From the NCBI GenBank assembly GCA_038087875.1, contig CM075994.1, forward strand, positions 10,046,001-10,110,000: a stretch of DNA of 64,000 nucleotides. The letters are read 5' to 3'. Source of the stretch: Malacoraja senta (lineage: Eukaryota). Positions 1 to 64,000 of the stretch are shown here, piece after piece. Under the pieces are notes generated by a model, which saw only the letters and a list, made by a program, of their open reading frames with translations, was not told the DNA's origin and made no database searches. The position numbers and the translations under genes are program-made. How positions within the stretch are numbered: position 1 is the first letter of the stretch; every line of letters begins with the position of its first letter.

Positions 1-314
1 ATTATAAGCAACGTTTAGGGTCAGGACCCTTCTTCAGATTAAGATAACAACCCAAAACGAGCTCTATGCATGTTCTCCACGGATGCTGCCAGACCCGCTG
101 AGTTACTCCAGCACTCCACACAGTCTTAGGATGTTCGGCATGTCCCCAACAATTCCCACCAACTACGAATGTGCCGGAGGAAATATTTTATCGGAATGCA
201 TCACAGCATGGTTTGGGATCAGCTCCATCCAAGACATTGCAGAGAATTATGGATACAGCCCAGTCCCCCGCACAAACCAACCTCCCTTCCATTGACAGCA
301 TCTACGCTTCACAC

Positions 315-345
315 CAAAGATTATAGAGCTCCTCTAGTATCTTTG
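315..345. mobile_element. 31-bp micro-MITE with CAAAGAT...ATCTTTG ends and 8-bp TSD
   Basis: cttcacac[caaagattatagagctcctctagtatctttg]cttcacac; TSD at 307-314 and 346-353. Confidence 0.7.
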
Positions 346-469
346 CTTCACACTGCCTTGGCAAGGCCAGCGGCATAATCAAGGATGAGTTGCCTATTTT
401 CCCGTCGGGCAAGAGGCATGGAAGTGTGAAAACGCACATCTCCAGATTCGGGGACAGTTTCTTCCCATC

Positions 470-1070
470 TGTTTGGACTACGCAGTTGCATGGGACCCGT
501 ACACAAATTTAAAAAAAATCTTCCATTGAACGTGTCCAAAGACAGGCAGCTCGATTTGTTACTAATGCCGTTAAGAGAGAAGCGAGTGTACAAACTTCTG
601 AATTCAATGGTCGAGGTGGAACCCTCTCCAAGACAGACGTAAAGCTCACCGTTTGACCTGTTTTTTACAAAATGTTAAATGGTCAGCTCGACATAGATTA
701 ATTCTGAAGAAGGGTTTCAGCCCGAAACGTTGCCTATTTCCTTCGCTCCATAGATGCTGCCGCACCCGCTGAGTTTCTCCAGCACTTTTGTCTATCTATA
801 GATTATAAAACCTATTAGGAGCAGATGAGGGCATTCGATCCAATTTGAGATACCAGCTACCAAGACAGATGTGTACAGCAAATAATTCTTCCCCCGCACA
901 ATTAAAGCATGGAATAGTCTTCACCCTACCATAGTTACTCAACCAGACACAACTAAATTTAAGGTAGCTCTTTTTTCCCAAGAACCCTTTTTTGCTTAAG
1001 TCCACCCTCCACCATCTTCAGTTTAAATTCCATTTGGAATATTTTTGGAGGACCAGGAAACCAAGAATCA
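470..1070 (+). mobile_element. Degraded CR1/L2-type LINE 3' fragment
   Basis: Remnant peptides IERVQRQAARFVTN and FFPRTIKAWNSL typical of the C-terminus of LINE ORF2. Confidence 0.55.
701..797 (+). mobile_element. Short Penelope-derived element with minimal hammerhead-like motif
   Basis: ctgaaga-agggtttcagccc-gaaacgtt at 704-731; flanked by atagatta direct repeats (693-700, 798-805). Confidence 0.6.
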
Positions 1071-1751
1071 GGCAACTGAACCATCCTACCAACAACCAGA
1101 GAGCAGTTCTGACTTACTACCCACCTCATTGGAGACCTGCAGACTATTTTTGATCAGACTTTACAGGATTTTATCTTGCACTTAACGTTATCCATGTTTA
1201 TTTTTATATGAATGTGTGTGTGTATATATATATTATTCATATTTATATATATAAACACACACTGGACTTTTTTCCTTGGTTATTATATTGTTTGCAGGGT
1301 ACAATGTTTACATACTCTGTTGTGCTGCTGCAAGTAAGCATTTCATTGGGACATATGACAATAAAACACTTTTAGCTATCATTTATCTGTACACACAAAA
1401 TGCTGGAGTAACTCGGCTGGTCAGGCAGCATCTCTGGAGAGAAGGAAGGGATAACGTTTCGGGTCGAGACCCTTTTTGAAGTTAAGGTTAGGGTGAGAGA
1501 ATGGTTTCGACCCATTCCTTCTCTCCAGAGATGCTGCCTGATCCGCTGAGTTACTCCAGCATTCTGTGTCTACGTTCGATCTAAACCAGCATCTGCAGTG
1601 TTTTGCTACACATGTACCTGTACACTGTGGATTGCAGTCAAGTCAAAAGAGTTTTATTGTCATCTGTCCCAGATAGGACAATGAAATTCTTGCTTGCTGC
1701 AGCACCACAGAATATTGTAAGCATGATACAGAACAGTTCAGCGTGTCTATA

Positions 1752-3505
1752 TAGATACATAGAAAATAGGTGCAGGAGTAGGCCATTCGGCCCTTCGAGC
1801 CTGATCATTCAACTCAGTATCCCGTACCTGCCTTCTCTCCATACCCCCTGATCCCTTTAGCCACAAGGGCCACATCTAACTCCCTCTTAAATATAGCCAA
1901 TGAACTGGCCTCAACTACCCTCTGCGGCAGAGAGTTCCAGAGATTCACCACTCTCTGTGTGAAAAATGTTTTTCTCATCTAGGTCTTAAAGGATTTCCCC
2001 CTTATCCTTAAGCTGTGACCCCTTGTCCTGGACTTCCCCAACATCTGGAACAATCTTCCTGCATCTAGCCTGTCCAACCCCATTAGAATTTTGTAAGTTT
2101 CTATAAGATCCCCTCTCAATTTCCTAAATTCTAGCGAGTATAAGCCGAGTCTATCCAGTCTTTCTTCATATGAAAGTCCTGACATCCCAGGAATCGGTCT
2201 GGTGAACCTTCTCTGCACTCCCTCTATGGCAATAATGTCCTTCCTCAGATTTGGAGACCAAAACTGTACGCAATACTCCAGGTGTGGTCTCACCAAGACC
2301 CTGTACAACTGCAGTAGAACCTCCCTGCTCCTATACTCAAATCCTTTTGCTATGAAAGCTAACATACCATTCGCTTTCTTCACTGCCTGCTGCACCTGCA
2401 TGCCTACTTTCAATGACTGGTGTACCATGACACCCAGGTCTCGCTGCATCTCCCCTTTTCCTAATCGGCCACCATTTAGATAATAGTCTGCTTTCCTGTT
2501 TTTGCCACCAAAGTGGATAACCTCACATTTATCCACATTATACTGCATCTGCCAAACATTTGCCCACTCACCCAGCCTATCCAAGTCACCTTGCAGTCTC
2601 CTAGCATCCTCCTCACAGCTAACACTGCCCCCCAGCTTAGTGTCATCCGCAAACTTGGAGATGTTGCCTTCAATTCCCTCATCCAGTTCATTAATATAAA
2701 TTGTAAATAGCTGGGGTCCCAGCACTGAGCCTTGCGGTACCCCACTAGTCACTGCCTGCTATTGTGAAAAGGAACCGTTTACTCCTACTCTTTGCTTCCT
2801 GTTTGCCAGCCAGTTCGCTATCCACATCAATACTGAACCCCCAATACCGTGTGCTTTAAGTTTGTATACTAATCTCTTATGTGGGACCTTGTCGACAGCC
2901 TTCTGAAAGTCCAGATACAACACATCCACTGGTTCTCCCTTATCCACTCTACTAGTTACATCCTCGAAAAATTCTATAAGATTCGTCAGACATGATTTAC
3001 CTTTCATAAATCCATGCTGACTTTGTCCAATGATTTCACCACTTTCCAAATGTGCTGCTATCCCATCTTTAATAACTGTCTCTAGCAGTTTCCCCAGTAC
3101 CGATGTTAGACTAACTGGTCTGTAATTCCCCGTTTTCTCTCTCCCTCCCTTCTTAAAAAGTGGGGTTACGTTTGCTACCCTCCAATCCTCCGGAACTACT
3201 CCAGAATCTAAAGAGTTTTGAAAAATTATCACTAATGCATCCACTATTTCTGGGACTACTTCCTTAAGTACTCTGGGATGCAGCCTATTTGGCCCTGGTG
3301 ATTTATCGGCCTTTAATCCATTCAATTTACCCAACACCAGTTCCCGACTAACCTGGATTTCACTCAGTTCCTCCATCTCCTTTGACCCGCGGCCCCCTGC
3401 TATTTCCGGCAGATTATTTATGTCTTCCTTAGTGAAGACAGAACCAAAGTAGTTATTCAATTGGTCTGCCATATCCTTGTTCCCCATGATCAATTCACCT
3501 GTTTC
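1752..3505 (-). mobile_element. CR1 LINE, ORF2 RT half, inactivated; 5' part runs into the gap
   Basis: GVPQGSVLGP and SKFADDTK RT motifs; TGG>TAG stop at 2759-2761; near-identical to the copy at 6395-10306. Confidence 0.92.
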
Positions 3506-3705
3506 NNNNNNNNNNNNNNNNNNNNNNNNNNNNNNNNNNNNNNNNNNNNNNNNNNNNNNNNNNNNNNNNNNNNNNNNNNNNNNNNNNNNNNNNNNNNNNN
3601 NNNNNNNNNNNNNNNNNNNNNNNNNNNNNNNNNNNNNNNNNNNNNNNNNNNNNNNNNNNNNNNNNNNNNNNNNNNNNNNNNNNNNNNNNNNNNNNNNNNN
3701 NNNNN
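3506..3705. other. Assembly gap (200 N)
   Basis: Run of N. Confidence 1.
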
Positions 3706-3849
3706 GCTGATGTGTATTGTCTTTCCGCTGACTGATCTGCAACATCCAGGTTCAGGAACAGCTACTTCCCCACAGCCATCAGACTATTAAACTTGACTCA
3801 AACAAAAATCTGAACTTTAATAGCCTGTTGCACTTTATCTGCTTATTTA

Positions 3850-4743
3850 TGACGTCGTACGGTCATGGGCAGATTCATGGGTAATTTTCGGCCCATTTCC
3901 CTAACCGGTTTCCGTCTCCGCACCAAAGATCCCAGTGCGGAGACAGATGCCGGTTACGGAAACATCCTCGTAAAAATAAAAGTTATTTGGTAAAAATCTT
4001 CTCATTTTCAGAATTTTAATTTATTAACACGAACTGTTCCCCCGCAACGTTGATTACACTGCGAGAGGGATAACCAAAGTCGGATCGGTTTACTGAAATG
4101 GATGAAAAAAAGGTCCACTTTCTGCTCCGTTGCGTACTACATGGTCCTGTGGTCCACAACAGCCAAGTCGGCATATGTTGTGGAATTGACAGTTCCATGG
4201 GAAGATGGTGTTGAAGAAGCTCATGAGACCAAGTACTCTGAACTGGCAAATGAAGCTTCCCAGAATGGCTGGAAGACCAAGATGTTCCCTGGCGAAGTGG
4301 GATGCAGGGGATTTGTTGCTACATCTATGACCAGGCTACTAAAGAAAATGGGGGTGAGGGGGCGCTCCCTCCAACAAGCAATCAAATCATTATCAAATTC
4401 TGCAGAAAAAAGCAGCAATTGGATTTGGATCAAAGGGAGAGACAACAATTGGGCTGCAAGATGAAGACAGGAGGATATGGAATTGAGGGGGGTGTAACTG
4501 GGACGCCAGGTATCACCGTTGAGCCCTCTGGAGATGTTGTGGGCTTATCAATGAAACGTGAAAGAAGGAGGGTGCCCAACTGATGACCCCGATGACGTAC
4601 CTACCCCACCTTTCACCACTCTAATCCCACTGCAAATAGCAAGAGTGCCGACTTACTACAGGGATTGAAACATCAAGTCCTATTAACGTCAGCCCATTGC
4701 ATTTAGCAGAAGTGGTCTATCTTGCTCCGCTATAGGATCTTTG
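3850..4743 (-). mobile_element. Non-autonomous DNA element (CAAAGAT-TIR family), inverted partial copy interrupted by a HERO fragment
   Basis: Reverse-complement match to 18708-19235, including terminus gtggtctatcttgctccgctataggatctttg. Confidence 0.7.
4140..4685 (+). mobile_element. HERO-clade non-LTR retrotransposon 3' fragment (restriction-like endonuclease domain)
   Basis: MVLWS..AYVVELTVPWEDGVEEAHE..KY..GW..EVGCRGF motif, stop at 4464. Confidence 0.75.
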
Positions 4744-4849
4744 CTTTTCACTGTACCTCGATACACGTGGCAACAAATTACTTCAAACTTGCCGCCTCTT
4801 GTGAGTTTGGTCAGTTGGGGGGGGGTAACGGAAGCCATCGCCTGCTGCG

Positions 4850-4928
4850 ATTGGTTCATCTGTGCAAGCAGTCAGTCAATAGGAATCGGCGGTCGCTGAT
4901 CCTTCATTTGCATACCGCTGCCTATATC
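4850..4928 (+). promoter_or_regulatory. H2B-type promoter: inverted CCAAT, octamer, TATA
   Basis: attgg 4850-4854, ATTTGCAT 4906-4913, tatat 4923-4927. Confidence 0.8.
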
Positions 4929-5009
4929 AGAGAGGCCGCGGGGGGCGGGAGGGGCACTCGTCGGGTGGCTGCCTCCTCTGTTCTTGGTGCCGTGTTAGGA
5001 GGCTTCGCG

Positions 5010-5435
5010 ATGCCGACCGTCGTTGCCGCCGCAGCCGCCGCCGCCACCGGCGCCTCGGCGGCGAGCGCCAAAGGCGCCATCTCCAAGAAGGGCTCGAAGA
5101 AGACGGCCATGAAGATGAACCGCAAGGGCGACAAGAAGCACAGGAAGGCCAGGAAGGAGAGTTACAGCGCCTATATCTACAAGGTGCTGAAGCAGGTGCA
5201 CCCGGACACGGGCATCTCCTCCAAGGCCATGAGCGTCAGCAACTCCTTCGTCAACGACATCTTCGAGCGCATCGCCTCCGAGGCCTCCCGCTTGGTGCAC
5301 TACACCCGCCGCCAGACCATCTCCTCCCGGGAGATCCAGAGCGCCGTCCGCCTGCTGCTGCCCGGAGAACTGGCCAAACACGCCGTCTCGGAGGGGACGA
5401 AAGCGGTCACCAAATACACAAACTCCTCCAAGTAG
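5010..5435 (+). CDS. H2B: Histone H2B variant 1 (141 aa, Ala-rich N-tail), intronless
   Basis: ATG at 5010; [20 protein letters not shown]...[22 protein letters not shown] histone fold; promoter and stem-loop present. Confidence 0.93.
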
Positions 5436-5478
5436 ATCTTTTCTCCACCCATCAAAAGCTGCGACGAGACCGTCAAAC

Positions 5479-5494
5479 GGCTCTTTTAAGAGCC
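5479..5494 (+). terminator. Histone mRNA 3' stem-loop
   Basis: GGCTCTTTTAAGAGCC preceded by caaac and followed by ac. Confidence 0.92.
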
Positions 5495-5896
5495 ACTTAA
5501 ACCGTTTAGACTGGGCTATAATAGATTTGCACCCGTCAATCGAATTGGATACATGTGATACTTGGATACAAATGAAAACCAAAATATTTAATATTGCAAA
5601 ATGGTGGAGTCAAATTCAAATGGACTGAATTTAAATCGAAATTCAAATGGACTGAATTTAAATCGAAATTCAAAATCTGAATTTAAATGGACTATTAAAA
5701 TGAACCCTACCCAATAAAAAATATACTCAGATTTGGAATGATGTCTTGGTATTGCTTTAGTAACACTATTAAAATGAACCCTATCCAATAAAAATATACC
5801 CAGATATGTGGAATGTCTTGGTATCTTTGGTATTGCTTTAGTAGCATCATAATTTTAATAAAATAAAGAAATGTGGGCGGGACAGTGGCCTCACAA

Positions 5897-6290
5897 TAGA
5901 CAATGGACAACAGACAATGGACAATGGTGCAGGAGGAGGCCATTTGGCCCTTCGAGTCAGCACCGCCATTCACTGTGATCGTGGCTTCTCCCCATATCCC
6001 CTGACTCCGCTATCTTTAAAAGCTATCTAGCTCTCTCTTGAAAGTATCCAGAGAACCGGCCTCCAACCGCCCTCTGAGGCAGAGAATTCCACAGACTCTG
6101 TGAGAAAAAGTGTTTCCTCGTCTCCGTTCTAAATGGCTTACCCATTATTCTTAAACTGTGTGGCCCCTGGTTCTGGACTCCCCCAACATCGGGAACATGT
6201 TTCCTGCCGCTAGCGTGTCCAAACCCTTAACAATCTCATCTTTCAATAAGAAACCCTCTCATCCTTCTAAACTCCAGAGTGTACAAGCCC
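5897..6290 (-). mobile_element. CR1/HER1-type LINE 3' fragment
   Basis: Matches the 3' ends of other CR1-family copies, with a (tattgtc)-like tail. Confidence 0.75.
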
Positions 6291-6299
6291 AAGATCACA

Positions 6300-6394
6300 A
6301 CGCTAGATCCCCGGGTTCGACCCTGACTACGGGTGCTGTCTGTACGGAGTTTGTACGTTCTCCCAGTGACTGTGTGGGGTTTCTCCGGGTGCTG
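6300..6394 (+). mobile_element. HE1/V-SINE-like tRNA-derived SINE, 5' half (3' half resumes at about 10308-10480)
   Basis: B-box gggttcgaccc and core ttctccgggtgct|ccggtttcctcccac split by the CR1 insertion. Confidence 0.7.
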
Positions 6395-6577
6395 GATCAC
6401 GGTTGGGAGAGGCAAGGGGCACAGGCAGGGACTAGAGAGTACCCCGGTGGCTGTACACCTTGACAATAAGTACTCCTGTTTGAGCACTGTTGGGGTGGAC
6501 AGCCTACCTGGGGTGGCGACAGTGGCCGGGCCTCCGGTATAGAGACCGGTCCTGTTGCTCAGAAGGGTAAGGAAAAG

Positions 6578-7093
6578 ATGAGGAGGGCAATATTAATAGG
6601 GGATTCTATAGTTAGGGGGTCAGACAGGCGATTCTGTGGACGCAGTCGGGAGACCCGGATGGTAGTTTGCCTCCCTGGTGCCAGGGTCTGTGATGTGTCT
6701 CAACGTGTCCAAGACATTCTGAAAGGGCAGGGAGAGGAGCCCGAAGTCGTGATACATATAGGTACCAATGACATAGGTAAAAAAAGAAAAGAGGTCCTGA
6801 AAGGAGAATTTAGGGAGTTAGGAGGGGAGTTAAAGAGAAGGACAGCAAGGGTAACAATCTCGGGATTACTGCCTGTGCCACGCGACAGTGAGAGTAGGAA
6901 TGGAGCGAGGTGGAGGATAAATGCGTGGCTGAAGGACTGGTGCAGAAGGCATGGATTAAAATTTCTGGATCATTGGGACCTCTTTTGTGGAAGGTTCGAC
7001 CTGTACAAAAAGGATGGGTTGCACTTGAACCTGAGGGGGACAGATATCCTGGCGGGGAGATCTGCAAAGGCTACTGGGGAGACTTTAAACTAG
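6578..7093 (+). CDS. CR1 ORF1, SGNH/GDSL esterase domain (5'-truncated)
   Basis: ILIGDSIVR, HIGTND and DGLHLN esterase blocks. Confidence 0.85.
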   Translation: MRRAILIGDSIVRGSDRRFCGRSRETRMVVCLPGARVCDVSQRVQDILKGQGEEPEVVIHIGTNDIGKKRKEVLKGEFRELGGELKRRTARVTISGLLPVPRDSESRNGARWRINAWLKDWCRRHGLKFLDHWDLFCGRFDLYKKDGLHLNLRGTDILAGRSAKATGETLN

Positions 7094-7272
7094 AATGGTT
7101 GGGGGGAGGGACTCAAATAGAGAATGCTATTAGACAGTGTGTGAGGCAGGAGGCAGAGAAGGAAAGCACTCAGACCCAACATGTAGGGGGGAAAGAAGAA
7201 AACAATAATAAACAGAGAATAAGAGGTGGTGGGGTTCTTAAATGGGTGAGCAGAGAAACAGAGGGGTGCAAA

Positions 7273-10209
7273 ATGCGGGCGGAAGCAATAGGTAGCAAGG
7301 TGAAAAGTAAAAGTGGCAGGCAGACAAATCCAGGGCAAAAATCAAAAAGAGCCACTTTCCAACATAATTGTATAAGGGGTAAGAGCGTTGTAAAAACAAG
7401 CCTGAAGGCTTTGTGTCTCAATGCAAGGAGCATTCGTAATAAGGTCGATGAGTTGAACGTGCAGATAGCAATTAATGATTATGATATAGTTGGGATCACG
7501 GAGACATGGCTCCAGGGTGACCAAGGCTGGGAGCTGAACATCCAGGGATATTCAATATTCAGGAGGGATAGAGAGAAAGGAAAAGGAGGTGGCGTAGCGT
7601 TGCTGGTTAGAGAGGAGATTAACGCAGTGGAAAGGAAGGACATTAGCTTGGAGGATGTGGAATCGGTATGGGTAGAGCTACGAAACACTAAGGGGCAGAA
7701 AACGCTGGTGGGTGTTGTGTACAGGCCACCCAGGAGTAGTAGTGAAGTTGGGGATGGCATCAAACAGGAAATTAGAAATGCGTACAACAAAGGCAAAACA
7801 GTTATAATGGGTGACTTCAATCTACATATAGATTGGGTGAATCAAATTGGCAGCGGTGCTGAGGAAGAGGATTTCTTGGAATGTATGAGGGATAGTTATC
7901 TAAACCAACATGTAGAGGAACCAACGAGAGAGCAGGCTATTCTAGACTGGGTATTGAGTAATGAGGAAGGGTTAGTTAGCAGACTTGTTGTGCGTGCCCC
8001 CTTGGGCAAGAGTGACCATAATATGGTTGAGTTCTTCATTAGGATGGAGAGTGACATTGTTAATTCAGAAACAACGGTTCTGAACTTAAAGAAAGGTAAC
8101 TTTGAGGGTATGAGACGTGAATTGGCCAAGATTGACTGGCAATTAGTTCTAAAAGGGTTGACGGTGGATATGCAATGGAAGGCATTTAAAGACTGCATGG
8201 ATGAACTACAAAAAATGTTCATCGCAGTTTGGCAAAAGAATAAATCAGGGAAGGTAGTGCATCCGTGGATAACAAGGGAAATCAGGGATAGTATCAAAGC
8301 AAAAGATGTTGCGTACAAATTAGCCAGAAAAAGCAGCATACCAGAGGACTGGGAGAAATTCAGAGACCAGCAGAGGAGGACAAAGGGCTTAATTAGGAGA
8401 GGGAAAATAGATTATGAAAGGAAACTGGCAGGGAACATAAAAACTGACTGCAAAAGTTTTTATAGATATGTGAAGAGAAAGAGATTAGTTAAAACAAATG
8501 TAGGTCCCTTGCAGTCAGAAACAGGTGAATTGATCATGGGGAACAAGGATATGGCGGACCAATTGAATAACTACTTTGGTTCCGTCTTCACTAAGGAAGA
8601 CATAAATAATCTGCCGGAAATAGCAGGGGGCCGCGGGTCAAAGGAGATGGAGGAACTGAGTGAAATCCAGGTTAGTCGGGAAGTGGTGTTGGGTAAATTG
8701 AATGGATTAAAGGCCGATAAATCACCAGGGCCAGATAGGCTGCATCCCAGAGTACTTAAGGAAGTAGCTCCAGAAATAGTGGATGCATTAGTGATAATTT
8801 TTCAAAATTCTTTAGATTCTGGAGTAGTTCCGGAGGATTGGAGGGTAGCAAACGTAACCCCACTTTTTAAGAAGGGAGGGAGAGAGAAAACGGGGAATTA
8901 CAGACCAGTTAGTCTAACATCGGTAGTGGGGAAACTGCTAGAGTCAGTTATTAAAGATGGGATAGCAGCACATTTGGAAAGGGGTGAAATCATTGGACAA
9001 AGTCAGCATGGATTTACGAAAGGTAAATCGTGTCTGACGAATCTTATAGAATTTTTCGAGGATGTAACTAGTAGAGTGGATAGAGGAGAACCAGTGGATG
9101 TGTTGTATCTGGACTTTCAGAAGGCTTTCGACAAGGTACCACATAAGAGATTAGGATACAAACTTAAATCACACGGTATTGGCAGTTCAGTATTGATGTG
9201 GATAGAGAACTGGCTGGCAAACAGGAAGCAAAGAGTAGGAGTAAACGGGTCCTTTTCACAATGGCAGGCAGTGACTAGTGGGGTACCGCAAGGCTCAGTG
9301 CTGGGACCCCAGCTATTTACAATTTATATTAATGATCTGGACAAGGGAATTGAAAGCAACATCTCCAAGTTTGCGGATGACACTAAGCTGGGGGGCAGTG
9401 TTAGCTGTGAGGAGGATGCTAGGAGACTGCAAGGTGACTTGGATAGGCTGGGTGAGTGGGCAAATGTTTGGCAGATGCAGTATAATGTGGATAAATGTGA
9501 GGTTATCCACTTTGGTGGCAAAAACGGGAAGGCAGACTATTATCTAAATGGTGGCCGATTAGGAAATGGGGAGGTGCAGCGAGACCTGGGTGTCATGGTA
9601 CACCAGTCACTGAAAGTAGGCATGCAGGTGCAGCAGGCAGTGAAGAAAGCGAATGGTATGTTGGCCTTCATAGCAAGAGGATTTGAGTATAGGAGCAGGG
9701 AGGTTCTGCTGCAGTTGTACAGGGTCTTGGTGAGACCACACCTGGAGTATTGCGTACAGTTTTGGTCTCCAAATCTGAGGAAGGACATTATAGCCATAGA
9801 GGGAGTACAGAGAAGGTTCACCAGACTGATTCCTGGGATGTCAGGAATTTCATATTAAGAAAGACTGGATAGACTTGGCTTATACTCGCTAGAATTTAGG
9901 AGATTGAGAGGGGATCTTATAGAAACGTACAAAATTCTTATGGGGTTGGACAGGCTAGATGCAGGAAGATTGTTCCCGATGTTGGGGAAGTCCAGGACAA
10001 GCGGTCACAGCTTAAGGATAAGTGGGAAATCCTTTAAGACCGAGATGAGGAAAAACTTTTTCACACAGAGAGTGGTGAATCTCTGGAACTCTCTGCCACA
10101 GAGGGTAGTTGAGGCCAGTTCATTGGCTATATTTAAGAGGGAGTTAGATGTGGCCCTTGTGGCTAAAGGGATCAGGGGGTATGGAGAGAAGGCAGGTACG
10201 GGATACTGA
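7273..10209 (+). pseudogene. CR1 ORF2 (APE endonuclease + RT) with one in-frame nonsense codon
   Basis: NARSIRNK, GITETW, GDFN, SDHN, FADD motifs; GAA>TAA at 9856-9858, frame continues to 10209. Confidence 0.9.
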
Positions 10210-10836
10210 GTTGGATGATCAGCCATGATCATATTGAATGGCGGTGCAGGCTCGAAGGGCCGAATGGCCTACTCCTGCACCTATTTTCTATGTATCTATG
10301 TATCTATACTCCGGTTTCCTCCCACGCTCCACAAAGTCGTTTAGGTTTATAGGTTAATTGGCTCTGTAACGTGTAAATTGCCCCCACTGTAGGAAAGTGC
10401 TATTGTATGGGGTGATCATTGGTCATTGGTGGGCCGAAGGGCCTGTTTCCACGCTGTATCTCCAAAGTTTAAAGTCTAAAGAGTGGATGAGAAAGTGTGA
10501 TATCGGGTCGAGACCCTTCTTCAGACCGATGTGGAGGTTGGGGGGGGGGGGGGTGCGGGAAGAAGCCTTGTGTGAACGGGTAATCGATGATCGACATGGA
10601 CTCAGTGGTCCAAAAGCCTGTGTCCATGCTGTATCTTTCAATCAATTAGAAAGACTTCTCAGCGTTTATTCAACAGAGTGAACTGACTCCAGGAATATAA
10701 CAGGATGTCCAGAAATACCCTGTAATCTCTGCTTGCTGCTGATATTCTTCGGGGGGGGGGTTGGTTCTTGAAGGAAATTTCGCACTTGGAATTTATCTGG
10801 CACGATTTTCATCTGGGTTAATTGCCCTCTCATTAA

Positions 10837-11915
10837 AGGGCACTGTCCCACTGTGCGAGGTCATTCAAGAGTTCTCCCGAGTTTTCCCCTGATTCGAACT
10901 CAGAGAATGTCCGGAACGGGTCCGTAGGAGTTCGTGGATATCTCGTAGCGGTTCGTACGAGTAAAAAGTAACAATTGTTTTCATCACGAGTATTTTTTTA
11001 CTCGTGGACATTTTTTCACAGTTGAAAAAACATCACGAGTTTACCGGATTTCCCGAGTACCTACCGTTTCGGGGCGGAAATCCTGGGGGGGGAAAAGGTG
11101 GGACACGTCCCCCCTGTTTTGAGAGGTGGGGACAGTCCCCCCCCCCCCATTTTTTGTAATCCGGATTTTAAAACCCGGTGAAATCTCCGCTTTTCGCGAG
11201 ACAGTGGGGGTTGGACTGCTGATGGAGGGCACCGATTGAACGAGAGAGATGTCGGTCAGCAGGCAATGGGGGCGGGTCATGATAATTCAGCATGGTGATT
11301 GGAGGAGGAAGACGTGCCAAAACACTCTCGGCACAGACCTGCTGCTCATCCGCAGCCAGGATCGATCCCGGGTCTCCGGCGCTGTCCCGTCCCCACCCGA
11401 GTGCCCCACGCCCAGGGGTGGCCAGAGAGGTCGGGAGTCAGACGGGCACGGTGCTCCCAGGCCCACAGCCAGTGCAGAGAAGCAGCGCTAAAGCCAGCTC
11501 AACTCTGCCTGTCCCGCCAGGTTAACCTACAGTCCTGACTGGACTTGCGGGAAATATGGCCCAGGTGTGCAGCCAGCGTGGAGAAGCAGCGCTGGTGTCC
11601 CGTCAGTCCAGGCAGGGTTGTAGGTTAACCCGGCGAGACAGGCAGAGTTGAGTTGCATTTAGCGCTGGATTGAGCCTCTGAAGCCTCGAGCGTGTGTGTG
11701 TGAGTGTGCGCATGCGCGCGCAGCCGCCAAGAAATTGTGTCCCCCCTGTCCCCCAGTCCCCCCCATATTATGATAGCGATTTCTGTGCCTGGCAACATTA
11801 TGAGCCGCTATGGGACATCCACGAACTGCTACAGACCCGCTACGGACATTCTCCGAGTTCGAATCAGGGGAAAACACAGAACTCTTGAATTACCTCGTAC
11901 AGTGGGACAGGCCCT
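10837..11915. mobile_element. PIF/Harbinger-like MITE with a second element nested at about 11070-11790
   Basis: TIRs aggg..ctgtcccactgt.cgagg / cctcgtacagtgggacaggccct flanked by TAA on both sides. Confidence 0.7.
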
Positions 11916-13299
11916 TAAGACAGCGGATGAGAATGTGATACTGTATAGTATATAACTAGTGTGAATGGGTAAGAAGAAACTGCAGATGCTGGTTTACACC
12001 AAAGACGCAAAATGCTGGAGTTCCTCAGCAGGTCAGGCGGCATCACTCGAGAGAAAGAATGGGTGACATTTTGGGTTGAGACCTTTCTTCAGACTCCTGA
12101 ACTGACAGACTGTCTCCAGAGATGCTGCCTGTCCCGTTGAGTTTCTCCAGCATTTTGTGTCTATCTTTAGCGCGAATGGGTGATCGATGATCGACATGGT
12201 CTCGATGGGCCGAAGGGCCTGTTTCAACACCGTATCTAAAATAAACGCGACATGAAGAATTAATTCTTGCTTCCGTTATTTCTTTGTGTTGTTAACCTGA
12301 AGCCATCTTTCCGTCTTAATATGGTCCAAATACCTCTTGATTATTAATGCCATCAAAGGTTAATGCGGAAAGGCAGGAGAATGGGGCTGAAGAGGGAAAG
12401 ATAGATCAGTCGTGATTGAATGAAGTAACAGATTCGATGGGCTGAATGGCTTAATTCTGCTCCGTTGACTTAAGGGGTACAGGGAAGATTTACGAGGATG
12501 TTGCCAGGATTAGAGGATCTGAGCTATCGGAGGGATTGCGCAGGCTGGGACTCTTATTCCTTGGAGCGCAGGAGGATGAGGGGTGATCGTATAGAGGTGT
12601 ACAAAATCTTGAGAGGAATAGATCGGGTGGATGCAGAGTCTCTTGCCCAGAGTAGGGAAATCGAGGACCAGAGGACATAGGTAGACACAAAATACTGGAA
12701 CAACTCAGTGGAACAGGCAGCTTCTCAGGAGAGAAGGAATGGGTGACGTTTCAGGTCAAGACCCTTCTTCAGATTTAAGGTGAACGGGAAAAAGATTTCA
12801 TAGGAAACTGAGGGGTAACATTTTCCACACAAAGGGCGGTGGGTGTATGGAACGAGCTGCCAGAGGAGGTAGTTGAGGCTGGTACTATCCCAACATTTGC
12901 GAAACAGTTAAACAGGTACATACTACAATTGACTATTATTATTATTATTATTATTATTGGACTACTGTTCAAGAACAGCTTCTTCCCCACAGCCATCAGG
13001 CTATTAAACATGCCATCAAACAAGCTCTGAACTATAACAGTCTATTGCACTTGATCTGTTTATTTATTGTGTACATATATGGTCTATGGTATATAGACAC
13101 ACTGAACCTTTATCTCCTGTTCTGTATTATTTTTATTCTGTTGTGCTGCAGCAAGCAAGAATTTCATTGTTCTATCTGGGTCACATGACACAAAAACACT
13201 CTTGACTCAAGACGGATAGGCCGGGTTTGGAAGGATATGGGCAGGCAGGTGGGGCTAGTGTGGCTGGGACATGTTGGCAGGTGTCAAGTCAACTCAAGT

Positions 13300-13845
13300 C
13301 TTTCCAGGTGCGACAGAGGTTCACCTGCATCTCCTCCAACCTCATCTATTGCTTCCAGTGCTCTAGATGTCAGCTGATCTACATCGGTGAGACCAAGCGT
13401 AGGCTTGGCGATCGTTTCGCCGAACACCTCCGCTCGGTCCGCATTAACCAACCTGATCTCCCGGTGGCTCAGCACTTCAACTCCCTCTCCCATTCCGAAT
13501 CCGACCTCTCTGTCCTGGGCCTCCTCCATGGCCAGAGTGAGCACCACCGGAAATTGGAGGAACAGCACCTCATATTCCGCTTGGGCAGTCTGCACCCTAG
13601 TGGCATAAACATTGAATTCACCAATTTCCGGTAGCCCTTGCTGTCTCCTCCCCTTCTCAACTTTCCCTCAGCCCTCGGGCTCCTCCTCTTCCTTTTTCCT
13701 TTCTTCTCCCCATCCCTTCCCACCCACCCCTCCCACCCTACTTCAGTCTGAAGAAGGGTTTCAGCCCGAAACGTTGCCTATTTCCTTCGCTCCTTAGATG
13801 CTGCTGCACCCGCTGAGTTTCTCCAGCACTTTTGTCTACCTTCAA
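13300..13845 (+). mobile_element. Penelope-like element 3' fragment (GIY-YIG endonuclease plus hammerhead-containing end)
   Basis: NLIYCFQCSRCQLIYIGETKRRLGDRFAEH; ctgaaga..gaaacgtt motif near 13748-13775. Confidence 0.85.
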
Positions 13846-14395
13846 GTCAAGTCAAGTCACTTTTATTTCTATAGCACATTTAAAAAACAACTCTCGTTGA
13901 CCAAAGTGCTTTACATTGGTGGAGGTACTAACGTTATACAACAGTGGTTCATAGATTAAGTACATACATAAATACATACATATAACCCTCCCTCAGAGGA
14001 CGTCAAGAAAAGCTTGAGAGTAAAGATGAGTTTTAAGTCTCGACTTAAAGGAGTCGATGGAGGGGGCAGTTCTGATGGGAAGAGGGATGCTGTTCCACAG
14101 TCTAGGAGCTGCAACCGCAAAGGCGCGGTCGCCCCTGAACTTATGCCCCTGGGGATGTTCAGCAACCCCAAGTCGGCCGATCTGAGGGACCTGGAGGTGG
14201 TGTGGTGGGTAAGCAGATTTTTGATGTAGGTGGGGGCAAGCCCATTGAGGGCTTTGTAGACATAAAGAAGGATCTTGAAATTTATTCGGAACCGCACAGG
14301 GAGCCAGTGGAGAGAGGCCAGATTCGGGGTGATGTGGTCCCTTTTTCGGGTGCCCGTCAGGAGTCTCGCTGCAGCGTTTTGGACCAGTTGCAGGC
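13845..14395 (-). mobile_element. L2 LINE 3' fragment
   Basis: FRINFKILLYVYKALNGLAPTYI..RSLRS; (gactt)n tail. Confidence 0.8.
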
Positions 14396-14502
14396 GGGGC
14401 GGGGGCGCAAATTAAACCGTCAAAACCGCGCCAAGATTTGAATTACTTTAAAATGAACTCTAAATTACAATTACAATTTAGTGTGGACTAGTTGGGTTGA
14501 AA

Positions 14503-14536
14503 CTAAGATACAAGAGGACCTCCTCTAGTATCTTTG
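14503..14536. mobile_element. 34-bp micro-MITE of the CAAAGAT family
   Basis: ggttgaaa[ctaagatacaagaggacctcctctagtatctttg]ggttgaag; 7/8 TSD. Confidence 0.6.
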
Positions 14537-14636
14537 GGTTGAAGGGCCTTTGTTCTCTCCACACTGTATCATTCTATGACTCTGTGACATTATGAACACT
14601 GGTCATGTGAGGGTCGCTGGGGAGGGGGAGGCTTGA

Positions 14637-14775
14637 AGACGTCATAGAGATCATCTCCGCTCATTGGTTAAAAGCGGGCATGGTATCCTGCTTTCTGATT
14701 GGCCGTTGCCCCTGATTTTTGGGGTCCATCTCTAATCCCTCTATGCAAATGAGATGCCCGGTTTCCGTTATAAAT
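14637..14775 (+). promoter_or_regulatory. Orphan histone-like promoter cassette
   Basis: gacgtca, two attgg boxes, ATGCAAAT 14743-14750, TATAAAT 14769-14775; no histone ORF follows. Confidence 0.45.
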
Positions 14776-15351
14776 GGTTCACCGTTGGACGTTGGCCGCT
14801 TTAAACTTTCAAACACCCGCCCGCGGGGTGGGCAAATTAAACCGTCAAAACCGCGCCAAGATTTGAATTACCTGAAAATGAACTCAAAATTACAATTACA
14901 ATTTAGTTTATTGTCATTTGAACCTCAGATGAAGTTCAAACGAAATTTGGTTTCTGCAGTCATACAACAAAAAGACAATAGGTGTCCAAACCCGTGTGGG
15001 TTTTGACACACTAGAGGCAGGGAACATGTTCCCGATGTTGGGGGAGTCCAGAACCAGGGGCCACACAGTTTAAGAATAAGGGGTTGGCCATTTAGAACGG
15101 AGACGAGGAAACACTTTTTCTCACAGAGAGTGGTGAGTCTGTGGAATTCTCTGCCTCAGAGGGCGGTGGAGGCTGGTTCTCTGGATACTTTCTAGAGAGT
15201 TAGATAGGGCTCATAAAGATAGCGGAGTCGGGATATGGGGAGAAGGCAGGAACGGGGTACTGATTGGGGATGATCAGCCATGATCACATTGAATGGCGGT
15301 GCTGGCTCGAAGGGCCAAATGGCCTCCTCCTGCACCTATTGTCTATTGTCC

Positions 15352-16245
15352 AATAAGAATAAATTTTGCAGGCAATTTTCTTCGTTACAAAGTCGTATCA
15401 GACCTTTGTTCTAATCAGTAATGCAAACAAATTTAAAACTAATTGTTGATAATTTAATAAATGAACGGATACCCGAATAAGAATTAATTTTGCAGGCAAT
15501 TTTATTCGTTACAAAGTCGTATCGGACCGTTGTTCTAATCAGTAATGCAAACAAGTTTAAACTAATTGTTGATAATTTGATAGTGTTTCATTAAAAATCA
15601 ACGGATACCTGAATAATTAATTTTGCAAGCAATTTTCTTCATTACAAAGTCGTATCAGACCTTTGTTCTAATCAATAATGCAAACAAATTTAAAACTCAA
15701 TTAATTGTTGATAATTTAATAGTGTTTCATTAAAAATCAACGGATAACTGAATAAGAATTAATTTTGCAGGCAATTTTCTTCTTTACAAAGTCGTATCAG
15801 ACCTTTGTTCTAATCAATAAAGCAAACAAATTTAAAACTCAATTAATTGTTGATAATTTGAGAGTGCTTTCATTAAAAAATCAACGGATACCTGAATAAT
15901 TAATTTTGCAAGCAATTTTCTTCATTACAAAGTCGTATCAGACATTTTGTTCTAATCAGTAATGCAAACAAGTTTAAAACTAATTGTTGATAATTTAACA
16001 GTTCTTCATTAAAAATCAAATTACAGAATAAGAATTAATTTTGCAGGCAATTTTCTTCGTTACAAAGTCGTATCAGACCTTTGTTCTGATCAGTAATGCA
16101 AACAAATTGTTGATGTTTTAACAGTGCTTCATTAAAAATCAACGGATACCTGAACAAGAATTAATTTTGCAGGCAATTTTCTTGTCACAAAGTTGTATCG
16201 GACCTTTGTTCTAATCAGTAATGCAAACAAGTTTAAAACTCAATT
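15352..16245. repeat. AT-rich tandem repeat, about 125-145 bp unit, 6-7 copies
   Basis: Recurring aattttgcaggcaattttcttcgttacaaagtcgtatcagacctttgttctaatcagtaatgcaaac. Confidence 0.92.
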
Positions 16246-16409
16246 ATCTTTTATTGCAAAGATCCACAAATTCTGAATTAATTCACTGTCTGGTACGTGT
16301 CTCGACACCGGTGCAGTTAGGTTTTCTGTTTCACTAGATCCTGCCATCGACTAACCAAGAGAAATAAGATGCAAGGGGTTGCCAGTCTTTGGTTATTGTG
16401 ATTGTGAAT

Positions 16410-16425
16410 GGCTCTGAAAAGAGCC
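16410..16425 (-). terminator. Histone mRNA 3' stem-loop
   Basis: Minus strand CCAAA-GGCTCTTTTCAGAGCC-ATTCA, canonical stem-loop. Confidence 0.93.
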
Positions 16426-16489
16426 TTTGGGTCGGAGAGGTGTGGAGAAGGAGGGGGAGAGGGGGAAAAAGCGCGGGAGTTTCGTGTTG

Positions 16490-16909
16490 CTATTTGCAGC
16501 TGGTGTATTTGCTGACCGCTTTGGTCCCCTCGGAGACGGCGTGCTTGGCCAGCTCCCCGGGCAGCAGGAGGCGCACGGCCGTCTGGATCTCCCGGGAGGA
16601 CATGGTCTTCCGCTTGCTGGTGCGGATCAGGTTGGCGGCCTCGGAGGCGATGCGCTCGAAGACGTCGTGCACGAAGGAGTTAATGACACTCATGGCCGAC
16701 GAGGCGATGCGCACGTTGGGGTGGACCTGCTTCAGCACCTTGTAGATGTAGATGCCGTAGTTGAGCTGGCCGCACTTGCGCCGCTGCCGCTGCTTCTGCT
16801 TCTGTTTCTTCTTCTTCTCGCCCGGCTTCAGCCGCTTCTTGACGGGGGCTTTCTTCGGCCTCCCAACCCCCCGGCGCGGCGCTCGGCCCTTGGTTGCCCG
16901 CTGCGGCAT
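16490..16909 (-). CDS. H2B: Histone H2B variant 2 (139 aa, Arg/Lys/Gln-rich N-tail), intronless
   Basis: [13 protein letters not shown]...[20 protein letters not shown]...[29 protein letters not shown] at 16909 lies downstream of the TATA-like box. Confidence 0.9.
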
Positions 16910-16957
16910 CGTCCGCGGCCGCCGCCGACTGTGCCTCGGGCGCGCCGGGCGACCCCC

Positions 16958-17070
16958 TTTCATAGGCGGCCGCATGCAAATGAGGGATCGCAGGGCGCCG
17001 CCATTCCCATTGGCTCTCGATGCGGCCATTCCGCCGCAGACGATTGGTGGCTCGTTGGCCTCATGCAAAT
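16958..17070 (-). promoter_or_regulatory. H2B-type promoter with two octamers and two CCAAT boxes
   Basis: TATGAAA 16958-16964; ATTTGCAT (minus) 16974-16981 and 17063-17070; CCAAT 17009-17013 and 17043-17047. Confidence 0.8.
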
Positions 17071-17114
17071 GAGAACCCGCTTCCACGTGGCCGTTGGTCC
17101 GAAGACCACTTCAT

Positions 17115-18650
17115 AGAGACAATAGACTATAGACAATAGACAATAGACAATAGACTATAGACTATAGACTATAGACTATAGACTATAGACTATAGACTAT
17201 AGACTATAGACTATAGACTATAGACTATAGACTATAGACTATAGACTATAGACTATAGACTACAGACTACAGACTATAGACTATAGACTATAGACTATAG
17301 ACTATAGACAATAGACTACAGACTACAGACTATAGACTATAGACTATAGACTATAGACTACAGACTACAGACTATAGACAATAGACTACAGACTATAGAC
17401 TATAGACTACAGACTACAGACTATAGACTATAGACTACAGACAATAGACTACAGACTATAGACTACAGACTATAGACTATAGACTATAGACTACAGACTA
17501 TAGACTATAGACTACAGACTATAGACTATAGACAGACTACAGACTACAGACTATTGACTACAGACTATAGACAATAGACTACAGACTATAGACTATAGAC
17601 TACAGCCAATAGGCTACAGACTATAGACAATAGACTACAGACTATAGACTACAGACTATAGACAATAGACTACAGACTATAGACTATAGACTACAGACAA
17701 TAGACTACAGACTATAGACTATAGACTATAGACTACAGACTATAGACTACAGACTATAGACTATAGACTACAGACTATAGACTACAGACTACAGACTATA
17801 GACTATAGACAGACTACAGACTACAGATTATAGACTACAGACTATAGACTACAGACTATAGACTATAGACCACAGACTACAGACTATAGACTATAGACTA
17901 TAGACAATAGACTACAGACTATAGACTACAGACTATAGACTATAGACTATAGACTATAGACAATAGACTACAGACTATAGACTATAGACAATAGACTACA
18001 GACTATAGACAATAGACTACAGACTATGGACTATAGACTATAGACTATAGACTATAGACTATAGACTATAGACTATAGACAATAGACTATAGACAATAGA
18101 CTATAGACAATAGACTATAGACTATAGACAATAGACTATAGACTATAGACTATAGACTACAGCATATAGACAATAGACTAGACTATAGACTACAGACTAT
18201 AGACAATAGACTACAGACTATAGACTATAGACTACCGACTATAGACTATAGACTACAGACTATAGACAATAGACTACAGACTATAGACTATAGACTACAG
18301 ACTATAGACTATAGACTATAGACTACAGACTATAGACTATAGACTATAGACTATAGACTATAGACAATAGACTATAGACAATAAACTATAGACAATAGAC
18401 TACAGACTATAGACAATAGACTACAGACTATAGACAATAGACAATAAACTATAGACAATAGACTATAGACAATAGACTGTAGACTATAGACAATAGACAA
18501 TAAAATATAGACTACAGACTATAGACTATAGACTTTAGACAATAGACTATAGACTATAGACAATAGACAATAAACTATAGACAATAGACTACAGATTATA
18601 GACTATAGACTATAAACAATAGACTATAGACTATAGACAATAGACTATGG
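17115..18650. repeat. Heptamer satellite (GACTATA/GACAATA/GACTACA)n, about 1.5 kb
   Basis: Direct inspection; runs into a reverse-complemented CR1-family 3' end (gacaataggtgcaggagtaggccatt). Confidence 0.97.
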
Positions 18651-18707
18651 ACAATAGGTGCAGGAGTAGGCCATTCCCTCTGGAAGGCGCCTCCTGATTG
18701 TCAAAAC

Positions 18708-19235
18708 CAAAGATCCTATAGCGGAGCAAGATAGATCACTCCTTCTAAATGCAATGGGCTGGGACAGATTTGTGAAATTTGAAAAATGTATAGACTGTAT
18801 TGAACAATTTGTATAGCCTCCGAAAATGTCGGATGAATTTTTCGCACGGTTCACGTGTTGTATATATTTATTACTTGAATAAAATCTATTTTGACATTTT
18901 AAAAAAGCACGCAACAGAACGTGGGCCTTTTTTTCATCCATTTCAGTAACTCGACCCGACCAGACTCGCAGTGTCATCAACGTTGCGGGCGAACAGTTTG
19001 TGCTAATAAATTTAAATTCTGAAAATGAGGAGAAGATTTTTACCAAATTACTTTTATTTTCAAGAGGATGTTTCCGTAACCGGCTTCCGTCTCCGCACTA
19101 GTATCCTATGGGATCTTTAGTGCGGAGACGGAAGCCGGTTACGGAAATGGGGCCGAAACTTACCCATGAATCTGCCCATGACCGTACTACGTCTTTTTCG
19201 TCGAGTGGTCTATCTTGCTTGCTGTAGGACCATTG
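18708..19235. mobile_element. About 530-bp MITE (CAAAGAT TIR, degenerate 8-bp TSD) with internal 30-bp perfect hairpin
   Basis: TIRs caaagatcctatagcggagcaagatagatcact / agtggtctatcttgcttgctgtaggaccattg; hairpin arms 19071-19100 and 19118-19147. Confidence 0.75.
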
Positions 19236-20659
19236 GATAAAGCTGCCACAGCCAGATATAAAAACAGTTTTTACCCACGAGTAGTTGCTCTACTCAACAG
19301 CCAAAAATCTGTAGCCTCCCTTTGATCTGGCATTTTGTTGGTTCACATGCTTGATCAATGGTGTTTTATCATTAATGTTTTATTATTATTAATGTTTAGT
19401 ATTTTCTGAGTCATTCTTAACTGTCACTGTATGTCATGTTGTTACTTGTGGGCAGAGCACCAAGGCAAATTCCTTGTATGTGAATACTTGGCCAATAAAC
19501 ATACTTACTTACTTACTTACTTATTCGGCCCTTCGATTCAATGTGATCATGGCTGGTCATCCACAATCAGTACCCCGTTCCTGCCTTCTCAAAGGTTCAA
19601 AAGGTTCAAAGGTTCATTTATTGTCACATACACCAATTGGTGTAGTGAAATTCGAGTTGCCATTGCGGCACATTAATAAGAATACAACATAACATTATCA
19701 AGGAATTTAACATTAAACATATCCTCCATATCCACTGACTCCGCTACCTTTAAGTGCCCTATCTAGCTCTCTCTTGAAAGTATCCAGAGAACCGGCCTCC
19801 ACCGCCCTCTGAGGCAGAGGATTCCACAGACTCACAACTCTCTGTGTGAAAAAAATGTTTCCTCGTCTCCATTCTAAACGGCTCACCCCTTTTCTTAAAC
19901 TGTGTGGCCCCTGGTTCTGGACTCCCCCAACATCGGGAACATGTTTCCTGCCTCTGGCGTGTCCAAACCCTTAATAATCTTGGAGGGTACGGCAGCATCT
20001 ATGGATCTATGCTCCATAGAAGCTGCCTCACCCACTGAGTTTCTCCAGCAATTTTGTCTACCTTCGATTTTCCAGCATCTGCAGTTCTTTCTTGAACACT
20101 CTTAATAATCTTACATGTTTCAATAAATTCCAGAGTGTACCAGGCCAGATCCGGCCTTTGGGCCATAGGTTGCCGACCCCATTGTAGAGTTATAACAGTG
20201 CGGAAACAGGCCCCTTCTCGCCTCACATGTCCCAGCCACACTAGCCCCACCATATCCCTCCAAACCTGCCCTGTTTAACTGTTTCGCAAACGTAGGGATT
20301 GACCCAGCCTCAACTATCTCTTCTGGCAGCTCGTTCCAGACACCCACCACCCTTTGTGTGGAAAATGTTACCCCTCAGTTTATTATTCAATCTTTTCCCG
20401 TTCACCTTAAATCTGAAGAAGGGTCTCGACCCAAAACGTCACCCATCCCTTCTCTCCAGAGATGCTGCCTGTCCCGCTGAGTTACCCCAGCTTTTTGTGT
20501 CTATCTTCGGTTTAAACCCAGCATCTGCAGTTCCTGCTTACACACTATCCATGTACCTGATTGTTTCTCAAGCGTTTCTCGAACTGCCTCATCTACCTCC
20601 TCTGGCAGCTCGTTCTGTATACCCACCACCCTTTGTGTGAAAGCGTTACCCATAATTGA

Positions 20660-21290
20660 TAACATAGAAACATAGAAAATAGGTGCAGGAGTAGGCCATT
20701 CGGCCCTTCGAGCCTGCACCGCCATTCAATATGATCATGGCTGATCATCCAACTCAATATCCTGTACCTGCTTTCACTCCATACCCCCTGATCCCTTTAG
20801 CCACAAGGGCCACATCTAACTCCCTCTTAAATATAGCCACTGAACTGGCCTCAACTACATTCTGTGGCAGAGAATTCCAGAGATTCACCACTCTCTGTGT
20901 AAAAAATGTTTTTCTCATCTCAGTCCTAAAAGATTTCCCCTTTATCCTTAAACTGTGACCCCTTGTTCTGGACTCTCCCAACATCGGGAACAATCTTCCT
21001 GCATCTAGCCTGTCCAACCCCTTAAGAATTTTGTACGTTTCTATAAGATCCCCCCTCAGTCTTCTAAATTCCAGCGAGTACAAGCCGAGTCTATCCAGTC
21101 TTTCCTCATATGAAAGTCCTGACATCCCAGGAATCAGTCTGGTGAACCTTCTCTGTACTCCCTCTATGGGAAGAATGTCCTTCCTCCGATTAGGAGACTA
21201 AAACTGTACACATTACTCCAGGTGTGGTTTCACCAAGACCCTGTACAACTGCAGTAGAACCTCCCTGCTCCTATACTCAAATCCTTTTGT
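20660..21290 (-). mobile_element. CR1 LINE 3' fragment
   Basis: MSGLSYEERLDRLGLYSLE...GYGVKAGTGY. Confidence 0.88.
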
Positions 21291-22439
21291 AGATAAAAAA
21301 TACATCTATTGATGCTCCTGGGGTTATTGGGTGTTTCAGGTCTTTCAACATTAGACACCCTCGCCCAGGCAACTCAGCCGTGGTTGATTAGACCACGACT
21401 TGTGTTCAGGTGGCATTCGCTCCTCCCCATGGACCTTCTCTCCGGCTCCAGAGCCATCTCAAGGCCTTCTCCGCTGCCTCTGTGGTGTTCTTGATGGCTC
21501 TTCTCCTCGATGATGCCCAGTGCGCTCTAGGCTTCGTAGAGCGATTATTCCCCTTCACCTTAAACCCAAGTCCTCTGTTCCTCGTCCCCCTCGGTTTGAG
21601 AAGATTTATGTCAAAACCAGCTGCAATCTATTTCATGTGATAATAATAATAATAATAATGGATTTTATTTACGGGCGCCTTATACCGAGGTCTCAAGGAC
21701 ACCATACAGAGATTTATAGAAAACATATAATCAGAATTAAAAAAAAATAGGTTATAAAGACCAATACATAAATCAGGGACAGAATTCCTTCCAAAAACAC
21801 AAAAAAAAGAAAATCAGAAGCACAATTTGAGGAGAGAGCAGCTGTGATGAGACAGAACTAATGATCTTGCTACTTTTCCCGCCTTTTCGGAAGATGTAGC
21901 TAATTAGTTAATTTAACACGAGTTTCAAATAACCAGCTGTCTATACATTTTTAGTGTCGCATAGTCTGGCATTTTTTTCTCTCTGCTAATTTCTTTCATC
22001 TTGTAAAATGTGCAGCTCTTCCAAATGAATGAATGAATGAATTAATAAGTTTATTGGCCAAGTATTCACATACAAGGAATTTGCCTTGGTGCTCCGCCCG
22101 CAAGTGACAACATGAAATTTATTACCTTTCTCAGCAGTAATATTATTTACAAGACAGTGTTTCTTAGAAACCACTCGAGGGAAACATGCTCTTTGATCTC
22201 TCTAATTTCCTCACACACTCAACCCCACCTTCTCTAATACTTAAAATATGTTTGATTTCAAACTTTTCCTCGTTTTAATGAAAAAACATTGACCTGAAAT
22301 GCCTGGATCTGGATCTGGATGTAGATCGCTGAAAAGCACCAGGTGGAGCATCACTCAGCACTATGATGATGGGGGACTTGCTAGTCGAGATGGAGATGCT
22401 TTTGGAGTTGCATCTTTGTATGGGTTGATGTTTTGGAGA

Positions 22440-23120
22440 TCTCTGATGCTGGCTGGTAGTGTATTCCAATCCCTTGTGGTGCATATTTCTGAAGATCTCT
22501 CCTGGTCCGAGAACACTGATTCAATTATTAAGAAAGCACATCAGCTTCCTGAGAAGATTACGGAGAGTCGGTATGTCAAGGAGGACTCTCTCTAACTTCT
22601 ACAGGTGCACAGTAGAGAGCATGCTGGCTTGCTTTGGAAACTTGAGCGCCCAGGAGTGGAAAAGACTGCAGAAAGTTGTGACCACTGCCCAGTCCATCAT
22701 CGGCTCTGACCTCCCTACCATCGAGGGGATCTATCGCAGTCGCTGCCTCAAAAAGGCTGCCAGCATCGTCAAGGACCCACACCATCCAGGCCACACACTC
22801 ATCTCCCCGCTACCTTCAGGTAGAAGGTATAGGAGCCTGAAATCTGCAACATCCAGGTTCAGAAATAGCTACTTCCCCACAGCCATCAGGCTATTGAACT
22901 CAACTGAAACAAATCTCTGAACATTAATAGTCCATTATCTGTTTATTTGCACTTTATCTGCTTATTTATTGATGTGTGTATAAATTTATATAATGGTATA
23001 TGGACACACTGATATGTTCTGTATTCATGCCAACTATATTGTGTTGTGCTGAAGCAAAGCAAGAATTTCATTGTCCTATCTGGGACACATGACAATAAAC
23101 TCTCTTGACTTGACTTGACT
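22440..23120 (+). mobile_element. Rex1/Babar-like LINE 3' fragment
   Basis: FLRRLRR..FYRCTVES..KDPHHPGH..PSGRRYRS..SYFPTAIRLLN; (gactt)n tail. Confidence 0.8.
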
Positions 23121-23482
23121 GTCTAGAAGAAAAACGAGTTAGAAAGTGCTAATGAAGTGCCGTGCGGAATGAAATAATTTCCAGGTTGGCAGCTTTTATT
23201 TGACATGCCTATGGGTGCTTGGGTTAACTGGATGTGGTCCTCCATCTTTGAATCAATAGTGGTATTCTTGATCTTGTGGAATGTTGTCAGTCTGATGAAC
23301 CTGCGACGAGTATTAGGTGGATGAAGTTTAAGATCCTTTATCGTGCTGGAGACTGGTGTCAGATATGAACCTTGCTGCTCTGTTTGGCACTGTCTCTATC
23401 TTATTGATGTTCCCTTGAGTGAAAGGATCCCACACGGAACAGCTATATTCAACCTGTGGACACACAAGGCTTTTAAAGGTTT

Positions 23483-24566
23483 ACAAGCGTAGGTTTACAA
23501 GGTTTACAAGGTTAATTCCCGGGATGGCGGGACTGTCATATGCTGAGAGAATGAAGCGGCTGGGCTTGTACACCTTGGAGTTTAGAAGGATGAGAGGGAA
23601 TCCTATTGAAACTTATAAGATTGTTAAGGGTTTGGACACGCTAGAGGCAGGAAACATGTTCCCGATGTTGGGGAAGTCCAGAACCAGGGGCCACACAGTT
23701 TAAGAATAAGGGGTAACGCATTTAGAATGGAGATGAGGAAACACTTTTTCACACAGAGAGTTGTGAGTCTGTGGAATTCTCTGTCTCAGAGGGCGGTGGA
23801 GGCCGGTTCTCTGGATACTTTCAAGAGAGAGTTAGATAGGGCTCTTAAAGATAGCGGAGTCAGGGGATATGGGGAGAAGGCAGGAACGGGGTACTGATTG
23901 GGGATGATCAGCCATGATCACATTAAATGGCGGTGCTGGCTCGAAGGGCATCTTGAAAGCATCCAGAGAACCGGCATCCACCGCCCTCTGAGGCAGAGAA
24001 TTCCACAGACTCACCACTCTCTGTAAGAAAAAGTGTTTCCTCATCTCTGTTCTAAATGGCTTACCCCTTATTCTTAAACTGTGGCCCCTAGTTCTGGACT
24101 CACCCAACATCGGGAACATGTTTCCTGCCTCTAGCGTGTCCAAACCCTTAACAATCTTATATGTTTCAATGAGAAACCCTCTCATCCTTCTAAACTCCAG
24201 AGTGTACAAGCCCAGCTGCTCCATTCTCTCAGCATATGACAGTCCCGCCATCCCGGGAATTAACCTTGTAAATTTACGCTGTACTCCCTCAATAGCAAGA
24301 ATGTCCTTCCTTAAATTAGGGGACCAAAACTGCACACAATACTCCAGGTGTGGTCTCACTAGGGCTCTGTACAACTGCAGAAGGACCTCTTTGCTCCTAT
24401 ATTCGATTCCTCTTGTTATGAAGGCCAACATGCCATTCGCTTTCTTCACCGCCTGCTGTACCTGCATGCTTACTTTCATAGACTGATGTACAAGGACCCC
24501 CAGATCCCGTTGTACTTCCCCTTTTCCCAACTTGACGCCATTTAGATAGTAATCTGCCTACCTGCC

Positions 24567-24568
<2 letters not shown>
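23483..24568. mobile_element. Two CR1/HER1-type fragments joined tail-to-tail (plus 23483-23950, minus 23951-24568)
   Basis: Same ORF2 C-terminal peptide on opposite strands. Confidence 0.8.

Positions 24569-24644
<76 letters not shown>
24569..24644. repeat. (TAA)n microsatellite
   Basis: About 25 perfect units. Confidence 0.97.
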
Positions 24645-24647
<3 letters not shown>

Positions 24648-24844
24648 CACTTTCTTGTCATTGTAAATACGTACACTGAAATTCCAGGCGCACTGCCCGA
24701 GTGGAGCTCCAACGTATCAGATAAATAATAACGACAATGGAAACAGCAAAAGGCAAGAAAAACGTCGTCAGAATGTGCCATAAGCGACTTTGAGTCCCGA
24801 AAAGCGCCATATAAATAAAATCTATTATTATTATTATTATTATA

Positions 24845-25650
24845 TTTAAGTAAGTAAGTAAGTTTATTGGCCAAGTATTCACATACAAGGAATTTGCCAT
24901 GGTGCTCCGCCCACAAGTAACAACATGACATACAGTGACAGTTACGAATGACTCAGAAAACACTAAATATTAATAATAAAAAAACATTAATGATAAAACA
25001 CCATTGATCAAGCATGTGAACCAACAAAATACCAGATCAAAGGGAGGCTACAGATTTTTGGCTGTTGAGTAGAGCTACTACTCGTGGATAAAAACAGTTT
25101 TTATCTGGCTGTGGCAGCTTTGACAGTCCGGAGTCGCCTTCCAGAGGGAAGTGATTCAAAGAGTTTGTGGCCAGGGTGAGAGGGGTCAGAGATGATCTTG
25201 CCCGCTCGCTTCCTGGCCCTTGCAGTGTACAGTTCATCAATGGGGGGAAGGTTGCAGCCAATAACCTTCTCTGCTGATCGGACGATTCGCTGCAGCCTCC
25301 AGGTGTCGTGCTTGGTGACTGAGCCAAACCAGACCATGATGGAGAAGGTGAGGACAGACTCTACGATGGCCGTGTAGAATTGGACCATCATTGCCTGTGG
25401 CAGATTGTGCTTCCTCAGCTGCCGCAGGAAATACATCCTCTGTTGTGCCTTTTTGTCTGTGGAGTCGATGGTGCCCCCAGTTAAGGTCCTTGGAGATGAT
25501 GGTTCCCAGGAACTTAAAAGACTCCACAGAGGTGAGTGTGGTGTTGTTGATGGTGAGTGGGGTGAGGGGAGTGGGAGCTCTCCTAAAGTCTACAACCAAT
25601 TCCACTGTCTTAAGAGCATTGAGCTCTAGGTTGTTGCGACTACGCCAGCT
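24845..25650 (-). mobile_element. Rex1/Babar-like LINE 3' fragment
   Basis: ELVVDFRR..SVESFKFLG; YFLRQLRK..FYTAIVES..DPSHPGH; (ttac)n tail. Confidence 0.82.
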
Positions 25651-25899
25651 GTGAAACTTCCTGTATAGTGTTATAACAGCACAAAATATTGGCTATGTGG
25701 GGTGGATATTGGCTATGGGGTGAGACTAGGTGGGCCGGGGGGAGGAGGGAGACCACCGGCCACAGACCCACAGCCAGCGCCAACTCCAGCCCAACCCCGC
25801 GCCAACTCCAGAGGAACCCACTCCCCGCAGGGCCGCTACCGCTACCGCGACAAGTGCCAGTTCGCCCACGGCCTCAGCCGCTGCCCCAAGTACAAGCCG

Positions 25900-26480
25900 T
25901 ACCTTGCACAGCCTCTAAGGATCCTCCAGTGCTTCTACTCAGCGGCTGTGGAAAGCATCTTGTCCGGAAACATCACAATTTGGTTTGGGAACTGCTCTGC
26001 CCAGGACAAGAAGGCTCTGCAGAGAGTAGTGCGTTCGGCCGAACGCACTATGGGAACTACACTCGCCCCTCTGCAGGAACTGTACATCAGGAGGTGCAAC
26101 TCCAGGGCCAGTAAGATCATGGGAGACCCCTTCCACCCCTGCAACGGACTGTTCCAGCTGCTACGGTCAGGCAAACGCCTCCACTGCCATGCTGTGAGAA
26201 CAGAGAGGATGAGAAGGAGTTTCTTCCCAGAGGCCATTAGGACTGTAAACTCCTATCTCACCAGGGACTAACTTTACTGAACCAATTTACTGTTGTGTGG
26301 TGTCTTTTTATAATTGCTGTTTTTCCTTTTTTTTGCTCCCACAAATATGTAATATGTGAGTATGTGATTCTGTTCCATTCTGTTTTGTAGTTTTTTGCAC
26401 AATCCACAAGCATTGTCACTTTTCATTTCACTGAAAATCTCTTATGTGTATGTGACGAATAAACTTGACTTGACTTGACT
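25900..26480 (+). mobile_element. Rex1/Babar-like 3' fragment inserted between the ZFP36 zinc fingers
   Basis: FYSAAVESIL..DPFHPCNGLF..SFFPEAIR; (gactt)n tail ending at 26480. Confidence 0.8.
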
Positions 26481-26728
26481 TGCCCCTGGGGTGCCCGCTG
26501 CCACTTCATCCACAACCCCGATGGAGGAGCGAGGGGGACCCTGGCTTAGCCTCCTCCGGCCCGGCGCTCGACTGGACCACACTGCGGGCGGCCTTCAGCC
26601 CCGACCTGGAATTAGACCTGCCCCGGACTCTGGGCTTGGAGCTGGGCAAGGGAGGGGGAGCGAGGTTGCTGCTGCCGGCTAAGACCACCGTCACCAACAG
26701 CACCCGCAACCCGGCAGCTGCCCATCTT

Positions 26729-27206
26729 CACCAAGCACGACACCTGGAGGCTGCAGCGAATCGTCCGATCAGCAGAGAAGGTTGTTGGCTGCAACCATCC
26801 CTCCATTGATGAACTGTACACTGCAAGGGCCAGGAAGCGAGCGGGTAAGATCATCTCTGACCCCTCTCACCCTGGCCACAAACTCTTTGAATCACTTCCC
26901 TCTGGAAGGCGACTCCGGATTGTCAAAGCTGCCATGGCCAGACATAAAAACAGTTTTTATCCACGAGCAGTTGCTTTACTCAACGGCCAAAATTCTGTAG
27001 CCTCCCTTTGATCTGGTAAATTGTTGGTTCACATGCTTGATCAATGGCGTTTTATCATTAAAGTTTTGTTATTATTAATGTTTAGTGTTTTCTGAGTCAT
27101 TCGTAACTGTCACTGTATGTCATGTTGTTACTTGTGGGCGGAGCACCAAGGCAAATTCCTTGTATGTGAATACTTGGCCAATAAACTTACTTACTTAATT
27201 ACTTAC
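26729..27206 (+). mobile_element. Rex1/Babar-like 3' fragment inserted in the ZFP36 C-terminal motif
   Basis: Near-identical reverse complement of about 24845-25320; (ttac)n tail. Confidence 0.82.
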
Positions 27207-27617
27207 CTCAGTGGGATCTCGGTGTCGGACTGAGGGGAGGGGGGGGGGGGGGGCTGGAGGTGTATGGCTGCCGGCCATAATCAGAGCTGGAGCCAGTGGC
27301 TGCGTGTCTGGGGCCCAGGACGCCCCGCCAGCCCCGGGCCACCGCAGACAGGGACGGGACTCCGGGGAGGGGACTGGGAATGGCCCAACAGCAACTCAAC
27401 AGCGACGGAGAGACGACCCCAACCATGGACGAAACGCAATCCAGCACTTTGTGTCTTTTTTTGTAATCCAGCATCTACAATTCCTTGAAGGTAGATGGAA
27501 AATGCTGGAGAAAATCAGCGGGTGAGGCAGCATCTATGGAGAGAAGGAATTAGCGACGTTTTGGATCAAGACCCTTCTTCAGACTGATGTGGGGGGGGGA
27601 GCAGGAAGAAGAAAGGA

Positions 27618-29130
27618 AGACCAGTTGGTCTAACATCGGTAGTGGGGAAACTGCTAGAGTCAGTTATTAAAGATGGGATAGCAGCACATTTGGGAAGTGG
27701 TGAAATCATTGGACAAAGTCAGCATGGATTTACGAAAGGTAAATCATGTCTGACGAATCTTATAGAATTTGTCGAGGATGTAACTAGTAGAGTGGATAGG
27801 GGAGAACCAGTGGATGTGTTGTATCTGGACTTTCAGAAGGCTTTCGACAAGGTCCCACATAAGAGATTAGTATACAAACTTAAAGCACACAGTATTGGGG
27901 GTTCAGTATTGATGTGGATAGAGAACTGGCTGGCAAACAGGAAGCAAAGAGTAGGAGTAAACGGGTCCTTTTCACAATGGCAGGCAGTGACTAGTGGGGT
28001 GCCGCAAGGCTCAGTGCTGGGACCCTAGCTATTTACAATTTATATTAATGACCTGGATGAGGGAATTGAAGGCAACATCTCCAAGTTTGCGGATGACACT
28101 ACGCTGGGGGGCAGTGTTAGCTGTGAGGAGGATGCTAGGAGACTGCAAGGTGACTTGGATAGGCTGGGTGAGTGGGCAAATGTTTGGCAGATGCAGTATA
28201 ATGTGGATAAATGTGAGGTTATCCACTTTGGTGCCAAAAACAGGAAAGCACACTATTATCTAAATGGTGGCCGATTAGGAAAAGGGGAGATTAAGCGAGA
28301 CCTGGGTGTCATGGTACACCAGTCATTGAAAGTAGGCACACAAAAATGCTGGAGAAACTCAGCGGGTGCAGCAGCATCTATGGAGCGAAGGAAATAGGCA
28401 ACGTTTTGGGCCGAAACCCTTCTTCAGAACATCATTGAAAGTAGGCATGCAGGTGCAGCAGGCAGTGAAGAAAGCGAATGGTGTGTTAGCTTTCATAGCA
28501 AAAGGATTTGAGTATAGGAGCAGGGAGGTTCTACTGCAGTTGTACAGGGTCTTGGTGAGACCACACCTGGAGTATTGCGTACAGTTTTGGTCTCCAAATC
28601 TGAGGAAGGGCTTTATAGCCATAGAGGGAGTGCAGAGAAGGTTCACCAGACTGATTCCTGGGATGTCAGGACTTTCATATGAAGAAAGACTGGATAGACT
28701 TGGCTTATATTCGCTAGAATTTAGGAGATTGAGAGGGGATCTTATAGAAACATACATAATTCTTATAGGGTTGGACAGGCTAGATGCAGGAAGATTGTTC
28801 CCGATGTTGGGGAAGTCCAGGACAAGGGGTCACAGGTTAAGGATAAGGGGGAAATCCTTTAAGACCGAGATGAGAAAAAACATTTTCACACAGAGAGTGG
28901 TGAATCTCTGGAACTCTCTGCCACAGAGGGTAGTTGAGGCCAGTTCATTGGCTATATTTAAGAGGGAGTTAGATGTGGCCCTTGTGGCTAAAGGGATCAG
29001 GGGGTATGGAGAGAAGGCAGGTACGGGATACTGAGTTGGATGATCAGCCATGATCATATTGAATGGCGGTGCAGGCTCGAAGGGCCGAATGGCCTACTCC
29101 TGCACCTATTTTCTATGTACCTATGTATCT
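27618..29130 (+). mobile_element. CR1 LINE RT/3' fragment with a 93-bp insertion
   Basis: RT motifs, nonsense codon at 28026-28028, insertion 28339-28431 with 16-bp TSD. Confidence 0.9.
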
Positions 29131-29134
29131 AAGA

Positions 29135-29752
29135 GGGGGAGCCAGTGGGCTGTGGGAGAGCTGGGAAGGGGAGGGGAAGGAGGGAGAAAGCAAGGACTAC
29201 CTGAAATTGGAGAAGTCAGTGTTCATACCGCTGGGGTGTAAACTACCCAAGCGAAATATGAGGTGCTGCTCCTCCAATTTGCGCTGGGCCTCATTCTGGC
29301 CATGGAGGAGGCCCAGGACAGAAAGGTCAGATTGGGAATGGGAGGGGGAGTTGAAGTGCTGAGCCACCGGGAGATCAGGTAGGTTAAGGCGGACTGAGTG
29401 GAGGTGTTGGGTGAAGCGATCGCCAAGCCTACGCTTGGTCTCACCGATGTAGATCAGCTGACACCTAGAGCAGCGGATGCAATAGATGAGGTTGGAGGAG
29501 GTGCAAGTGAACCTCTGCCGCACCTGGAAAGACTGCTCGTGTCCTTGGCTGGAGTCGAGGGTGGAGGTAAAGCGACAAGTGTAGCATTTCCTGCGGTTGC
29601 AAGGGAAAGTACCCGGCGAGGGGGAAGGTTTGGGTGGGATGGGACGAATTGACCAGGGAGTTATGGAGGGAGCGGTCTCTGCGGAAACCAGAAAAGGGGA
29701 GGAGATAGGAAGATGTGGCCAGTGGTAAGATCCCGTTGGAGGTGGCGAAAAT
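29135..29752 (-). mobile_element. Penelope-like element fragment (GIY-YIG)
   Basis: NLIYCIRCSRCQLIYIGETKRRLGDRF. Confidence 0.85.
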
Positions 29753-30759
29753 TCCTTGTTTCTTGTTGTTCTCCAGATTGGCTGCCTGGCTCTGCCTAAT
29801 TACTCCAGCACTTTGTGTCTTTTTGTTGTTGTAACCCAGCATCTGCAGTTCCTTGTTTCAACACGCGTGGTGTATGACTCTTCAACTTCAAGGAGATGCT
29901 ATTCCAAAATAAGGGTTGGTCAAACGCATTTGATGTAAACACACGATGTAAACATGTCTCGTGTCGAAGAGGATTCTCCTAAACCTCTACAGGTGCATGG
30001 TACCATGATACCACCAGGGGCGCCGGGGCGATGGCAGCCCTGCCGGCAGTCTGTTCGGCTTTTCACTCTTTTTGTTATTTTTTAGTGCGTTAAAGGTTTG
30101 TTTTAATGGTCTTCGGTTTGTTTTATGTGGGGGAGGGGATCGGGGGAAACTTTTTTCCAGGTTCTTACCTTCCCGGAGATGTGATCAAGTTTCGGATCGC
30201 ATTCCCCGGGCTCTGCGGCCTTCCATCGATGGAGCTGGAGGCCTCCTCGGACTGTCGTGAACCCCACCGCGGGGCGCGGACTTAACATCGGAGCTGATCC
30301 CTTGCCTGGGATCGCTCCCACCGCGGAATCAACATCAAGGGCTCGCAGTTTTCGGGTGAGGCCGAGTCGGGAAGCTCCAACGTCGCGGAAGGCTCGACCA
30401 GCCCCGACGCGAGGTTCAATCGCCCGGTGCGGGGGAGCTGACATCCCCCCGATGCGGGAGCTTGATCGCCTCGACGCGAAGGGCCCGAACGCCGCCGGCT
30501 ACGGGAGTCAAGATCGTCCCGTCAACGGGGGGCTCGAGGCCCCCGACCGAGGAAGAATTAAGGGAAGGAGACTTGAACTTTATTTTGCCTTCCATCACAG
30601 TGAGGAATGTGTAGGAGTCACTGTGGTGGATGTTCATGTTAAAATGTGTTTTGGGTGATCTGTTGCTTTTAATTGTATGACTGACCTGGCCAATGAAATT
30701 CCTCGTATGTTGCAAAACATACTTGGCGAAGAAAGTGTGATTCTGATTCTGATTCTGGG

Positions 30760-31260
30760 TAGAGAGCATGCTGACTGGTTGCATCGTGGCCTGGCTCGGC
30801 AACTTGAACGTCCAGGAGCGAAAAAAGGCTGCAGAAAGATGTAAACACTGCCCAGTCCATCACCGGCTCTGACCTTCCCACCGTCGAGGGGATCTATCGC
30901 AGTCGCTGCCCCAAAAAGGCAGCCAAAATCATCAAGGACCCACACCATCCTGGCCACACACGCATCTCACCACTGCCATCAGGAAGAATGTACAGGAGCC
31001 TGAAATCTGTAACGTCCAGGTTTTGGAACAGCTGCTTTCCTACAGCCATCAGGCTATTAAACACAACAACGAATAAGCTCTGAGCTCTGAACTGCCGAAG
31101 ATTATATTATTATTTGTTATTTTGCCTATATTTGTTATTTATTCAACTTTTTTTCCCCCATTGTACAATGTTTACATATTCACATATTCTGTTGTGCTGC
31201 AGCAAGTATAAGAATTCCATTGTCCCGTCCGGGACATATGACAATAAAAAACTCTTGACC
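30760..31260 (+). mobile_element. Rex1/Babar-like 3' fragment
   Basis: Similar to 22600-23100. Confidence 0.7.
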
Positions 31261-31399
31261 CTTTAATTTTCCATTTACTGTAATTGGGCGAGTCCTGACA
31301 TCGAGTTTACTGCTGCGAACGTACCAAGTCTTCCAGCCACAAGGTGTCAGTGATTGCAACGAAGAAATCTCGCTGCCCTTATTTTTATGTGTCTTTTTC

Positions 31400-32060
31400 A
31401 GTGCCGGGAGGGAACTAGACAGGAAGCGACGTCTTTTTCGCAGCAGTAACTTGCAGAAGGTTTGCACATCTTGCACCCCTTAACTTGAGATAAATAGAAG
31501 TAAGACAATGGCGTAAAAGCGTTTTGAGTTGCTTGCTGTTGGCGGGTAATTCGGGGGAGGTGGCGGTGGCCGGGTTGAGGTTGGAGGGTCCTAGTTGGGC
31601 TTGTCCCACGCGGTTGACAGTCAGTGTGGAGAGACGGAGAGGGAGAGAGGGCTGGCGATCAAGGGTTAGAGCAGGAGGGGTGTTACATGGAACGTTTGGT
31701 CAGGCCGCGTTCCATTCCGAACACCGAGGCCGTGTCGCCGCGTTCCATTGGAACCCCGGGACAATGTATCCACCACGTTCCATTGGAACCCCGGGGGACA
31801 ATGTATCGGCGTTCCATTCCGAACACCGAGACAATGTATCGGCGTTCCATTTCCGAACCCCGGGACGGTGTCGCGGCGCCCCATGTCCCAGCCCCAGCCC
31901 CAGCCCCCGCCGCCGTCTCGCCACAACCACCGCTCCAGCGATCAACCTGTAGCACTTCCGCGGGCCGGGCCGGGCAGACATGAGCAGCTGATGCAATCGG
32001 CTGTCAGGCTGCATGCAGTCACAGGTTAACCCGCCGTGTCACCTGCGATAACCCCAGCGG
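31400..32060 (+). promoter_or_regulatory. CpG-rich region, probable VARS1 promoter and non-coding first exon
   Basis: CpG enrichment, ggaag ETS-like core, YY1-like aatggcg near 31507, possible donor gg|gtaatt near 31546; upstream of the VARS1 coding exon. Confidence 0.45.
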
Positions 32061-32512
32061 CTTTGCAGGTTCCTCTCTCTCCACTCCCCCCCCCCCCCTC
32101 TCTCTCCTTTAATCTCGGCCGATTGGCACCTTATTGAAGAGGCTGCGTTTGCTTTTTCTTATCTTTCCAAGTTTTGTTTTGGAAACTTCCGTTTTCCCCC
32201 TGAAAGTTTGTTGCTTTGAGTTGGAGTGGTGCAGTGATGTTAGAATATCCCTCTCCTCGACACTCCTCACGCCCCCCAACCCCATCGCCTCAAGTTTACC
32301 CTCGCAGCAGCCCCCCTGCATTGTTCCCCTCCCCCCCCATTCCTCTCCCACCCCCCATTCCCCCCCCCTTCCCCTCCTATCCCCCCCCCCACCGTGATAT
32401 GCGACAGTAAATAATAATAATAATCATGGTCCAGACAAGGGGCAACATTACTTTAAATAAATTGCATATAAAAACATCATAAAATACATTTCCATAAAGT
32501 ATTAATTAATTC

Positions 32513-33336
32513 ATTCTCTTTCTCTCCCACCCCTTCCTCTCTCTCTCTCCCCCCCCCTCCATCCACCCATCTCCCTCTCCCCTCCCACTCTCCCCTCCCT
32601 CTCCCCTCTCTCTCTCGCCCCCTCTCCTCGCCCTCCCACTCTCCCCTCCCTCCACCCCTCTCTTCTCTCCCTCTCTCTCCCCCTCCCTCCACCCATCTCC
32701 GCCCCCTCCCTCTCTCTCTCCCCCCCACCCTCCACCCATCTCCGCCCCCCTCCCTCTTTCCCCTCCCACTCTCCCCTCCCTCCCTCCACCCCTCTCTTCC
32801 CACCCCCTCTCTCCCCCCCTCCCTCCCTCCTTCCCTCCCTCTCTCCCCTCCCTCTCTCCCCTCCCTCTCTCCCCTCCCACTCTCCCCTCCCTCCCTCCAC
32901 CCCTCTCTTCCCTCCCCCCTCTCCCCTCTCTCTCTCCCCCCCTCTCTCCACTCCCTCCACCCCTCTCTTCTCTCTCCCCTCCCACTCTCTCCCTCTCTCT
33001 CCCCTGCCTCTCTCTCCCCCTCCCTCCACCCATGTCCGCCCCCCTCCCTCTCTCCCCTCCCACTCCCCTGTCCCTCCCTCCACCTCACTCTCCCTCCCTC
33101 CTCTCTCCCCTCCCTCTCTCTCCCCTCTCTCTCCCTCCCTCTCTCCCCTCCCTCTCCTCCACTCTCCCCTCCCTCTCCCCCCTCCCTCTCTCCCCTCCCT
33201 CTCTCCCCCTCTCGCCCCTCCCTCTCTCTCCCCCTCTCCCCTCCCTCTCCCCCCCTCCCTCTCTCCCCTCCCTCTCTCCTCCACTCTCCCCTCCCTCTCT
33301 CCACCCTCTCTCCCCTCCCTCTGTCCCCACCTTTGC
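32513..33336. repeat. About 820-bp polypyrimidine/polypurine tract
   Basis: Almost only C/T on the plus strand, ending at the VARS1 splice acceptor. Confidence 0.95.
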
Positions 33337-33365
33337 AGCTGGAGGCAGGACCCTTCCCACGGACG

Positions 33366-33730
33366 ATGGCACTGCCCGCGCTCTACCTCTCCCCCCACCC
33401 GCACAGCGCCCACAACGCCGGGGTGCTGGTGGCCCTGGAGTACGGCGGGCAGAGGGCGAGGGTGGTGGACACGAGGAGGGGGGCGTCGGCGGGCGAGGTT
33501 GCCGCCGGTCCGACCGTCGCCGGGCTGCCGGCGGTGGAGGTGGAGTCGGGCGGGCACGTGTGGGGCGGCGCGGCGGTGGCTCACCTCCTGGCACCGGTGG
33601 CGATGAGGGGCCACGGCACTGAGGAGGCCGCCCTGGTGCGGCAGTGGATGAGCTACGCCGACATCGAGCTGCTGCCGATCGCTTGCGCCACCACCTTCCC
33701 GCTCTCGGCCTCTTGAAGCACAACAAGCAG
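33366..33730 (+). CDS. VARS1: Valyl-tRNA synthetase 1, first coding exon (GST-like N-terminal domain), apparent 1-bp deletion near 33698-33700
   Basis: LYLSPHP, LPAVE, VWGGAAVAHLL, AALVRQWMSYADIELLPIAC match the vertebrate VARS1 N-terminus; acceptor tttgcag ends at 33338; donor cag|gtagga at 33730/33731. Confidence 0.85.
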
Positions 33731-33751
33731 GTAGGAGAACTTTGTCCGACT

Positions 33752-34445
33752 TGGCCTGTCCCACTTTCACATAGTAATTCACGAATTCTCCCGAGTTTCC
33801 CCTTGATTCAAACCTGCAGAATGTTCGTAACGAGTCCGTAGGAGGTCGTAGATATATCGTAGCGGCTCGTTCTGCCAGCCGTAGGTACTCGGGGCATCAG
33901 GTAAGTCGGGATGTTTTTTCCAGCCCGGTAAAAAAATGTCCACGAATAAAAAAAATGGTCGGGATGAAAGAAATTGCAACTTTTTACTCGTAAGGAGAGC
34001 ATCGAAATAGACAATAGACAATAGGTGCAGGAGTAGGCCATTTGGCCCTTCGAGCCAGCACCACCATTCAATGTGATCATGGCTGATCATCCCAATCAGT
34101 ACCCCGTTCCTGCCTTCTCTCCATATCCCTGACTCCGCTATCTTTAAGAGCCCTATCTAGCTTTCGCTTGAAAGCATCCAGAGAACCTGCCTCCACCGCC
34201 CTCTCAGGCAGAGAATTCCACAGACTCACAACTCTCTGTGAGAAAAAGTGTTTCCTCGTCTCCGTTCTAAATGGCTTACTCCTTATTCTTAAATAGTTGT
34301 GGGAATTCGTAGACATACTTGTAGGAGTTCGTGAACACAGTGGTGGAAGGTCGTAGGAGTTTGTAGATTTCCATGATGTTTATTATTTTTTTTAGCTCCT
34401 TTAAACTCGGCAGAGGTTTTGAATTAAGTGGTGAAAGTGGGACAA
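33752..34445. mobile_element. Harbinger-like MITE related to 10837-11915, with nested CR1-family 3' fragment
   Basis: tgtcccactttcac / gtgaaagtgggaca inverted ends and shared internal sequence. Confidence 0.6.
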
Positions 34446-35505
34446 CAGCAGCATCTCTGGAGAGGACATCTCTGGACAGTCACGGTGGCGCAGCGTAGAG
34501 TTGCTGTCTTACAGCGAATGCAGCGCCGGAGACCCGGGTTCCATCCCGACTACGGGTGCTGTCAATAGACAATAGGTGCAGGAGTAGGCAATTCGGCCCT
34601 TCAAGCCAGCACCACCATTCCATGTGATCATGGCTGATCATCCACAATCAGTACCCCGTTCCTGCCTTCTCCCCATATCCCCTATCTTTAAGAGCCCCAT
34701 CTAGCTCTTTCTTGAAAGTATCCAGAGAACCGGCGTCCACCGCCCTCTGAGGCAGAGAATTCCACAGACTCACAACTCACTGTGAGAAAAAAGTGTTTCC
34801 TCATCTACGTTCTAAATGGCTTACCCCTTATTAAACTGTGTGGTCCCTGGTTCTGGACTCCCCCAACATCGGGAACATGTTTCCTGCCTCTAGCGTGTCC
34901 AAACCATTAATAATCTTACATGTTTCAATAAGATCCCCTCTCATCCATCTAAACTCCAGAGTATACAAGCCCAGCCGCTCCATTCTCTCAGCATATGACA
35001 GTCCAGCCATCCCGGGAATTAACCTGGTGAACCTATGCTGCACTCCCTCAATAGCAAGAATGTTCTTCCTCAAATTAAAACTGCACACAATACTCCAAGT
35101 GTGGTCTCACTACGGCCCTGTCCAACTGCAGAACGAACTCTGCGCGGAGTTTGTACCTTCTCCCCATGATCTGCGTGGGTTTTCTCCGAGATCTCTGGTT
35201 TCCTCCCACACTCCAAAGACGTACAGGTTTGTAGGTTAATTGGCTTGGTGTAAATGTAAAAATTGTCCAGTATAAAATTGTCAAATGCTGAGTTATGCTC
35301 CACCTAGAGTATTTCAGCGTACGACATCCAGACCTAGATCCAGGATCACATTTCGAGTCCAGACCCTTCTTCAGACCCGAAACCTCACCCATCCCTTCTT
35401 TCCAGAGATGCTGCCTGTCCCGCTGAGTTACTCCAGCACTTTGTGTCCATCTTCAGTTTAAAACAGCACCTGCAGTTCCTTCCTACACAAATGTTGGTTG
35501 AGTTT

Positions 35506-35705
35506 NNNNNNNNNNNNNNNNNNNNNNNNNNNNNNNNNNNNNNNNNNNNNNNNNNNNNNNNNNNNNNNNNNNNNNNNNNNNNNNNNNNNNNNNNNNNNNN
35601 NNNNNNNNNNNNNNNNNNNNNNNNNNNNNNNNNNNNNNNNNNNNNNNNNNNNNNNNNNNNNNNNNNNNNNNNNNNNNNNNNNNNNNNNNNNNNNNNNNNN
35701 NNNNN
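35506..35705. other. Assembly gap (200 N)
   Basis: Run of N. Confidence 1.
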
Positions 35706-36274
35706 TAACACTAAATCCAGAATTGCCTTCTCCCTGTTAGGCTCCAATACAAGCTGCTCTAAGAATCCATCACAAAGGCACTCTACAAAGACCCTTTCTT
35801 GGGGTCCAGTACCAACCTCGTTTCCCCAGTCTACCTGCATGTTGAAATCTCCCATAACAACTACAACATTACTTTTACTACATGCCAATTTTAACTTCTG
35901 ATTCAACTTGCACCCTATCTCCAGGCTACTGTTAGGGGGCCTGTAGATAAGTACCATTAGGGTCTCTTTACCCTTACAATTCCTTAGTTCTATCCATACT
36001 GACCACATCTCATAGAAACATAGAAAATAGGTGCAGGAGTAGGCCATTCGGCCCTTCTACCCTGCACTGCCATTCAATATGATCATGGCTGATCATCCAA
36101 CTCAGTATCCTGTACCTGCCTTCTCTCCATACCCCCTGATAACTTTAACCACAAGGGCCACATCTAACTCCCTCTTAAATATAGCCAATGACTGGAGTAC
36201 CATGACACCCAGGTCTCGTTGCATCTCCCCTTTTCCTAATCGGCCACCATTCAGATAATAGTCTACTTTCCTCT

Positions 36275-37440
36275 TAGGTCCCACATAAGAGATTAGTATA
36301 CAAATTTAAAGCACACGGTATTGGGGGTTCAGTATTGATGTGGATAGAGAACTGGCTGGCAGACAGGAAGCAAAGGGTAGGAGTAAACGGGTCCTTTTCT
36401 GAATGGCAGGCAGTGACTAGTGGGGTACGGCAGGGCTCAGTGCTGGGACCCCAGCTATTTACAATATATATTAATGATTTGGACGAGGGAATGGAATGCA
36501 ACATCTCCAAGTTTGCGGATCACACGAAGCTGGGGGGCAGTGTTAGCTGTGAGGAGGATGCTAGGAGGCTGCAAGGTGACTTGGATAGGTTGGGTGAGTG
36601 GGCAAATGCATGGTAGATGCAGTATAATGTGGATAAATGTGAGGTTATCCACTTTGGTGGCAAAAACAGGAAAGTAGACTATTATATGAATGGTGGCCGA
36701 TTAGGAAAAGGGGAGATGCAGCGAGACCTGGGTGTCATGGCACACCAGTCATTGAAAGTAGGCATGCAGGTGCAGCACGCAGTGAAGAAAGCGAATGGTA
36801 TGTTGGCCTTCATTGCAAAAGGATTTGAGTATAGGAGCAGGGAGGTTCTGCAGTTGTACACGGTCTTGGTGAGACCACACCTGGGGTATTGCATACAGTT
36901 TTGGTCTCCTAATCTGAGGAAAGACATTCTTGCCATAGAGGGAGTACAGAGAAGGTTCACCAGACTGATTCCTGGGATGTCAGGACTTTCATATGAAGAA
37001 AGACTGGAGAGACTTGGCTTGTACTCGCTAGAATTTAGAAGATTGAGGGGGGGTCTTATAGAAACTTACAAAATTCTTAAGGGGTTGGACAGGCTAGATG
37101 CAGGAAGATTGTTCCCGATGTTGGGGAAGTCCCAGAACAAGGGGTCACAGTTTAAGGATAAGGGTGAAGTCTTTTAGGACCGAGATGAGAAAAACATTTT
37201 TCACGCAGAGAGTGGTGAATCTCTGGAATTCTCTGCCACAGAAGGTAGTTGAGGCAAGTTCATTGGCTATATTTAAGAGGGAGTTAGATGTGGCCCTTGT
37301 GGCTAAAGGGATCAGGGGGTATTGAGAGAAGGCAGGCACGGGATGCTGAGTTGGATGATCAGCCATGATCATATTGATTGGCGGTGCAGGCTCGAAGGGC
37401 CGAATGGCCTACTCCTGCACCTATTTTCTATGTTTCTATT
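36275..37440 (+). mobile_element. CR1 LINE RT/3' fragment, preceded by minus-strand CR1 fragments at 35706-36275
   Basis: RT motifs with stops and a frameshift; conserved 3' UTR. Confidence 0.88.
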
Positions 37441-37720
37441 CCTTTAAATCGAGGCTTAAAACCCATTTCTACTCCCTAGCGTTTTTGAGGTCCTCTGAGG
37501 GGGTGCTGTGAACAGTTTATGTATGTATTGTTAGGTCTGTGTACCATTATATGTAGCACATTAGTACCTGCACTGATGTACAGCACTTTGATCAACGTGA
37601 GTTGTTTATAAATGTGCTATACATATAAAATTGACTGATTGATTGATAGATGTGTGGGTAGATATGTGTGTAGATATATGTGTGTAGATGTGTGTGTGTA
37701 GATATATGTGTGCAGATATA

Positions 37721-39430
37721 TTGTATTGTATTGTATTGTATATCTTTATTGTCATTTCCTGAGTATTCGCATACCCAGAGGAAACAAAAAAACGTTCCTC
37801 AACCAGTGTCCATTTCAGTGTGTGCAGTAAAAAATAAATAGAAGTAAAAATACATATATCATGAACAAATTAACACTCTACTCTAGTAAACATCAACAGG
37901 CGTTCCGATCGGCAGCGGCAGGACAGTGGCTCTGCTGCAGTGTGTCCAGGCTGGTGGTTGGTGCACGATACTTTGGCAGGGGACAAAGTCCGTTTATCAG
38001 TCTTATAACCTGCGGGAAGAAGCTGAGGAGCATCCTGCTGGTTTCGCACCTAATGCTCCGGTACCTCTTCCCAGATGGCAGGATGGAGAATATATGATGG
38101 GATGGGTGGTAGGGGTCTTTGATGATGGAGATGGCTCTGCTGATACATCTCTTCCTGTATATGTCCAGCAGGAAAGGGAGTGGAGCACCAATAATCCTGC
38201 TGGCGGTCTTCACAATCCTGTCTAGTTGGTGCCGTTCGTACGCCTTGCAGCTCCCGAACCAGGAAGTGATGCCGTAGGTTAATGTGCTCTCGATTGTCCC
38301 CCTATAAAAAGTTCGTAGGTGTGTAGTGGGGAGACCTGCTTTACGTAGTCTTCGGAGAGGGTGTAGTCGCTGCTGGGCTCTCTTGACCAGTGCTGTGGTG
38401 TTGGTCGTGGACGTCAGGTCATCTGACAGGTGGAGTCCTAGGAACTTCACGCTGTTGACCCTTTCCACATCAGCTCCATCGATGTGCAGAGGTGTATGGT
38501 GTTGTTTTCCCGCCCTCCTGAAGTCAACCACCATCTCCTTAGTTTTTCCCACGTTGAGAATGACGTTGTGGGATTTGCACCATCCTGTGAGCAGCTCCAC
38601 CTCCATCCTGTACGCCGACTCATCATTGTCACTGATGAGACCCACCACTGTTGTGTCATCAGCGAACTTGTTGATGAAGTTGTTGTTGAGTCTAGCAGTA
38701 CAGTCCTGTGTTAGCAGACTAAACAGCAGGGGGGCTTAGGACACAGCCTTGGGGCGAGCCAGTGCTCATGGCTATGGTTTTTGATGTCCTACTGCCCACC
38801 CTGACTGTCTGCTGCCGTTGCGACAGAAAGTTCAGGACCCAGTTACATGTGCCAGCATCAACTCCCAATAGCTCCAACTTCTCCACCAACTGCTGCGGAA
38901 TGATTGTATTAAAAGCAGAGCTGAAGTCTATGAAGAGGATCCTGGCACAAGTATTTTTCCGATCAAGGTGTGACAGTACGAGGTTCAGTGTTGTTGAGAC
39001 TGCGTCCTCTGTGGATCGGTTGGCTCTGTAGGCGAACTGCAGTGGGTCTAGGTCGGCAGGTAGACTATTTTTGATATGCTGCATAACCAGTCGCTCAAAA
39101 CACTTCATTACTATGGGTGTTAGAGCCACTGGTCGAAAGTCATTATGGCAGGCTGGGTTTGGTTTCTTCGGGACAGGGACGATGGTGGCACTCTTAAGAC
39201 AGTTGGGCACTACTGCCTGGCTGAGTGAGATGTTAAAAATGTCTGTGAAAACATCTTTCAGTTGCTCGGCGCAGTCTCTTAAAACGCATCCAGGAATGTT
39301 GTTCGGCCCTGCAGCTTTGCGTGGGTTGATGCTGGCAAAGGCCTTTTTAACTCCGGCTGCGGACAGCCTGAGCGACTGGTCACTTGGAGATGGCAGTAGT
39401 GCACGTGTCTGGGTGGTGTTTCCAACCTCA
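37721..39430 (-). mobile_element. Rex1/Babar-like LINE, RT and 3' end
   Basis: [35 protein letters not shown]; (tacaa)n tail; one frameshift near 38730. Confidence 0.9.
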
Positions 39431-40589
39431 ATGTGTGTGTGTGAAGATCTATGTGTGTAGATATATATGTGTGTGTAGATATATTTGTGTGTGTAGATAT
39501 ATATGTGTGTGTGTAGATATATATATGTGTGTAGATATATATGTGTATAGATATATATGTATGTGTAGATGTATATGTGTGTGGGTAGATATATGTGTGT
39601 GTAGATATGTGTGTGTAGATATATGTGTGTAGATAAATATGTGTGTGTGTAGATATATGTGTGTAGAAATATATGTGTGTGTGTGTGTAGATATATATGT
39701 GTGTAGATATATGTGTGTAGATATATGTGTGTAGATATATATGTGTGTGTGTAGATATATGTGTGTAGATATATATGTGTGTGTGTGTAGATATATGTAT
39801 GTGGAGATATATGTGAAGATATATGTGTGGATAATAAGTGTGTAGATATATGTGTGTGGGTGTGTAGATTTGTGTGTAGATATGTGTGTGTAGATGTATA
39901 TGTGTGTGTGTAGATATGTGTGTGTGTAGATATATGTGTGTGTGTAGATATATGTGTGTATGTGTAGATGTATATATGTGTGTGTGTAGATGCATATATA
40001 TGTGTGTAGATATATGTGTGTAGATATATGTGTGTGTTGATAAATATGTGTGTGAAGATATATGTGTGTAGAAATATATGTGTGTGTGTGTAGATATATG
40101 TGTGTGTAGATATGTGTGTGTGTAGATATATGTGTGTGTAGATATATGTGTGTGTAGATATATGTGTGTGTAGATATATATGTGTGTAGATATGTGTGCA
40201 GATATATATGTGTGTGTGTCTAGATATATGTATGTGGAGATATATGTGTGAAGATATATGTGTGTGCAGATAATATGTGTGTAGATATGTGTGTGTGTAG
40301 ATATATGTGTGTGTGTGTAGATTTGTGTGTACATATATGTGTGTGTAGATGTATATGTGTGTGTGTAGATGTATATGTGTGTGTGTAGATATGTGTGTGT
40401 GTGTGTAGATATGTGTGAGTGTAGATATATGTGTGTGTAGATATATGTGTGTATGTGTAGATTTATATATGTGTGTGTGTAGATGCATATGTGTGTGTAG
40501 ATATATGTGTGTGTAGATATATGTGTGTGTGTGTAGATATGTGTGTAGATATAGGTGTGTATGTAGATATATGTGTGTGTGTAGATATA

Positions 40590-42206
40590 CAGTGGCTTGC
40601 AAAAGTATTCATACCCCTTGAACTTTTCCACATTTTGTCACATTACAACCACAAACGTAAATGTATTTTATTGGGATTTTATGTGATAGACCAACACAAA
40701 GTGGTGCATAATTGTGAAGTGGAAGGAAAATGATACATGGTTTTCAATTTTTTTTACAAATAAAAAACTGAAAAGTGTGGCGTGCAAAAGTATTCAGCCC
40801 CCCTGAGTCAATACTTTGTAGAACCACCTTTCGCTGCAATTACAGCTGCAAGTCTTTTGGGGTAGGTCTCTACCAGCTTTGCACATCCAGAGACTGAAAT
40901 TTTTGCCCATTCTTCTTTGCAAAATAGCTCAAGCTCAGTCAGATTGGATAGAGAGCGTCTGTGAACCGCAATTTTCAAGTCTTGCCAGAGATTCTCAATT
41001 GGATTTAGGTCTGGACTTTGACTGGGCCATTCTAACACATGAATATGCTTTGATCTAAACCATTCCATTGTAGCTCTGGCTGTATGTTTAGGGTCGTTGT
41101 CCTGCTGGAAGGTGAACCTCCGCCCCCGTCTCAAGTCTTTTGCAGACTCTAACAGGTTTTCTTCCAAGATTGCCCTGTATTTGGCTCCATTCATCTTCCC
41201 ATCAACTCTGACCAGCTTCCCTGTCCCTGCTGAAGAAAAGCATCCCCACAGCATGATGCTGCCACCACCATGTTTCACAGTGGGGATGGTGTGTTCAGGG
41301 TGATGTGCAGTGTTAGTTTTCCGCCACACATAGCATTTTGCATTTAGGCCAAAAACTTCGATTTTGGTCTCATTTGACCAGAGCACCTTCCTCCACGTGT
41401 TTGCTGTGTCCCCCACATGGCTTGTGGCAAACTGCAAACGGGACTTCTTATGGCTTTTTTTCAACAATGGCTTTCTTCTTGTCACTCTTCCATAAAGGCC
41501 CAATTTGTGAAGTGCACGACTAATAGTTGTCCTGTGGACAGATTCTCCCACCTGAGCTGTGGATCTCTGCAGCTCCTCCAAAGTTACCATGGGCCTCTTG
41601 GCTGCTTCTCTGATCAATGCTCTCCTTGCCCGGCCTGTCAGTTTAGGTGGACGGCCATGTCTTGGTAGGTTTGCAGTTGTGCCATACTCTTTCCATTTTC
41701 GGATGATGGATTGAACAGTGCTCCGTGAGCTGTTCAAAGCTTGGGATATTTTTTTATAACCTAACCCTGCTTTAAACTTCTCCACAACTTTATCCCTGAC
41801 CTGTCTAGTGTGTTCCTTGGGCTTCATGATGCTGTTTGTTCACTAATGTTCTCTAACAAACATCTGAGGCCTTCACAGAACAGCTGTATTTATACTGAGA
41901 TTAGATTACACACAAGTGGACTCTATTTACTAATTAGGTGACTTCTGAAGGCAATTGGTTGCACTGGATTTTATTTAGGGGTATCAGAGTAAAGGGGGCT
42001 GAATACTTTTGCACGCCACACTTTTCAGTTTTTTATTTGTAAAAAAATTTGAAAACCATGTATCATTTTCCTTCCACTTCACAATTATGCGCCACTTTGT
42101 GTTGGTCTATCACATAAAATCCCAATAAAATACATCTACGTTTGTGGTTGTAACGTGACAAAATGTGGAAAAGTTCAAGGGGTATGAATACTTTTGCAAG
42201 CCACTG
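40590..42206 (-). mobile_element. Tc1 transposon copy A, 1617 bp, about 210-bp TIRs, TA TSD
   Basis: TA-cagtggcttgcaaaagtattc ... gaatacttttgcaagccactg-TA. Confidence 0.96.
40808..41827 (-). CDS. Tc1 DD34E transposase (339 aa), first catalytic Asp replaced by Asn
   Basis: GRPPK, WSNETK, QQDNDPKH, SPDLNPIE. Confidence 0.93.
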   Translation of the reverse strand: MKPKEHTRQVRDKVVEKFKAGLGYKKISQALNSSRSTVQSIIRKWKEYGTTANLPRHGRPPKLTGRARRALIREAAKRPMVTLEELQRSTAQVGESVHRTTISRALHKLGLYGRVTRRKPLLKKSHKKSRLQFATSHVGDTANTWRKVLWSNETKIEVFGLNAKCYVWRKTNTAHHPEHTIPTVKHGGGSIMLWGCFSSAGTGKLVRVDGKMNGAKYRAILEENLLESAKDLRRGRRFTFQQDNDPKHTARATMEWFRSKHIHVLEWPSQSPDLNPIENLWQDLKIAVHRRSLSNLTELELFCKEEWAKISVSGCAKLVETYPKRLAAVIAAKGGSTKY

Positions 42207-42717
42207 TATGTGTGTGTAGATATATGCGTGTGTAGATATTGTGTGTGTTGATATATGTTTGTGTGTAGATATATAAGTGTGTGTAGATGTGTGTAGATAT
42301 ATATGTGTGTGTAGATATATGTGTGTGTGTGTGTGTGTAGATATATGTGTGGGTGCAGGTATATATATGTGTGTGTGTGTGTGGATATATATGTGGTTTT
42401 TTAAAAAATATTTTAATTTGATTAGAAGTAAGTACAATCATATGGCACCAAAGTGCCTAATATATAATGACATAATACATTTTATGTACAGCTTTTAATT
42501 TTTTTTATTATGATAAAGAAGAATAAGAAAAAGAAAGTAGATAGTAAAAGATAGAAAAACGTGAGGTATATAGTGTGTGAAAAAGAAAAAAAAAGAGTGA
42601 AAGAAGAAAATTGAAGAAAAGAAAATAGAAAAAGAGTAGAAAATAAAAAAAGAAAAGTAAGGAGATCATTATTTATAATCTTGACCATCCCTCACGCAGT
42701 CCTGGAACAGTTAGCTT

Positions 42718-45700
42718 CTACAATTCTGTTGCACCATATGATTCCAAAAAGACGACAAATGGAGACCAACTCGTTAAGAATTGGTTTGATTTATCTATTA
42801 GGAGGAATTGCATTTCCTCAAGATGTGCGGTGTCCAACATGCTTGAAATCCACACTTTTAAGCGTTGGTATTGGTGTATTTTTCCAGAATTTAAGTATTA
42901 GTGTTTTTGCTATTATTAAACCATAATTTAAAAATAAATTTTGTGATGAGTTCAATTTATTCCCATCTTCCATTACTCCAAATATAATCATTTCAATATT
43001 AGGTTCTATTCTTATCTTGAATAATTTTGTAAATATTTCAAAAATATCACTCCAAAATTTATAAAGTTTTATGCAGGAAACGAAAGAGTGTGTTATAGTT
43101 GCGTTTTGGGATAGACATTTATCAGAAATGGGGGATATATTTGGATAAAATTTATTCAATCTTGTTTTTGAATAATATAATGTATGTAAAATTTTAAATT
43201 GAATTAAATTATGTCTTGCATTAATCGAACATTTGTGTATATATATCAAATACTTTTCCCATGTAACCTTCGTAATTTTTATCATTAATTCCCGTTCCCA
43301 CTCTTCTCTACCTCTGTCAATGGTAGGTATATATTTAAAGTACTATTATATAAATATGATATTAATTTCTGTGAGTCAGCCTTAATATTCATTGCTTCTT
43401 CCAGTAAATCAAAAGTTGTTTTTTGATATCCTTGTATGTATTTCTTCATGAAATCGCAAATCTGAAGATATTTAAAATATTGGTTATTTTTCAGTTTAAA
43501 TTTTAATTGTGTTGGAATGATAATAGATTTCCCATTTCATACATATCACCGATCCTTTTAATTCCCATTCTTTCCCATTGGTTATATGTTTTATCAATAA
43601 GAGATGGTTTAAATAAAGGATTATTCGCTATTGGCATTAACAATGATAAATTTCTTAATTTTAGAGATAATTTTATTTGTTTCCAAATTCTTATTGTATC
43701 GTGTATAATTGGGTTCTTCTTATATATTGTGTTGTTCAGTTTTTTTGGGGAGAAGAGGATCGTTCCTATATTACAAGGAAAACAATCCTCTTTCTCAATT
43801 CTTATCCATTCTGTCTGTTGGGTAGAACTGTCCAACCAGTAAATGATATTCTTAATATGCACTGCCCAATAGTAATACAAAAAATTCGGGAGTGAAAGTC
43901 CCCCAACATCTTTTGGTTTACATAAGTGTTTTATTTTTATTCTGTGTGATCTATAATCCCAAATAAAATTAGTAATATTAGAGTCGAATTAAAAAAAAAA
44001 AAATGTTGGTATATATAATGGTATAGATTGAAATAGGTATAATAATTGTGGTAGGAAAATCATTTTTATAGCGTTTATTCTACCTATTAATGATAAAGGA
44101 AGTGTTTTCCAAAATTTAATCAACGTATTGAATTTATTTAATAAAGATATAAAATTAGTGTTGAATAATGCTTTATATTTTCTAGTAATTTGAATACCCA
44201 AATATTTAAATTTTTCTGTTGCAATTTTAAAGGGGAACTTCAATAAGTGTGTAGATTCTTGTGGTTTTAACGTCATAATTTCACTTTTATTCCAGTTTAT
44301 TCTATATCCAGAAAAGGACCCGAATTCCTCTATTAAATTTAATAAATTTGGTATGCTCGTTTGTGAATTTGTAATATATAGAAGTATATCGTCTGCATAT
44401 CATGAAATGTTATTATTTGAGTCCCTAGTATTGTAACCCTGAATATTCGGATGAATTCTTTTACTTTCAGCCTATCATAAGGGCAAATAGCAGGGGTGAT
44501 AACGCACATCCCTGCCTATTGCCCCTTGATAATTGAAATTTTGGAGATAACATATTATTGGTTAATATTCTTGCCATCGGTTTATCATATAATAAATTTA
44601 CCCATGCAATTAAATTCTTTCCCATATTAAATTTTTGCAGCACTTTATATAAATACTGCCACTCTACCTGGTCAAATGCTTTCTCTGCGTCCAGAGAAAC
44701 AATTGATATATCTTCTTCCTCCATTTTATGTGAGTACATTATATTAAACAGGCGTCTCAAATTATTAAATTAATATCTTTTGGGTATAAACCCCGTTTGA
44801 TCAGGATTTATCAATTTACTAATATATTTACTTAATCTTCTTGCTAAAGTCTTTGCTAAAATTTTCTGGTCTGTATTTAAAAGTGATATAGCTCTCTATA
44901 TGAGCCCGGATCGTCTAAATCTTTATCTTTTTTTGGAATAAGCGTAATAGTTGATTCTGTTAACGTTTCAGGTAGTTTATTTTCTTTAAAAGCGTGAGTA
45001 TATAAATTAAATAAATATGGAGTCGTTATCTCATGACATTTTTTATAAAATTCATTACTAAAACCATCTGGTTTTTCAACGATTTTATTGTTTCACCTAT
45101 TTCTTCGAGTGTAATTTGAGCTCCAAGTTCCTCTTGTTCCAAAAGATCAAGTTTTGGAAGATTACAGTTATCTAAAATTTTTTTAATTTTACAATTTCTA
45201 TTTTAGTTTTAGATGTATATAAATGTTGATAAAATTGAGCAAATCTATTGTTAATATCTTTAGGTAATATTAGTAATTCACCTTTCTCTGATTTAATTTT
45301 AGTTATAGTATTTTCCTTTTCTTGTTTTTTCAATTGACGAGCTAAAAGCTTATGTGGTTTGTCACCAAATTCAAAATGTTCCTGTTTTGTAATTTGGAAT
45401 AATCTTATAACTCTTGCCGATAAACTTTGATTAAGTTTAAATTTCAGTAGTATTATATTATGTTTATCTGTAGTAGGATCTTTGGCATTATCTAACTCTA
45501 ACTGTCTAATTTCTTGTTCTAGCAACAGTTGTTCTGTCTTATTCTTTTTATTTTGAAAAATTTGATATGAAATTATAATTCCTCTAATAAATGCCTTGAA
45601 AGTTTCCCATAATAAAGAAGGCAAAATACCTGGTGTATCATTTGTTTCAAAAAAAAGTTTCATTTGTTGTTTTAAATATTGATAACCTTGTAAGTCGTAT

Positions 45701-46495
45701 AAAAAATGTGTATTAAACCTCCAAAAAGATTTTTTACCTGGCATTCCCTCGAATTTTACTAAAAATGTCAACGGGGAGTGATCAGAAATACTACTGATGT
45801 TGTATGTTGGATTAATTGTATATGGCATTAATTTCATATCCACTAAAAAATAATCAATTCGTGAATAAGTTTTATGTACCGATGAGTAAAACGAGTGTTC
45901 CCTTCCAACTGGATTAGCAGATCTCCATACATCTGTTATATTAGTATTTTCTAAAATATGTATTTAGAAGTTCACTAGTCTTAGATTTTAAATTACTCCT
46001 CCTTTGTTTTGCTGATTTGTCTAAATATGGATCTAAAACACAATTGAAGTCCCCCCCTATTATTACATTTTGGTAATTAAACTCTGATATTATATCTATA
46101 ATTTTATTGAAAAATTGGGGGTTGTCAAAATTTGGAGCGTAAATATTTATCATAGTTAGTGGGGTTGCATAAATTTATCCCGAAACTATAATATACCTTC
46201 CCTCTTTATCTGATATAGTATTCTTTAATTTAAAAGGTATACCTTTTCGAATAAGAATAGCTGTACCTCTAGATTTAGAAGTAAATGACGAATAGTATGT
46301 TTGACCTATCCACTTCGCCTTTAATCTCATCTGTGTTTGTTGTTTCATGTGGGTTTCCTGTAAAAACATTATGTCGCTTTTCAAAGATTTTAGTTGAGCA
46401 AAAATTTTACCCCTCTTAATTGGTTCATTGGCACCCCTTATATTCCAACTACAAAATGTAATTCCTCCATTCTTTATTTGTCTATCGTCTTGCAT
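42718..46495 (-). pseudogene. L1 ORF2 (APE-RT-Cys), multiply frameshifted
   Basis: SWNIRG, FLQETH, GGDFN, SDHSP, SLDAEKAFD, RQGCALSPLLF fragments. Confidence 0.9.
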
Positions 46496-47991
46496 TATAT
46501 ATCAATATAGTATTCTTGAATCATATGGTGCAACCAAATACCTCAGAATTCTGGGTGTTGGGTGGTCATCCCGAGTTTTTAGATTTATATTACATCTCCT
46601 TCCTGTATAGAAAAAGAAAAAGAAAGAAAAAATGTGATATAACATTGATTACAAAAAAAAAGCAAATAGAAGTCTTTATAGTGATTTCTTTTTAAAAAGT
46701 GATGATAAGGTATCTAAGAAAAGATACCTTAAAGACGAATAGCCACCTAAGGTGGCGAAAAATGTATGGACTTCCGTTGATGTTGTTGTACATTGAGCTC
46801 CAACCCCTTAACAGAGCCTCATGAAAAGCTACAGACCGTTTCATATGTTGTCTTTTCAAGGTTCAAGGTATTTTTATTAGTCACATTCACATACACCCAG
46901 GTGTAGTGAAGTGAAATACTTTTTGCCATTATGCAGCACACAAAAAAGAGAATACAGACATAACACCAAGAGAGTCTTAACACTGAACATCCCCCCACAA
47001 TGGCTCCCACCATGAGGGAAGGCATGAGAGAAAAGCTGCCTCTCCGGCCAGGTAGGGACCCTGAAAGGTAGTTTCCCCCTCCCCCCACCCACCCCCCACA
47101 CAAAAAAGTCTAGACCTCCAAAACAAAACACTATACTAACAAAAATAAAAAATAAAGATGAAAGGACAGACAGCTGCTGGCTGGGCAGCCGCACACAGGA
47201 CAGCGCCCCCCAAATCTTGTATAATTTTCTTATATAAATTTATCAAACCATCAAACCGAAAGAGTTCAGAAAAAGAAATAAAAAACGTATGTTCAGTTCT
47301 ATAAGTATATATGCCTTTCCAATTTATCTAACCTTAATCTAGTCTAAACTTTACCATATATATCCACCCAAAATTCTTACATAATATCCCATTCTTTAAC
47401 TACCATACAAGCAAGTACCAAGGGGTTAAACAAAACCACACTTCTGGATCTTTTCCAGGTGTATGCTGCGCCCAACTCCTTCCCACACAGTATTAGTTTG
47501 TTAGTATTTTCATAAACATTTTAGTTAGTTACTATTTATAAGTATATATCATTACTATTAGTTCATTTCCCTTAACTATTTTAAATATATAAAAATCAAA
47601 ATTATGTACACTCCCATTATCTCCTTCCCCGCCTCATGGTTTATTCATGATTTATTCATATTTGCCACATACATTCACAAATAATTAGTATTATTAAATT
47701 TGTTAAAATAATTGGTTATTTATAATTAAAATATAATGATTAGAGATTTTCTTAAATCAACAGTTTTTATATTGCAATTATTATTATTATCTTGTTCCAT
47801 GTCCATTATACATTCCCTCATTAATTCTGTATCTTCAACATCCTTTTGTTTATCTTTAAGCTTTTAATTCAAGGTGAAACATGGACAGTACTCTTGAAAA
47901 CACATTCCAGACAGATAAGCATATCTAGTAACTGTCTGGAAAGTTCCGCCATCTTATCCAGTTCAAAATTCTGTCTCAAAAGTTTAAAAGT

Positions 47992-48564
47992 TCAATCTTC
48001 TTCCTTGTCGACATCTTCCCCCGATGTTTTCTTTACGATATCCTCTGCGTGCTTAAAAGCTTTTTCGGGATCTGTAAATGAGCGTTCAGTGCCCTTATGA
48101 GTAATCTTAATTTTTGCCGGATAGACCACCCCGTATCTCACACCTGGCACACCTTTCAGAATGTTTCTTGTCTGTGTAAACAATTTCCTTTTCTGGACGA
48201 CCTCCGGGGGATAATCATGGAAAAATCGAAAATTATCCCCATGAATTTTTTGAGAGATTGTGTCCATACTCTGCATATTACTCTCCAGATTAGTCTCCAT
48301 ACTCTGCAATTTGGTCTCCATATTAGACTCCATACTCTGCAGCTTTTCCAGTGTAATATTCATTGTAGCAGTCATATCTAAAAGCATTTGCTTCACCTCC
48401 TTCTCCTCCTTGTCTCCTTTTGCAGCCATTTCAAGCACAGATCCTTGGCTGCAAGACTCTTCTTCTGAGCTTTCTTCTGTGGTTTGCAGAGTATCCAAAG
48501 CTTTCTCAAGCTGGAGACTTACAGTGATCTTCTTAGGTGCTCGTGAGCTTTTCTCTTTGCTCAT
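47992..48564 (-). CDS. L1 ORF1-like protein (190 aa), apparently lacking the central RRM
   Basis: Heptad repeats (LQSMESNMETK) followed directly by the CTD motif FFHDYPPEVVQKRK..YPAKIKIT. Confidence 0.7.
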   Translation of the reverse strand: MSKEKSSRAPKKITVSLQLEKALDTLQTTEESSEEESCSQGSVLEMAAKGDKEEKEVKQMLLDMTATMNITLEKLQSMESNMETKLQSMETNLESNMQSMDTISQKIHGDNFRFFHDYPPEVVQKRKLFTQTRNILKGVPGVRYGVVYPAKIKITHKGTERSFTDPEKAFKHAEDIVKKTSGEDVDKEED

Positions 48565-48940
48565 TTAAAACTCCCGTTAAACTCCCGATTTTCGCGTCGC
48601 TTTCTGATGACGTCACTCAAACAGCTCCGGTGAGTTTTTTTAAATCGGTCCTGACTCTGAAAACGTCTTTTTAGCGATTTTTACGGGAAAGGAGTTCAAT
48701 ACAGCGCCCTTAGTGCTCCATGGCGCAACCGGAAGTCCGTGGATATATATGTGTGTGTGTAGATATATATATATATGTGTGTGTGTAGATATATATATAT
48801 GTGTGTGTGTGTAGATAAATATGTGTGTGTGTGTGTGTGTGTAGATATATGTATGTGTGTGTAGATAAATATGTGTGTGTGTAGGTATATATGTGTGTGT
48901 GTGTAGATATATGTATATATGTGTGTAGATATATGTGTAG

Positions 48941-49745
48941 ATGGTGGTTGACTTCAGGAGGGAGGGAAAACACCATACACCTCTGCACATCGATGGAGCT
49001 GATGTGGAAAGGGTCAACAGCGTGAAGTTCCTAGGACTCCACCTGTCAGATGACCTGACGTCCACGACCAACACCACAGCACTGGTCAAGAGAGCCCAGC
49101 AGCGACTACACCCTCTCCGAAGACTACGTAAAGCAGGTCTCCCCACTACACACCTACGAACTTTTTATAGGGGGACAATCGAGAGCACATTAACCTACGG
49201 CATCACTTCCTGGTTCGGGAGCTGCAAGGCGTACGAACGGCACCAATCAGACAGGATTGTGAAGACCGCCAGCAGGATTATTGGTGCTCCACTCCCTTTC
49301 CTGCTGGACATATACAGGAAGACATGTATCAGCAGAGCCATCTCCATCATCAAAGACCCCTACCACCCATCGCATCACATATTCTCCATCCTGCCATCTG
49401 GGAAGAGGTACCGGAGCATTAGGTGCAAAACCAGCAGGATGCTCCTCAGCTTCTTCCCGCAGGTTATAAGACTGATAAACGGACTTTGTCCCCTGCCAAA
49501 GTATCGTGCACCAACCACCAACCTGGACACACTGCAGCAGAGCCACTGTCGTGCCGCTGCCGATCGGAACGCCTGTTGATGTTTAGTAGAGTAGAGTGTT
49601 CATTTGTTCATGATATATGTATTTTTACTTTTATTTATTTTTTACTGCACACTGAAATGGACACTGGTTAAGGAACGTTTTTTTGTTTCCTCTGGGTATG
49701 CGAATACTGAGGAAATGACAATAAAGATATACAATACAATACAAT
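48941..49745 (+). mobile_element. Rex1/Babar-like 3' fragment, near-identical to 37721-38535
   Basis: Same peptide and (tacaa)n tail in the opposite orientation. Confidence 0.9.
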
Positions 49746-49866
49746 GTGTGTGTGTAGATATATATATATATGTGTGTAGATATATATGTGTGTGTGTAGA
49801 TATATGTGTGTGTGTGTGTAGATATATGTGTGTGTGTGTGTAGATATATATGTGTGTGTAGAAATA

Positions 49867-51483
49867 CAGTGGCTTGCAAAAGTATTCATACCCCTTGAAC
49901 TTTTCCACATTTTGTCACGTTACAACCACAAACGTAAATGTATTTTATTGGGATTTTATGTGATAGACCAACACAAAGTGGCGCATAATTGTGAAGTGGA
50001 AGGGAAATGATACATGGTTTTCAAATTTGTTTACAAATATAAAACTGAAAAGTGTCGCGTGCAAAAGTATTCAGCCCCCTTTACTCTGATACCCCTGAAT
50101 AAAATCCAGTGCAACCAATTGCCTTCAGAAGTCACCTAATTAGTAAATAGAGTCCACTTGTGTGTAATCTAATCTCAGTATAAATACATCTGTTCTGTGA
50201 AGGCCTCAGAGGTTTGTTAGAGAACATTAGTGAACAAACAGCATCATGAAGCCCAAGGAACACACCAGACAGGTCAGGGATAAAGTTGTGGAGAAGTTTA
50301 AAGCAGGGTTAGGTTATAAAAAAATATCCCAAGCTTTGAACATCTCACGGAGCACTGTTCAATCCATCATCCGAAAAAGGAAAGAGTATGGCACAACTGC
50401 AAACCTACCAAGATATGGCCGTCCACCTAAACTGACAGGCCGGGCAAGGAGAGCATTGATCAGAGAAACAGCCAAGAGGCCCATGGTAACTCTGGAGGAG
50501 CTGCAGAGATCCACAGCTCAGGTGGGAGAATCTGTACACAGGACAACTATTAGTCGTGCACTCCACAAATCGGGCCTTTATGGAAGAGTGGCAAGAAGAA
50601 AGCCATTGTTGAAAATAAGCCATAAGAAGTCCCGTTTGCAGTTTGCCACAAGCCATGTGGGGGACACAGCAAACATGTGGAGGAAGGTGCACTGGTCAGA
50701 TGAGACCAAAATTGAAGTTTTTGGCCTAAATGCAAAATGCTATGTGTGGCAGAAACCTAACACTGCACGTCACCCTGAACACACCATCCTCACTGTGAAA
50801 CATGGTGGTGGCAGCATCATGCTGTGGGGATGCTTTTCTTCAGCAGGGACAGGGAAGCTGGTCAGAGTTGATGGGAAGATGGATGGAGCCAAATACAGGG
50901 CAATCATTGACGAAAACCTGTTAGAGTCTGCAAAAGACTTGAGACTGGGGCAGAGGTTCACCTTCCAGCAGGACAACGACCCTAAACATATAGCCAGAGC
51001 TACAATGGAATGGTTTAGATCAAAGCATATTCATGTGTTAGAATGGCCCAGTCAAAGTCCAGACCTAAATCCAATTGTGAATCTCTGGCAAGACTTGAAA
51101 ATTGCTGTTCACAGACGCTCTCCATCCAATCTGCCTGAGCTTGAGCTATTTTGCAAAGAAGAATGGGCAAATATTTCAGTCTCTAGATGTGCAAAGCTGG
51201 TAGAGACATACCCCAAAAGACTTGCAGCTGTAATTGCAGCGAAATGTGGTTCTACAAAGTATTGACTCAGGGGGGTTGAATACTTTTGCACGCGACACTT
51301 TTCAGTTTTTTATTTGTAAAAAAATTTGAAAACCATGTATCATTTCCCTTCCACTTCACAATTATGCGCCACTTTGTGTTGGTCTATCACATAAAATCCC
51401 AATAAAATACATTTACGTTTGTGGTTGTAACGTGACAAAATGTGGAAGAGTTCAAGGGGTATGAATACTTTTGCAAGCCACTG
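49867..51483 (+). mobile_element. Tc1 transposon copy B, 1617 bp, TA TSD
   Basis: Same TIRs as copy A. Confidence 0.96.
50246..51265 (+). CDS. Tc1 transposase (339 aa), catalytic Glu replaced by Val
   Basis: WSDETK, QQDNDPKH, SPDLNPIV. Confidence 0.93.
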   Translation: MKPKEHTRQVRDKVVEKFKAGLGYKKISQALNISRSTVQSIIRKRKEYGTTANLPRYGRPPKLTGRARRALIRETAKRPMVTLEELQRSTAQVGESVHRTTISRALHKSGLYGRVARRKPLLKISHKKSRLQFATSHVGDTANMWRKVHWSDETKIEVFGLNAKCYVWQKPNTARHPEHTILTVKHGGGSIMLWGCFSSAGTGKLVRVDGKMDGAKYRAIIDENLLESAKDLRLGQRFTFQQDNDPKHIARATMEWFRSKHIHVLEWPSQSPDLNPIVNLWQDLKIAVHRRSPSNLPELELFCKEEWANISVSRCAKLVETYPKRLAAVIAAKCGSTKY

Positions 51484-51785
51484 TATGTGTGTGTGTGTAG
51501 ATATATATATGTGTGTGTAGATATATGTATATATGTGTGTAGATATATGTGTGTGTGTATAGATATACATATATATATATGTGTAGATATATGTGTGTGT
51601 GTGTAGATATATATATGTGTGTGTGTAGATATATGTATATATGTGTGTAGATATATGTGTGTGTTTAGATATATATATATGTGTAGATATATGTGTGTGT
51701 AGATATATATGTGTGTGTGTAGATATATATATATGTTTGTAGATATATATGTGTGTGTGTAGATATATATGTGTGTGTAGATATA

Positions 51786-51817
<32 letters not shown>

Positions 51818-52441
51818 TATATGTGTGTAGATATATATGTGTGTGTAGATATATGTGTGTGTGTGTGTAGATATATATGTGTGTGTATAGATATGTGTGT
51901 GTATTGATATATATATATAGATATATGTGTGTAGATATATATGTGTGTGTGTGGATATATAGGTGTGTGTATAGATATAGATATATATATATGTGTATAT
52001 ATATGTGTGTGTGTGTGGATATATATGTGTGTGTGTGTGTAGATATGTGTGTGTGTTGATATACATGTGTGTGTAGATATATATGTGTGTGTTGATATAC
52101 ATGTGTGTGTAGATATATATGTGTGTAGATATATATGTGTGTAGATATATGTGCGTGTAGATATATGTGTCTGTAGATATATATGTGTGTAATATGTGTG
52201 TGTAGATATATGTGTGTGTGTGAGGATATATGTGTGTAGATATGTGTGTAGATATATGTGTGTGTAGATATATGTGTGGGTATATATGTGTAGATGTGTG
52301 TAGATATGTGTATAGATATATGTTCGTAGATATATGTGTGTAGATATATATGTGCGTGTGTGTGTAGATTTTGTAGATATGTGTGTAGATATGTGCGTAG
52401 ATATATGTGCATATATATGTGTGTGTGTGTGTGTGGATATA

Positions 52442-54044
52442 CAGTGGCTTGCAAAAGTCTTCATACCCCTTGAACTTTTCCACATTTTGTCACGTTACAA
52501 CCACAAACGTGAATGTATATGTGATAGACCAACACAAAGTGGTGCATAATTGTGAAGTGGAAGGAAAATGATAATTGGTTCTCAAATTTTTTTACAAATA
52601 AAAAACTGAAAAGTGTGGCGTGCAAAAGTATTCAGCCCCCCTGAGTCAATACTTTGTAGAACCACCTTTCGCTGCAATTACAGCTGCAAGTCTTTTGGGG
52701 TATGCGTCTACCAGCTTTGCACATCTAGAGACTGAAATTTTTGCCCATTCTTCTTTGCAAAATAGCTCAAGCTCAGTCAGATTGGATGGAGAGCATCTGT
52801 GAACAGCAATTTTCAAGTCTTGCCAGAGATTCTCAATTGGATTTAGGTCTGGACTTTGACTGGGCCATTCTAACGCATGAATATGCTTTGATCTAAACCA
52901 TCCCATTGTAGCTTTGGCTGTATGTTTAGGGTCGTTATCCTGCTGGAAGGTGAACCTCCGCCCCAGTCTCAAGTCTTTTGAAGACTCTAACAGGTTTTCT
53001 TCCAAGATTGCCCTGTATTTGGCTCCATCCATCTTCCCATCAACTCTGACCAGCTTCCCTGTCCCTGCTGAAGAAAAGAATCCCCACAGCATGATGCTGC
53101 CACCACCATGTTTCACAGTGGGGATGGTGTGTTCAGGGTGATGTGCAGTGTTAGGTTTCCGCCACACATAGCATTTTGCATTTAGGCCAAAAACTTCCAT
53201 TTTGGTCACATCTGACCAGAGCACCTTCCTCCACATGTTTGTTGTGTCCCCCACATGGCTTGTGGCAAACTGCAAACGGGACTTCTTATGGCTTTTTTTC
53301 AACAATGGCTTTCTTCTTGCCACTCTTCCATGAAGGCCCGATTTGTGGAGTGCACGACTAATAGTTGTCCTGTGGACAGATTCTCCCACCTGAGCTGTGG
53401 ATCTCTGCAGCTCCTCCAGATTTACCATGGGCCCCTTGGCTGCTTCTCTGATCAATGGTCTCCTTGCCCGGCCTGTCAGTTTAGGTGGACGGCCATGTCT
53501 TGGTAGGTTTGCAGTTGTGCCATACTCTTTCCATTTTCGGATGATGGATTGAACAGTGCTCCGTGAGATGTTCAAAGCTTGGGATATTTGTTTATAACCT
53601 AACCCTGCTTTAAACTTCTCCACAACTTTATCCCTGACCTGTCTGGTGTGTTCCTTGGGCTTCATGATGCTGTTTGTTCACTAATGTTCTCTAACAAACC
53701 TCTGAGGCCTTCACAGAACAGCTGTATTTATACTGAGATTAGATTACACACAAGTGGACTCTATTTACTAATTAGGTGACTTTTGAAGGCAATTGATTGC
53801 ACTGGATTTTATTTAGGGGTATCAGAGTAAAGGGGGCTGAATACCTTTGCACGCGACACTTTTCAGTTTTTTATTTGTAAAAACATTTGAAAACCATGTA
53901 TCATTTTCCTTCCACTTCACAATTATGCGCCATTTTGTGTTGGTCTATCACATAAAATCCCAATAAAATATATTTACGTTTGTGGTTGTAACGTGACAAA
54001 ATGTGGAAAAGTTCAAGGGGTACGAATACTTTTGCAAGCCACTA
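52442..54044 (-). mobile_element. Tc1 transposon copy C, 1603 bp (14-bp deletion in one TIR, altered terminal base)
   Basis: Same TIRs; deletion near 52517; ends ccacta instead of ccactg. Confidence 0.95.
52646..53665 (-). CDS. Tc1 transposase (339 aa), DD34E triad intact
   Basis: WSDVTK, QQDNDPKH, SPDLNPIE. Confidence 0.93.
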   Translation of the reverse strand: MKPKEHTRQVRDKVVEKFKAGLGYKQISQALNISRSTVQSIIRKWKEYGTTANLPRHGRPPKLTGRARRPLIREAAKGPMVNLEELQRSTAQVGESVHRTTISRALHKSGLHGRVARRKPLLKKSHKKSRLQFATSHVGDTTNMWRKVLWSDVTKMEVFGLNAKCYVWRKPNTAHHPEHTIPTVKHGGGSIMLWGFFSSAGTGKLVRVDGKMDGAKYRAILEENLLESSKDLRLGRRFTFQQDNDPKHTAKATMGWFRSKHIHALEWPSQSPDLNPIENLWQDLKIAVHRCSPSNLTELELFCKEEWAKISVSRCAKLVDAYPKRLAAVIAAKGGSTKY

Positions 54045-54068
54045 TATGTGTTTGTATGTAGATATATA

Positions 54069-54111
<43 letters not shown>

Positions 54112-54495
54112 AGATATGTGTGTGTGGATATTTGTGTGTGTGTAGATATATGTGTGTGTAGATATATATGTGTGTGAGTGTGTGAGAGAGAATGTGTGTA
54201 TGTGTGGATATGTGTGTAGATTTGCGTGGATATAAATGTGTGTCTGTGTGGATATATATAGATGTGTGTATATATTTGTGTATGTATGTTTATATTTATA
54301 TATGTGTATGTACAAATGTATTTTGTGTGTGTATGTATACTGTAGATATATGTTAGTGTATGTGTATGTATATATTTGTGTGTATGTATGTCTGTGTATG
54401 TTTCTGCGTATATATATACGTGTATATGTTTGTGTGTGTATAGATTTGTGTGTTAATACATGTGCGTTTGAGTTTGTATTTATTTATGTGTATAG

Positions 54496-54757
54496 GGAGG
54501 TTGCACGGCAGTCGAGGTCACGACCTGTGACCCTCACTGTTGCCACGCAACGTCTTCTGGAGTACACGCGCTGGGCCCGTCTTCTGTCTCAGCATCTGGA
54601 CTCCATGCTGACTGGTTCCCCACATCGCGGACCCCGGGCCGTCTGTCCCCGCGGCTGGGAGGGTGGTAGTCGGGTTGAGGGGGTCGGGCCGAGTCGTGGT
54701 GCCGGTGACTCTGGATGGGCGGAGGGACCAGACTGTCCCCAACTCTGCTGCAGCTGA
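54496..54757 (+). other. Candidate terminal coding exon of an unidentified gene
   Basis: Unique GC-rich island after tatag acceptor; open frame EVARQSRSRPVTLTVATQRLLEYTRWARLLSQHLDSML...stop; AATAAA at 55161. Confidence 0.35.
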
Positions 54758-56000
54758 CGGGGACGTCCCCGTGTGTCCGCTGCCTGGAGCCGCGGCCCCG
54801 CTCCATCCGGTCCTGTGTGTGTGAGCGCTGCCGACCCACAGCCCTATGTGTTTGTGTGTGTATCTGTTTGTGTGTGTGCACGCGTTTGTGCGTGTATGTG
54901 TGTGTGTGTGTGTATATGTGTTTGTGTGTGTATTTGTTTGGTTGTGTATCTATGTATGTGTGTCTGTGTGTGTATATATGTGTGTTTGCGTGTGTATGTG
55001 TGCGTGTGTTTGTGTATATGTGTACACATTTGTGTTTCATTGTCACATGTGCCAGAACCGAACGATAAAATTCATACTTGCAGCAGCACAAACAGAAATC
55101 TAAACATAGTACATGTAAAACTTATATTATACAACGCAAAAGTCCAATATTTATATAATTAATAAATATATAATAAATGTATGTATATATACATGTATAA
55201 AAAAAATATATATTTACTGCGGCGTTCTCATGTGATATATATGTAGTGTGTGCTTGTGTATATACGCATATATAGACATATATTGATGCACTATCATTGT
55301 CTATTTATTTGCCTGTTTGTTTTATATATTAGAACGCCGCTCATATATATGTAGCGTCGGGGTTTGTATGATAGTTTTGGTATACGGCTTGGGATAGTGG
55401 TAAATTGGCCCAAGTATATAGGATAGTGTGTAGTATGTAGCGTGGTGTAAGTGTGCTGGGATCGCTGGTCGGCGCGGACTCGATGGGCCGAAGGGCCTGT
55501 TTCCGGGTTGTGTCTCCATACTAAACTAAACTAAACTAGCTGTGGTCAATTGATTTAAACACAGTGTGCACACTTTCCCTGGCACTGCATTTAAGGGGTA
55601 AGCCATTTAGAACGGAGACGGGGAAACACTTCTTCACACAGAGAGTTGTGAGTTTGTGGAACTCTCTGCCTCAGAGGGCGGTGGAGGCCGGTTCTCTGGA
55701 TGCTTTCAAGAGAGAGCTAGATAGGACTCTTAAAGATAGCGGAGTCAGGGGATATGGGGAGAAGGCAGGAACGGGGTACTGATTGGGGATGATCAGCCAT
55801 GATCACATTGAATGGCGGTGCTGGCTCGAAGGGCCGATTGGCCTACTCCTGCACATATTGTCTATTGTCTATCGCACAGAACAGTAAAGGTTTAATATTC
55901 AGAATGCTGACTGGTTGAATTCATTTAATGGGACAATTTGCTGAATATGTAAATGCAGAATAAATAAGTCTGCAGGGGGGGGAAATCACAGCTAACACAT

Positions 56001-56006
56001 TTTATT
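56001..56006 (-). terminator. Probable HSP70 polyadenylation signal
   Basis: AATAAA on the minus strand 200 nt after the stop. Confidence 0.65.
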
Positions 56007-56206
56007 GACATCATTCCTACATCCAATGGAGAATGAACCTAACTCAATGATTATTATCCTAACAGCAACTCCATGGATTTACAAATTCTCTGAAACACTG
56101 CCTCTTTGTGGCAAGGATGGGAAAGGGGGCAGGTGTGATGCCCAAACAAATGTTTTCTTGCCACTCTAGGTAGTCCAGTGATTCGTCAGTGGGCAGCGTC
56201 AAAGGT

Positions 56207-58126
56207 TTAATCAACTTCTTCGATGGTTGGGCCGCCGGCTGCGTTCTTTCCCATCTGCCCGGCGAAGGAGCCCTCGGGCATGCCCCCATGGTAGAGCTTG
56301 CTGATAATCGGGTTGCAAATCTTCTCCAGGTCTTTCAGCTGCTGTTCGTATTCATCCTTCTCTGCCGTCTGGTTGGACTCCAGCCAGGATATGGTCTGGT
56401 TGCACTTCTCCACCACCTTGTTCTTGTCTTCATCGCCGACCTTGCCCCGCACCTTCTCGTCCTCCACCGAGCTCTTCATGTTGAACGCGCGGGACTCCAG
56501 GGAGTTCTTGGCCGCGATCCGCTCTCGTTGGCGCTCGTCTTGCCCTTTGTACTTTTCCGCCTCCTGCACCATCCTCTCGATCTCCTCCTTGCTCAGCCGG
56601 CCCTTGTCGTTGGTGATGGTGATCTTGCTCTCCTTGCCCGTGCTCTTGTCCACGGCGGACACGTTGAGGATGCCGTTGGCGTCGATGTCGAAGGTCACCT
56701 CGATCTGGGGCATTCCGCGCGGGGCAGGTGGGATGCCGCACAGATCGAACTTGCCCAGGAGGTTGTTGTCCTTGGTCATGGCCCTCTCGCCTTCGTACAC
56801 CTGGATGAGGACCCCGGGCTGGTTGTCAGAGTAGGTGGTGAAGATCTGGGTCTGCTTGGTGGGAATGGTGGTGTTCCTCTTGATGAGGGTGGTCATGACA
56901 CCGCCCGCCGTCTCCAGACCCAACGACAGTGGGGTGACATCCAGGAGGAGCAGATCCTGGACGTTCTCCGACTTGTCCCCCATCAGAATGGCCGCTTGGA
57001 CAGCCGCCCCGTAGGCCACCGCCTCGTCAGGGTTGATGCTCTTGTTCAGCTCCCTGCCGTTGAAGAAATCTTGCAGCAGCTTCTGGATCTTGGGGATGCG
57101 GGTGGAGCCGCCGACCAGGACAATGTCGTGAACTTTTGACTTATCCAACTTGGCATCTTTAAGAGCCTTCTCCACCGGCTCCAATGTGCCTCGGAATAAA
57201 TCGGTATTTAGCTCTTCCAATCGAGCCCTGGTGATTGAGGTGTAGAAGTCAATGCCCTCGAACAGAGAATCGATTTCCACACTGGCCTGGGTGCTGGAAG
57301 ACAGGGTTCTCTTTGCTCTCTCGCAGGCTGTCCGCAGCCTCCTCACCGCCCTCTTGTTCGGGCTAATGTCCTTCCTGAATTTCCGCTTGAACTCCTCAAT
57401 GAAGTGGTTGACCATGCGATTGTCAAAGTCCTCTCCACCCAGGTGGGTGTCGCCGGCTGTGGACTTCACTTCAAAGATACCGTCGTCGATGGTGAGGATG
57501 GACACGTCGAAGGTGCCGCCACCCAGGTCAAAGATGAGGACATTGCGCTCTCCACTGCCCTTCTTGTCCAGGCCGTAGGCAATGGCACCTGCAGTTGGTT
57601 CGTTGATGATGCGCAGGACATTGAGACCAGCGATCACGCCGGCATCTTTGGTTGCCTGCCGCTGGGAGTCATTGAAGTAAGCGGGCACGGTGATAACGGC
57701 GTTGGTGACATTGTAGCCCAGGTAAGCCTCGGCCACCTCCTTCATCTTGGTCAGCACCATGGAGGAGATCTCCTCCGGGTAGAAGGTTTTATTCTCCCCC
57801 TTGTACTCTACCTTCACCTTGGGCTTCCCAGCGTCGCTCACCACCTGGAAGGGCCAGTGCTTCATGTCGGACTGGACCACGGGGTCGTCGAACCTCCTCC
57901 CGATGAGCCTCTTGGCGTCGAAGACGGTGTTGGACGGGTTCATGGCCACCTGGTTCTTGGCCGCGTCGCCGATGAGCCTCTCGGTGTCGTTGAAGGCCAC
58001 GTAGCTGGGGGTGGTGCGGTTGCCCTGGTCGTTGGCGATGATCTCCACCTTGCCATGCTGGAAGACGCCGACGCAGGAGTAGGTGGTGCCCAGGTCGATG
58101 CCAATGGCTGTTCCCTTGGCTGCCAT
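56207..58126 (-). CDS. HSP70: Cytosolic HSP70 (HSPA1/HSPA2-like), intronless, 639 aa
   Basis: [22 protein letters not shown] and [14 protein letters not shown] signatures; ends GPTIEEVD. Confidence 0.98.
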
Positions 58127-58244
58127 TGTTGAGTCCCACCCACGCCTCTGAAACGGTGGACTACTAGCCCGCTGGCCGATCTACCCACCTGCACCTCCCC
58201 AACTCTCCTTTCCGCTCTGCCGCGCCTTCTCGCCTCAAGCCCCT

Positions 58245-58432
58245 TATTTATACCTTCGCGCTCCTGAGCCCAGGCGTCTGATTGACCGCGGCGCCTGCCA
58301 ATGGGGGGCGCAGGTCCAGCGAGGGGGGCGGGACAATCGTCGTTGACGTCACGTGTCCTCTGTGACGTCACCCGGGGACAATCGTCGTTGACGTCACGAG
58401 TCCTCTGTGACGTCACCCGCCCTATGACGTCA
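58245..58432 (-). promoter_or_regulatory. HSP70 promoter: TATA, CCAAT, GC box, five CRE palindromes
   Basis: TATAAATA 58245-58252; ccaat 58298-58302; TGACGTCA at 58344, 58363, 58389, 58408, 58425. Confidence 0.85.
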
Positions 58433-58714
58433 CCCTCCCACCCAACCACCCCTTGGAGATACAACGCGACCATGGAGGGGAATCCCAATTGAAATCCCAG
58501 GTCTACTCCGAAAACAGATCCGTTTTTTCAACTGTTGTTGGGCGAAACAAAACGCTGGCTTCAATGTGCGCGCATCATAATTGCTCTATGGTGACGTTCA
58601 TCTGTGTCTCACCCGTTGCCATGGATCCCCTTTGCATTTCCTGCATTGCTTCTCTGACCCCTCCCCTCCCCAATGTGTTGAACAAGTTCCCCTGAATGAA
58701 CTGGTAAACAAAGT

Positions 58715-59930
58715 TGGTAAAGTTGTTTAGGGCTCTGGTGAGACCACATCTGGAGTATTGTGCACAGTTTTGGTCTCCTAATTTGAGGAAGGTCATCCTT
58801 GTGATTGAGGCAGTGCAGCCCATGTTCACGAGATTGATCCCTGGGATGGCGGGACTGTCATATGAGAAAAGATTGAAAAGACTAGGCTTGTATTCACTGG
58901 AGTTCAGAAGGATGAGGGGGATCTTATAGAAACATATAAAATTATAGAAGGACTGGACAAGCTAGATGCAGGAAAAATGTTCCCAATGTTGGGCGAGTCC
59001 AGATCCAGGGGTCACAGTGTTAAAATAAAGGGGAGGCCATTTAAGACTGAGGTGAGAAAAAACGTTTTCACCCAGAGAGTTGTGAATTTGTGGAATTCCC
59101 TGCCACAGAGGGCAGTGGAGGCCAAATCACTGGATGGATTTAAGAGAGAGTTATATAGTGCTCTAGGGGCTAGTGAAATCAAAGGATATGGGGAGAAGGT
59201 AGGCACGGGTTATTGATTGGGGACGATCAGCCATGATCACAATGAATGGCGGTGCTGGTTCGAAGGGCCGAAGGGCCTCCTCCTGCACCTATTTTCCATG
59301 TTAACCCCATCGTTTATAAACGACCCCTCACAGAAGAGGAAATCTCACAAAAGCCGCTGCTGAATGGCGCTCTGCTAATGTCCACCCATCACTCTTATCC
59401 AGAAGGCAAAGCACTGGTGATGGGTCAGGAAGCATTCTTGCTATTGAGGTTCACTCGGTTAATTCCCGGGATGGCGGGACTGTCATATGCTGCGAGAATG
59501 GAGCGGCTGGGCGTCTACACTCTGGAGTTTAGAAGGATGGGAGGGGATCTTATTAAAACATATAAGATTATTAAGGGTTTGGAGACGCTAGAGGCAGGAA
59601 GCACATTCCGGATGTTGGGGGAGTCCAGAACCAGGGACAACAGTTTAAGAATAAGGGGTAAGCCATTTAGAACGGAGACGAAGAATCGCGTTTTCTCACA
59701 GAGAGTTGTGAGTCTGTGGAATTCTCTGCCTCGGAGGGCGGTGGAAGCCGGTTCTCTGAATAGTTTCAAGAGAGAGCTGGATAGGGCTCTTAAAGATAGC
59801 GGAGTCAGGGGATATGGGGAGAAGGCAGGAACGGGGTACTGATTGTGGATGATCAGCCATGATCACATTGAGTGGCGGTGCTGGCTCGAAGGGCCGAATG
59901 GCCTACTCCTGCACGTATTGTCTATTGTCT
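58715..59930 (+). mobile_element. Two CR1/HER1-type 3' fragments (58715-59300 and 59447-59930)
   Basis: ORF2 C-terminal peptide and conserved 3' UTR. Confidence 0.85.
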
Positions 59931-60361
59931 ATCTCTGCATGACTTGGGTAGGCGACCTTCTTCAGTCTGAATCGCTCAATGGACACATAAAAATTGCTCT
60001 ATCACTCTGTCCTCCACAAGATTCCAGCATCTGCGGCCTCTTGTGTCTAATGTCCGTGCCCATTGCTGATCTTTAATAATAGGAATAGAAGTAAGCTGGG
60101 TGCTTCTTCCAAACTTGATGTGCTCCAATAATATTATATCTCAATTTGAACTTCCTTGATTCATTTCCAATATATTACATTAAGGTGGATTCCATAAGTA
60201 CTTTGGGCCTCGAATCCACTTAACCACTGGGTATCCGCTTGCTTCTGGGGTTGTGTACTCACCAACTCTCGAAGCAGAGGAATTACTCCTGGCCCCATCC
60301 CTAAAGTTACCCCAGCTAAGCCCCCCTATGTACCATACACTGCTGCCAATAAATTAATCTT

Positions 60362-61145
60362 ACGTCATTTTCGCCACCTCCAACCTGACCCCACCACTCG
60401 CCACATCTTCCCATCTCCTCCCCTGTCCGCTTTCCGCAGAGACAGCTCCATCCGTAACTCCCTGGTCAATTCGTTCCTTCCCACCCAAACCATCCCCTCA
60501 CCTGGTACTTTCCCTTGCAACCGCAGGAAATGCTGCACTTGTCGCATTACCTCCCCCCTTGATTCCATCCAAGGACTCAAGCTGTCTTTCCAGGTGTGGT
60601 AGAGGTTCACCTGCACCTCCTCAAACGTCATCTATTGTATCCGCTGCTCTAGGTGTCAGCTGCTCTACATCGGTGAGACTAAGCGCAGGCTTGGCGATCG
60701 CTTCGCCCAACACCTCCGCTCACTTCGCAATAACCAACCTGATCTCCCGGTGGCTCAGCACTTCAACTCCCCCTCCCATTCCGAATCCGACCTTTCTGTC
60801 CTGGTCCTCCACCATGGCCAGAGTGAGCCCCGCCTCAAATTGGAGGAGCAGCACCTCATATTTCGCTTGGGTAATTTACACCCCAGCGGTATGAACATTG
60901 ACCTCCAATTTCAGGTAGTCCTTGCTTTCTCCCTCCTTCCCCTCCCCTTCCCAGCTCTCCCACAGCCCACTGTCTCCGCCTCTCCCGTTCTTCTTCCCGC
61001 ACCACCACCTCCACATCAGTCTGAAGATGGGTCTCGACCGAAACGTCACCTATTCCTTCACTCCATAGATACTGCCTCACCCGCTGAGCTTCACCAGCAT
61101 TTTTGTCCACCTTCGATTTTTCCGGCATCTGCAGTTCTTTCTCAA
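60362..61145 (+). mobile_element. Penelope-like fragment with GIY-YIG region and hammerhead-like end
   Basis: Homologous to 13300-13845 and 29135-29752; ctgaaga..gaaacgtc at 61021-61047. Confidence 0.82.
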
Positions 61146-61964
61146 ACAATAATCTCCCGTCATCTAGCATTTTAAATATCTGCGTGGTTAAATAACAACC
61201 TCTCGCCCTTCTAATCTCCAATGAATATTAGCCCGTTTTATTTACTTCCAGTTGCCCGGATCCAGGTGTGACCTCTGTTCCATCCTGGACCGATGTAGAA
61301 GGATGGATTCATTGGCGATACTTGCGAATGGGGATATCATTAACACGATAACATTTTTTACGGGATTGGCACCGGGGATGACTGGGTTAATGTATGATGC
61401 AGCCTGTATTGGCTGGAGTTCAGTGGGATGAGGGATGGACCTCATTGAAACTTACCGAGCAGTGAAAGAGTGGATGTGGAGAGGGTGTTCCACTAGTGGG
61501 AGAGCCTAGGACCAAGGGGATATGAGGAAGAATTTATTCAGCCAGAGGGTGCAGTTCATTGCCACTAACGGCATTATCTTCAGTTTCCTGTCCACCAATT
61601 TCAACGCAGGAGTAAGCGGATGTACAGTCTGAAAGCCACCACCTATTTTGCTCTAAGGATGCTCTATACAAAATGAACTAGAGCAGGTCACCCATGGGCG
61701 GAAATCCGGGGGGGGGGACGGGGCGACGCCCCCCATGTTTTGATAGCGATTTCCGCCCCTGATCCACCTCTCTCCAAATTGCCGCTGATTGGTCATAATT
61801 TTAATTGCCTTCCGAAGAAATTCTCGGGGAAATAATATCAAAGAGGGAAAAATGAAACAAAAAACGTAGGAAAGATCTTCAGATGCTGGTTTTCAACTGA
61901 AGATAGACACACAGTGCTGGAGTAACTCAGCGGGACAGGCAACATCTCTGGAGAGATGGAATAT

Positions 61965-61996
61965 GTGACGTTTCGGGTCGAGACCCTTCTTCAGAC
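61965..61996 (-). ncRNA. Minimal type I hammerhead-ribozyme-like motif
   Basis: Minus strand gt-CTGAAGA-a-GGGT-ctcg-ACCC-GAAA-CG-TC-ac. Confidence 0.65.
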
Positions 61997-62474
61997 TCTT
62001 TACTGGAATTTATCTTGCATTAAACGTTATTCCCTGTATCTGTTTGAGCCATGTGGACAGCTTGACCCTTATTCAGACTGGGAATCGGTGGGAGAGGGAA
62101 ACTAGAGTTGTGAGAAGGTGCAAAGAACAAATGAATGACATGTGTGAAAAGACCAAATCAATAAACAATAGACAATAGGCTTCTTCTTCTTGCTTATAGT
62201 GTGCACAGCCTAAAGTTATAGGACAACTTGTGGACAAGTTGTGGACAATCAGCCGTGATCACATTGAATGGCGGTGCTAGCTCGAAGGGCCGAATGTCCT
62301 AGTCCTGCATAAAAAAATCAAAGTCAGCAACGACGATCAAGGAAAGGTGGATCCCACAATGGTCCATTGTTGGCGGTGGAAAAGATGACAACTATCTTTA
62401 ACTGGACTTAAGATAGACACAAAAAGCTGGAGTAATTCAGCGGGACAGGCAGCATCTCTGGAGAGATGGAATGG

Positions 62475-62506
62475 GTGACGTTTCGGGTCGAGACCCTTCT
62501 TCAGAC
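62475..62506 (-). ncRNA. Minimal type I hammerhead-ribozyme-like motif
   Basis: Identical core to 61965-61996. Confidence 0.65.
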
Positions 62507-62914
62507 TCTTTACTGGAATTGATCTTGCGTTAAACGTTATTCCCTTTATCTGTTTGAGCCATGTGGACAGCTTGATTCTACAGTCTTTTCATTGACTGGG
62601 TAGCACGCAACAAATTGTTTTCCACTATATCTCGGTATAGGTGGCAATAGGTAAATTAAACTAAACTAAGGTGCAAAAAAATTGAGTACATGTGTAGCAA
62701 ATGGTCGCTATAGTTAGCGGCACGAGTTTCTGCCTTGCAGCGTCAGACCCGGGTTCGATCCTAACTATGGGTGCTTGTCTGTACGGACTTTGTATGTTCT
62801 CACTGTCATCTGCTTGGCTTTCTCCGGGAGCTCCTGTTTCCTCCCACATTCCAAAGATGTACAGGTGTGCCGGCAAAATTAAAAATTAAAAATGACCCTA
62901 GTGGGTAGGTAGGA

Positions 62915-63383
62915 TGACAAAAATGCTGGAGAAACTCAGCGGGTGAGGCAGCATCTATGGAGCGAAGGAATAGGTGACGTTTCGGGTCGAGACCCTTCTT
63001 CAGACTGACGTGGGGGTGGGAGGGGCGGGAATAAGAACGGAAGAGGCGGAGACTGTGGGCTGTGGGAGAACTGGGAATGGGAGTGGAAGGAGGGAGAAAG
63101 CAAGGACTACCTGAAATTGGAGAAGTCAGTGTTCATACCGCTGGGGTGCAAACTACCCAAGCGAAATATGAGATGCTGCTCCTCCAATTTGCGGTGGAAC
63201 TCACTCTGGCCATGGAGGAGGCCCAGGACAGAAAGATCGGATACGGAATGGGAGGGGGGAATTGAAGTGCTGAGCCACCGGGAGATCAGGTTGGTTAATG
63301 CGGACTGTGCGGAGGTGTTGGGCGAAGCGATCGCTAAGCCTGCGCTTGGTCTCACCAATGTAGAGCAGCTGACACCTAGAGCA
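62915..63383 (-). mobile_element. Penelope-like 3' fragment
   Basis: GIY-YIG C-terminal peptide LEEQHLIFRLGSLHPSGMN followed by the hammerhead-containing end. Confidence 0.82.
62974..63005 (-). ncRNA. Minimal type I hammerhead-ribozyme-like motif in a Penelope terminal region
   Basis: Identical core, about 100 nt downstream of the Penelope ORF stop. Confidence 0.68.
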
Positions 63384-63862
63384 GTGGGTAGGGTGGTGCT
63401 AATGTGCGGGCACCTCTGGTCGGCGCGGACTCGATGGGCCGAAGTGCCTGTTTCCGCGCAGTATCAGCCATGATCACAATGAATGGCGGTGCTGGCTCGA
63501 AGGGCCGAATGGCCTCCTCCTGCACCTATTTTCTATGTTTCTATCTCTCAACTGAACTGAACGATATCGTTGAACATTGCTACAGAATTCCGCTGATTAT
63601 CATTAAGAAACTAAGCGCCGAGTATATTGAATTTTTTTTTAAAGGCCCGTTTAAAACAAGATGAGGCAAGGAAGAACGTTAACTTTGCAATCTCTGCATA
63701 ATATGGGGCAGACGAGAAACTCATTTACGATAGACCATTTGGTTACCTTTACAAGTCAAGCAGTTTCTGGCTGCAAAGTATAATCTGTCCAGTTAGCGAC
63801 TAAAATTCTGCTGTTGATTTCAGATAAAGGAAAGATTGGGGGAGAGGAGAGAGGGTGGGTGG

Positions 63863-64000
63863 TCAGTCAACCTCGTAAATTGTTGGCCCACTGAAAGAGT
63901 CTCCTTTTCCAGCCTGCGCCCCAAAACCAGACGGCATGTCTGCCCGTTGCGGCCCGAAGATGATGGGGTGACAGATGTTTTCCAGGTCTCGCTGCTGGGT
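63863..64000 (-). CDS. HSP70: 3' end of a second HSP70 paralog (runs off the window), ending GPTIYEVD
   Basis: TQQRDLENICHPIIFGPQRADMPSGFGAQAGKGDSFSGPTIYEVD-stop aligns with the C-terminus of the HSP70 at 56207-58126. Confidence 0.88.
   Translation of the reverse strand, partial: TQQRDLENICHPIIFGPQRADMPSGFGAQAGKGDSFSGPTIYEVD

What the first reader, a model, noticed from the sequence alone, without database searches (positions are those of the whole stretch)
701..63005. Dispersed minimal hammerhead-ribozyme-like motifs tied to Penelope ends
Seen: about 15 intact or degenerate copies of CTGAAGA-a-GGGT(ctcg)ACCC-GAAA-CG-TC/TT, near 11, 704, 1455, 10500, 12065, 12745, 13748, 20413, 27555, 28400, 35350, 61021, 61965, 62475 and 62974. 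Three follow GIY-YIG ORF ends on the same strand. Known: CUGANGA, GAAA and NUH form the hammerhead core, and Penelope-like elements carry minimal type I hammerheads whose palindromic helix III (here ACGU) needs dimerisation. Inference: roughly one motif per 4 kb, so transcripts crossing this region could self-cleave. Helix I is only 2-3 bp, so activity is uncertain.
Basis: partly seen in the sequence, partly recalled or inferred. Interest (0 to 1): 0.72.

Follow-up and report, generated by a model that had tools for sequence, protein, structure and literature searches.

The report
Penelope retrotransposon stubs carrying hammerhead ribozymes
These repeats are the ends of a known kind of jumping gene (a Penelope-like retrotransposon) that carry a known minimal self-cutting-RNA motif; most are short, decaying stubs, and their shared front edge likely marks the capped start of the element's RNA rather than the ribozyme's cut.

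Summary
All 15 copies exist (16 motif hits vs 0.36 in shuffles), but only 6 pass a strict minimal hammerhead descriptor. They are terminal-repeat pieces of an abundant RT + GIY-YIG Penelope-like family with a Neptune/Nematis-type linker. Hammerhead identity is well supported: helix I covaries on both sides in distant relatives (9 of 9 families paired, p=0.0003). The window is not special: 280 copies per Mb in a 1 Mb sample and 43,504 exact cores genome-wide. Copies decay like neutral DNA, including catalytic G12 (44 of 182 mutated to A), and monomers are not predicted to fold, so widespread cleavage of host transcripts is unsupported. The useful detail: 208 of 383 copies end just 5' of the core, with no excess at the cleavage site. 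An extra G precedes the A of an initiator-like TCAGT (46% vs 26% background), as expected if reverse transcriptase ran off a capped, uncleaved RNA. Minimal hammerheads in these elements are published, and this scan noted the same stubs and the extra G in other genomes. Known kind, modest interest.

The parts
6..115 (.). Head-to-head pair: minus-strand stub with broken core (6-39, C3 at 37) and plus-strand tail arm (48-115)
701..805 (+). Short stub with intact minimal hammerhead (C3 704, predicted cut after 731); 8-bp flanking direct repeat (within the range chance gives)
   Evidence: null for repeats
1383..1615 (.). Head-to-head pair of stubs (1383-1477 minus, core lost; 1498-1615 plus, with tail); predicted long hairpin
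10482..10530 (-). Broken copy, GAAA lost, 3' part missing
11964..12173 (.). Head-to-head pair: minus stub starting G-AGT-CTGA with G12-to-A (11964-12095) and plus tail arm (12113-12173)
12676..12773 (-). Stub passing the descriptor with G-U pairs (C3 12772); shares 238 bp with the 20413 locus
13296..13854 (+). 5'-truncated PLE: GIY-YIG end (13296-13628), pyrimidine-rich pLTR, intact hammerhead (C3 13748)
20008..20099 (+). Tail-only stub, with a short inverted arm at 19976-20009
20412..20545 (+). Stub with tail; G12-to-A
27478..27589 (-). Copy with some pLTR upstream; G12-to-A
28339..28431 (-). 93-bp stub inserted into a CR1 RT frame with a 16-bp target-site duplication (28323-28338 / 28432-28447); G12-to-A
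29203..29698 (-). PLE linker + GIY-YIG fragment that breaks off before the hammerhead
35343..35493 (.). Head-to-head pair: broken minus core (35343-35376) and plus arm with tail (35373-35493)
60351..61151 (+). Longest PLE fragment in the window: C-x4-C-x2-C linker, GIY-YIG (to 60905), pLTR, hammerhead with one helix II base missing (C3 61021), tail
61863..61997 (-). Stub with intact hammerhead (C3 61994) starting G-AGT-CTGA; local duplicate of the 62504 copy
62064..62079 (-). Sixteenth, partial core at the end of an interrupted pLTR
62399..62507 (-). Stub with intact hammerhead (C3 62504) starting G-AGT-CTGA
62909..63383 (-). 5'-truncated PLE: GIY-YIG end (63113-63383), pLTR, intact hammerhead (C3 63003)

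Best explanation
The repeats are terminal-repeat pieces of an abundant Penelope-like retrotransposon (RT plus C-terminal GIY-YIG) that carry a minimal type I hammerhead motif, and most are likely dead-on-arrival copies of the first 100-135 bases of the element's uncleaved, probably capped RNA. Inferred steps: transcription starts at or near the A of an initiator-like TCAGT three bases before the core. The element's protein nicks DNA and starts reverse transcription at one of two internal sites about 95-100 and 128-135 nt past C3. Using those sites in the RNA's 5' copy gives a run-off stub ending at the cap; using them in the read-through 3' copy gives the longer 5'-truncated elements. The ribozyme is kept by selection in master elements, probably for dimer- or protein-assisted trimming of tandem transcripts, but dispersed copies are unselected and mostly inert.
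For: Element: near-complete 1,020-codon frame with RT, C-x4-C-x2-C linker and GIY-YIG, and a tandem junction in which the hammerhead leads into the N-terminal region of the next copy; the best named homologues are from sharks and rays. Ribozyme: hammerhead within 700 nt after GIY-YIG in 11 of 30 distant relatives, 0 on the minus strand, 0 in 100 shuffles; helix I, not required by the descriptor, paired in 9 of 9, 8 of 9 and 7 of 9 families, with all four Watson-Crick types at the first pair; 0 of 10 non-CpG core columns vs 18 of 56 tail columns polymorphic among subfamilies, p=0.03. Stub anatomy: two 3' end clusters (165 and 163 of 383); 208 of 383 5' ends in -12..+6, hazard 0.087 per nt vs 0.004-0.014 elsewhere; 53 of 89 in a set chosen only by a downstream anchor; 9 of 13 TSD-defined junctions at -4..-1; no excess at the cleavage site, 5 vs 34 in the flanking 18 nt, p=0.67. 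Cap-like G before A(-3): G 2,141, A 1,144, T 1,325 (46% G vs 26% background); one base further out G/A is 416/467 vs 0.74-0.78 background; interior direct junctions 3 G of 23, 7 expected. Decay: G12 is A in 44 of 182, like other CpG G's (20-52 of about 185). Literature: internal RT starts, use of unprocessed RNA and a protein-assisted hammerhead in an anole PLE (PMC11167929); extra G marks capped full-length L1 insertions (PMC11702581).
Against: No direct RNA 5'-end, cleavage or transposition data. The pile-up is broad, not sharp: among non-inverted short copies with AGT intact, 63 of 93 also keep C(-4) and 43 of those keep T(-5), so a start at -3 explains only part. Alignment-based ends carry a few bases of error. 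The genome-wide G counts cannot exclude inverted junctions or duplicated stubs, and the in-sample control is small (6 G of 11 at -3, p=0.046; none in excess among inverted copies). Non-CpG core identity (0.954) is slightly above invariant tail columns (0.928), though hits were required to span the core. 19 of 30 relatives had no descriptor hit.
Confidence: 0.7

Rival explanations
1. The stubs come from long templates, and RT stalls or switches template at the ribozyme's 5' edge (RNA structure, or annealing at the near-palindrome CAG-T-CTG); the RNA does not start there.
For: Ends spread over about 18 nt and many keep TCAGT; 70 of 211 copies have a head-to-head partner, often joined at this near-palindrome.
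Against: It does not explain the G excess specific to -4; a structural block should stop RT on the 3' side of the fold; the pile-up is similar in copies with and without the tail (99 of 165 vs 81 of 163).
Confidence: 0.2
2. Dispersed copies act as functional self-cleaving elements in host transcripts, for example as cis dimers in same-strand clusters.
For: 46 strict motifs per Mb; three intact same-strand copies within 1 kb at 61994-63003; the element is present in polyA reads on both strands in run X24, whose organism may differ from this genome's; dimeric minimal hammerheads cleave weakly in vitro (PMC4209133).
Against: Near-neutral decay of catalytic G12; predicted misfolding of 4 of 4 monomers; a single minimal motif showed no cleavage in PMC4209133 and the anole motif needed protein in PMC11167929.
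Confidence: 0.1
3. The stubs are a self-propagating non-autonomous family (retrozyme- or SINE-like) amplified from hammerhead-cleaved monomers or circles.
For: Very high copy number, shared boundaries and own TSDs; a preprint derives animal retrozymes from pLTRs (10.64898/2026.07.22.740005).
Against: Units do not begin or end at the cleavage site (5 of 383 starts at +27..29; 2 of 274 ends at +26..29); the three clustered window copies are not a tandem repeat; stub variants match the ends of long elements.
Confidence: 0.07
4. The pyrimidine tract plus CAG before the core is a 3' splice site, as for the Drosophila virilis Penelope intron, and splicing sets the boundary.
For: Acceptor-like sequence at the position where the D. 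virilis intron ends (PMC4209133); one subfamily has a donor-like AG|GT at the ORF stop.
Against: Spliced junction found once vs 4,637 unspliced, and that one has no ORF upstream; the donor GT is missing in another subfamily; no such joint listed in RNA reads; TSDs show insertions begin at the edge.
Confidence: 0.05

Closest known systems
Minimal type I hammerheads (min-HHR) in pLTRs of metazoan PLEs, including fish Xena, Poseidon and Neptune (Cervera and De la Pena 2014, PMC4209133; parts 1-2 of 4 read)
   Same: CUGANGA, one extra base before helix II, G10.1-C11.1, GAAA, palindromic 15.2-16.2, short helix I, pLTR position, mostly single dispersed copies from truncated elements.
   Different: Copy number: about 46 strict motifs per Mb here (roughly 90,000 by extrapolation) vs about 9,000 in Xenopus tropicalis and 4,000 in coelacanth, with a different descriptor. 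Helix I is only 2 bp. Cartilaginous fishes are not named in the parts read.
Poseidon element of Anolis carolinensis, PAc (Frangieh et al. 2024, PMC11167929; parts 1-2 of 4 read; 3 supplements searched, no hits for the terms)
   Same: Two 3' ends about 35 nt apart (the tail), downstream of the hammerhead; inserts derive from uncleaved RNA; no RNA-seq ends at the cut site.
   Different: Different clade (linker motif present here); the ORF's first ATG lies about 170 nt past C3 rather than in helix II; the parts read do not describe a 5'-end pile-up or extra G.
Neptune/Nematis EN+ PLEs with partial tandems, inverted 5'-truncated copies and tail (Craig et al. 2021, PMC8557442, passages; Adineta Penelope, PMC3846280, passages)
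   Same: RT, CX2-5CxxC linker, C-terminal GIY-YIG, tandem and head-to-head structures, TSDs, Inr-like sequence in the pLTR (Adineta).
   Different: Stubs far outnumber coding fragments: 383 tail-anchored copies vs 31 GIY-YIG loci per Mb.
Non-LTR retrozymes (Li et al. preprint 10.64898/2026.07.22.740005; parts 1-2 of 5 and passages read)
   Same: Type I hammerhead, pLTR origin, reported in one chondrichthyan.
   Different: Defined there as tandem units each with a hammerhead; these are dispersed monomers or inverted pairs.

Membership tests
Minimal type I hammerhead | CUGANGA, GAAA, U16.1-H17 core with helix II | tested here: met
   6 of 15 window copies; 46 per Mb vs 0 in 5 shuffles
Minimal type I hammerhead | Palindromic A15.1-U16.1 segment allowing dimer helix III | tested here: met
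   ACGT in the family consensus and in all 9 families compared, where it was a descriptor and selection requirement
Minimal type I hammerhead | Helix I supported by compensatory change | tested here: met
   9 of 9, 8 of 9, 7 of 9 paired, permutation p 0.0003-0.004; 8 families picked from 22 hits. Only 2 bp in this family
Minimal type I hammerhead | Self-cleavage after H17 | not testable with these tools
   No assay; no end pile-up in fragmented polyA reads, which cannot show such ends well
Rfam hammerhead families | Match to a curated covariance model | tested here: not met
   No hammerhead among 50 hits at E<=10
EN+ Penelope-like element | One ORF with RT and C-terminal GIY-YIG | tested here: met
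   1,020-codon frame in L212; RVT_1 E=6e-6 and GIY-YIG E=0.001, both below Pfam gathering scores; GIY-YIG above cut-off in 2 of 4 window fragments
EN+ Penelope-like element | pLTR from partial tandem, inverted 5' copy, 30-40 bp tail | tested here: met
   L212 and L227 tandems; 70 of 211 inverted; two 3' end clusters
Neptune or Nematis clade | CX2-5CxxC linker before GIY-YIG | tested here: met
   C-x4-C-x2-C in two window fragments and in L212
Neptune clade | RT phylogeny groups with named Neptune elements | not tested
   No named reference sequences at hand; Neptune vs Nematis not resolved
Non-LTR retrozyme | Tandem units each carrying a hammerhead | tested here: not met
   Spacers between 61994, 62504 and 63003 are not repeats of one unit; not tested genome-wide

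The most novel reading that the evidence does not exclude
Several hundred thousand stubs are complete run-off cDNAs of the first 100 or 135 nt of a capped, uncleaved Penelope RNA. They would record in vivo both internal RT start sites and the transcription start, which sits on the ribozyme's own helix I strand, so that promoter, ribozyme and RT-start signals share about 140 nt and the ribozyme must stay off during translation and insertion.
Probability: 0.55. Interest if true: 0.55.

Novelty: new member of a known kind. Interest (0 to 1): 0.35.

Why it matters
The ribozyme-in-pLTR arrangement is published, so the finding itself is ordinary. Its value lies in scale and in what the stubs record. 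How Penelope-like elements are transcribed and copied, and what their hammerhead is for, are still open questions. A very large set of natural insertions with defined ends gives predictions to test directly: start site at A(-3), RT starts near +97 and +132, and uncleaved RNA as template. It also cautions against reading high hammerhead counts in such genomes as functional ribozymes.

Tried and rejected
Rfam scan: no hammerhead hit. Splicing at the CAG before the core: rejected for want of spliced genomic copies or read joints. Cleavage-defined template: no end excess at +27..29. Retrozyme tandem at 61994-63003: a local 170-bp duplication plus an independent element. Pairing of the tail with the core as cause of the 5' pile-up: similar pile-up without the tail. 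Generic terminal G addition: not seen at interior junctions, n=23. Covariation scan among tail columns gave only subfamily-linked signals. One search had a one-column offset and was redone. Viral contigs held no relative. No RNA holder on record was listed for this stretch; the one raw RNA run (X24) is of a coded organism whose relation to this genome is unknown, only about 6% was read, and its strand bias over the ORF was not interpreted. The genome sample covers 19 large contigs only, so extrapolations to 1.94 Gb are rough.
Full report
Observation. All 15 listed copies are present, and a relaxed 12-mer occurs 16 times against 0.36 on average in 50 shuffles. Six of 15 pass a strict minimal type I descriptor. 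One lacks a helix II base and eight are broken, four by G12-to-A at a CpG. Three lie 110-120 nt after a same-strand GIY-YIG end. Two pairs are duplicates of each other with their flanks. Rfam lists no hammerhead at E<=10.

Positions below are relative to C3, the C of CTGA, set to 0; the predicted cut lies between +27 and +28.

Scale. The genome has 1.94 Gb. An exact 28-nt core pattern occurs 43,504 times, the reversed control 0 times. In 100 stretches of 10 kb spaced along 19 large contigs (998,600 bases), 280 hits span the core and 46 pass the strict descriptor, against 0 in each of five shuffles. That extrapolates roughly to 540,000 and 90,000 copies. The window's density is average.

The parent element. 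[quoted passage not shown] Loci L212 and L227 are partial tandems in which the hammerhead and tail run into the N-terminal region of the next copy. The best named homologues are shark and ray proteins, so the host is probably a cartilaginous fish (inference). The linker points to Neptune or Nematis (PMC8557442, passages); no tree was built. Of 31 GIY-YIG loci in the sample, 21 have a same-strand motif hit within 450 nt downstream.

Is it a hammerhead? Within the genome, subfamilies differ at N7, the loop and H17 and show one-sided U-A to U-G changes. None of 10 non-CpG core columns is polymorphic, against 18 of 56 tail columns (p=0.03). Of 80 metagenomic relatives, 35 reach the GIY-YIG end and 30 have enough flank. 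Eleven of these 30 carry the motif 96-142 nt downstream, none on the opposite strand and none in 100 shuffles. From 22 hits in the 80 loci I kept 8 distinct families, dropping near-duplicates and two hits without the ACGT segment, and added one window copy. Helix I, which the descriptor did not require, pairs in 9, 8, 7 and 3 of 9 at successive positions, with all four Watson-Crick types at the first (p=0.0003, 0.001, 0.004, 0.17). Selection on the ribozyme fold in master elements is therefore well supported. Cleavage itself is untested.

Are the dispersed copies functional? Among 192 full-span copies of 420 hits, non-CpG core identity is 0.954 against 0.928 for invariant tail columns, a small gap that the spanning requirement may inflate. 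G12 is A in 44 of 182, within the range of other CpG G's (20-52 of about 185). 63 of 192 keep core and helix II, 42 also the palindrome. In four of four intact window copies folded with 130 nt of context, helix II has probability 0.10 or less and helix I about 0; in two, the GGGU strand pairs instead with the bases after the cut. 70 of 211 copies have a head-to-head partner. In published work a single minimal motif did not cleave and dimers cleaved weakly (PMC4209133), and the anole motif needed protein (PMC11167929). Run X24 covers the motif on both strands with no place where many reads begin or end, but this library type is weak evidence and its organism may differ from this genome's.

How the stubs arise. 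3' ends cluster near +95-100 and +128-135, matching the two internal RT start sites and tail described for the anole element. 5' ends: 208 of 383 copies end in -12..+6, a hazard of 0.087 per nt against 0.004-0.014 in other windows, and only 45 extend further (independently, 44 of 149 copies reaching -3 have a pyrimidine tract upstream). A set chosen only by an exact downstream 54-mer (89 copies scored from the first 90 or so of 5,355 matches, all on C1) gave 53 of 89. TSDs of 10 bp or more flank 13 of 92 short copies against 6 of 400 controls, and 9 of the 13 junctions lie at -4..-1. The window's 28339-28431 stub has a 16-bp TSD inside a CR1 frame. There is no excess of starts or ends at the cut site.

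The base at -3 is the A of TCAGT, an initiator-like sequence (consensus recalled). After three A/T bases, the base preceding AGTCTGAAGAAGGGT is G 2,141 times, A 1,144 and T 1,325: 46% G against 26% background. One position further out G/A is 416/467 against 0.74-0.78. Long copies have G there in 1 of 127, so it is not a subfamily variant. An extra G marks capped full-length L1 insertions (PMC11702581, one passage). Against a single sharp start: 63 of 93 short copies with AGT also keep C(-4), the in-sample test is small (6 of 11), and the genome-wide counts include inverted and duplicated copies. I read this as run-off from a capped RNA for a substantial part of the stubs, with nearby starts, microhomology and template switching blurring the edge. 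These steps are inferred.

Comparison and novelty. Minimal hammerheads in PLE pLTRs and their dispersed single copies are described in PMC4209133; tandem, inverted and tail structures in PMC8557442 and PMC3846280; a pLTR promoter with Inr and DPE in PMC2377424 (passages). My searches (listings only, apart from the papers named as read) showed no paper devoted to chondrichthyan PLE hammerheads or to a cap signature in PLE stubs. The library lacks most subscription journals and Repbase, and the preprint's supplements were not seen. Earlier notes of this scan report the same stubs in many genomes (535 findings in at least 39 genomes match the search words) and the extra G twice. I had framed the G test and seen the main counts before reading the two extra-G notes. 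Verdict: a real, well-supported new member of a known kind; the host-cleavage inference is unsupported; the stub ends are a useful mechanistic record.

Noticed in passing
window 19071-19147: Perfect 30-bp inverted repeat with a 17-nt loop; similar copies in 3 of 100 sampled stretches, so a small dispersed palindromic repeat.
   Followed up: partly
window 4707-5519 (+) and 16386-17110 (-): Two histone H2B-like genes with 3' stem-loops; the second has a long Arg/Lys/Gln-rich N-terminus, possibly a sperm-type variant.
   Followed up: no
window 56207-58180 (-): Intronless HSP70 reading frame near the histone genes.
   Followed up: no
window 6470-10209 (+) and 1751-3505 (-): Near full-length CR1-type element with esterase ORF1 and APE-RT ORF2, and a 97% identical inverted partial copy on the other side of the first H2B gene.
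   Followed up: partly
window 40808-41839, 50234-51265, 52646-53677: Three Tc1-type transposase frames of 343 aa, each without stops, beside long CA-rich simple repeats (only the first scanned).
   Followed up: no
window 12660-12900 and 20250-20510: Two stubs share 238 bp with their flank, which is itself a common repeat; the stub was probably carried or duplicated inside another element.
   Followed up: partly
L175, L176 and many small G000 contigs: Many near-identical PLE GIY-YIG fragments on unplaced contigs, embedded in a larger repeated unit (99.5% over 8.8 kb between the two fetched).
   Followed up: partly
L323, L326, L329, L331, L342, L343, L355 and window 63003: In 8 of 9 families a pyrimidine-purine step puts the purine at -3 or -2 before CTGA, as at a Pol II start; read by eye, weak.
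   Followed up: no
L212:6562-6700: The tail's 3' end is complementary to the core's 5' strand and pairs with it in the predicted fold, a possible off switch (z-score only -0.98).
   Followed up: partly

Follow-up and report, generated by a model that had tools for sequence, protein, structure and literature searches.

Almost all H2B variants described from vertebrates are mammalian; the single older class is H2B.K (PMC8857922). The five widespread mammalian variants are all germline-expressed and fast-evolving, and oocyte-biased variants, H2B.K and H2B.N, exist (PMC8857922). In the available portion of that study, Raman et al. 2022, the elephant shark is used only to date H2B.K. Sea urchin sperm H2Bs accompany stable, closed chromatin (PMC9903204). 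In the residue numbering of a canonical H2B, which we follow here, Y83 stacks on H4 Y88 in the H2B-H4 bundle (PMC6212774; also bioRxiv 2024.12.31.630874), G53 adjoins the DNA entry/exit site (PMC7060176), and L2 is the second DNA-binding loop (PMC8857922).

Here we describe an H2B gene, variant B, in a window of 64,000 nucleotides (the whole stretch of Malacoraja senta DNA that was analysed), together with a second H2B gene, variant A. By its sequence, variant B belongs to an old lineage of H2B variants in cartilaginous fishes, and among the skate copies of that lineage it has diverged furthest.

The variant B gene and its window

Variant B is encoded by one uninterrupted frame of 420 bases (Table 1), and its assignment to H2B follows from the Pfam match, from PDB H2B matches and from the C-terminal helix of the predicted structure. 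The first-pass annotation of this DNA, which was made from the letters alone, had called the frame intact, its stem-loop canonical and its octamers two in number, and each of these calls was borne out by the translation, by the Rfam match and by the promoter sequence; the protein stretches that it quoted (the tail, PNVRIASSA and a further stretch of ten residues) and both cysteines, at residues 46 and 138, likewise agree with the translation. A longer frame of 179 aa, starting from an in-frame ATG at 17029, was rejected: this ATG precedes the proximal octamer, and in the named orthologs the protein starts at the 16909 methionine. A pseudogene reading was also rejected, and variant B is very probably a real protein-coding gene.

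Table 1 Features of the window and their coordinates
Feature	Position	Strand	Evidence and remarks
H2B variant B coding sequence (P0001), 139 aa, intronless	16490..16909	minus	ORF without stops; Pfam Histone E 8e-23; lineage label C1
Histone 3′ stem-loop, variant B	16410..16425	minus	Pattern match; Rfam RF00032 (Histone3) 16386-16430, 34.6 bits (cut-off 34), E 1.6e-6
Candidate histone downstream element (U7-pairing site), variant B	16383..16390	minus	+20 after stem-loop; overlaps AGACTGG 16382-16388
Proximal octamer, variant B	16974..16981	minus	-72 from ATG
Distal octamer, variant B	17063..17070	minus	-161 from ATG
CCAAT boxes, variant B promoter	-138 and -104 from ATG		
CpG island across variant B gene and promoter	16351..17150	no strand	Coding CpG o/e 0.95 vs 0.55 window; GC3 0.93
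H2B variant A (P0002), 141 aa, alanine-rich tail	5010..5435	plus	Sister lineage C2; clade support 97/93
3′ stem-loop region, variant A	5474..5519	plus	Rfam RF00032 31.8 bits (below cut-off 34), E 1.6e-5; contains AGACTGG 5508-5514
Octamer (one), variant A	4906-4913		
VARS1 (valine-tRNA ligase) first coding exon, MHC class III marker	33366..33730	plus	83% to Leucoraja VARS1 P0275
HSP70 gene, intronless	56207..58126	minus	Beyond assembly gap 35506-35705

With no intron, a 3′ stem-loop and an octamer promoter, variant B has the design of a replication-coupled-type histone gene, but it lacks the near-canonical protein of such genes: its core departs from that of shark canonical H2B at 24 of 90 positions and matches it at 66. 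The window as a whole holds four octamers against about 3.4 expected (0.005 per given 200-base strand), and three of the four stand upstream of its two H2B genes. The candidate downstream element is plausible, fitting a nine-letter vertebrate consensus at eight of eight letters with one letter dropped. The heptamer AGACTGG, which the first-pass annotation noted downstream of both stem-loops and read as a possible U7-binding element, does occur at both places; however, we rejected it as a conserved U7 site, since its registers (+22 and +13) lie 9 bases apart and some shared 7-mer between two 35-base stretches arises by chance in 3-5% of cases (3.2% of shuffles, 4.6% of random pairs). The same heptamer occurs 13 times in the window. 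Repeats lie close to variant B on both sides: at 15454-16239 a tandem array with 5.8 copies of a 142-bp unit, and at 17117-18657 a satellite with 221 copies of a 7-bp unit.

Variant A shares 87-88% identity with Pristiophorus and Heterodontus proteins; its tail extension is alanine-rich, and relative to shark canonical H2B it carries the unusual buried changes M62S and I39A. A further histone-like promoter stands alone at 14640-14760, where an extended octamer (14750-14743, minus) has a context like that of variant B's two octamers, with CCAAT boxes and a CRE-like site nearby and no histone ORF after it; this is possibly the remnant of a lost gene. The window contains only two histone stem-loops, a search with an H3 query found no H3 in it, and none of its ORFs of at least 90 aa resembles H2A, H4 or H1. 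On the HSP70 side lie three near-intact transposase frames of 339 aa (40808-41827, 50246-51265 and 52646-53665), presumably of Tc1 type, which suggest recent transposon activity.

A cartilaginous-fish H2B clade and its MHC class III site

We searched 5.8 billion proteins for homologs of variant B, complementing this with cluster look-ups and a profile search. Among the best 120 of 7,861 matches, a Leucoraja erinacea ortholog with 95% identity came first, followed by other chondrichthyan proteins. ESM Atlas returned generic H2B clusters only. Because no close Amblyraja ortholog stood among these best 120 of 7,861 matches, the copy may have been lost, or left unassembled, in some skates. The Leucoraja ortholog is intact and constrained and the family spans cartilaginous fishes, so that the first-pass proposal of a variant gene stands on this point, and phylogeny places variant B within a supported chondrichthyan H2B variant clade.

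We distinguished three chondrichthyan lineages, labelled C1, C2 and C3, all of which carry ordinary H2B-like names in RefSeq. The named species with C1 number 18, of which 13 are sharks, 4 are batoids and one is Callorhinchus. The lineage is marked by a residue other than lysine at position 57, I/V81, S/T84 and, mostly, a terminal Cys-Lys; of 44 proteins listed, one was passed over, and the remaining 43 show these marks in 42, 43, 43 and 36 cases, respectively. Variant B carries this signature. Among 260 other domains fetched, the pair S57 and I81 recurs in 4, of which three trace to chondrichthyan records and none bears a non-chondrichthyan name, although this pool consists of matches to our own queries and is no survey of all vertebrates. 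The literature searched on cartilaginous-fish H2B variants, a scope outside which most subscription journals fall, contained no description of C1-C3. Older protein work on dogfish testis histones may already have encountered these proteins. The genes themselves are already annotated in RefSeq and in the supplement of PMC10751288, but not as variants.

For the tree we aligned 60 rows of 273 proteins over 90 core columns, leaving out tandem fusions and most environmental matches, redundant bird and mammal entries and scattered lamniform copies; H2B.K sequences were absent. All 39 chondrichthyan variant rows fell into a single clade (98/91) that excludes both mammalian H2B.1 and the canonical H2B of sharks. 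Variant B paired with the Leucoraja ortholog (100/97) and then with a Rhinoraja protein (93/90, to be read with caution as two long branches are involved), inside a batoid subclade with sawfish (95/84; enclosing set 97/83), while C1 as a whole, including Callorhinchus, reached support of 81/74 only. On this short alignment, AU tests rejected neither a grouping of variant B with mammalian H2B.1 (p 0.079) nor one with an urchin sperm-like protein (p 0.084). We are nonetheless confident that variant B is a member of the chondrichthyan variant lineage.

Several family members are unusual in their own right. The nearest paralog, P0040 of Rhinoraja longicauda, carries Y83C; its tail is rich in proline and glutamine, and an inserted QHQY repeat precedes helix 1. 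Three Callorhinchus milii proteins on one 64.6-kb contig (P0082, P0083 and P0124) carry S78Y and R79Y beside the H4 interface and have glycine/serine-rich tails of varying length. Among the C1 proteins P0059 and P0128-P0152, the Carcharodon copies occupy 7 contigs and the Cetorhinus copies 9; several of them carry stray substitutions, and together they represent a burst of dispersed copies in lamniforms.

Measured against the sawfish C1 protein, variant B has 15 changes in the 90 core positions, whereas each of the six sharks compared has 1-2 (p 0.001); the conserved shark members can serve as a slow control. The other skate copies have 9-13 changes, so the C1 lineage radiated in skates. Between variant B and its Leucoraja ortholog, by contrast, the core differs at only 1 of 90 positions, significantly fewer than the tail (6 of 49, p 0.008) and than VARS1 exon 1 in the same species pair (13 of 106, p 0.002). 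The simplest reading of this protein-level comparison is a burst of change followed by constraint.

Variant B starts 16.5 kb from VARS1 exon 1, the two being arranged head to head. This exon was recognised by the homolog search and not by the Pfam and PDB sequence searches. Its frame shifts by one base near 33700 when compared with Leucoraja VARS1, and the next 30 kb of the window, which include the 200-N gap, yielded no further VARS1 exon; assembly error, a mis-join or a dead duplicate are alternative explanations. The Leucoraja VARS1 record is marked 'low quality', and the Amblyraja record is a split piece of 249 aa. In Leucoraja, VARS1 and the variant B ortholog each lie on a contig of 131,166 bases, presumably the same one.

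The gene called smx5 on the sawfish MHC chromosome we take to be LSM2. The order given there by Verissimo et al. 2023 (PMC10751288, supplement) is three HSP70 genes, smx5, H2B, H1, H4, 'H2B 8-like' (381 bp), H3, H2A, H2B, H1 and VARS1, followed by H4, H2B, two H2A and two H1; the sawfish C1 protein P0132 agrees with 'H2B 8-like' in name and size. In the same supplement, white shark and catshark have runs of unnamed short genes at the VARS1 site, of which those of white shark fit the sawfish order in size and strand, and the reedfish sheet has no histone gene beside VARS1. The word 'histone' is absent from the main text of PMC10751288. C1 and C3 occur on equal-sized contigs in 11 of the 13 species with sizes for both, the exceptions being Leucoraja and Amblyraja; in Amblyraja two C1 copies lie on a different contig from the VARS1 piece. 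Canonical H2Bs of Heptranchias (15 of 29 listed) are on other contigs. The sawfish VARS1-side cluster (NC_067438.1, 4.24-4.47 Mb) also holds H1, H2A, H3 and H4 genes, and a CENP-A-like gene lies at 1.59 Mb on the same chromosome (PMC10751288 supplement). The sequence observations of the first-pass annotation hold, but it did not bring out what we consider most important, namely the family to which the gene belongs and the location of that family in MHC class III.

Core changes, proposed role and rival readings

Variant B carries the core changes Y83T, R79N, G53R and D51N and a lysine at position 87, in L2, whereas E76, L80, K120 and the C-terminal helix are kept. R79N adjoins Y83T, and GQLN takes the place of the basic patch that immediately precedes helix 1. 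Y83 is retained in 40 of 43 scored C1 members, the exceptions being variant B and its two nearest skate relatives, and in 243 of 277 in-register fetched domains, where the other exceptions are mostly environmental proteins. The first-pass annotation had proposed an altered H4 contact and located it in PNVRIASSA; Y83 is indeed lost at the H4 interface, but PNVRIASSA is the DNA-side loop. An AlphaFold model (mean pLDDT 70.5) has helices at 52-62, 70-98, 105-115 and 118-137 and a disordered tail, and superposes on nucleosomal H2B with an rmsd of about 1.6-1.7 A over 90 residues, so the H2B fold is kept.

The net charge of the protein is +29, against +18 in canonical H2B. Its tail, described earlier as very basic, is longer (49 residues vs 34-36), richer in arginine (9 vs 3) and higher in net charge (+21 vs +12) than canonical tails, but the density of basic residues is not raised (0.45 vs 0.42-0.44). 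As for the two cysteines, the C-terminal one (C124 in canonical numbering) is a family trait of C1, whereas the tail cysteine is a glycine in the Leucoraja ortholog, which has a cysteine elsewhere in its tail; we therefore rejected it as a conserved trait.

We tentatively favour the view, at somewhat less than even confidence, that variant B is a transitional histone of the male germline in which the grip on H4 is weakened and DNA is held by a longer basic tail. Variant B would be transcribed through its octamers, with U7-type 3′ processing, and would be expressed in germ cells. It would assemble with H2A, given that E76, L80, K120 and the C-terminal helix are kept, and its partners might be the H2A, H3, H4 and H1 of the same cluster. 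Together, Y83T and R79N would weaken the hold of the H2A-H2B dimer on H4 and ease dimer loss, and the positive charge added at both DNA-facing loops (D51N, G53R and K87) and in the tail would keep DNA bound. Chromatin loosened in this way would be readied for replacement by protamines, which elasmobranch sperm carry. Of the parts of this proposal, germline expression is probable, the male germline in particular is an evenly balanced call, and the mechanism of dimer loosening with charge-based DNA holding is plausible but held with more reserve.

In favour of a germline role, the five widespread mammalian variants are all expressed there, and an urchin protein annotated as sperm-like H2B.2 (P0090) likewise lacks Y83 and has K87, with a net charge of +28. 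The scatter of lamniform C1 copies is also what retroposition from germline RNA would give, an argument made for germline expression in PMC8857922. Against germline specificity, octamer and stem-loop are also the design of ordinary S-phase H2B genes. Among 24 sequencing runs listed, the 20 that were RNA or guessed RNA shared 0.04-0.06 of the gene's words, with no RNA run above 0.06, and four unlabelled runs shared 0.21-0.69; the RNA negative is weak because stem-loop mRNAs can be missed in poly(A) libraries.

The urchin resemblance also bears on the mechanism, since the urchin sperm H2Bs, to which P0090 is similar, go with stable, closed chromatin, so that losing Y83 does not have to loosen nucleosomes in vivo. 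The changes in variant B might also be offset by its partner histones from the cluster. Variant B might then act as sea urchin and hydrozoan sperm H2Bs do, which stabilise chromatin and block transcription (PMC9903204), silencing male germ-cell chromatin through its long basic tail with the core changes being minor. The tails are indeed closely matched (49 residues and net +21 in variant B, 52 and +21 in the urchin protein), in addition to the shared Y83 loss and K87. However, the variant B tail has no SPKK-type motif and a single Ser/Thr (none in Leucoraja), so the phosphorylation switch of the SPKK family is missing. Sea urchins and hydrozoans, moreover, are not known to have the protamines that elasmobranchs have, and we consider this reading unlikely, though it retains some weight.

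Scattered C1 copies are compatible with either germline, and variant B could instead be maternal, or serve the early embryo, as one of a set of variant histones with which the large, yolky egg is provisioned. Both H2B.K and H2B.N show an oocyte bias and carry their changes close to L2 (PMC8857922), and the nearest paralog, P0040, shares a glutamine-rich tail with H2B.K. H2B.K, however, has lower charge, an intron and mostly poly(A) signals (PMC8857922), whereas variant B is intronless, carries a stem-loop and is far more highly charged, which leaves the maternal reading unlikely.

The location beside VARS1 and HSP70 and the highly cationic tail could also fit a minor isoform of somatic cells, such as those of the blood or the immune system, or a protein that yields cationic antimicrobial peptides, maintained in the stress and immune neighbourhood of MHC class III. 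Histone-derived antimicrobial peptides are known in fishes. Yet constraint acts on the fold and not on the tail, the whole histone set clustered at the sawfish site points to use in chromatin, and linkage alone is silent on function; such a somatic or antimicrobial role is distinctly improbable. That variant B is a redundant duplicate drifting under relaxed selection is very unlikely: skate copies differ from the sawfish protein at 9-15 of 90 positions, no transcript was found among the RNA runs listed and the best 120 of 7,861 matches held no close Amblyraja ortholog, but the core is near-identical to that of Leucoraja while the tail and VARS1 exon 1 have diverged, and the stem-loop, both octamers, the CpG island and the high GC3 are all kept. 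A non-nucleosomal role as a structural basic sperm protein, like that of the subacrosomal mammalian H2B.L, which also alters H4-contact and L2 residues (PMC8857922), is scarcely credible, as the C-terminal helix and K120 are kept and identity to shark canonical H2B across the core is far above the under 50% of H2B.L (PMC8857922).

Returning to the transitional germline histone, a wider proposal is possible but on balance doubtful: that cartilaginous fishes have a dedicated, ancient variant-histone cluster at VARS1 in MHC class III, with three H2B lineages and its own H1, H2A, H3 and H4, which would build a germline-specific nucleosome, with a fast H2B radiation in skates and with variant B giving a nucleosome that lacks the Y83-H4 aromatic lock and converges on sea urchin sperm H2B.

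With a clade of three H2B lineages spread over sharks, rays and a chimaera, innovation in histone variants would reach back to the oldest jawed vertebrates and would be located in the ancestral MHC; RefSeq mislabels the members of this clade as ordinary H2B. Variant B offers a natural, conserved test of the Y83-H4 contact and of G53 loop function. Elasmobranch testes are zoned by stage, and if variant B is a germline histone, the histone-to-protamine step would be directly testable in them.

Comparison with known systems

The closest known protein is the Leucoraja erinacea ortholog XP_055486376.1 (P0005), which has the same Y83T, G53R, R79N and K87 and differs by K46R and in the position of its tail cysteine; its name, 'late histone H2B.L4-like', is an automatic annotation and misleadingly canonical. 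Mammalian H2B.1 (TSH2B/TH2B), for which germline expression is a feature, resembles variant B in being intronless with a stem-loop and in having I41 and S75, and its structure 3x1t is the best single-domain PDB sequence match. The tail cysteine of H2B.1 is in register with C46 of variant B, a match that is likely a coincidence since C46 is not kept in Leucoraja. H2B.1 is of eutherian origin and has lost none of the residues that contact H2A, H4 or DNA (PMC8857922), unlike variant B with Y83T, R79N and G53R, and it falls outside the chondrichthyan clade in the best tree, although the AU test leaves a union of the two standing.

Sea urchin and hydrozoan sperm H2Bs share with variant B a long basic tail and a net charge of about +28, and the one urchin sperm-like protein fetched agrees with it at positions 83 and 87. 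That protein contains two SP(K/R)(K/R) motifs, as defined in PMC9903204, compared with none in the variant B tail, on which ground we rejected membership of the SPKK sperm H2B family; in the tree sperm H2B is another lineage, subject to the same AU reservation. H2B.K (H2BK1) of bony vertebrates is, like C1, an old variant and has its changes clustered at L2, but by its published description it bears an intron, has lower charge and a polyglutamine tail, and mostly uses poly(A) signals (PMC8857922). Variant B has a continuous ORF, a stem-loop, a net charge of +29 and no polyglutamine run, and membership of H2B.K was rejected accordingly. Finally, the oncohistone changes E76K and G53D hit the same two surfaces as variant B, the H2B-H4 bundle (PMC6212774) and the DNA entry/exit loop (PMC7060176). 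In variant B, by contrast, E76 is kept, G53 is replaced by arginine, of opposite charge to the aspartate of G53D, and the changes are fixed and conserved rather than somatic.

Follow-up and report, generated by a model that had tools for sequence, protein, structure and literature searches.

HSP70 genes that are not induced by heat are already well known, HSPA1L and HSPA2 being established cases, and inducibility has changed repeatedly within the family (PMC8423806). In mammals, HSPA1A, HSPA1B and HSPA1L lie within MHC class III, and HSPA1L is described as expressed in spermatids and not heat-induced (PMC2266713, PMC4336284); furthermore, mouse Hspa1l is listed as CREM-bound in a review table, with a log2 fold change of −1.81 in the knockout (PMC10454534). 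Among the matches listed for the open-licence literature, no paper deals with the promoter of an elasmobranch HSP70 or with a CRE array before an HSP70 gene, and Yu et al. (2021) do not mention shark, cartilaginous or MHC. Here, we describe an HSP70 gene of the skate Malacoraja senta (GenBank assembly GCA_038087875.1, contig CM075994.1, positions 10,046,001 to 10,110,000; this whole 64,000-nucleotide stretch is referred to as the window), the promoter of which carries an array of CREs where heat-shock elements (HSEs) might be expected. The oddity of this promoter is real, and it belongs to a gene in a multi-gene HSP70 cluster, for which mammals offer a close functional precedent.

The HSP70 gene and its CRE array

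The gene, its promoter and the repeat that bounds it comprise the following features:

56001–56006, minus strand: AATAAA polyadenylation signal, ~200 nt after the stop codon
58126 to 56207, minus strand: intact, intronless open reading frame (ORF) of a cytosolic HSP70 of 639 aa ending in EEVD (ORF list and Pfam)
58127–58222, minus strand: inferred 5′ UTR of ~95 nt, its start site placed from TATA spacing only
58252–58245, minus strand: TATA box, TATAAATA (motif match)
58280–58285, no strand assigned: candidate NF-Y site, a one-mismatch CCAAT (motif scan)
58298–58302, no strand assigned: candidate NF-Y site, a perfect CCAAT inverted relative to the gene (motif scan)
58326–58331, plus strand: GC box that overlaps the left boundary of the 45-bp duplication (motif scan)
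58330–58419, no strand assigned: 45-bp tandem duplication (period 45, 2.0 copies), holding the CREs at 58344, 58363, 58389 and 58408
58406–58439, no strand assigned: 17-bp head-to-tail repeat, 15/17 identical, holding the CREs at 58408 and 58425
58417–58422, no strand assigned: second GC box (motif scan)
58721–59301, plus strand: fragment of a LINE-type repeat that is present many times in the window; it delimits the unique promoter

The encoded protein matches the Pfam HSP70 family over residues 7–612 (PF00012, E = 1e-260, 866 bits), and all seven motifs of an HSP70 set are present (three family signatures, the interdomain linker and the terminal EEVD). Its closest named relative, an HSP70 of Rhinoraja longicauda with 96% identity overall, bears the name “cognate 71-like”, yet the skate protein falls outside the HSC70 clade. 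In a 48-row tree, built from this protein and 47 others picked from 196 (with HSPA1L, HSPA2 and HSPA6 absent), it pairs with the Rhinoraja protein (100/100) inside a seven-row clade of sharks and rays (96/94), and outside a six-row HSC70 clade (100/99). Both this placement and the single ORF suggest that the gene is not of the HSC70/HSPA8 type. Near-invariant columns depart from consensus at 10 positions in the skate protein, 7 of which have the same residue in Rhinoraja, compared to 3–7 positions in four other fish HSP70s, and such residues are a possible, mild sign of functional specialization of this paralogue. Seven off-consensus residues (positions 180, 251, 303, 472, 500, 564 and 595) are common to Rhinoraja only, or nearly so. 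A search of sequencing runs listed 24 runs, with 0.10–0.19 of the words found in 18 RNA or guessed-RNA rows and 0.22–0.56 in six others, word shares that say nothing about expression or tissue.

Turning to the promoter, the palindrome TGACGTCA is present in perfect form at 58344, 58363, 58389, 58408 and 58425, spanning 89 bp (58344–58432), in agreement with the preliminary description, which had claimed five perfect CRE palindromes within 90 bp. All five lie 92–173 bp upstream of the TATA box, and they account for five of the six such sites in the window, shuffles of which contain 0.69 sites on average and three at most. The sixth CRE (48608–48615) lies ~45 bp upstream of an ORF (48564 to 47992) that we take to resemble LINE-1 ORF1, and its flanks are unlike those of the HSP70 CREs (2–4 of 9 bases shared). 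As the same description had stated, four of the promoter CREs derive from a 45-bp tandem duplication (58330–58374 and 58375–58419), and we find the copies to be identical at 44 of 45 positions, with the sole difference at 58354/58399 and an E-box at 58350 kept in the first copy only. This duplication is young, and the 17-bp repeat is older. As the 45-bp and 17-bp repeats contain them, the five CREs are not independent, and since two of them (58408 and 58425) share the 17-bp repeat, the number of independent sites that call for an explanation falls to about two. Nested duplications thus amplified about two CREs to three, and then to five.

We compared this array with dinucleotide shuffles of the 594-bp unique promoter, in which two or more CREs arise in 0 of 5000 cases, whether or not the 45-bp copy is collapsed (three CREs remain after collapse), whereas 72 of the 5000 contain one CRE. 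The cores are all perfect over 8 bp and the two old sites share just 2–4 of 9 flanking bases, a contrast that is partly circular because the sites were picked by their cores. A pattern search for triple-CRE arrays returned 9 viral and at least 120 metagenome stretches; none of these 129 listed loci encodes an HSP70, their likeness to the skate promoter being limited to the CRE array, and no viral or LTR source of the promoter was found among them. A transposon origin is likewise unsupported inside the window, with no match to the promoter of more than 14 bp elsewhere in the 64 kb.

The TATA, CCAAT and GC boxes that had also been noted are indeed present, at 58252–58245, at 58298, and at both 58326 and 58417, respectively. 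Read toward the gene on the minus strand, the order is one CRE, a GC box, four CREs, a GC box, the inverted CCAAT, the near-CCAAT, the TATA box, the inferred 5′ UTR of ~95 nt, and the ATG at 58126. The TATA box is ~120 bp from the ATG, which, judged from sequence only, suggests that there is no 5′ untranslated exon. The inferred 5′ UTR has no upstream ATG and leads into a favorable start context, with A at −3 and G at +4, and a 40-nt donor/acceptor-like pair within it is presumably too short to be an intron. The CpG observed/expected ratio is 0.96 in 58127–58450, compared to 0.55 across the window, and this retention of CpG around the array is consistent with an unmethylated, bindable promoter. 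Pattern scans gave no ERSE, UPRE or AP-1 match in 58127–58720 and, with neither ERSE nor UPRE in this interval, the promoter does not appear to be of the ER-stress (ATF6/XBP1) type.

We note that the LINE label of the bounding repeat is our assumption, made from RT-like ORFs. An 861-aa endonuclease/RT-like ORF at 7273–9858 (plus strand), which we take to be a CR1-type LINE, has an upstream ORF at 6578–7093 and many truncated copies in the window. Three near-intact transposase ORFs of 339 aa, presumably of Tc1 type, lie at 40808–41827, 50246–51265 and 52646–53665, flanked by TG/AT-rich low-complexity arrays.

Heat-shock elements and the genomic neighborhood

The preliminary description had reported that the ~300 bp before the TATA box are free of HSE arrays, and our motif scan bears this out and finds no good site as far as the window end: there is no three-unit HSE with two or fewer mismatches in 57900–58917, and no perfect nGAAnnTTCn dimer, gapped HSE or stepped HSE in 58127–64000. 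Three-unit HSE-like sites with two mismatches and an intact G/C number 10 in this latter interval, and all of them lie beyond 59400. The promoter hence has no proximal HSE of at least three nGAAn units, the hallmark of HSF1-inducible genes of the HSPA1A type. However, because 36 of 150 shuffles likewise contain no three-unit match better than three mismatches, the lack of HSEs is to be read as absence and not as depletion.

The genes around the CRE-bearing HSP70 are the following:

16490–16909, minus strand: histone H2B gene (Pfam), a synteny marker
33366–33730, plus strand: isolated first VARS1 exon (83% to the valine-tRNA ligase of Leucoraja), likewise a synteny marker
63863–64000, minus strand: C-terminal end of a second HSP70 gene, cut by the window edge, in tandem with and on the same strand as the CRE-bearing gene

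The second HSP70 gene ends 5.7 kb upstream of the CRE-bearing one. The best match of its tail is Heptranchias HSP70-1A (68% over 44 aa), with the CRE-bearing gene at 51%, and the two tandem genes are therefore old, distinct paralogues. It terminates in YEVD, not EEVD, there is no AATAAA or ATTAAA in the 460 bp that follow it, and it is possibly a decaying paralogue. The VARS1 exon is frameshifted near 33700 and has six residues inserted in comparison with other skates, and no further VARS1 exon was found in the 64-kb window; it is either a pseudo-exon or an assembly error. An Amblyraja model likewise consists of a short N-terminal VARS1 piece, named EF1-gamma-like. A Pfam scan of non-repeat reading frames of at least 45 aa assigned a family to 0 of 150, the VARS1 exon and the second HSP70 having been found otherwise. 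The H2B locus (16410–17070, minus strand) contains two octamer motifs (16974 and 17063) and a histone stem-loop (16410), which together look like a replication-type promoter on a variant-looking histone. The H2B protein has a long N-terminal tail rich in Arg, Lys and Gln, and a 7-bp satellite of 221 copies (17117–18657) lies directly upstream of the H2B promoter.

Mammalian HSPA1A, HSPA1B and HSPA1L are linked to VARS1 and LSM2, the latter being, we assume, the gene annotated as smx5 in elasmobranchs. The tables of PMC10751288 (supplementary file 1) place seven HSP70 genes on the MHC chromosome of the sawfish, followed by smx5, histone genes and vars1; the white shark has 10 rows labeled HSPA before smx5 and vars1; and the catshark has unnamed genes of 2.3–2.5 kb at the same place. 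HSP genes go unmentioned in the searched main text of that paper. As the tandem HSP70 genes, the VARS1 exon and the H2B gene match this elasmobranch block, the window would most likely be part of the MHC class III HSP70 block, in a locally rearranged form, since the VARS1 exon is frameshifted and opposite to its sawfish orientation. No LSM2-type motif was found between the CRE-bearing HSP70 and the VARS1 exon. The CRE-bearing gene is one specialized member of a multi-gene cluster and does not represent a species-wide loss of the heat-shock response.

Probable regulation by CREB-family factors and its alternatives

With five CREs and no HSE, the gene probably owes its activation to CREB-family factors and not to heat, and we consider it likely that it is at once CRE-driven and HSF-independent. 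We infer factor binding, the lack of heat induction and the tissue of use, as well as the MHC location, from the features described above. Our preferred reading, which we advance tentatively, is that of an HSF-independent, CREB/CREM-driven paralogue that works like mammalian HSPA1L. CREB-family bZIP dimers (CREB1, ATF1, CREM) would occupy the CRE array and, joined by NF-Y at the CCAAT boxes and by Sp1 at the GC boxes, would drive transcription from the TATA promoter without HSF1. Serial local duplications, of 17 bp and then of 45 bp, took the array from about two to five CREs, probably raising output, and the main use would most likely be chaperone supply in male germ cells via CREM-tau, as for mammalian HSPA1L. 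In a tandem HSP70 cluster, such specialization of one paralogue is to be expected. The idea of an HSP70 rewired to cAMP, ATF or germline control, put forward in the preliminary description, stands in part: full CREs less than 300 bp from the TATA box, NF-Y and Sp1 sites, and no HSE for 5.8 kb favor CREB/ATF-family over HSF control, but this is tempered by the membership of a tandem cluster and by the precedent of the CREM-bound, non-heat-induced Hspa1l in the mammalian one.

Data from mouse spermatids count against the germline part of this reading, in that a full CRE is reported in just 13% of CREM sites, ~1% of CREM-bound promoters are CREM-dependent, and, of 58 regulated promoters, 6 contain a TATA box; testis-specific promoters favor CRE-like over full CREs, and regulation is not predicted by full CREs or by TATA boxes (PMC3091680). 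The pairing of a full CRE with a TATA box is described instead as a signature of cAMP/Ca2+-induced somatic genes (PMC5740062).

A possible, if doubtful, alternative is somatic CREB/ATF1–CRTC control. The gene would then have no special germline role, and would either be expressed constitutively across many tissues or respond to cAMP, Ca2+ or stress kinases, as under hormonal or osmotic signals. Many rapidly induced transcripts carry ATTTA pentamers, and none occurs between the HSP70 stop codon and the polyadenylation signal, which argues weakly against this alternative. It is favored by the position of all five CREs, 92–173 bp from the TATA box, as in the proximal CRE/TATA class that is induced by cAMP and depolarization via CRTC1 (PMC5740062), by the CpG-island promoter with its NF-Y and Sp1 sites, and by the increase in shark HSP70 protein, but not ubiquitin, under hyposmotic exposure, as seen with an antibody that pools paralogues (PMC5066598).

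Residual heat induction, through an HSE beyond the window or shared within the cluster, with the CREs supplying ATF1 as a helper of HSF1 or setting the basal level, is unlikely. The protein does belong to a lineage whose fish and mammalian members are mostly named inducible HSP70, ATF1 is reviewed as part of the HSF1 complex at HSP70 promoters (PMC12160081), and the window ends inside the next HSP70 gene, whose promoter falls outside it. However, the whole of 58127–64000 is free of perfect HSE dimers and of gapped or stepped HSEs, and HSPA1L constructs that include the HSPA1A HSEs are reported to remain uninduced by heat (PMC4336284), and thus nearby HSEs need not act on a neighbor.

Finally, that the extra CREs are neutral slippage products of one or two ordinary CpG-island CREs, or that the 45-bp copy is an assembly error, is improbable: the nested repeats reduce five sites to about two, the shuffles yield one CRE in 72 of 5000 cases, arrays of three CREs are no rarity in nature (metagenomes contain at least 120 such stretches), and the window holds two N gaps and a frameshifted exon, but the 45-bp copies differ at one base, unlike an exact read duplication, the five 8-bp cores are perfect where the flanks of the two old sites share 2–4 of 9 bases (in part circularly), and three CREs are left after the copy is collapsed, when 0 of 5000 shuffles reach two.

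Returning to the preferred reading of a CREB/CREM-driven paralogue, a broader proposal, which we regard as rather unlikely in full, is that the MHC-linked HSP70 cluster of cartilaginous fish holds an HSF-free, CREM-driven germline member, that the HSPA1A/HSPA1L division either goes back to the ancestor of jawed vertebrates or arose twice at one locus, and that CRE dose is now being tuned in the skate lineage by serial duplication. If the gene is used in the germline, it would date or replicate HSPA1L-type specialization far outside mammals; if its use is somatic and driven by cAMP, it would offer an unusually clean case of an HSP70 under hormone- or osmotic-signal control. At the sequence level, the promoter offers a means of telling heat-responsive from unresponsive genes in the large HSP70 arrays of sharks and rays, all of which are pooled in antibody-based HSP70 stress assays of elasmobranchs, and the nested duplications (about two to three to five CREs) form a natural series for relating site number to promoter strength.

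Comparison with known HSP70s and CRE-regulated genes

Mammalian HSPA1L (Hsp70-Hom, Hsc70t) shares with the skate gene an intronless coding region and, most likely, membership of an MHC class III cluster, and is itself not heat-induced, and CREM-bound in mouse spermatids. It differs in having a 5′ untranslated exon (PMC2266713), of which the skate sequence gives no sign, and in being inverted next to HSPA1A, whereas the skate gene is in tandem with its neighbor and is preceded by five full CREs in a compact TATA promoter. The likeness would be one of function; the tree, built without HSPA1L, places the skate gene among elasmobranch HSP70s (96/94). The promoters of HSPA1A and HSPA1B similarly combine a TATA box with sites for NF-Y and Sp1 before an intronless HSP70, but contain two HSEs and show 5–6-fold heat induction in reporters (PMC4336284), while the skate promoter has the CRE array instead of an HSE. 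The testis-enriched HSPA2 also combines an intronless coding region with the lack of a functional HSE, and is reported not to be heat-induced (PMC4326386); it lies outside the MHC and groups with HSPA8, whereas the skate gene, in a tree without HSPA2, stands apart from the six HSC70 rows.

At the level of the locus, the elasmobranch MHC class III array of sawfish and white shark likewise has short tandem HSP70 genes beside histone genes and vars1, but includes smx5/LSM2, where the skate window has an orphan VARS1 exon and no LSM2-type motif; the tables that describe this array give coordinates and names only. At the level of the promoter, the closest counterparts are the proximal CRE/TATA genes c-fos, Dusp1 and Nr4a1/2, which have CREs less than 300 bp upstream of a TATA box (PMC5740062), as do all five sites of the skate promoter. 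These genes, however, have few CRE sites, often half sites, as opposed to the five full palindromes built up by tandem duplication in the skate HSP70.
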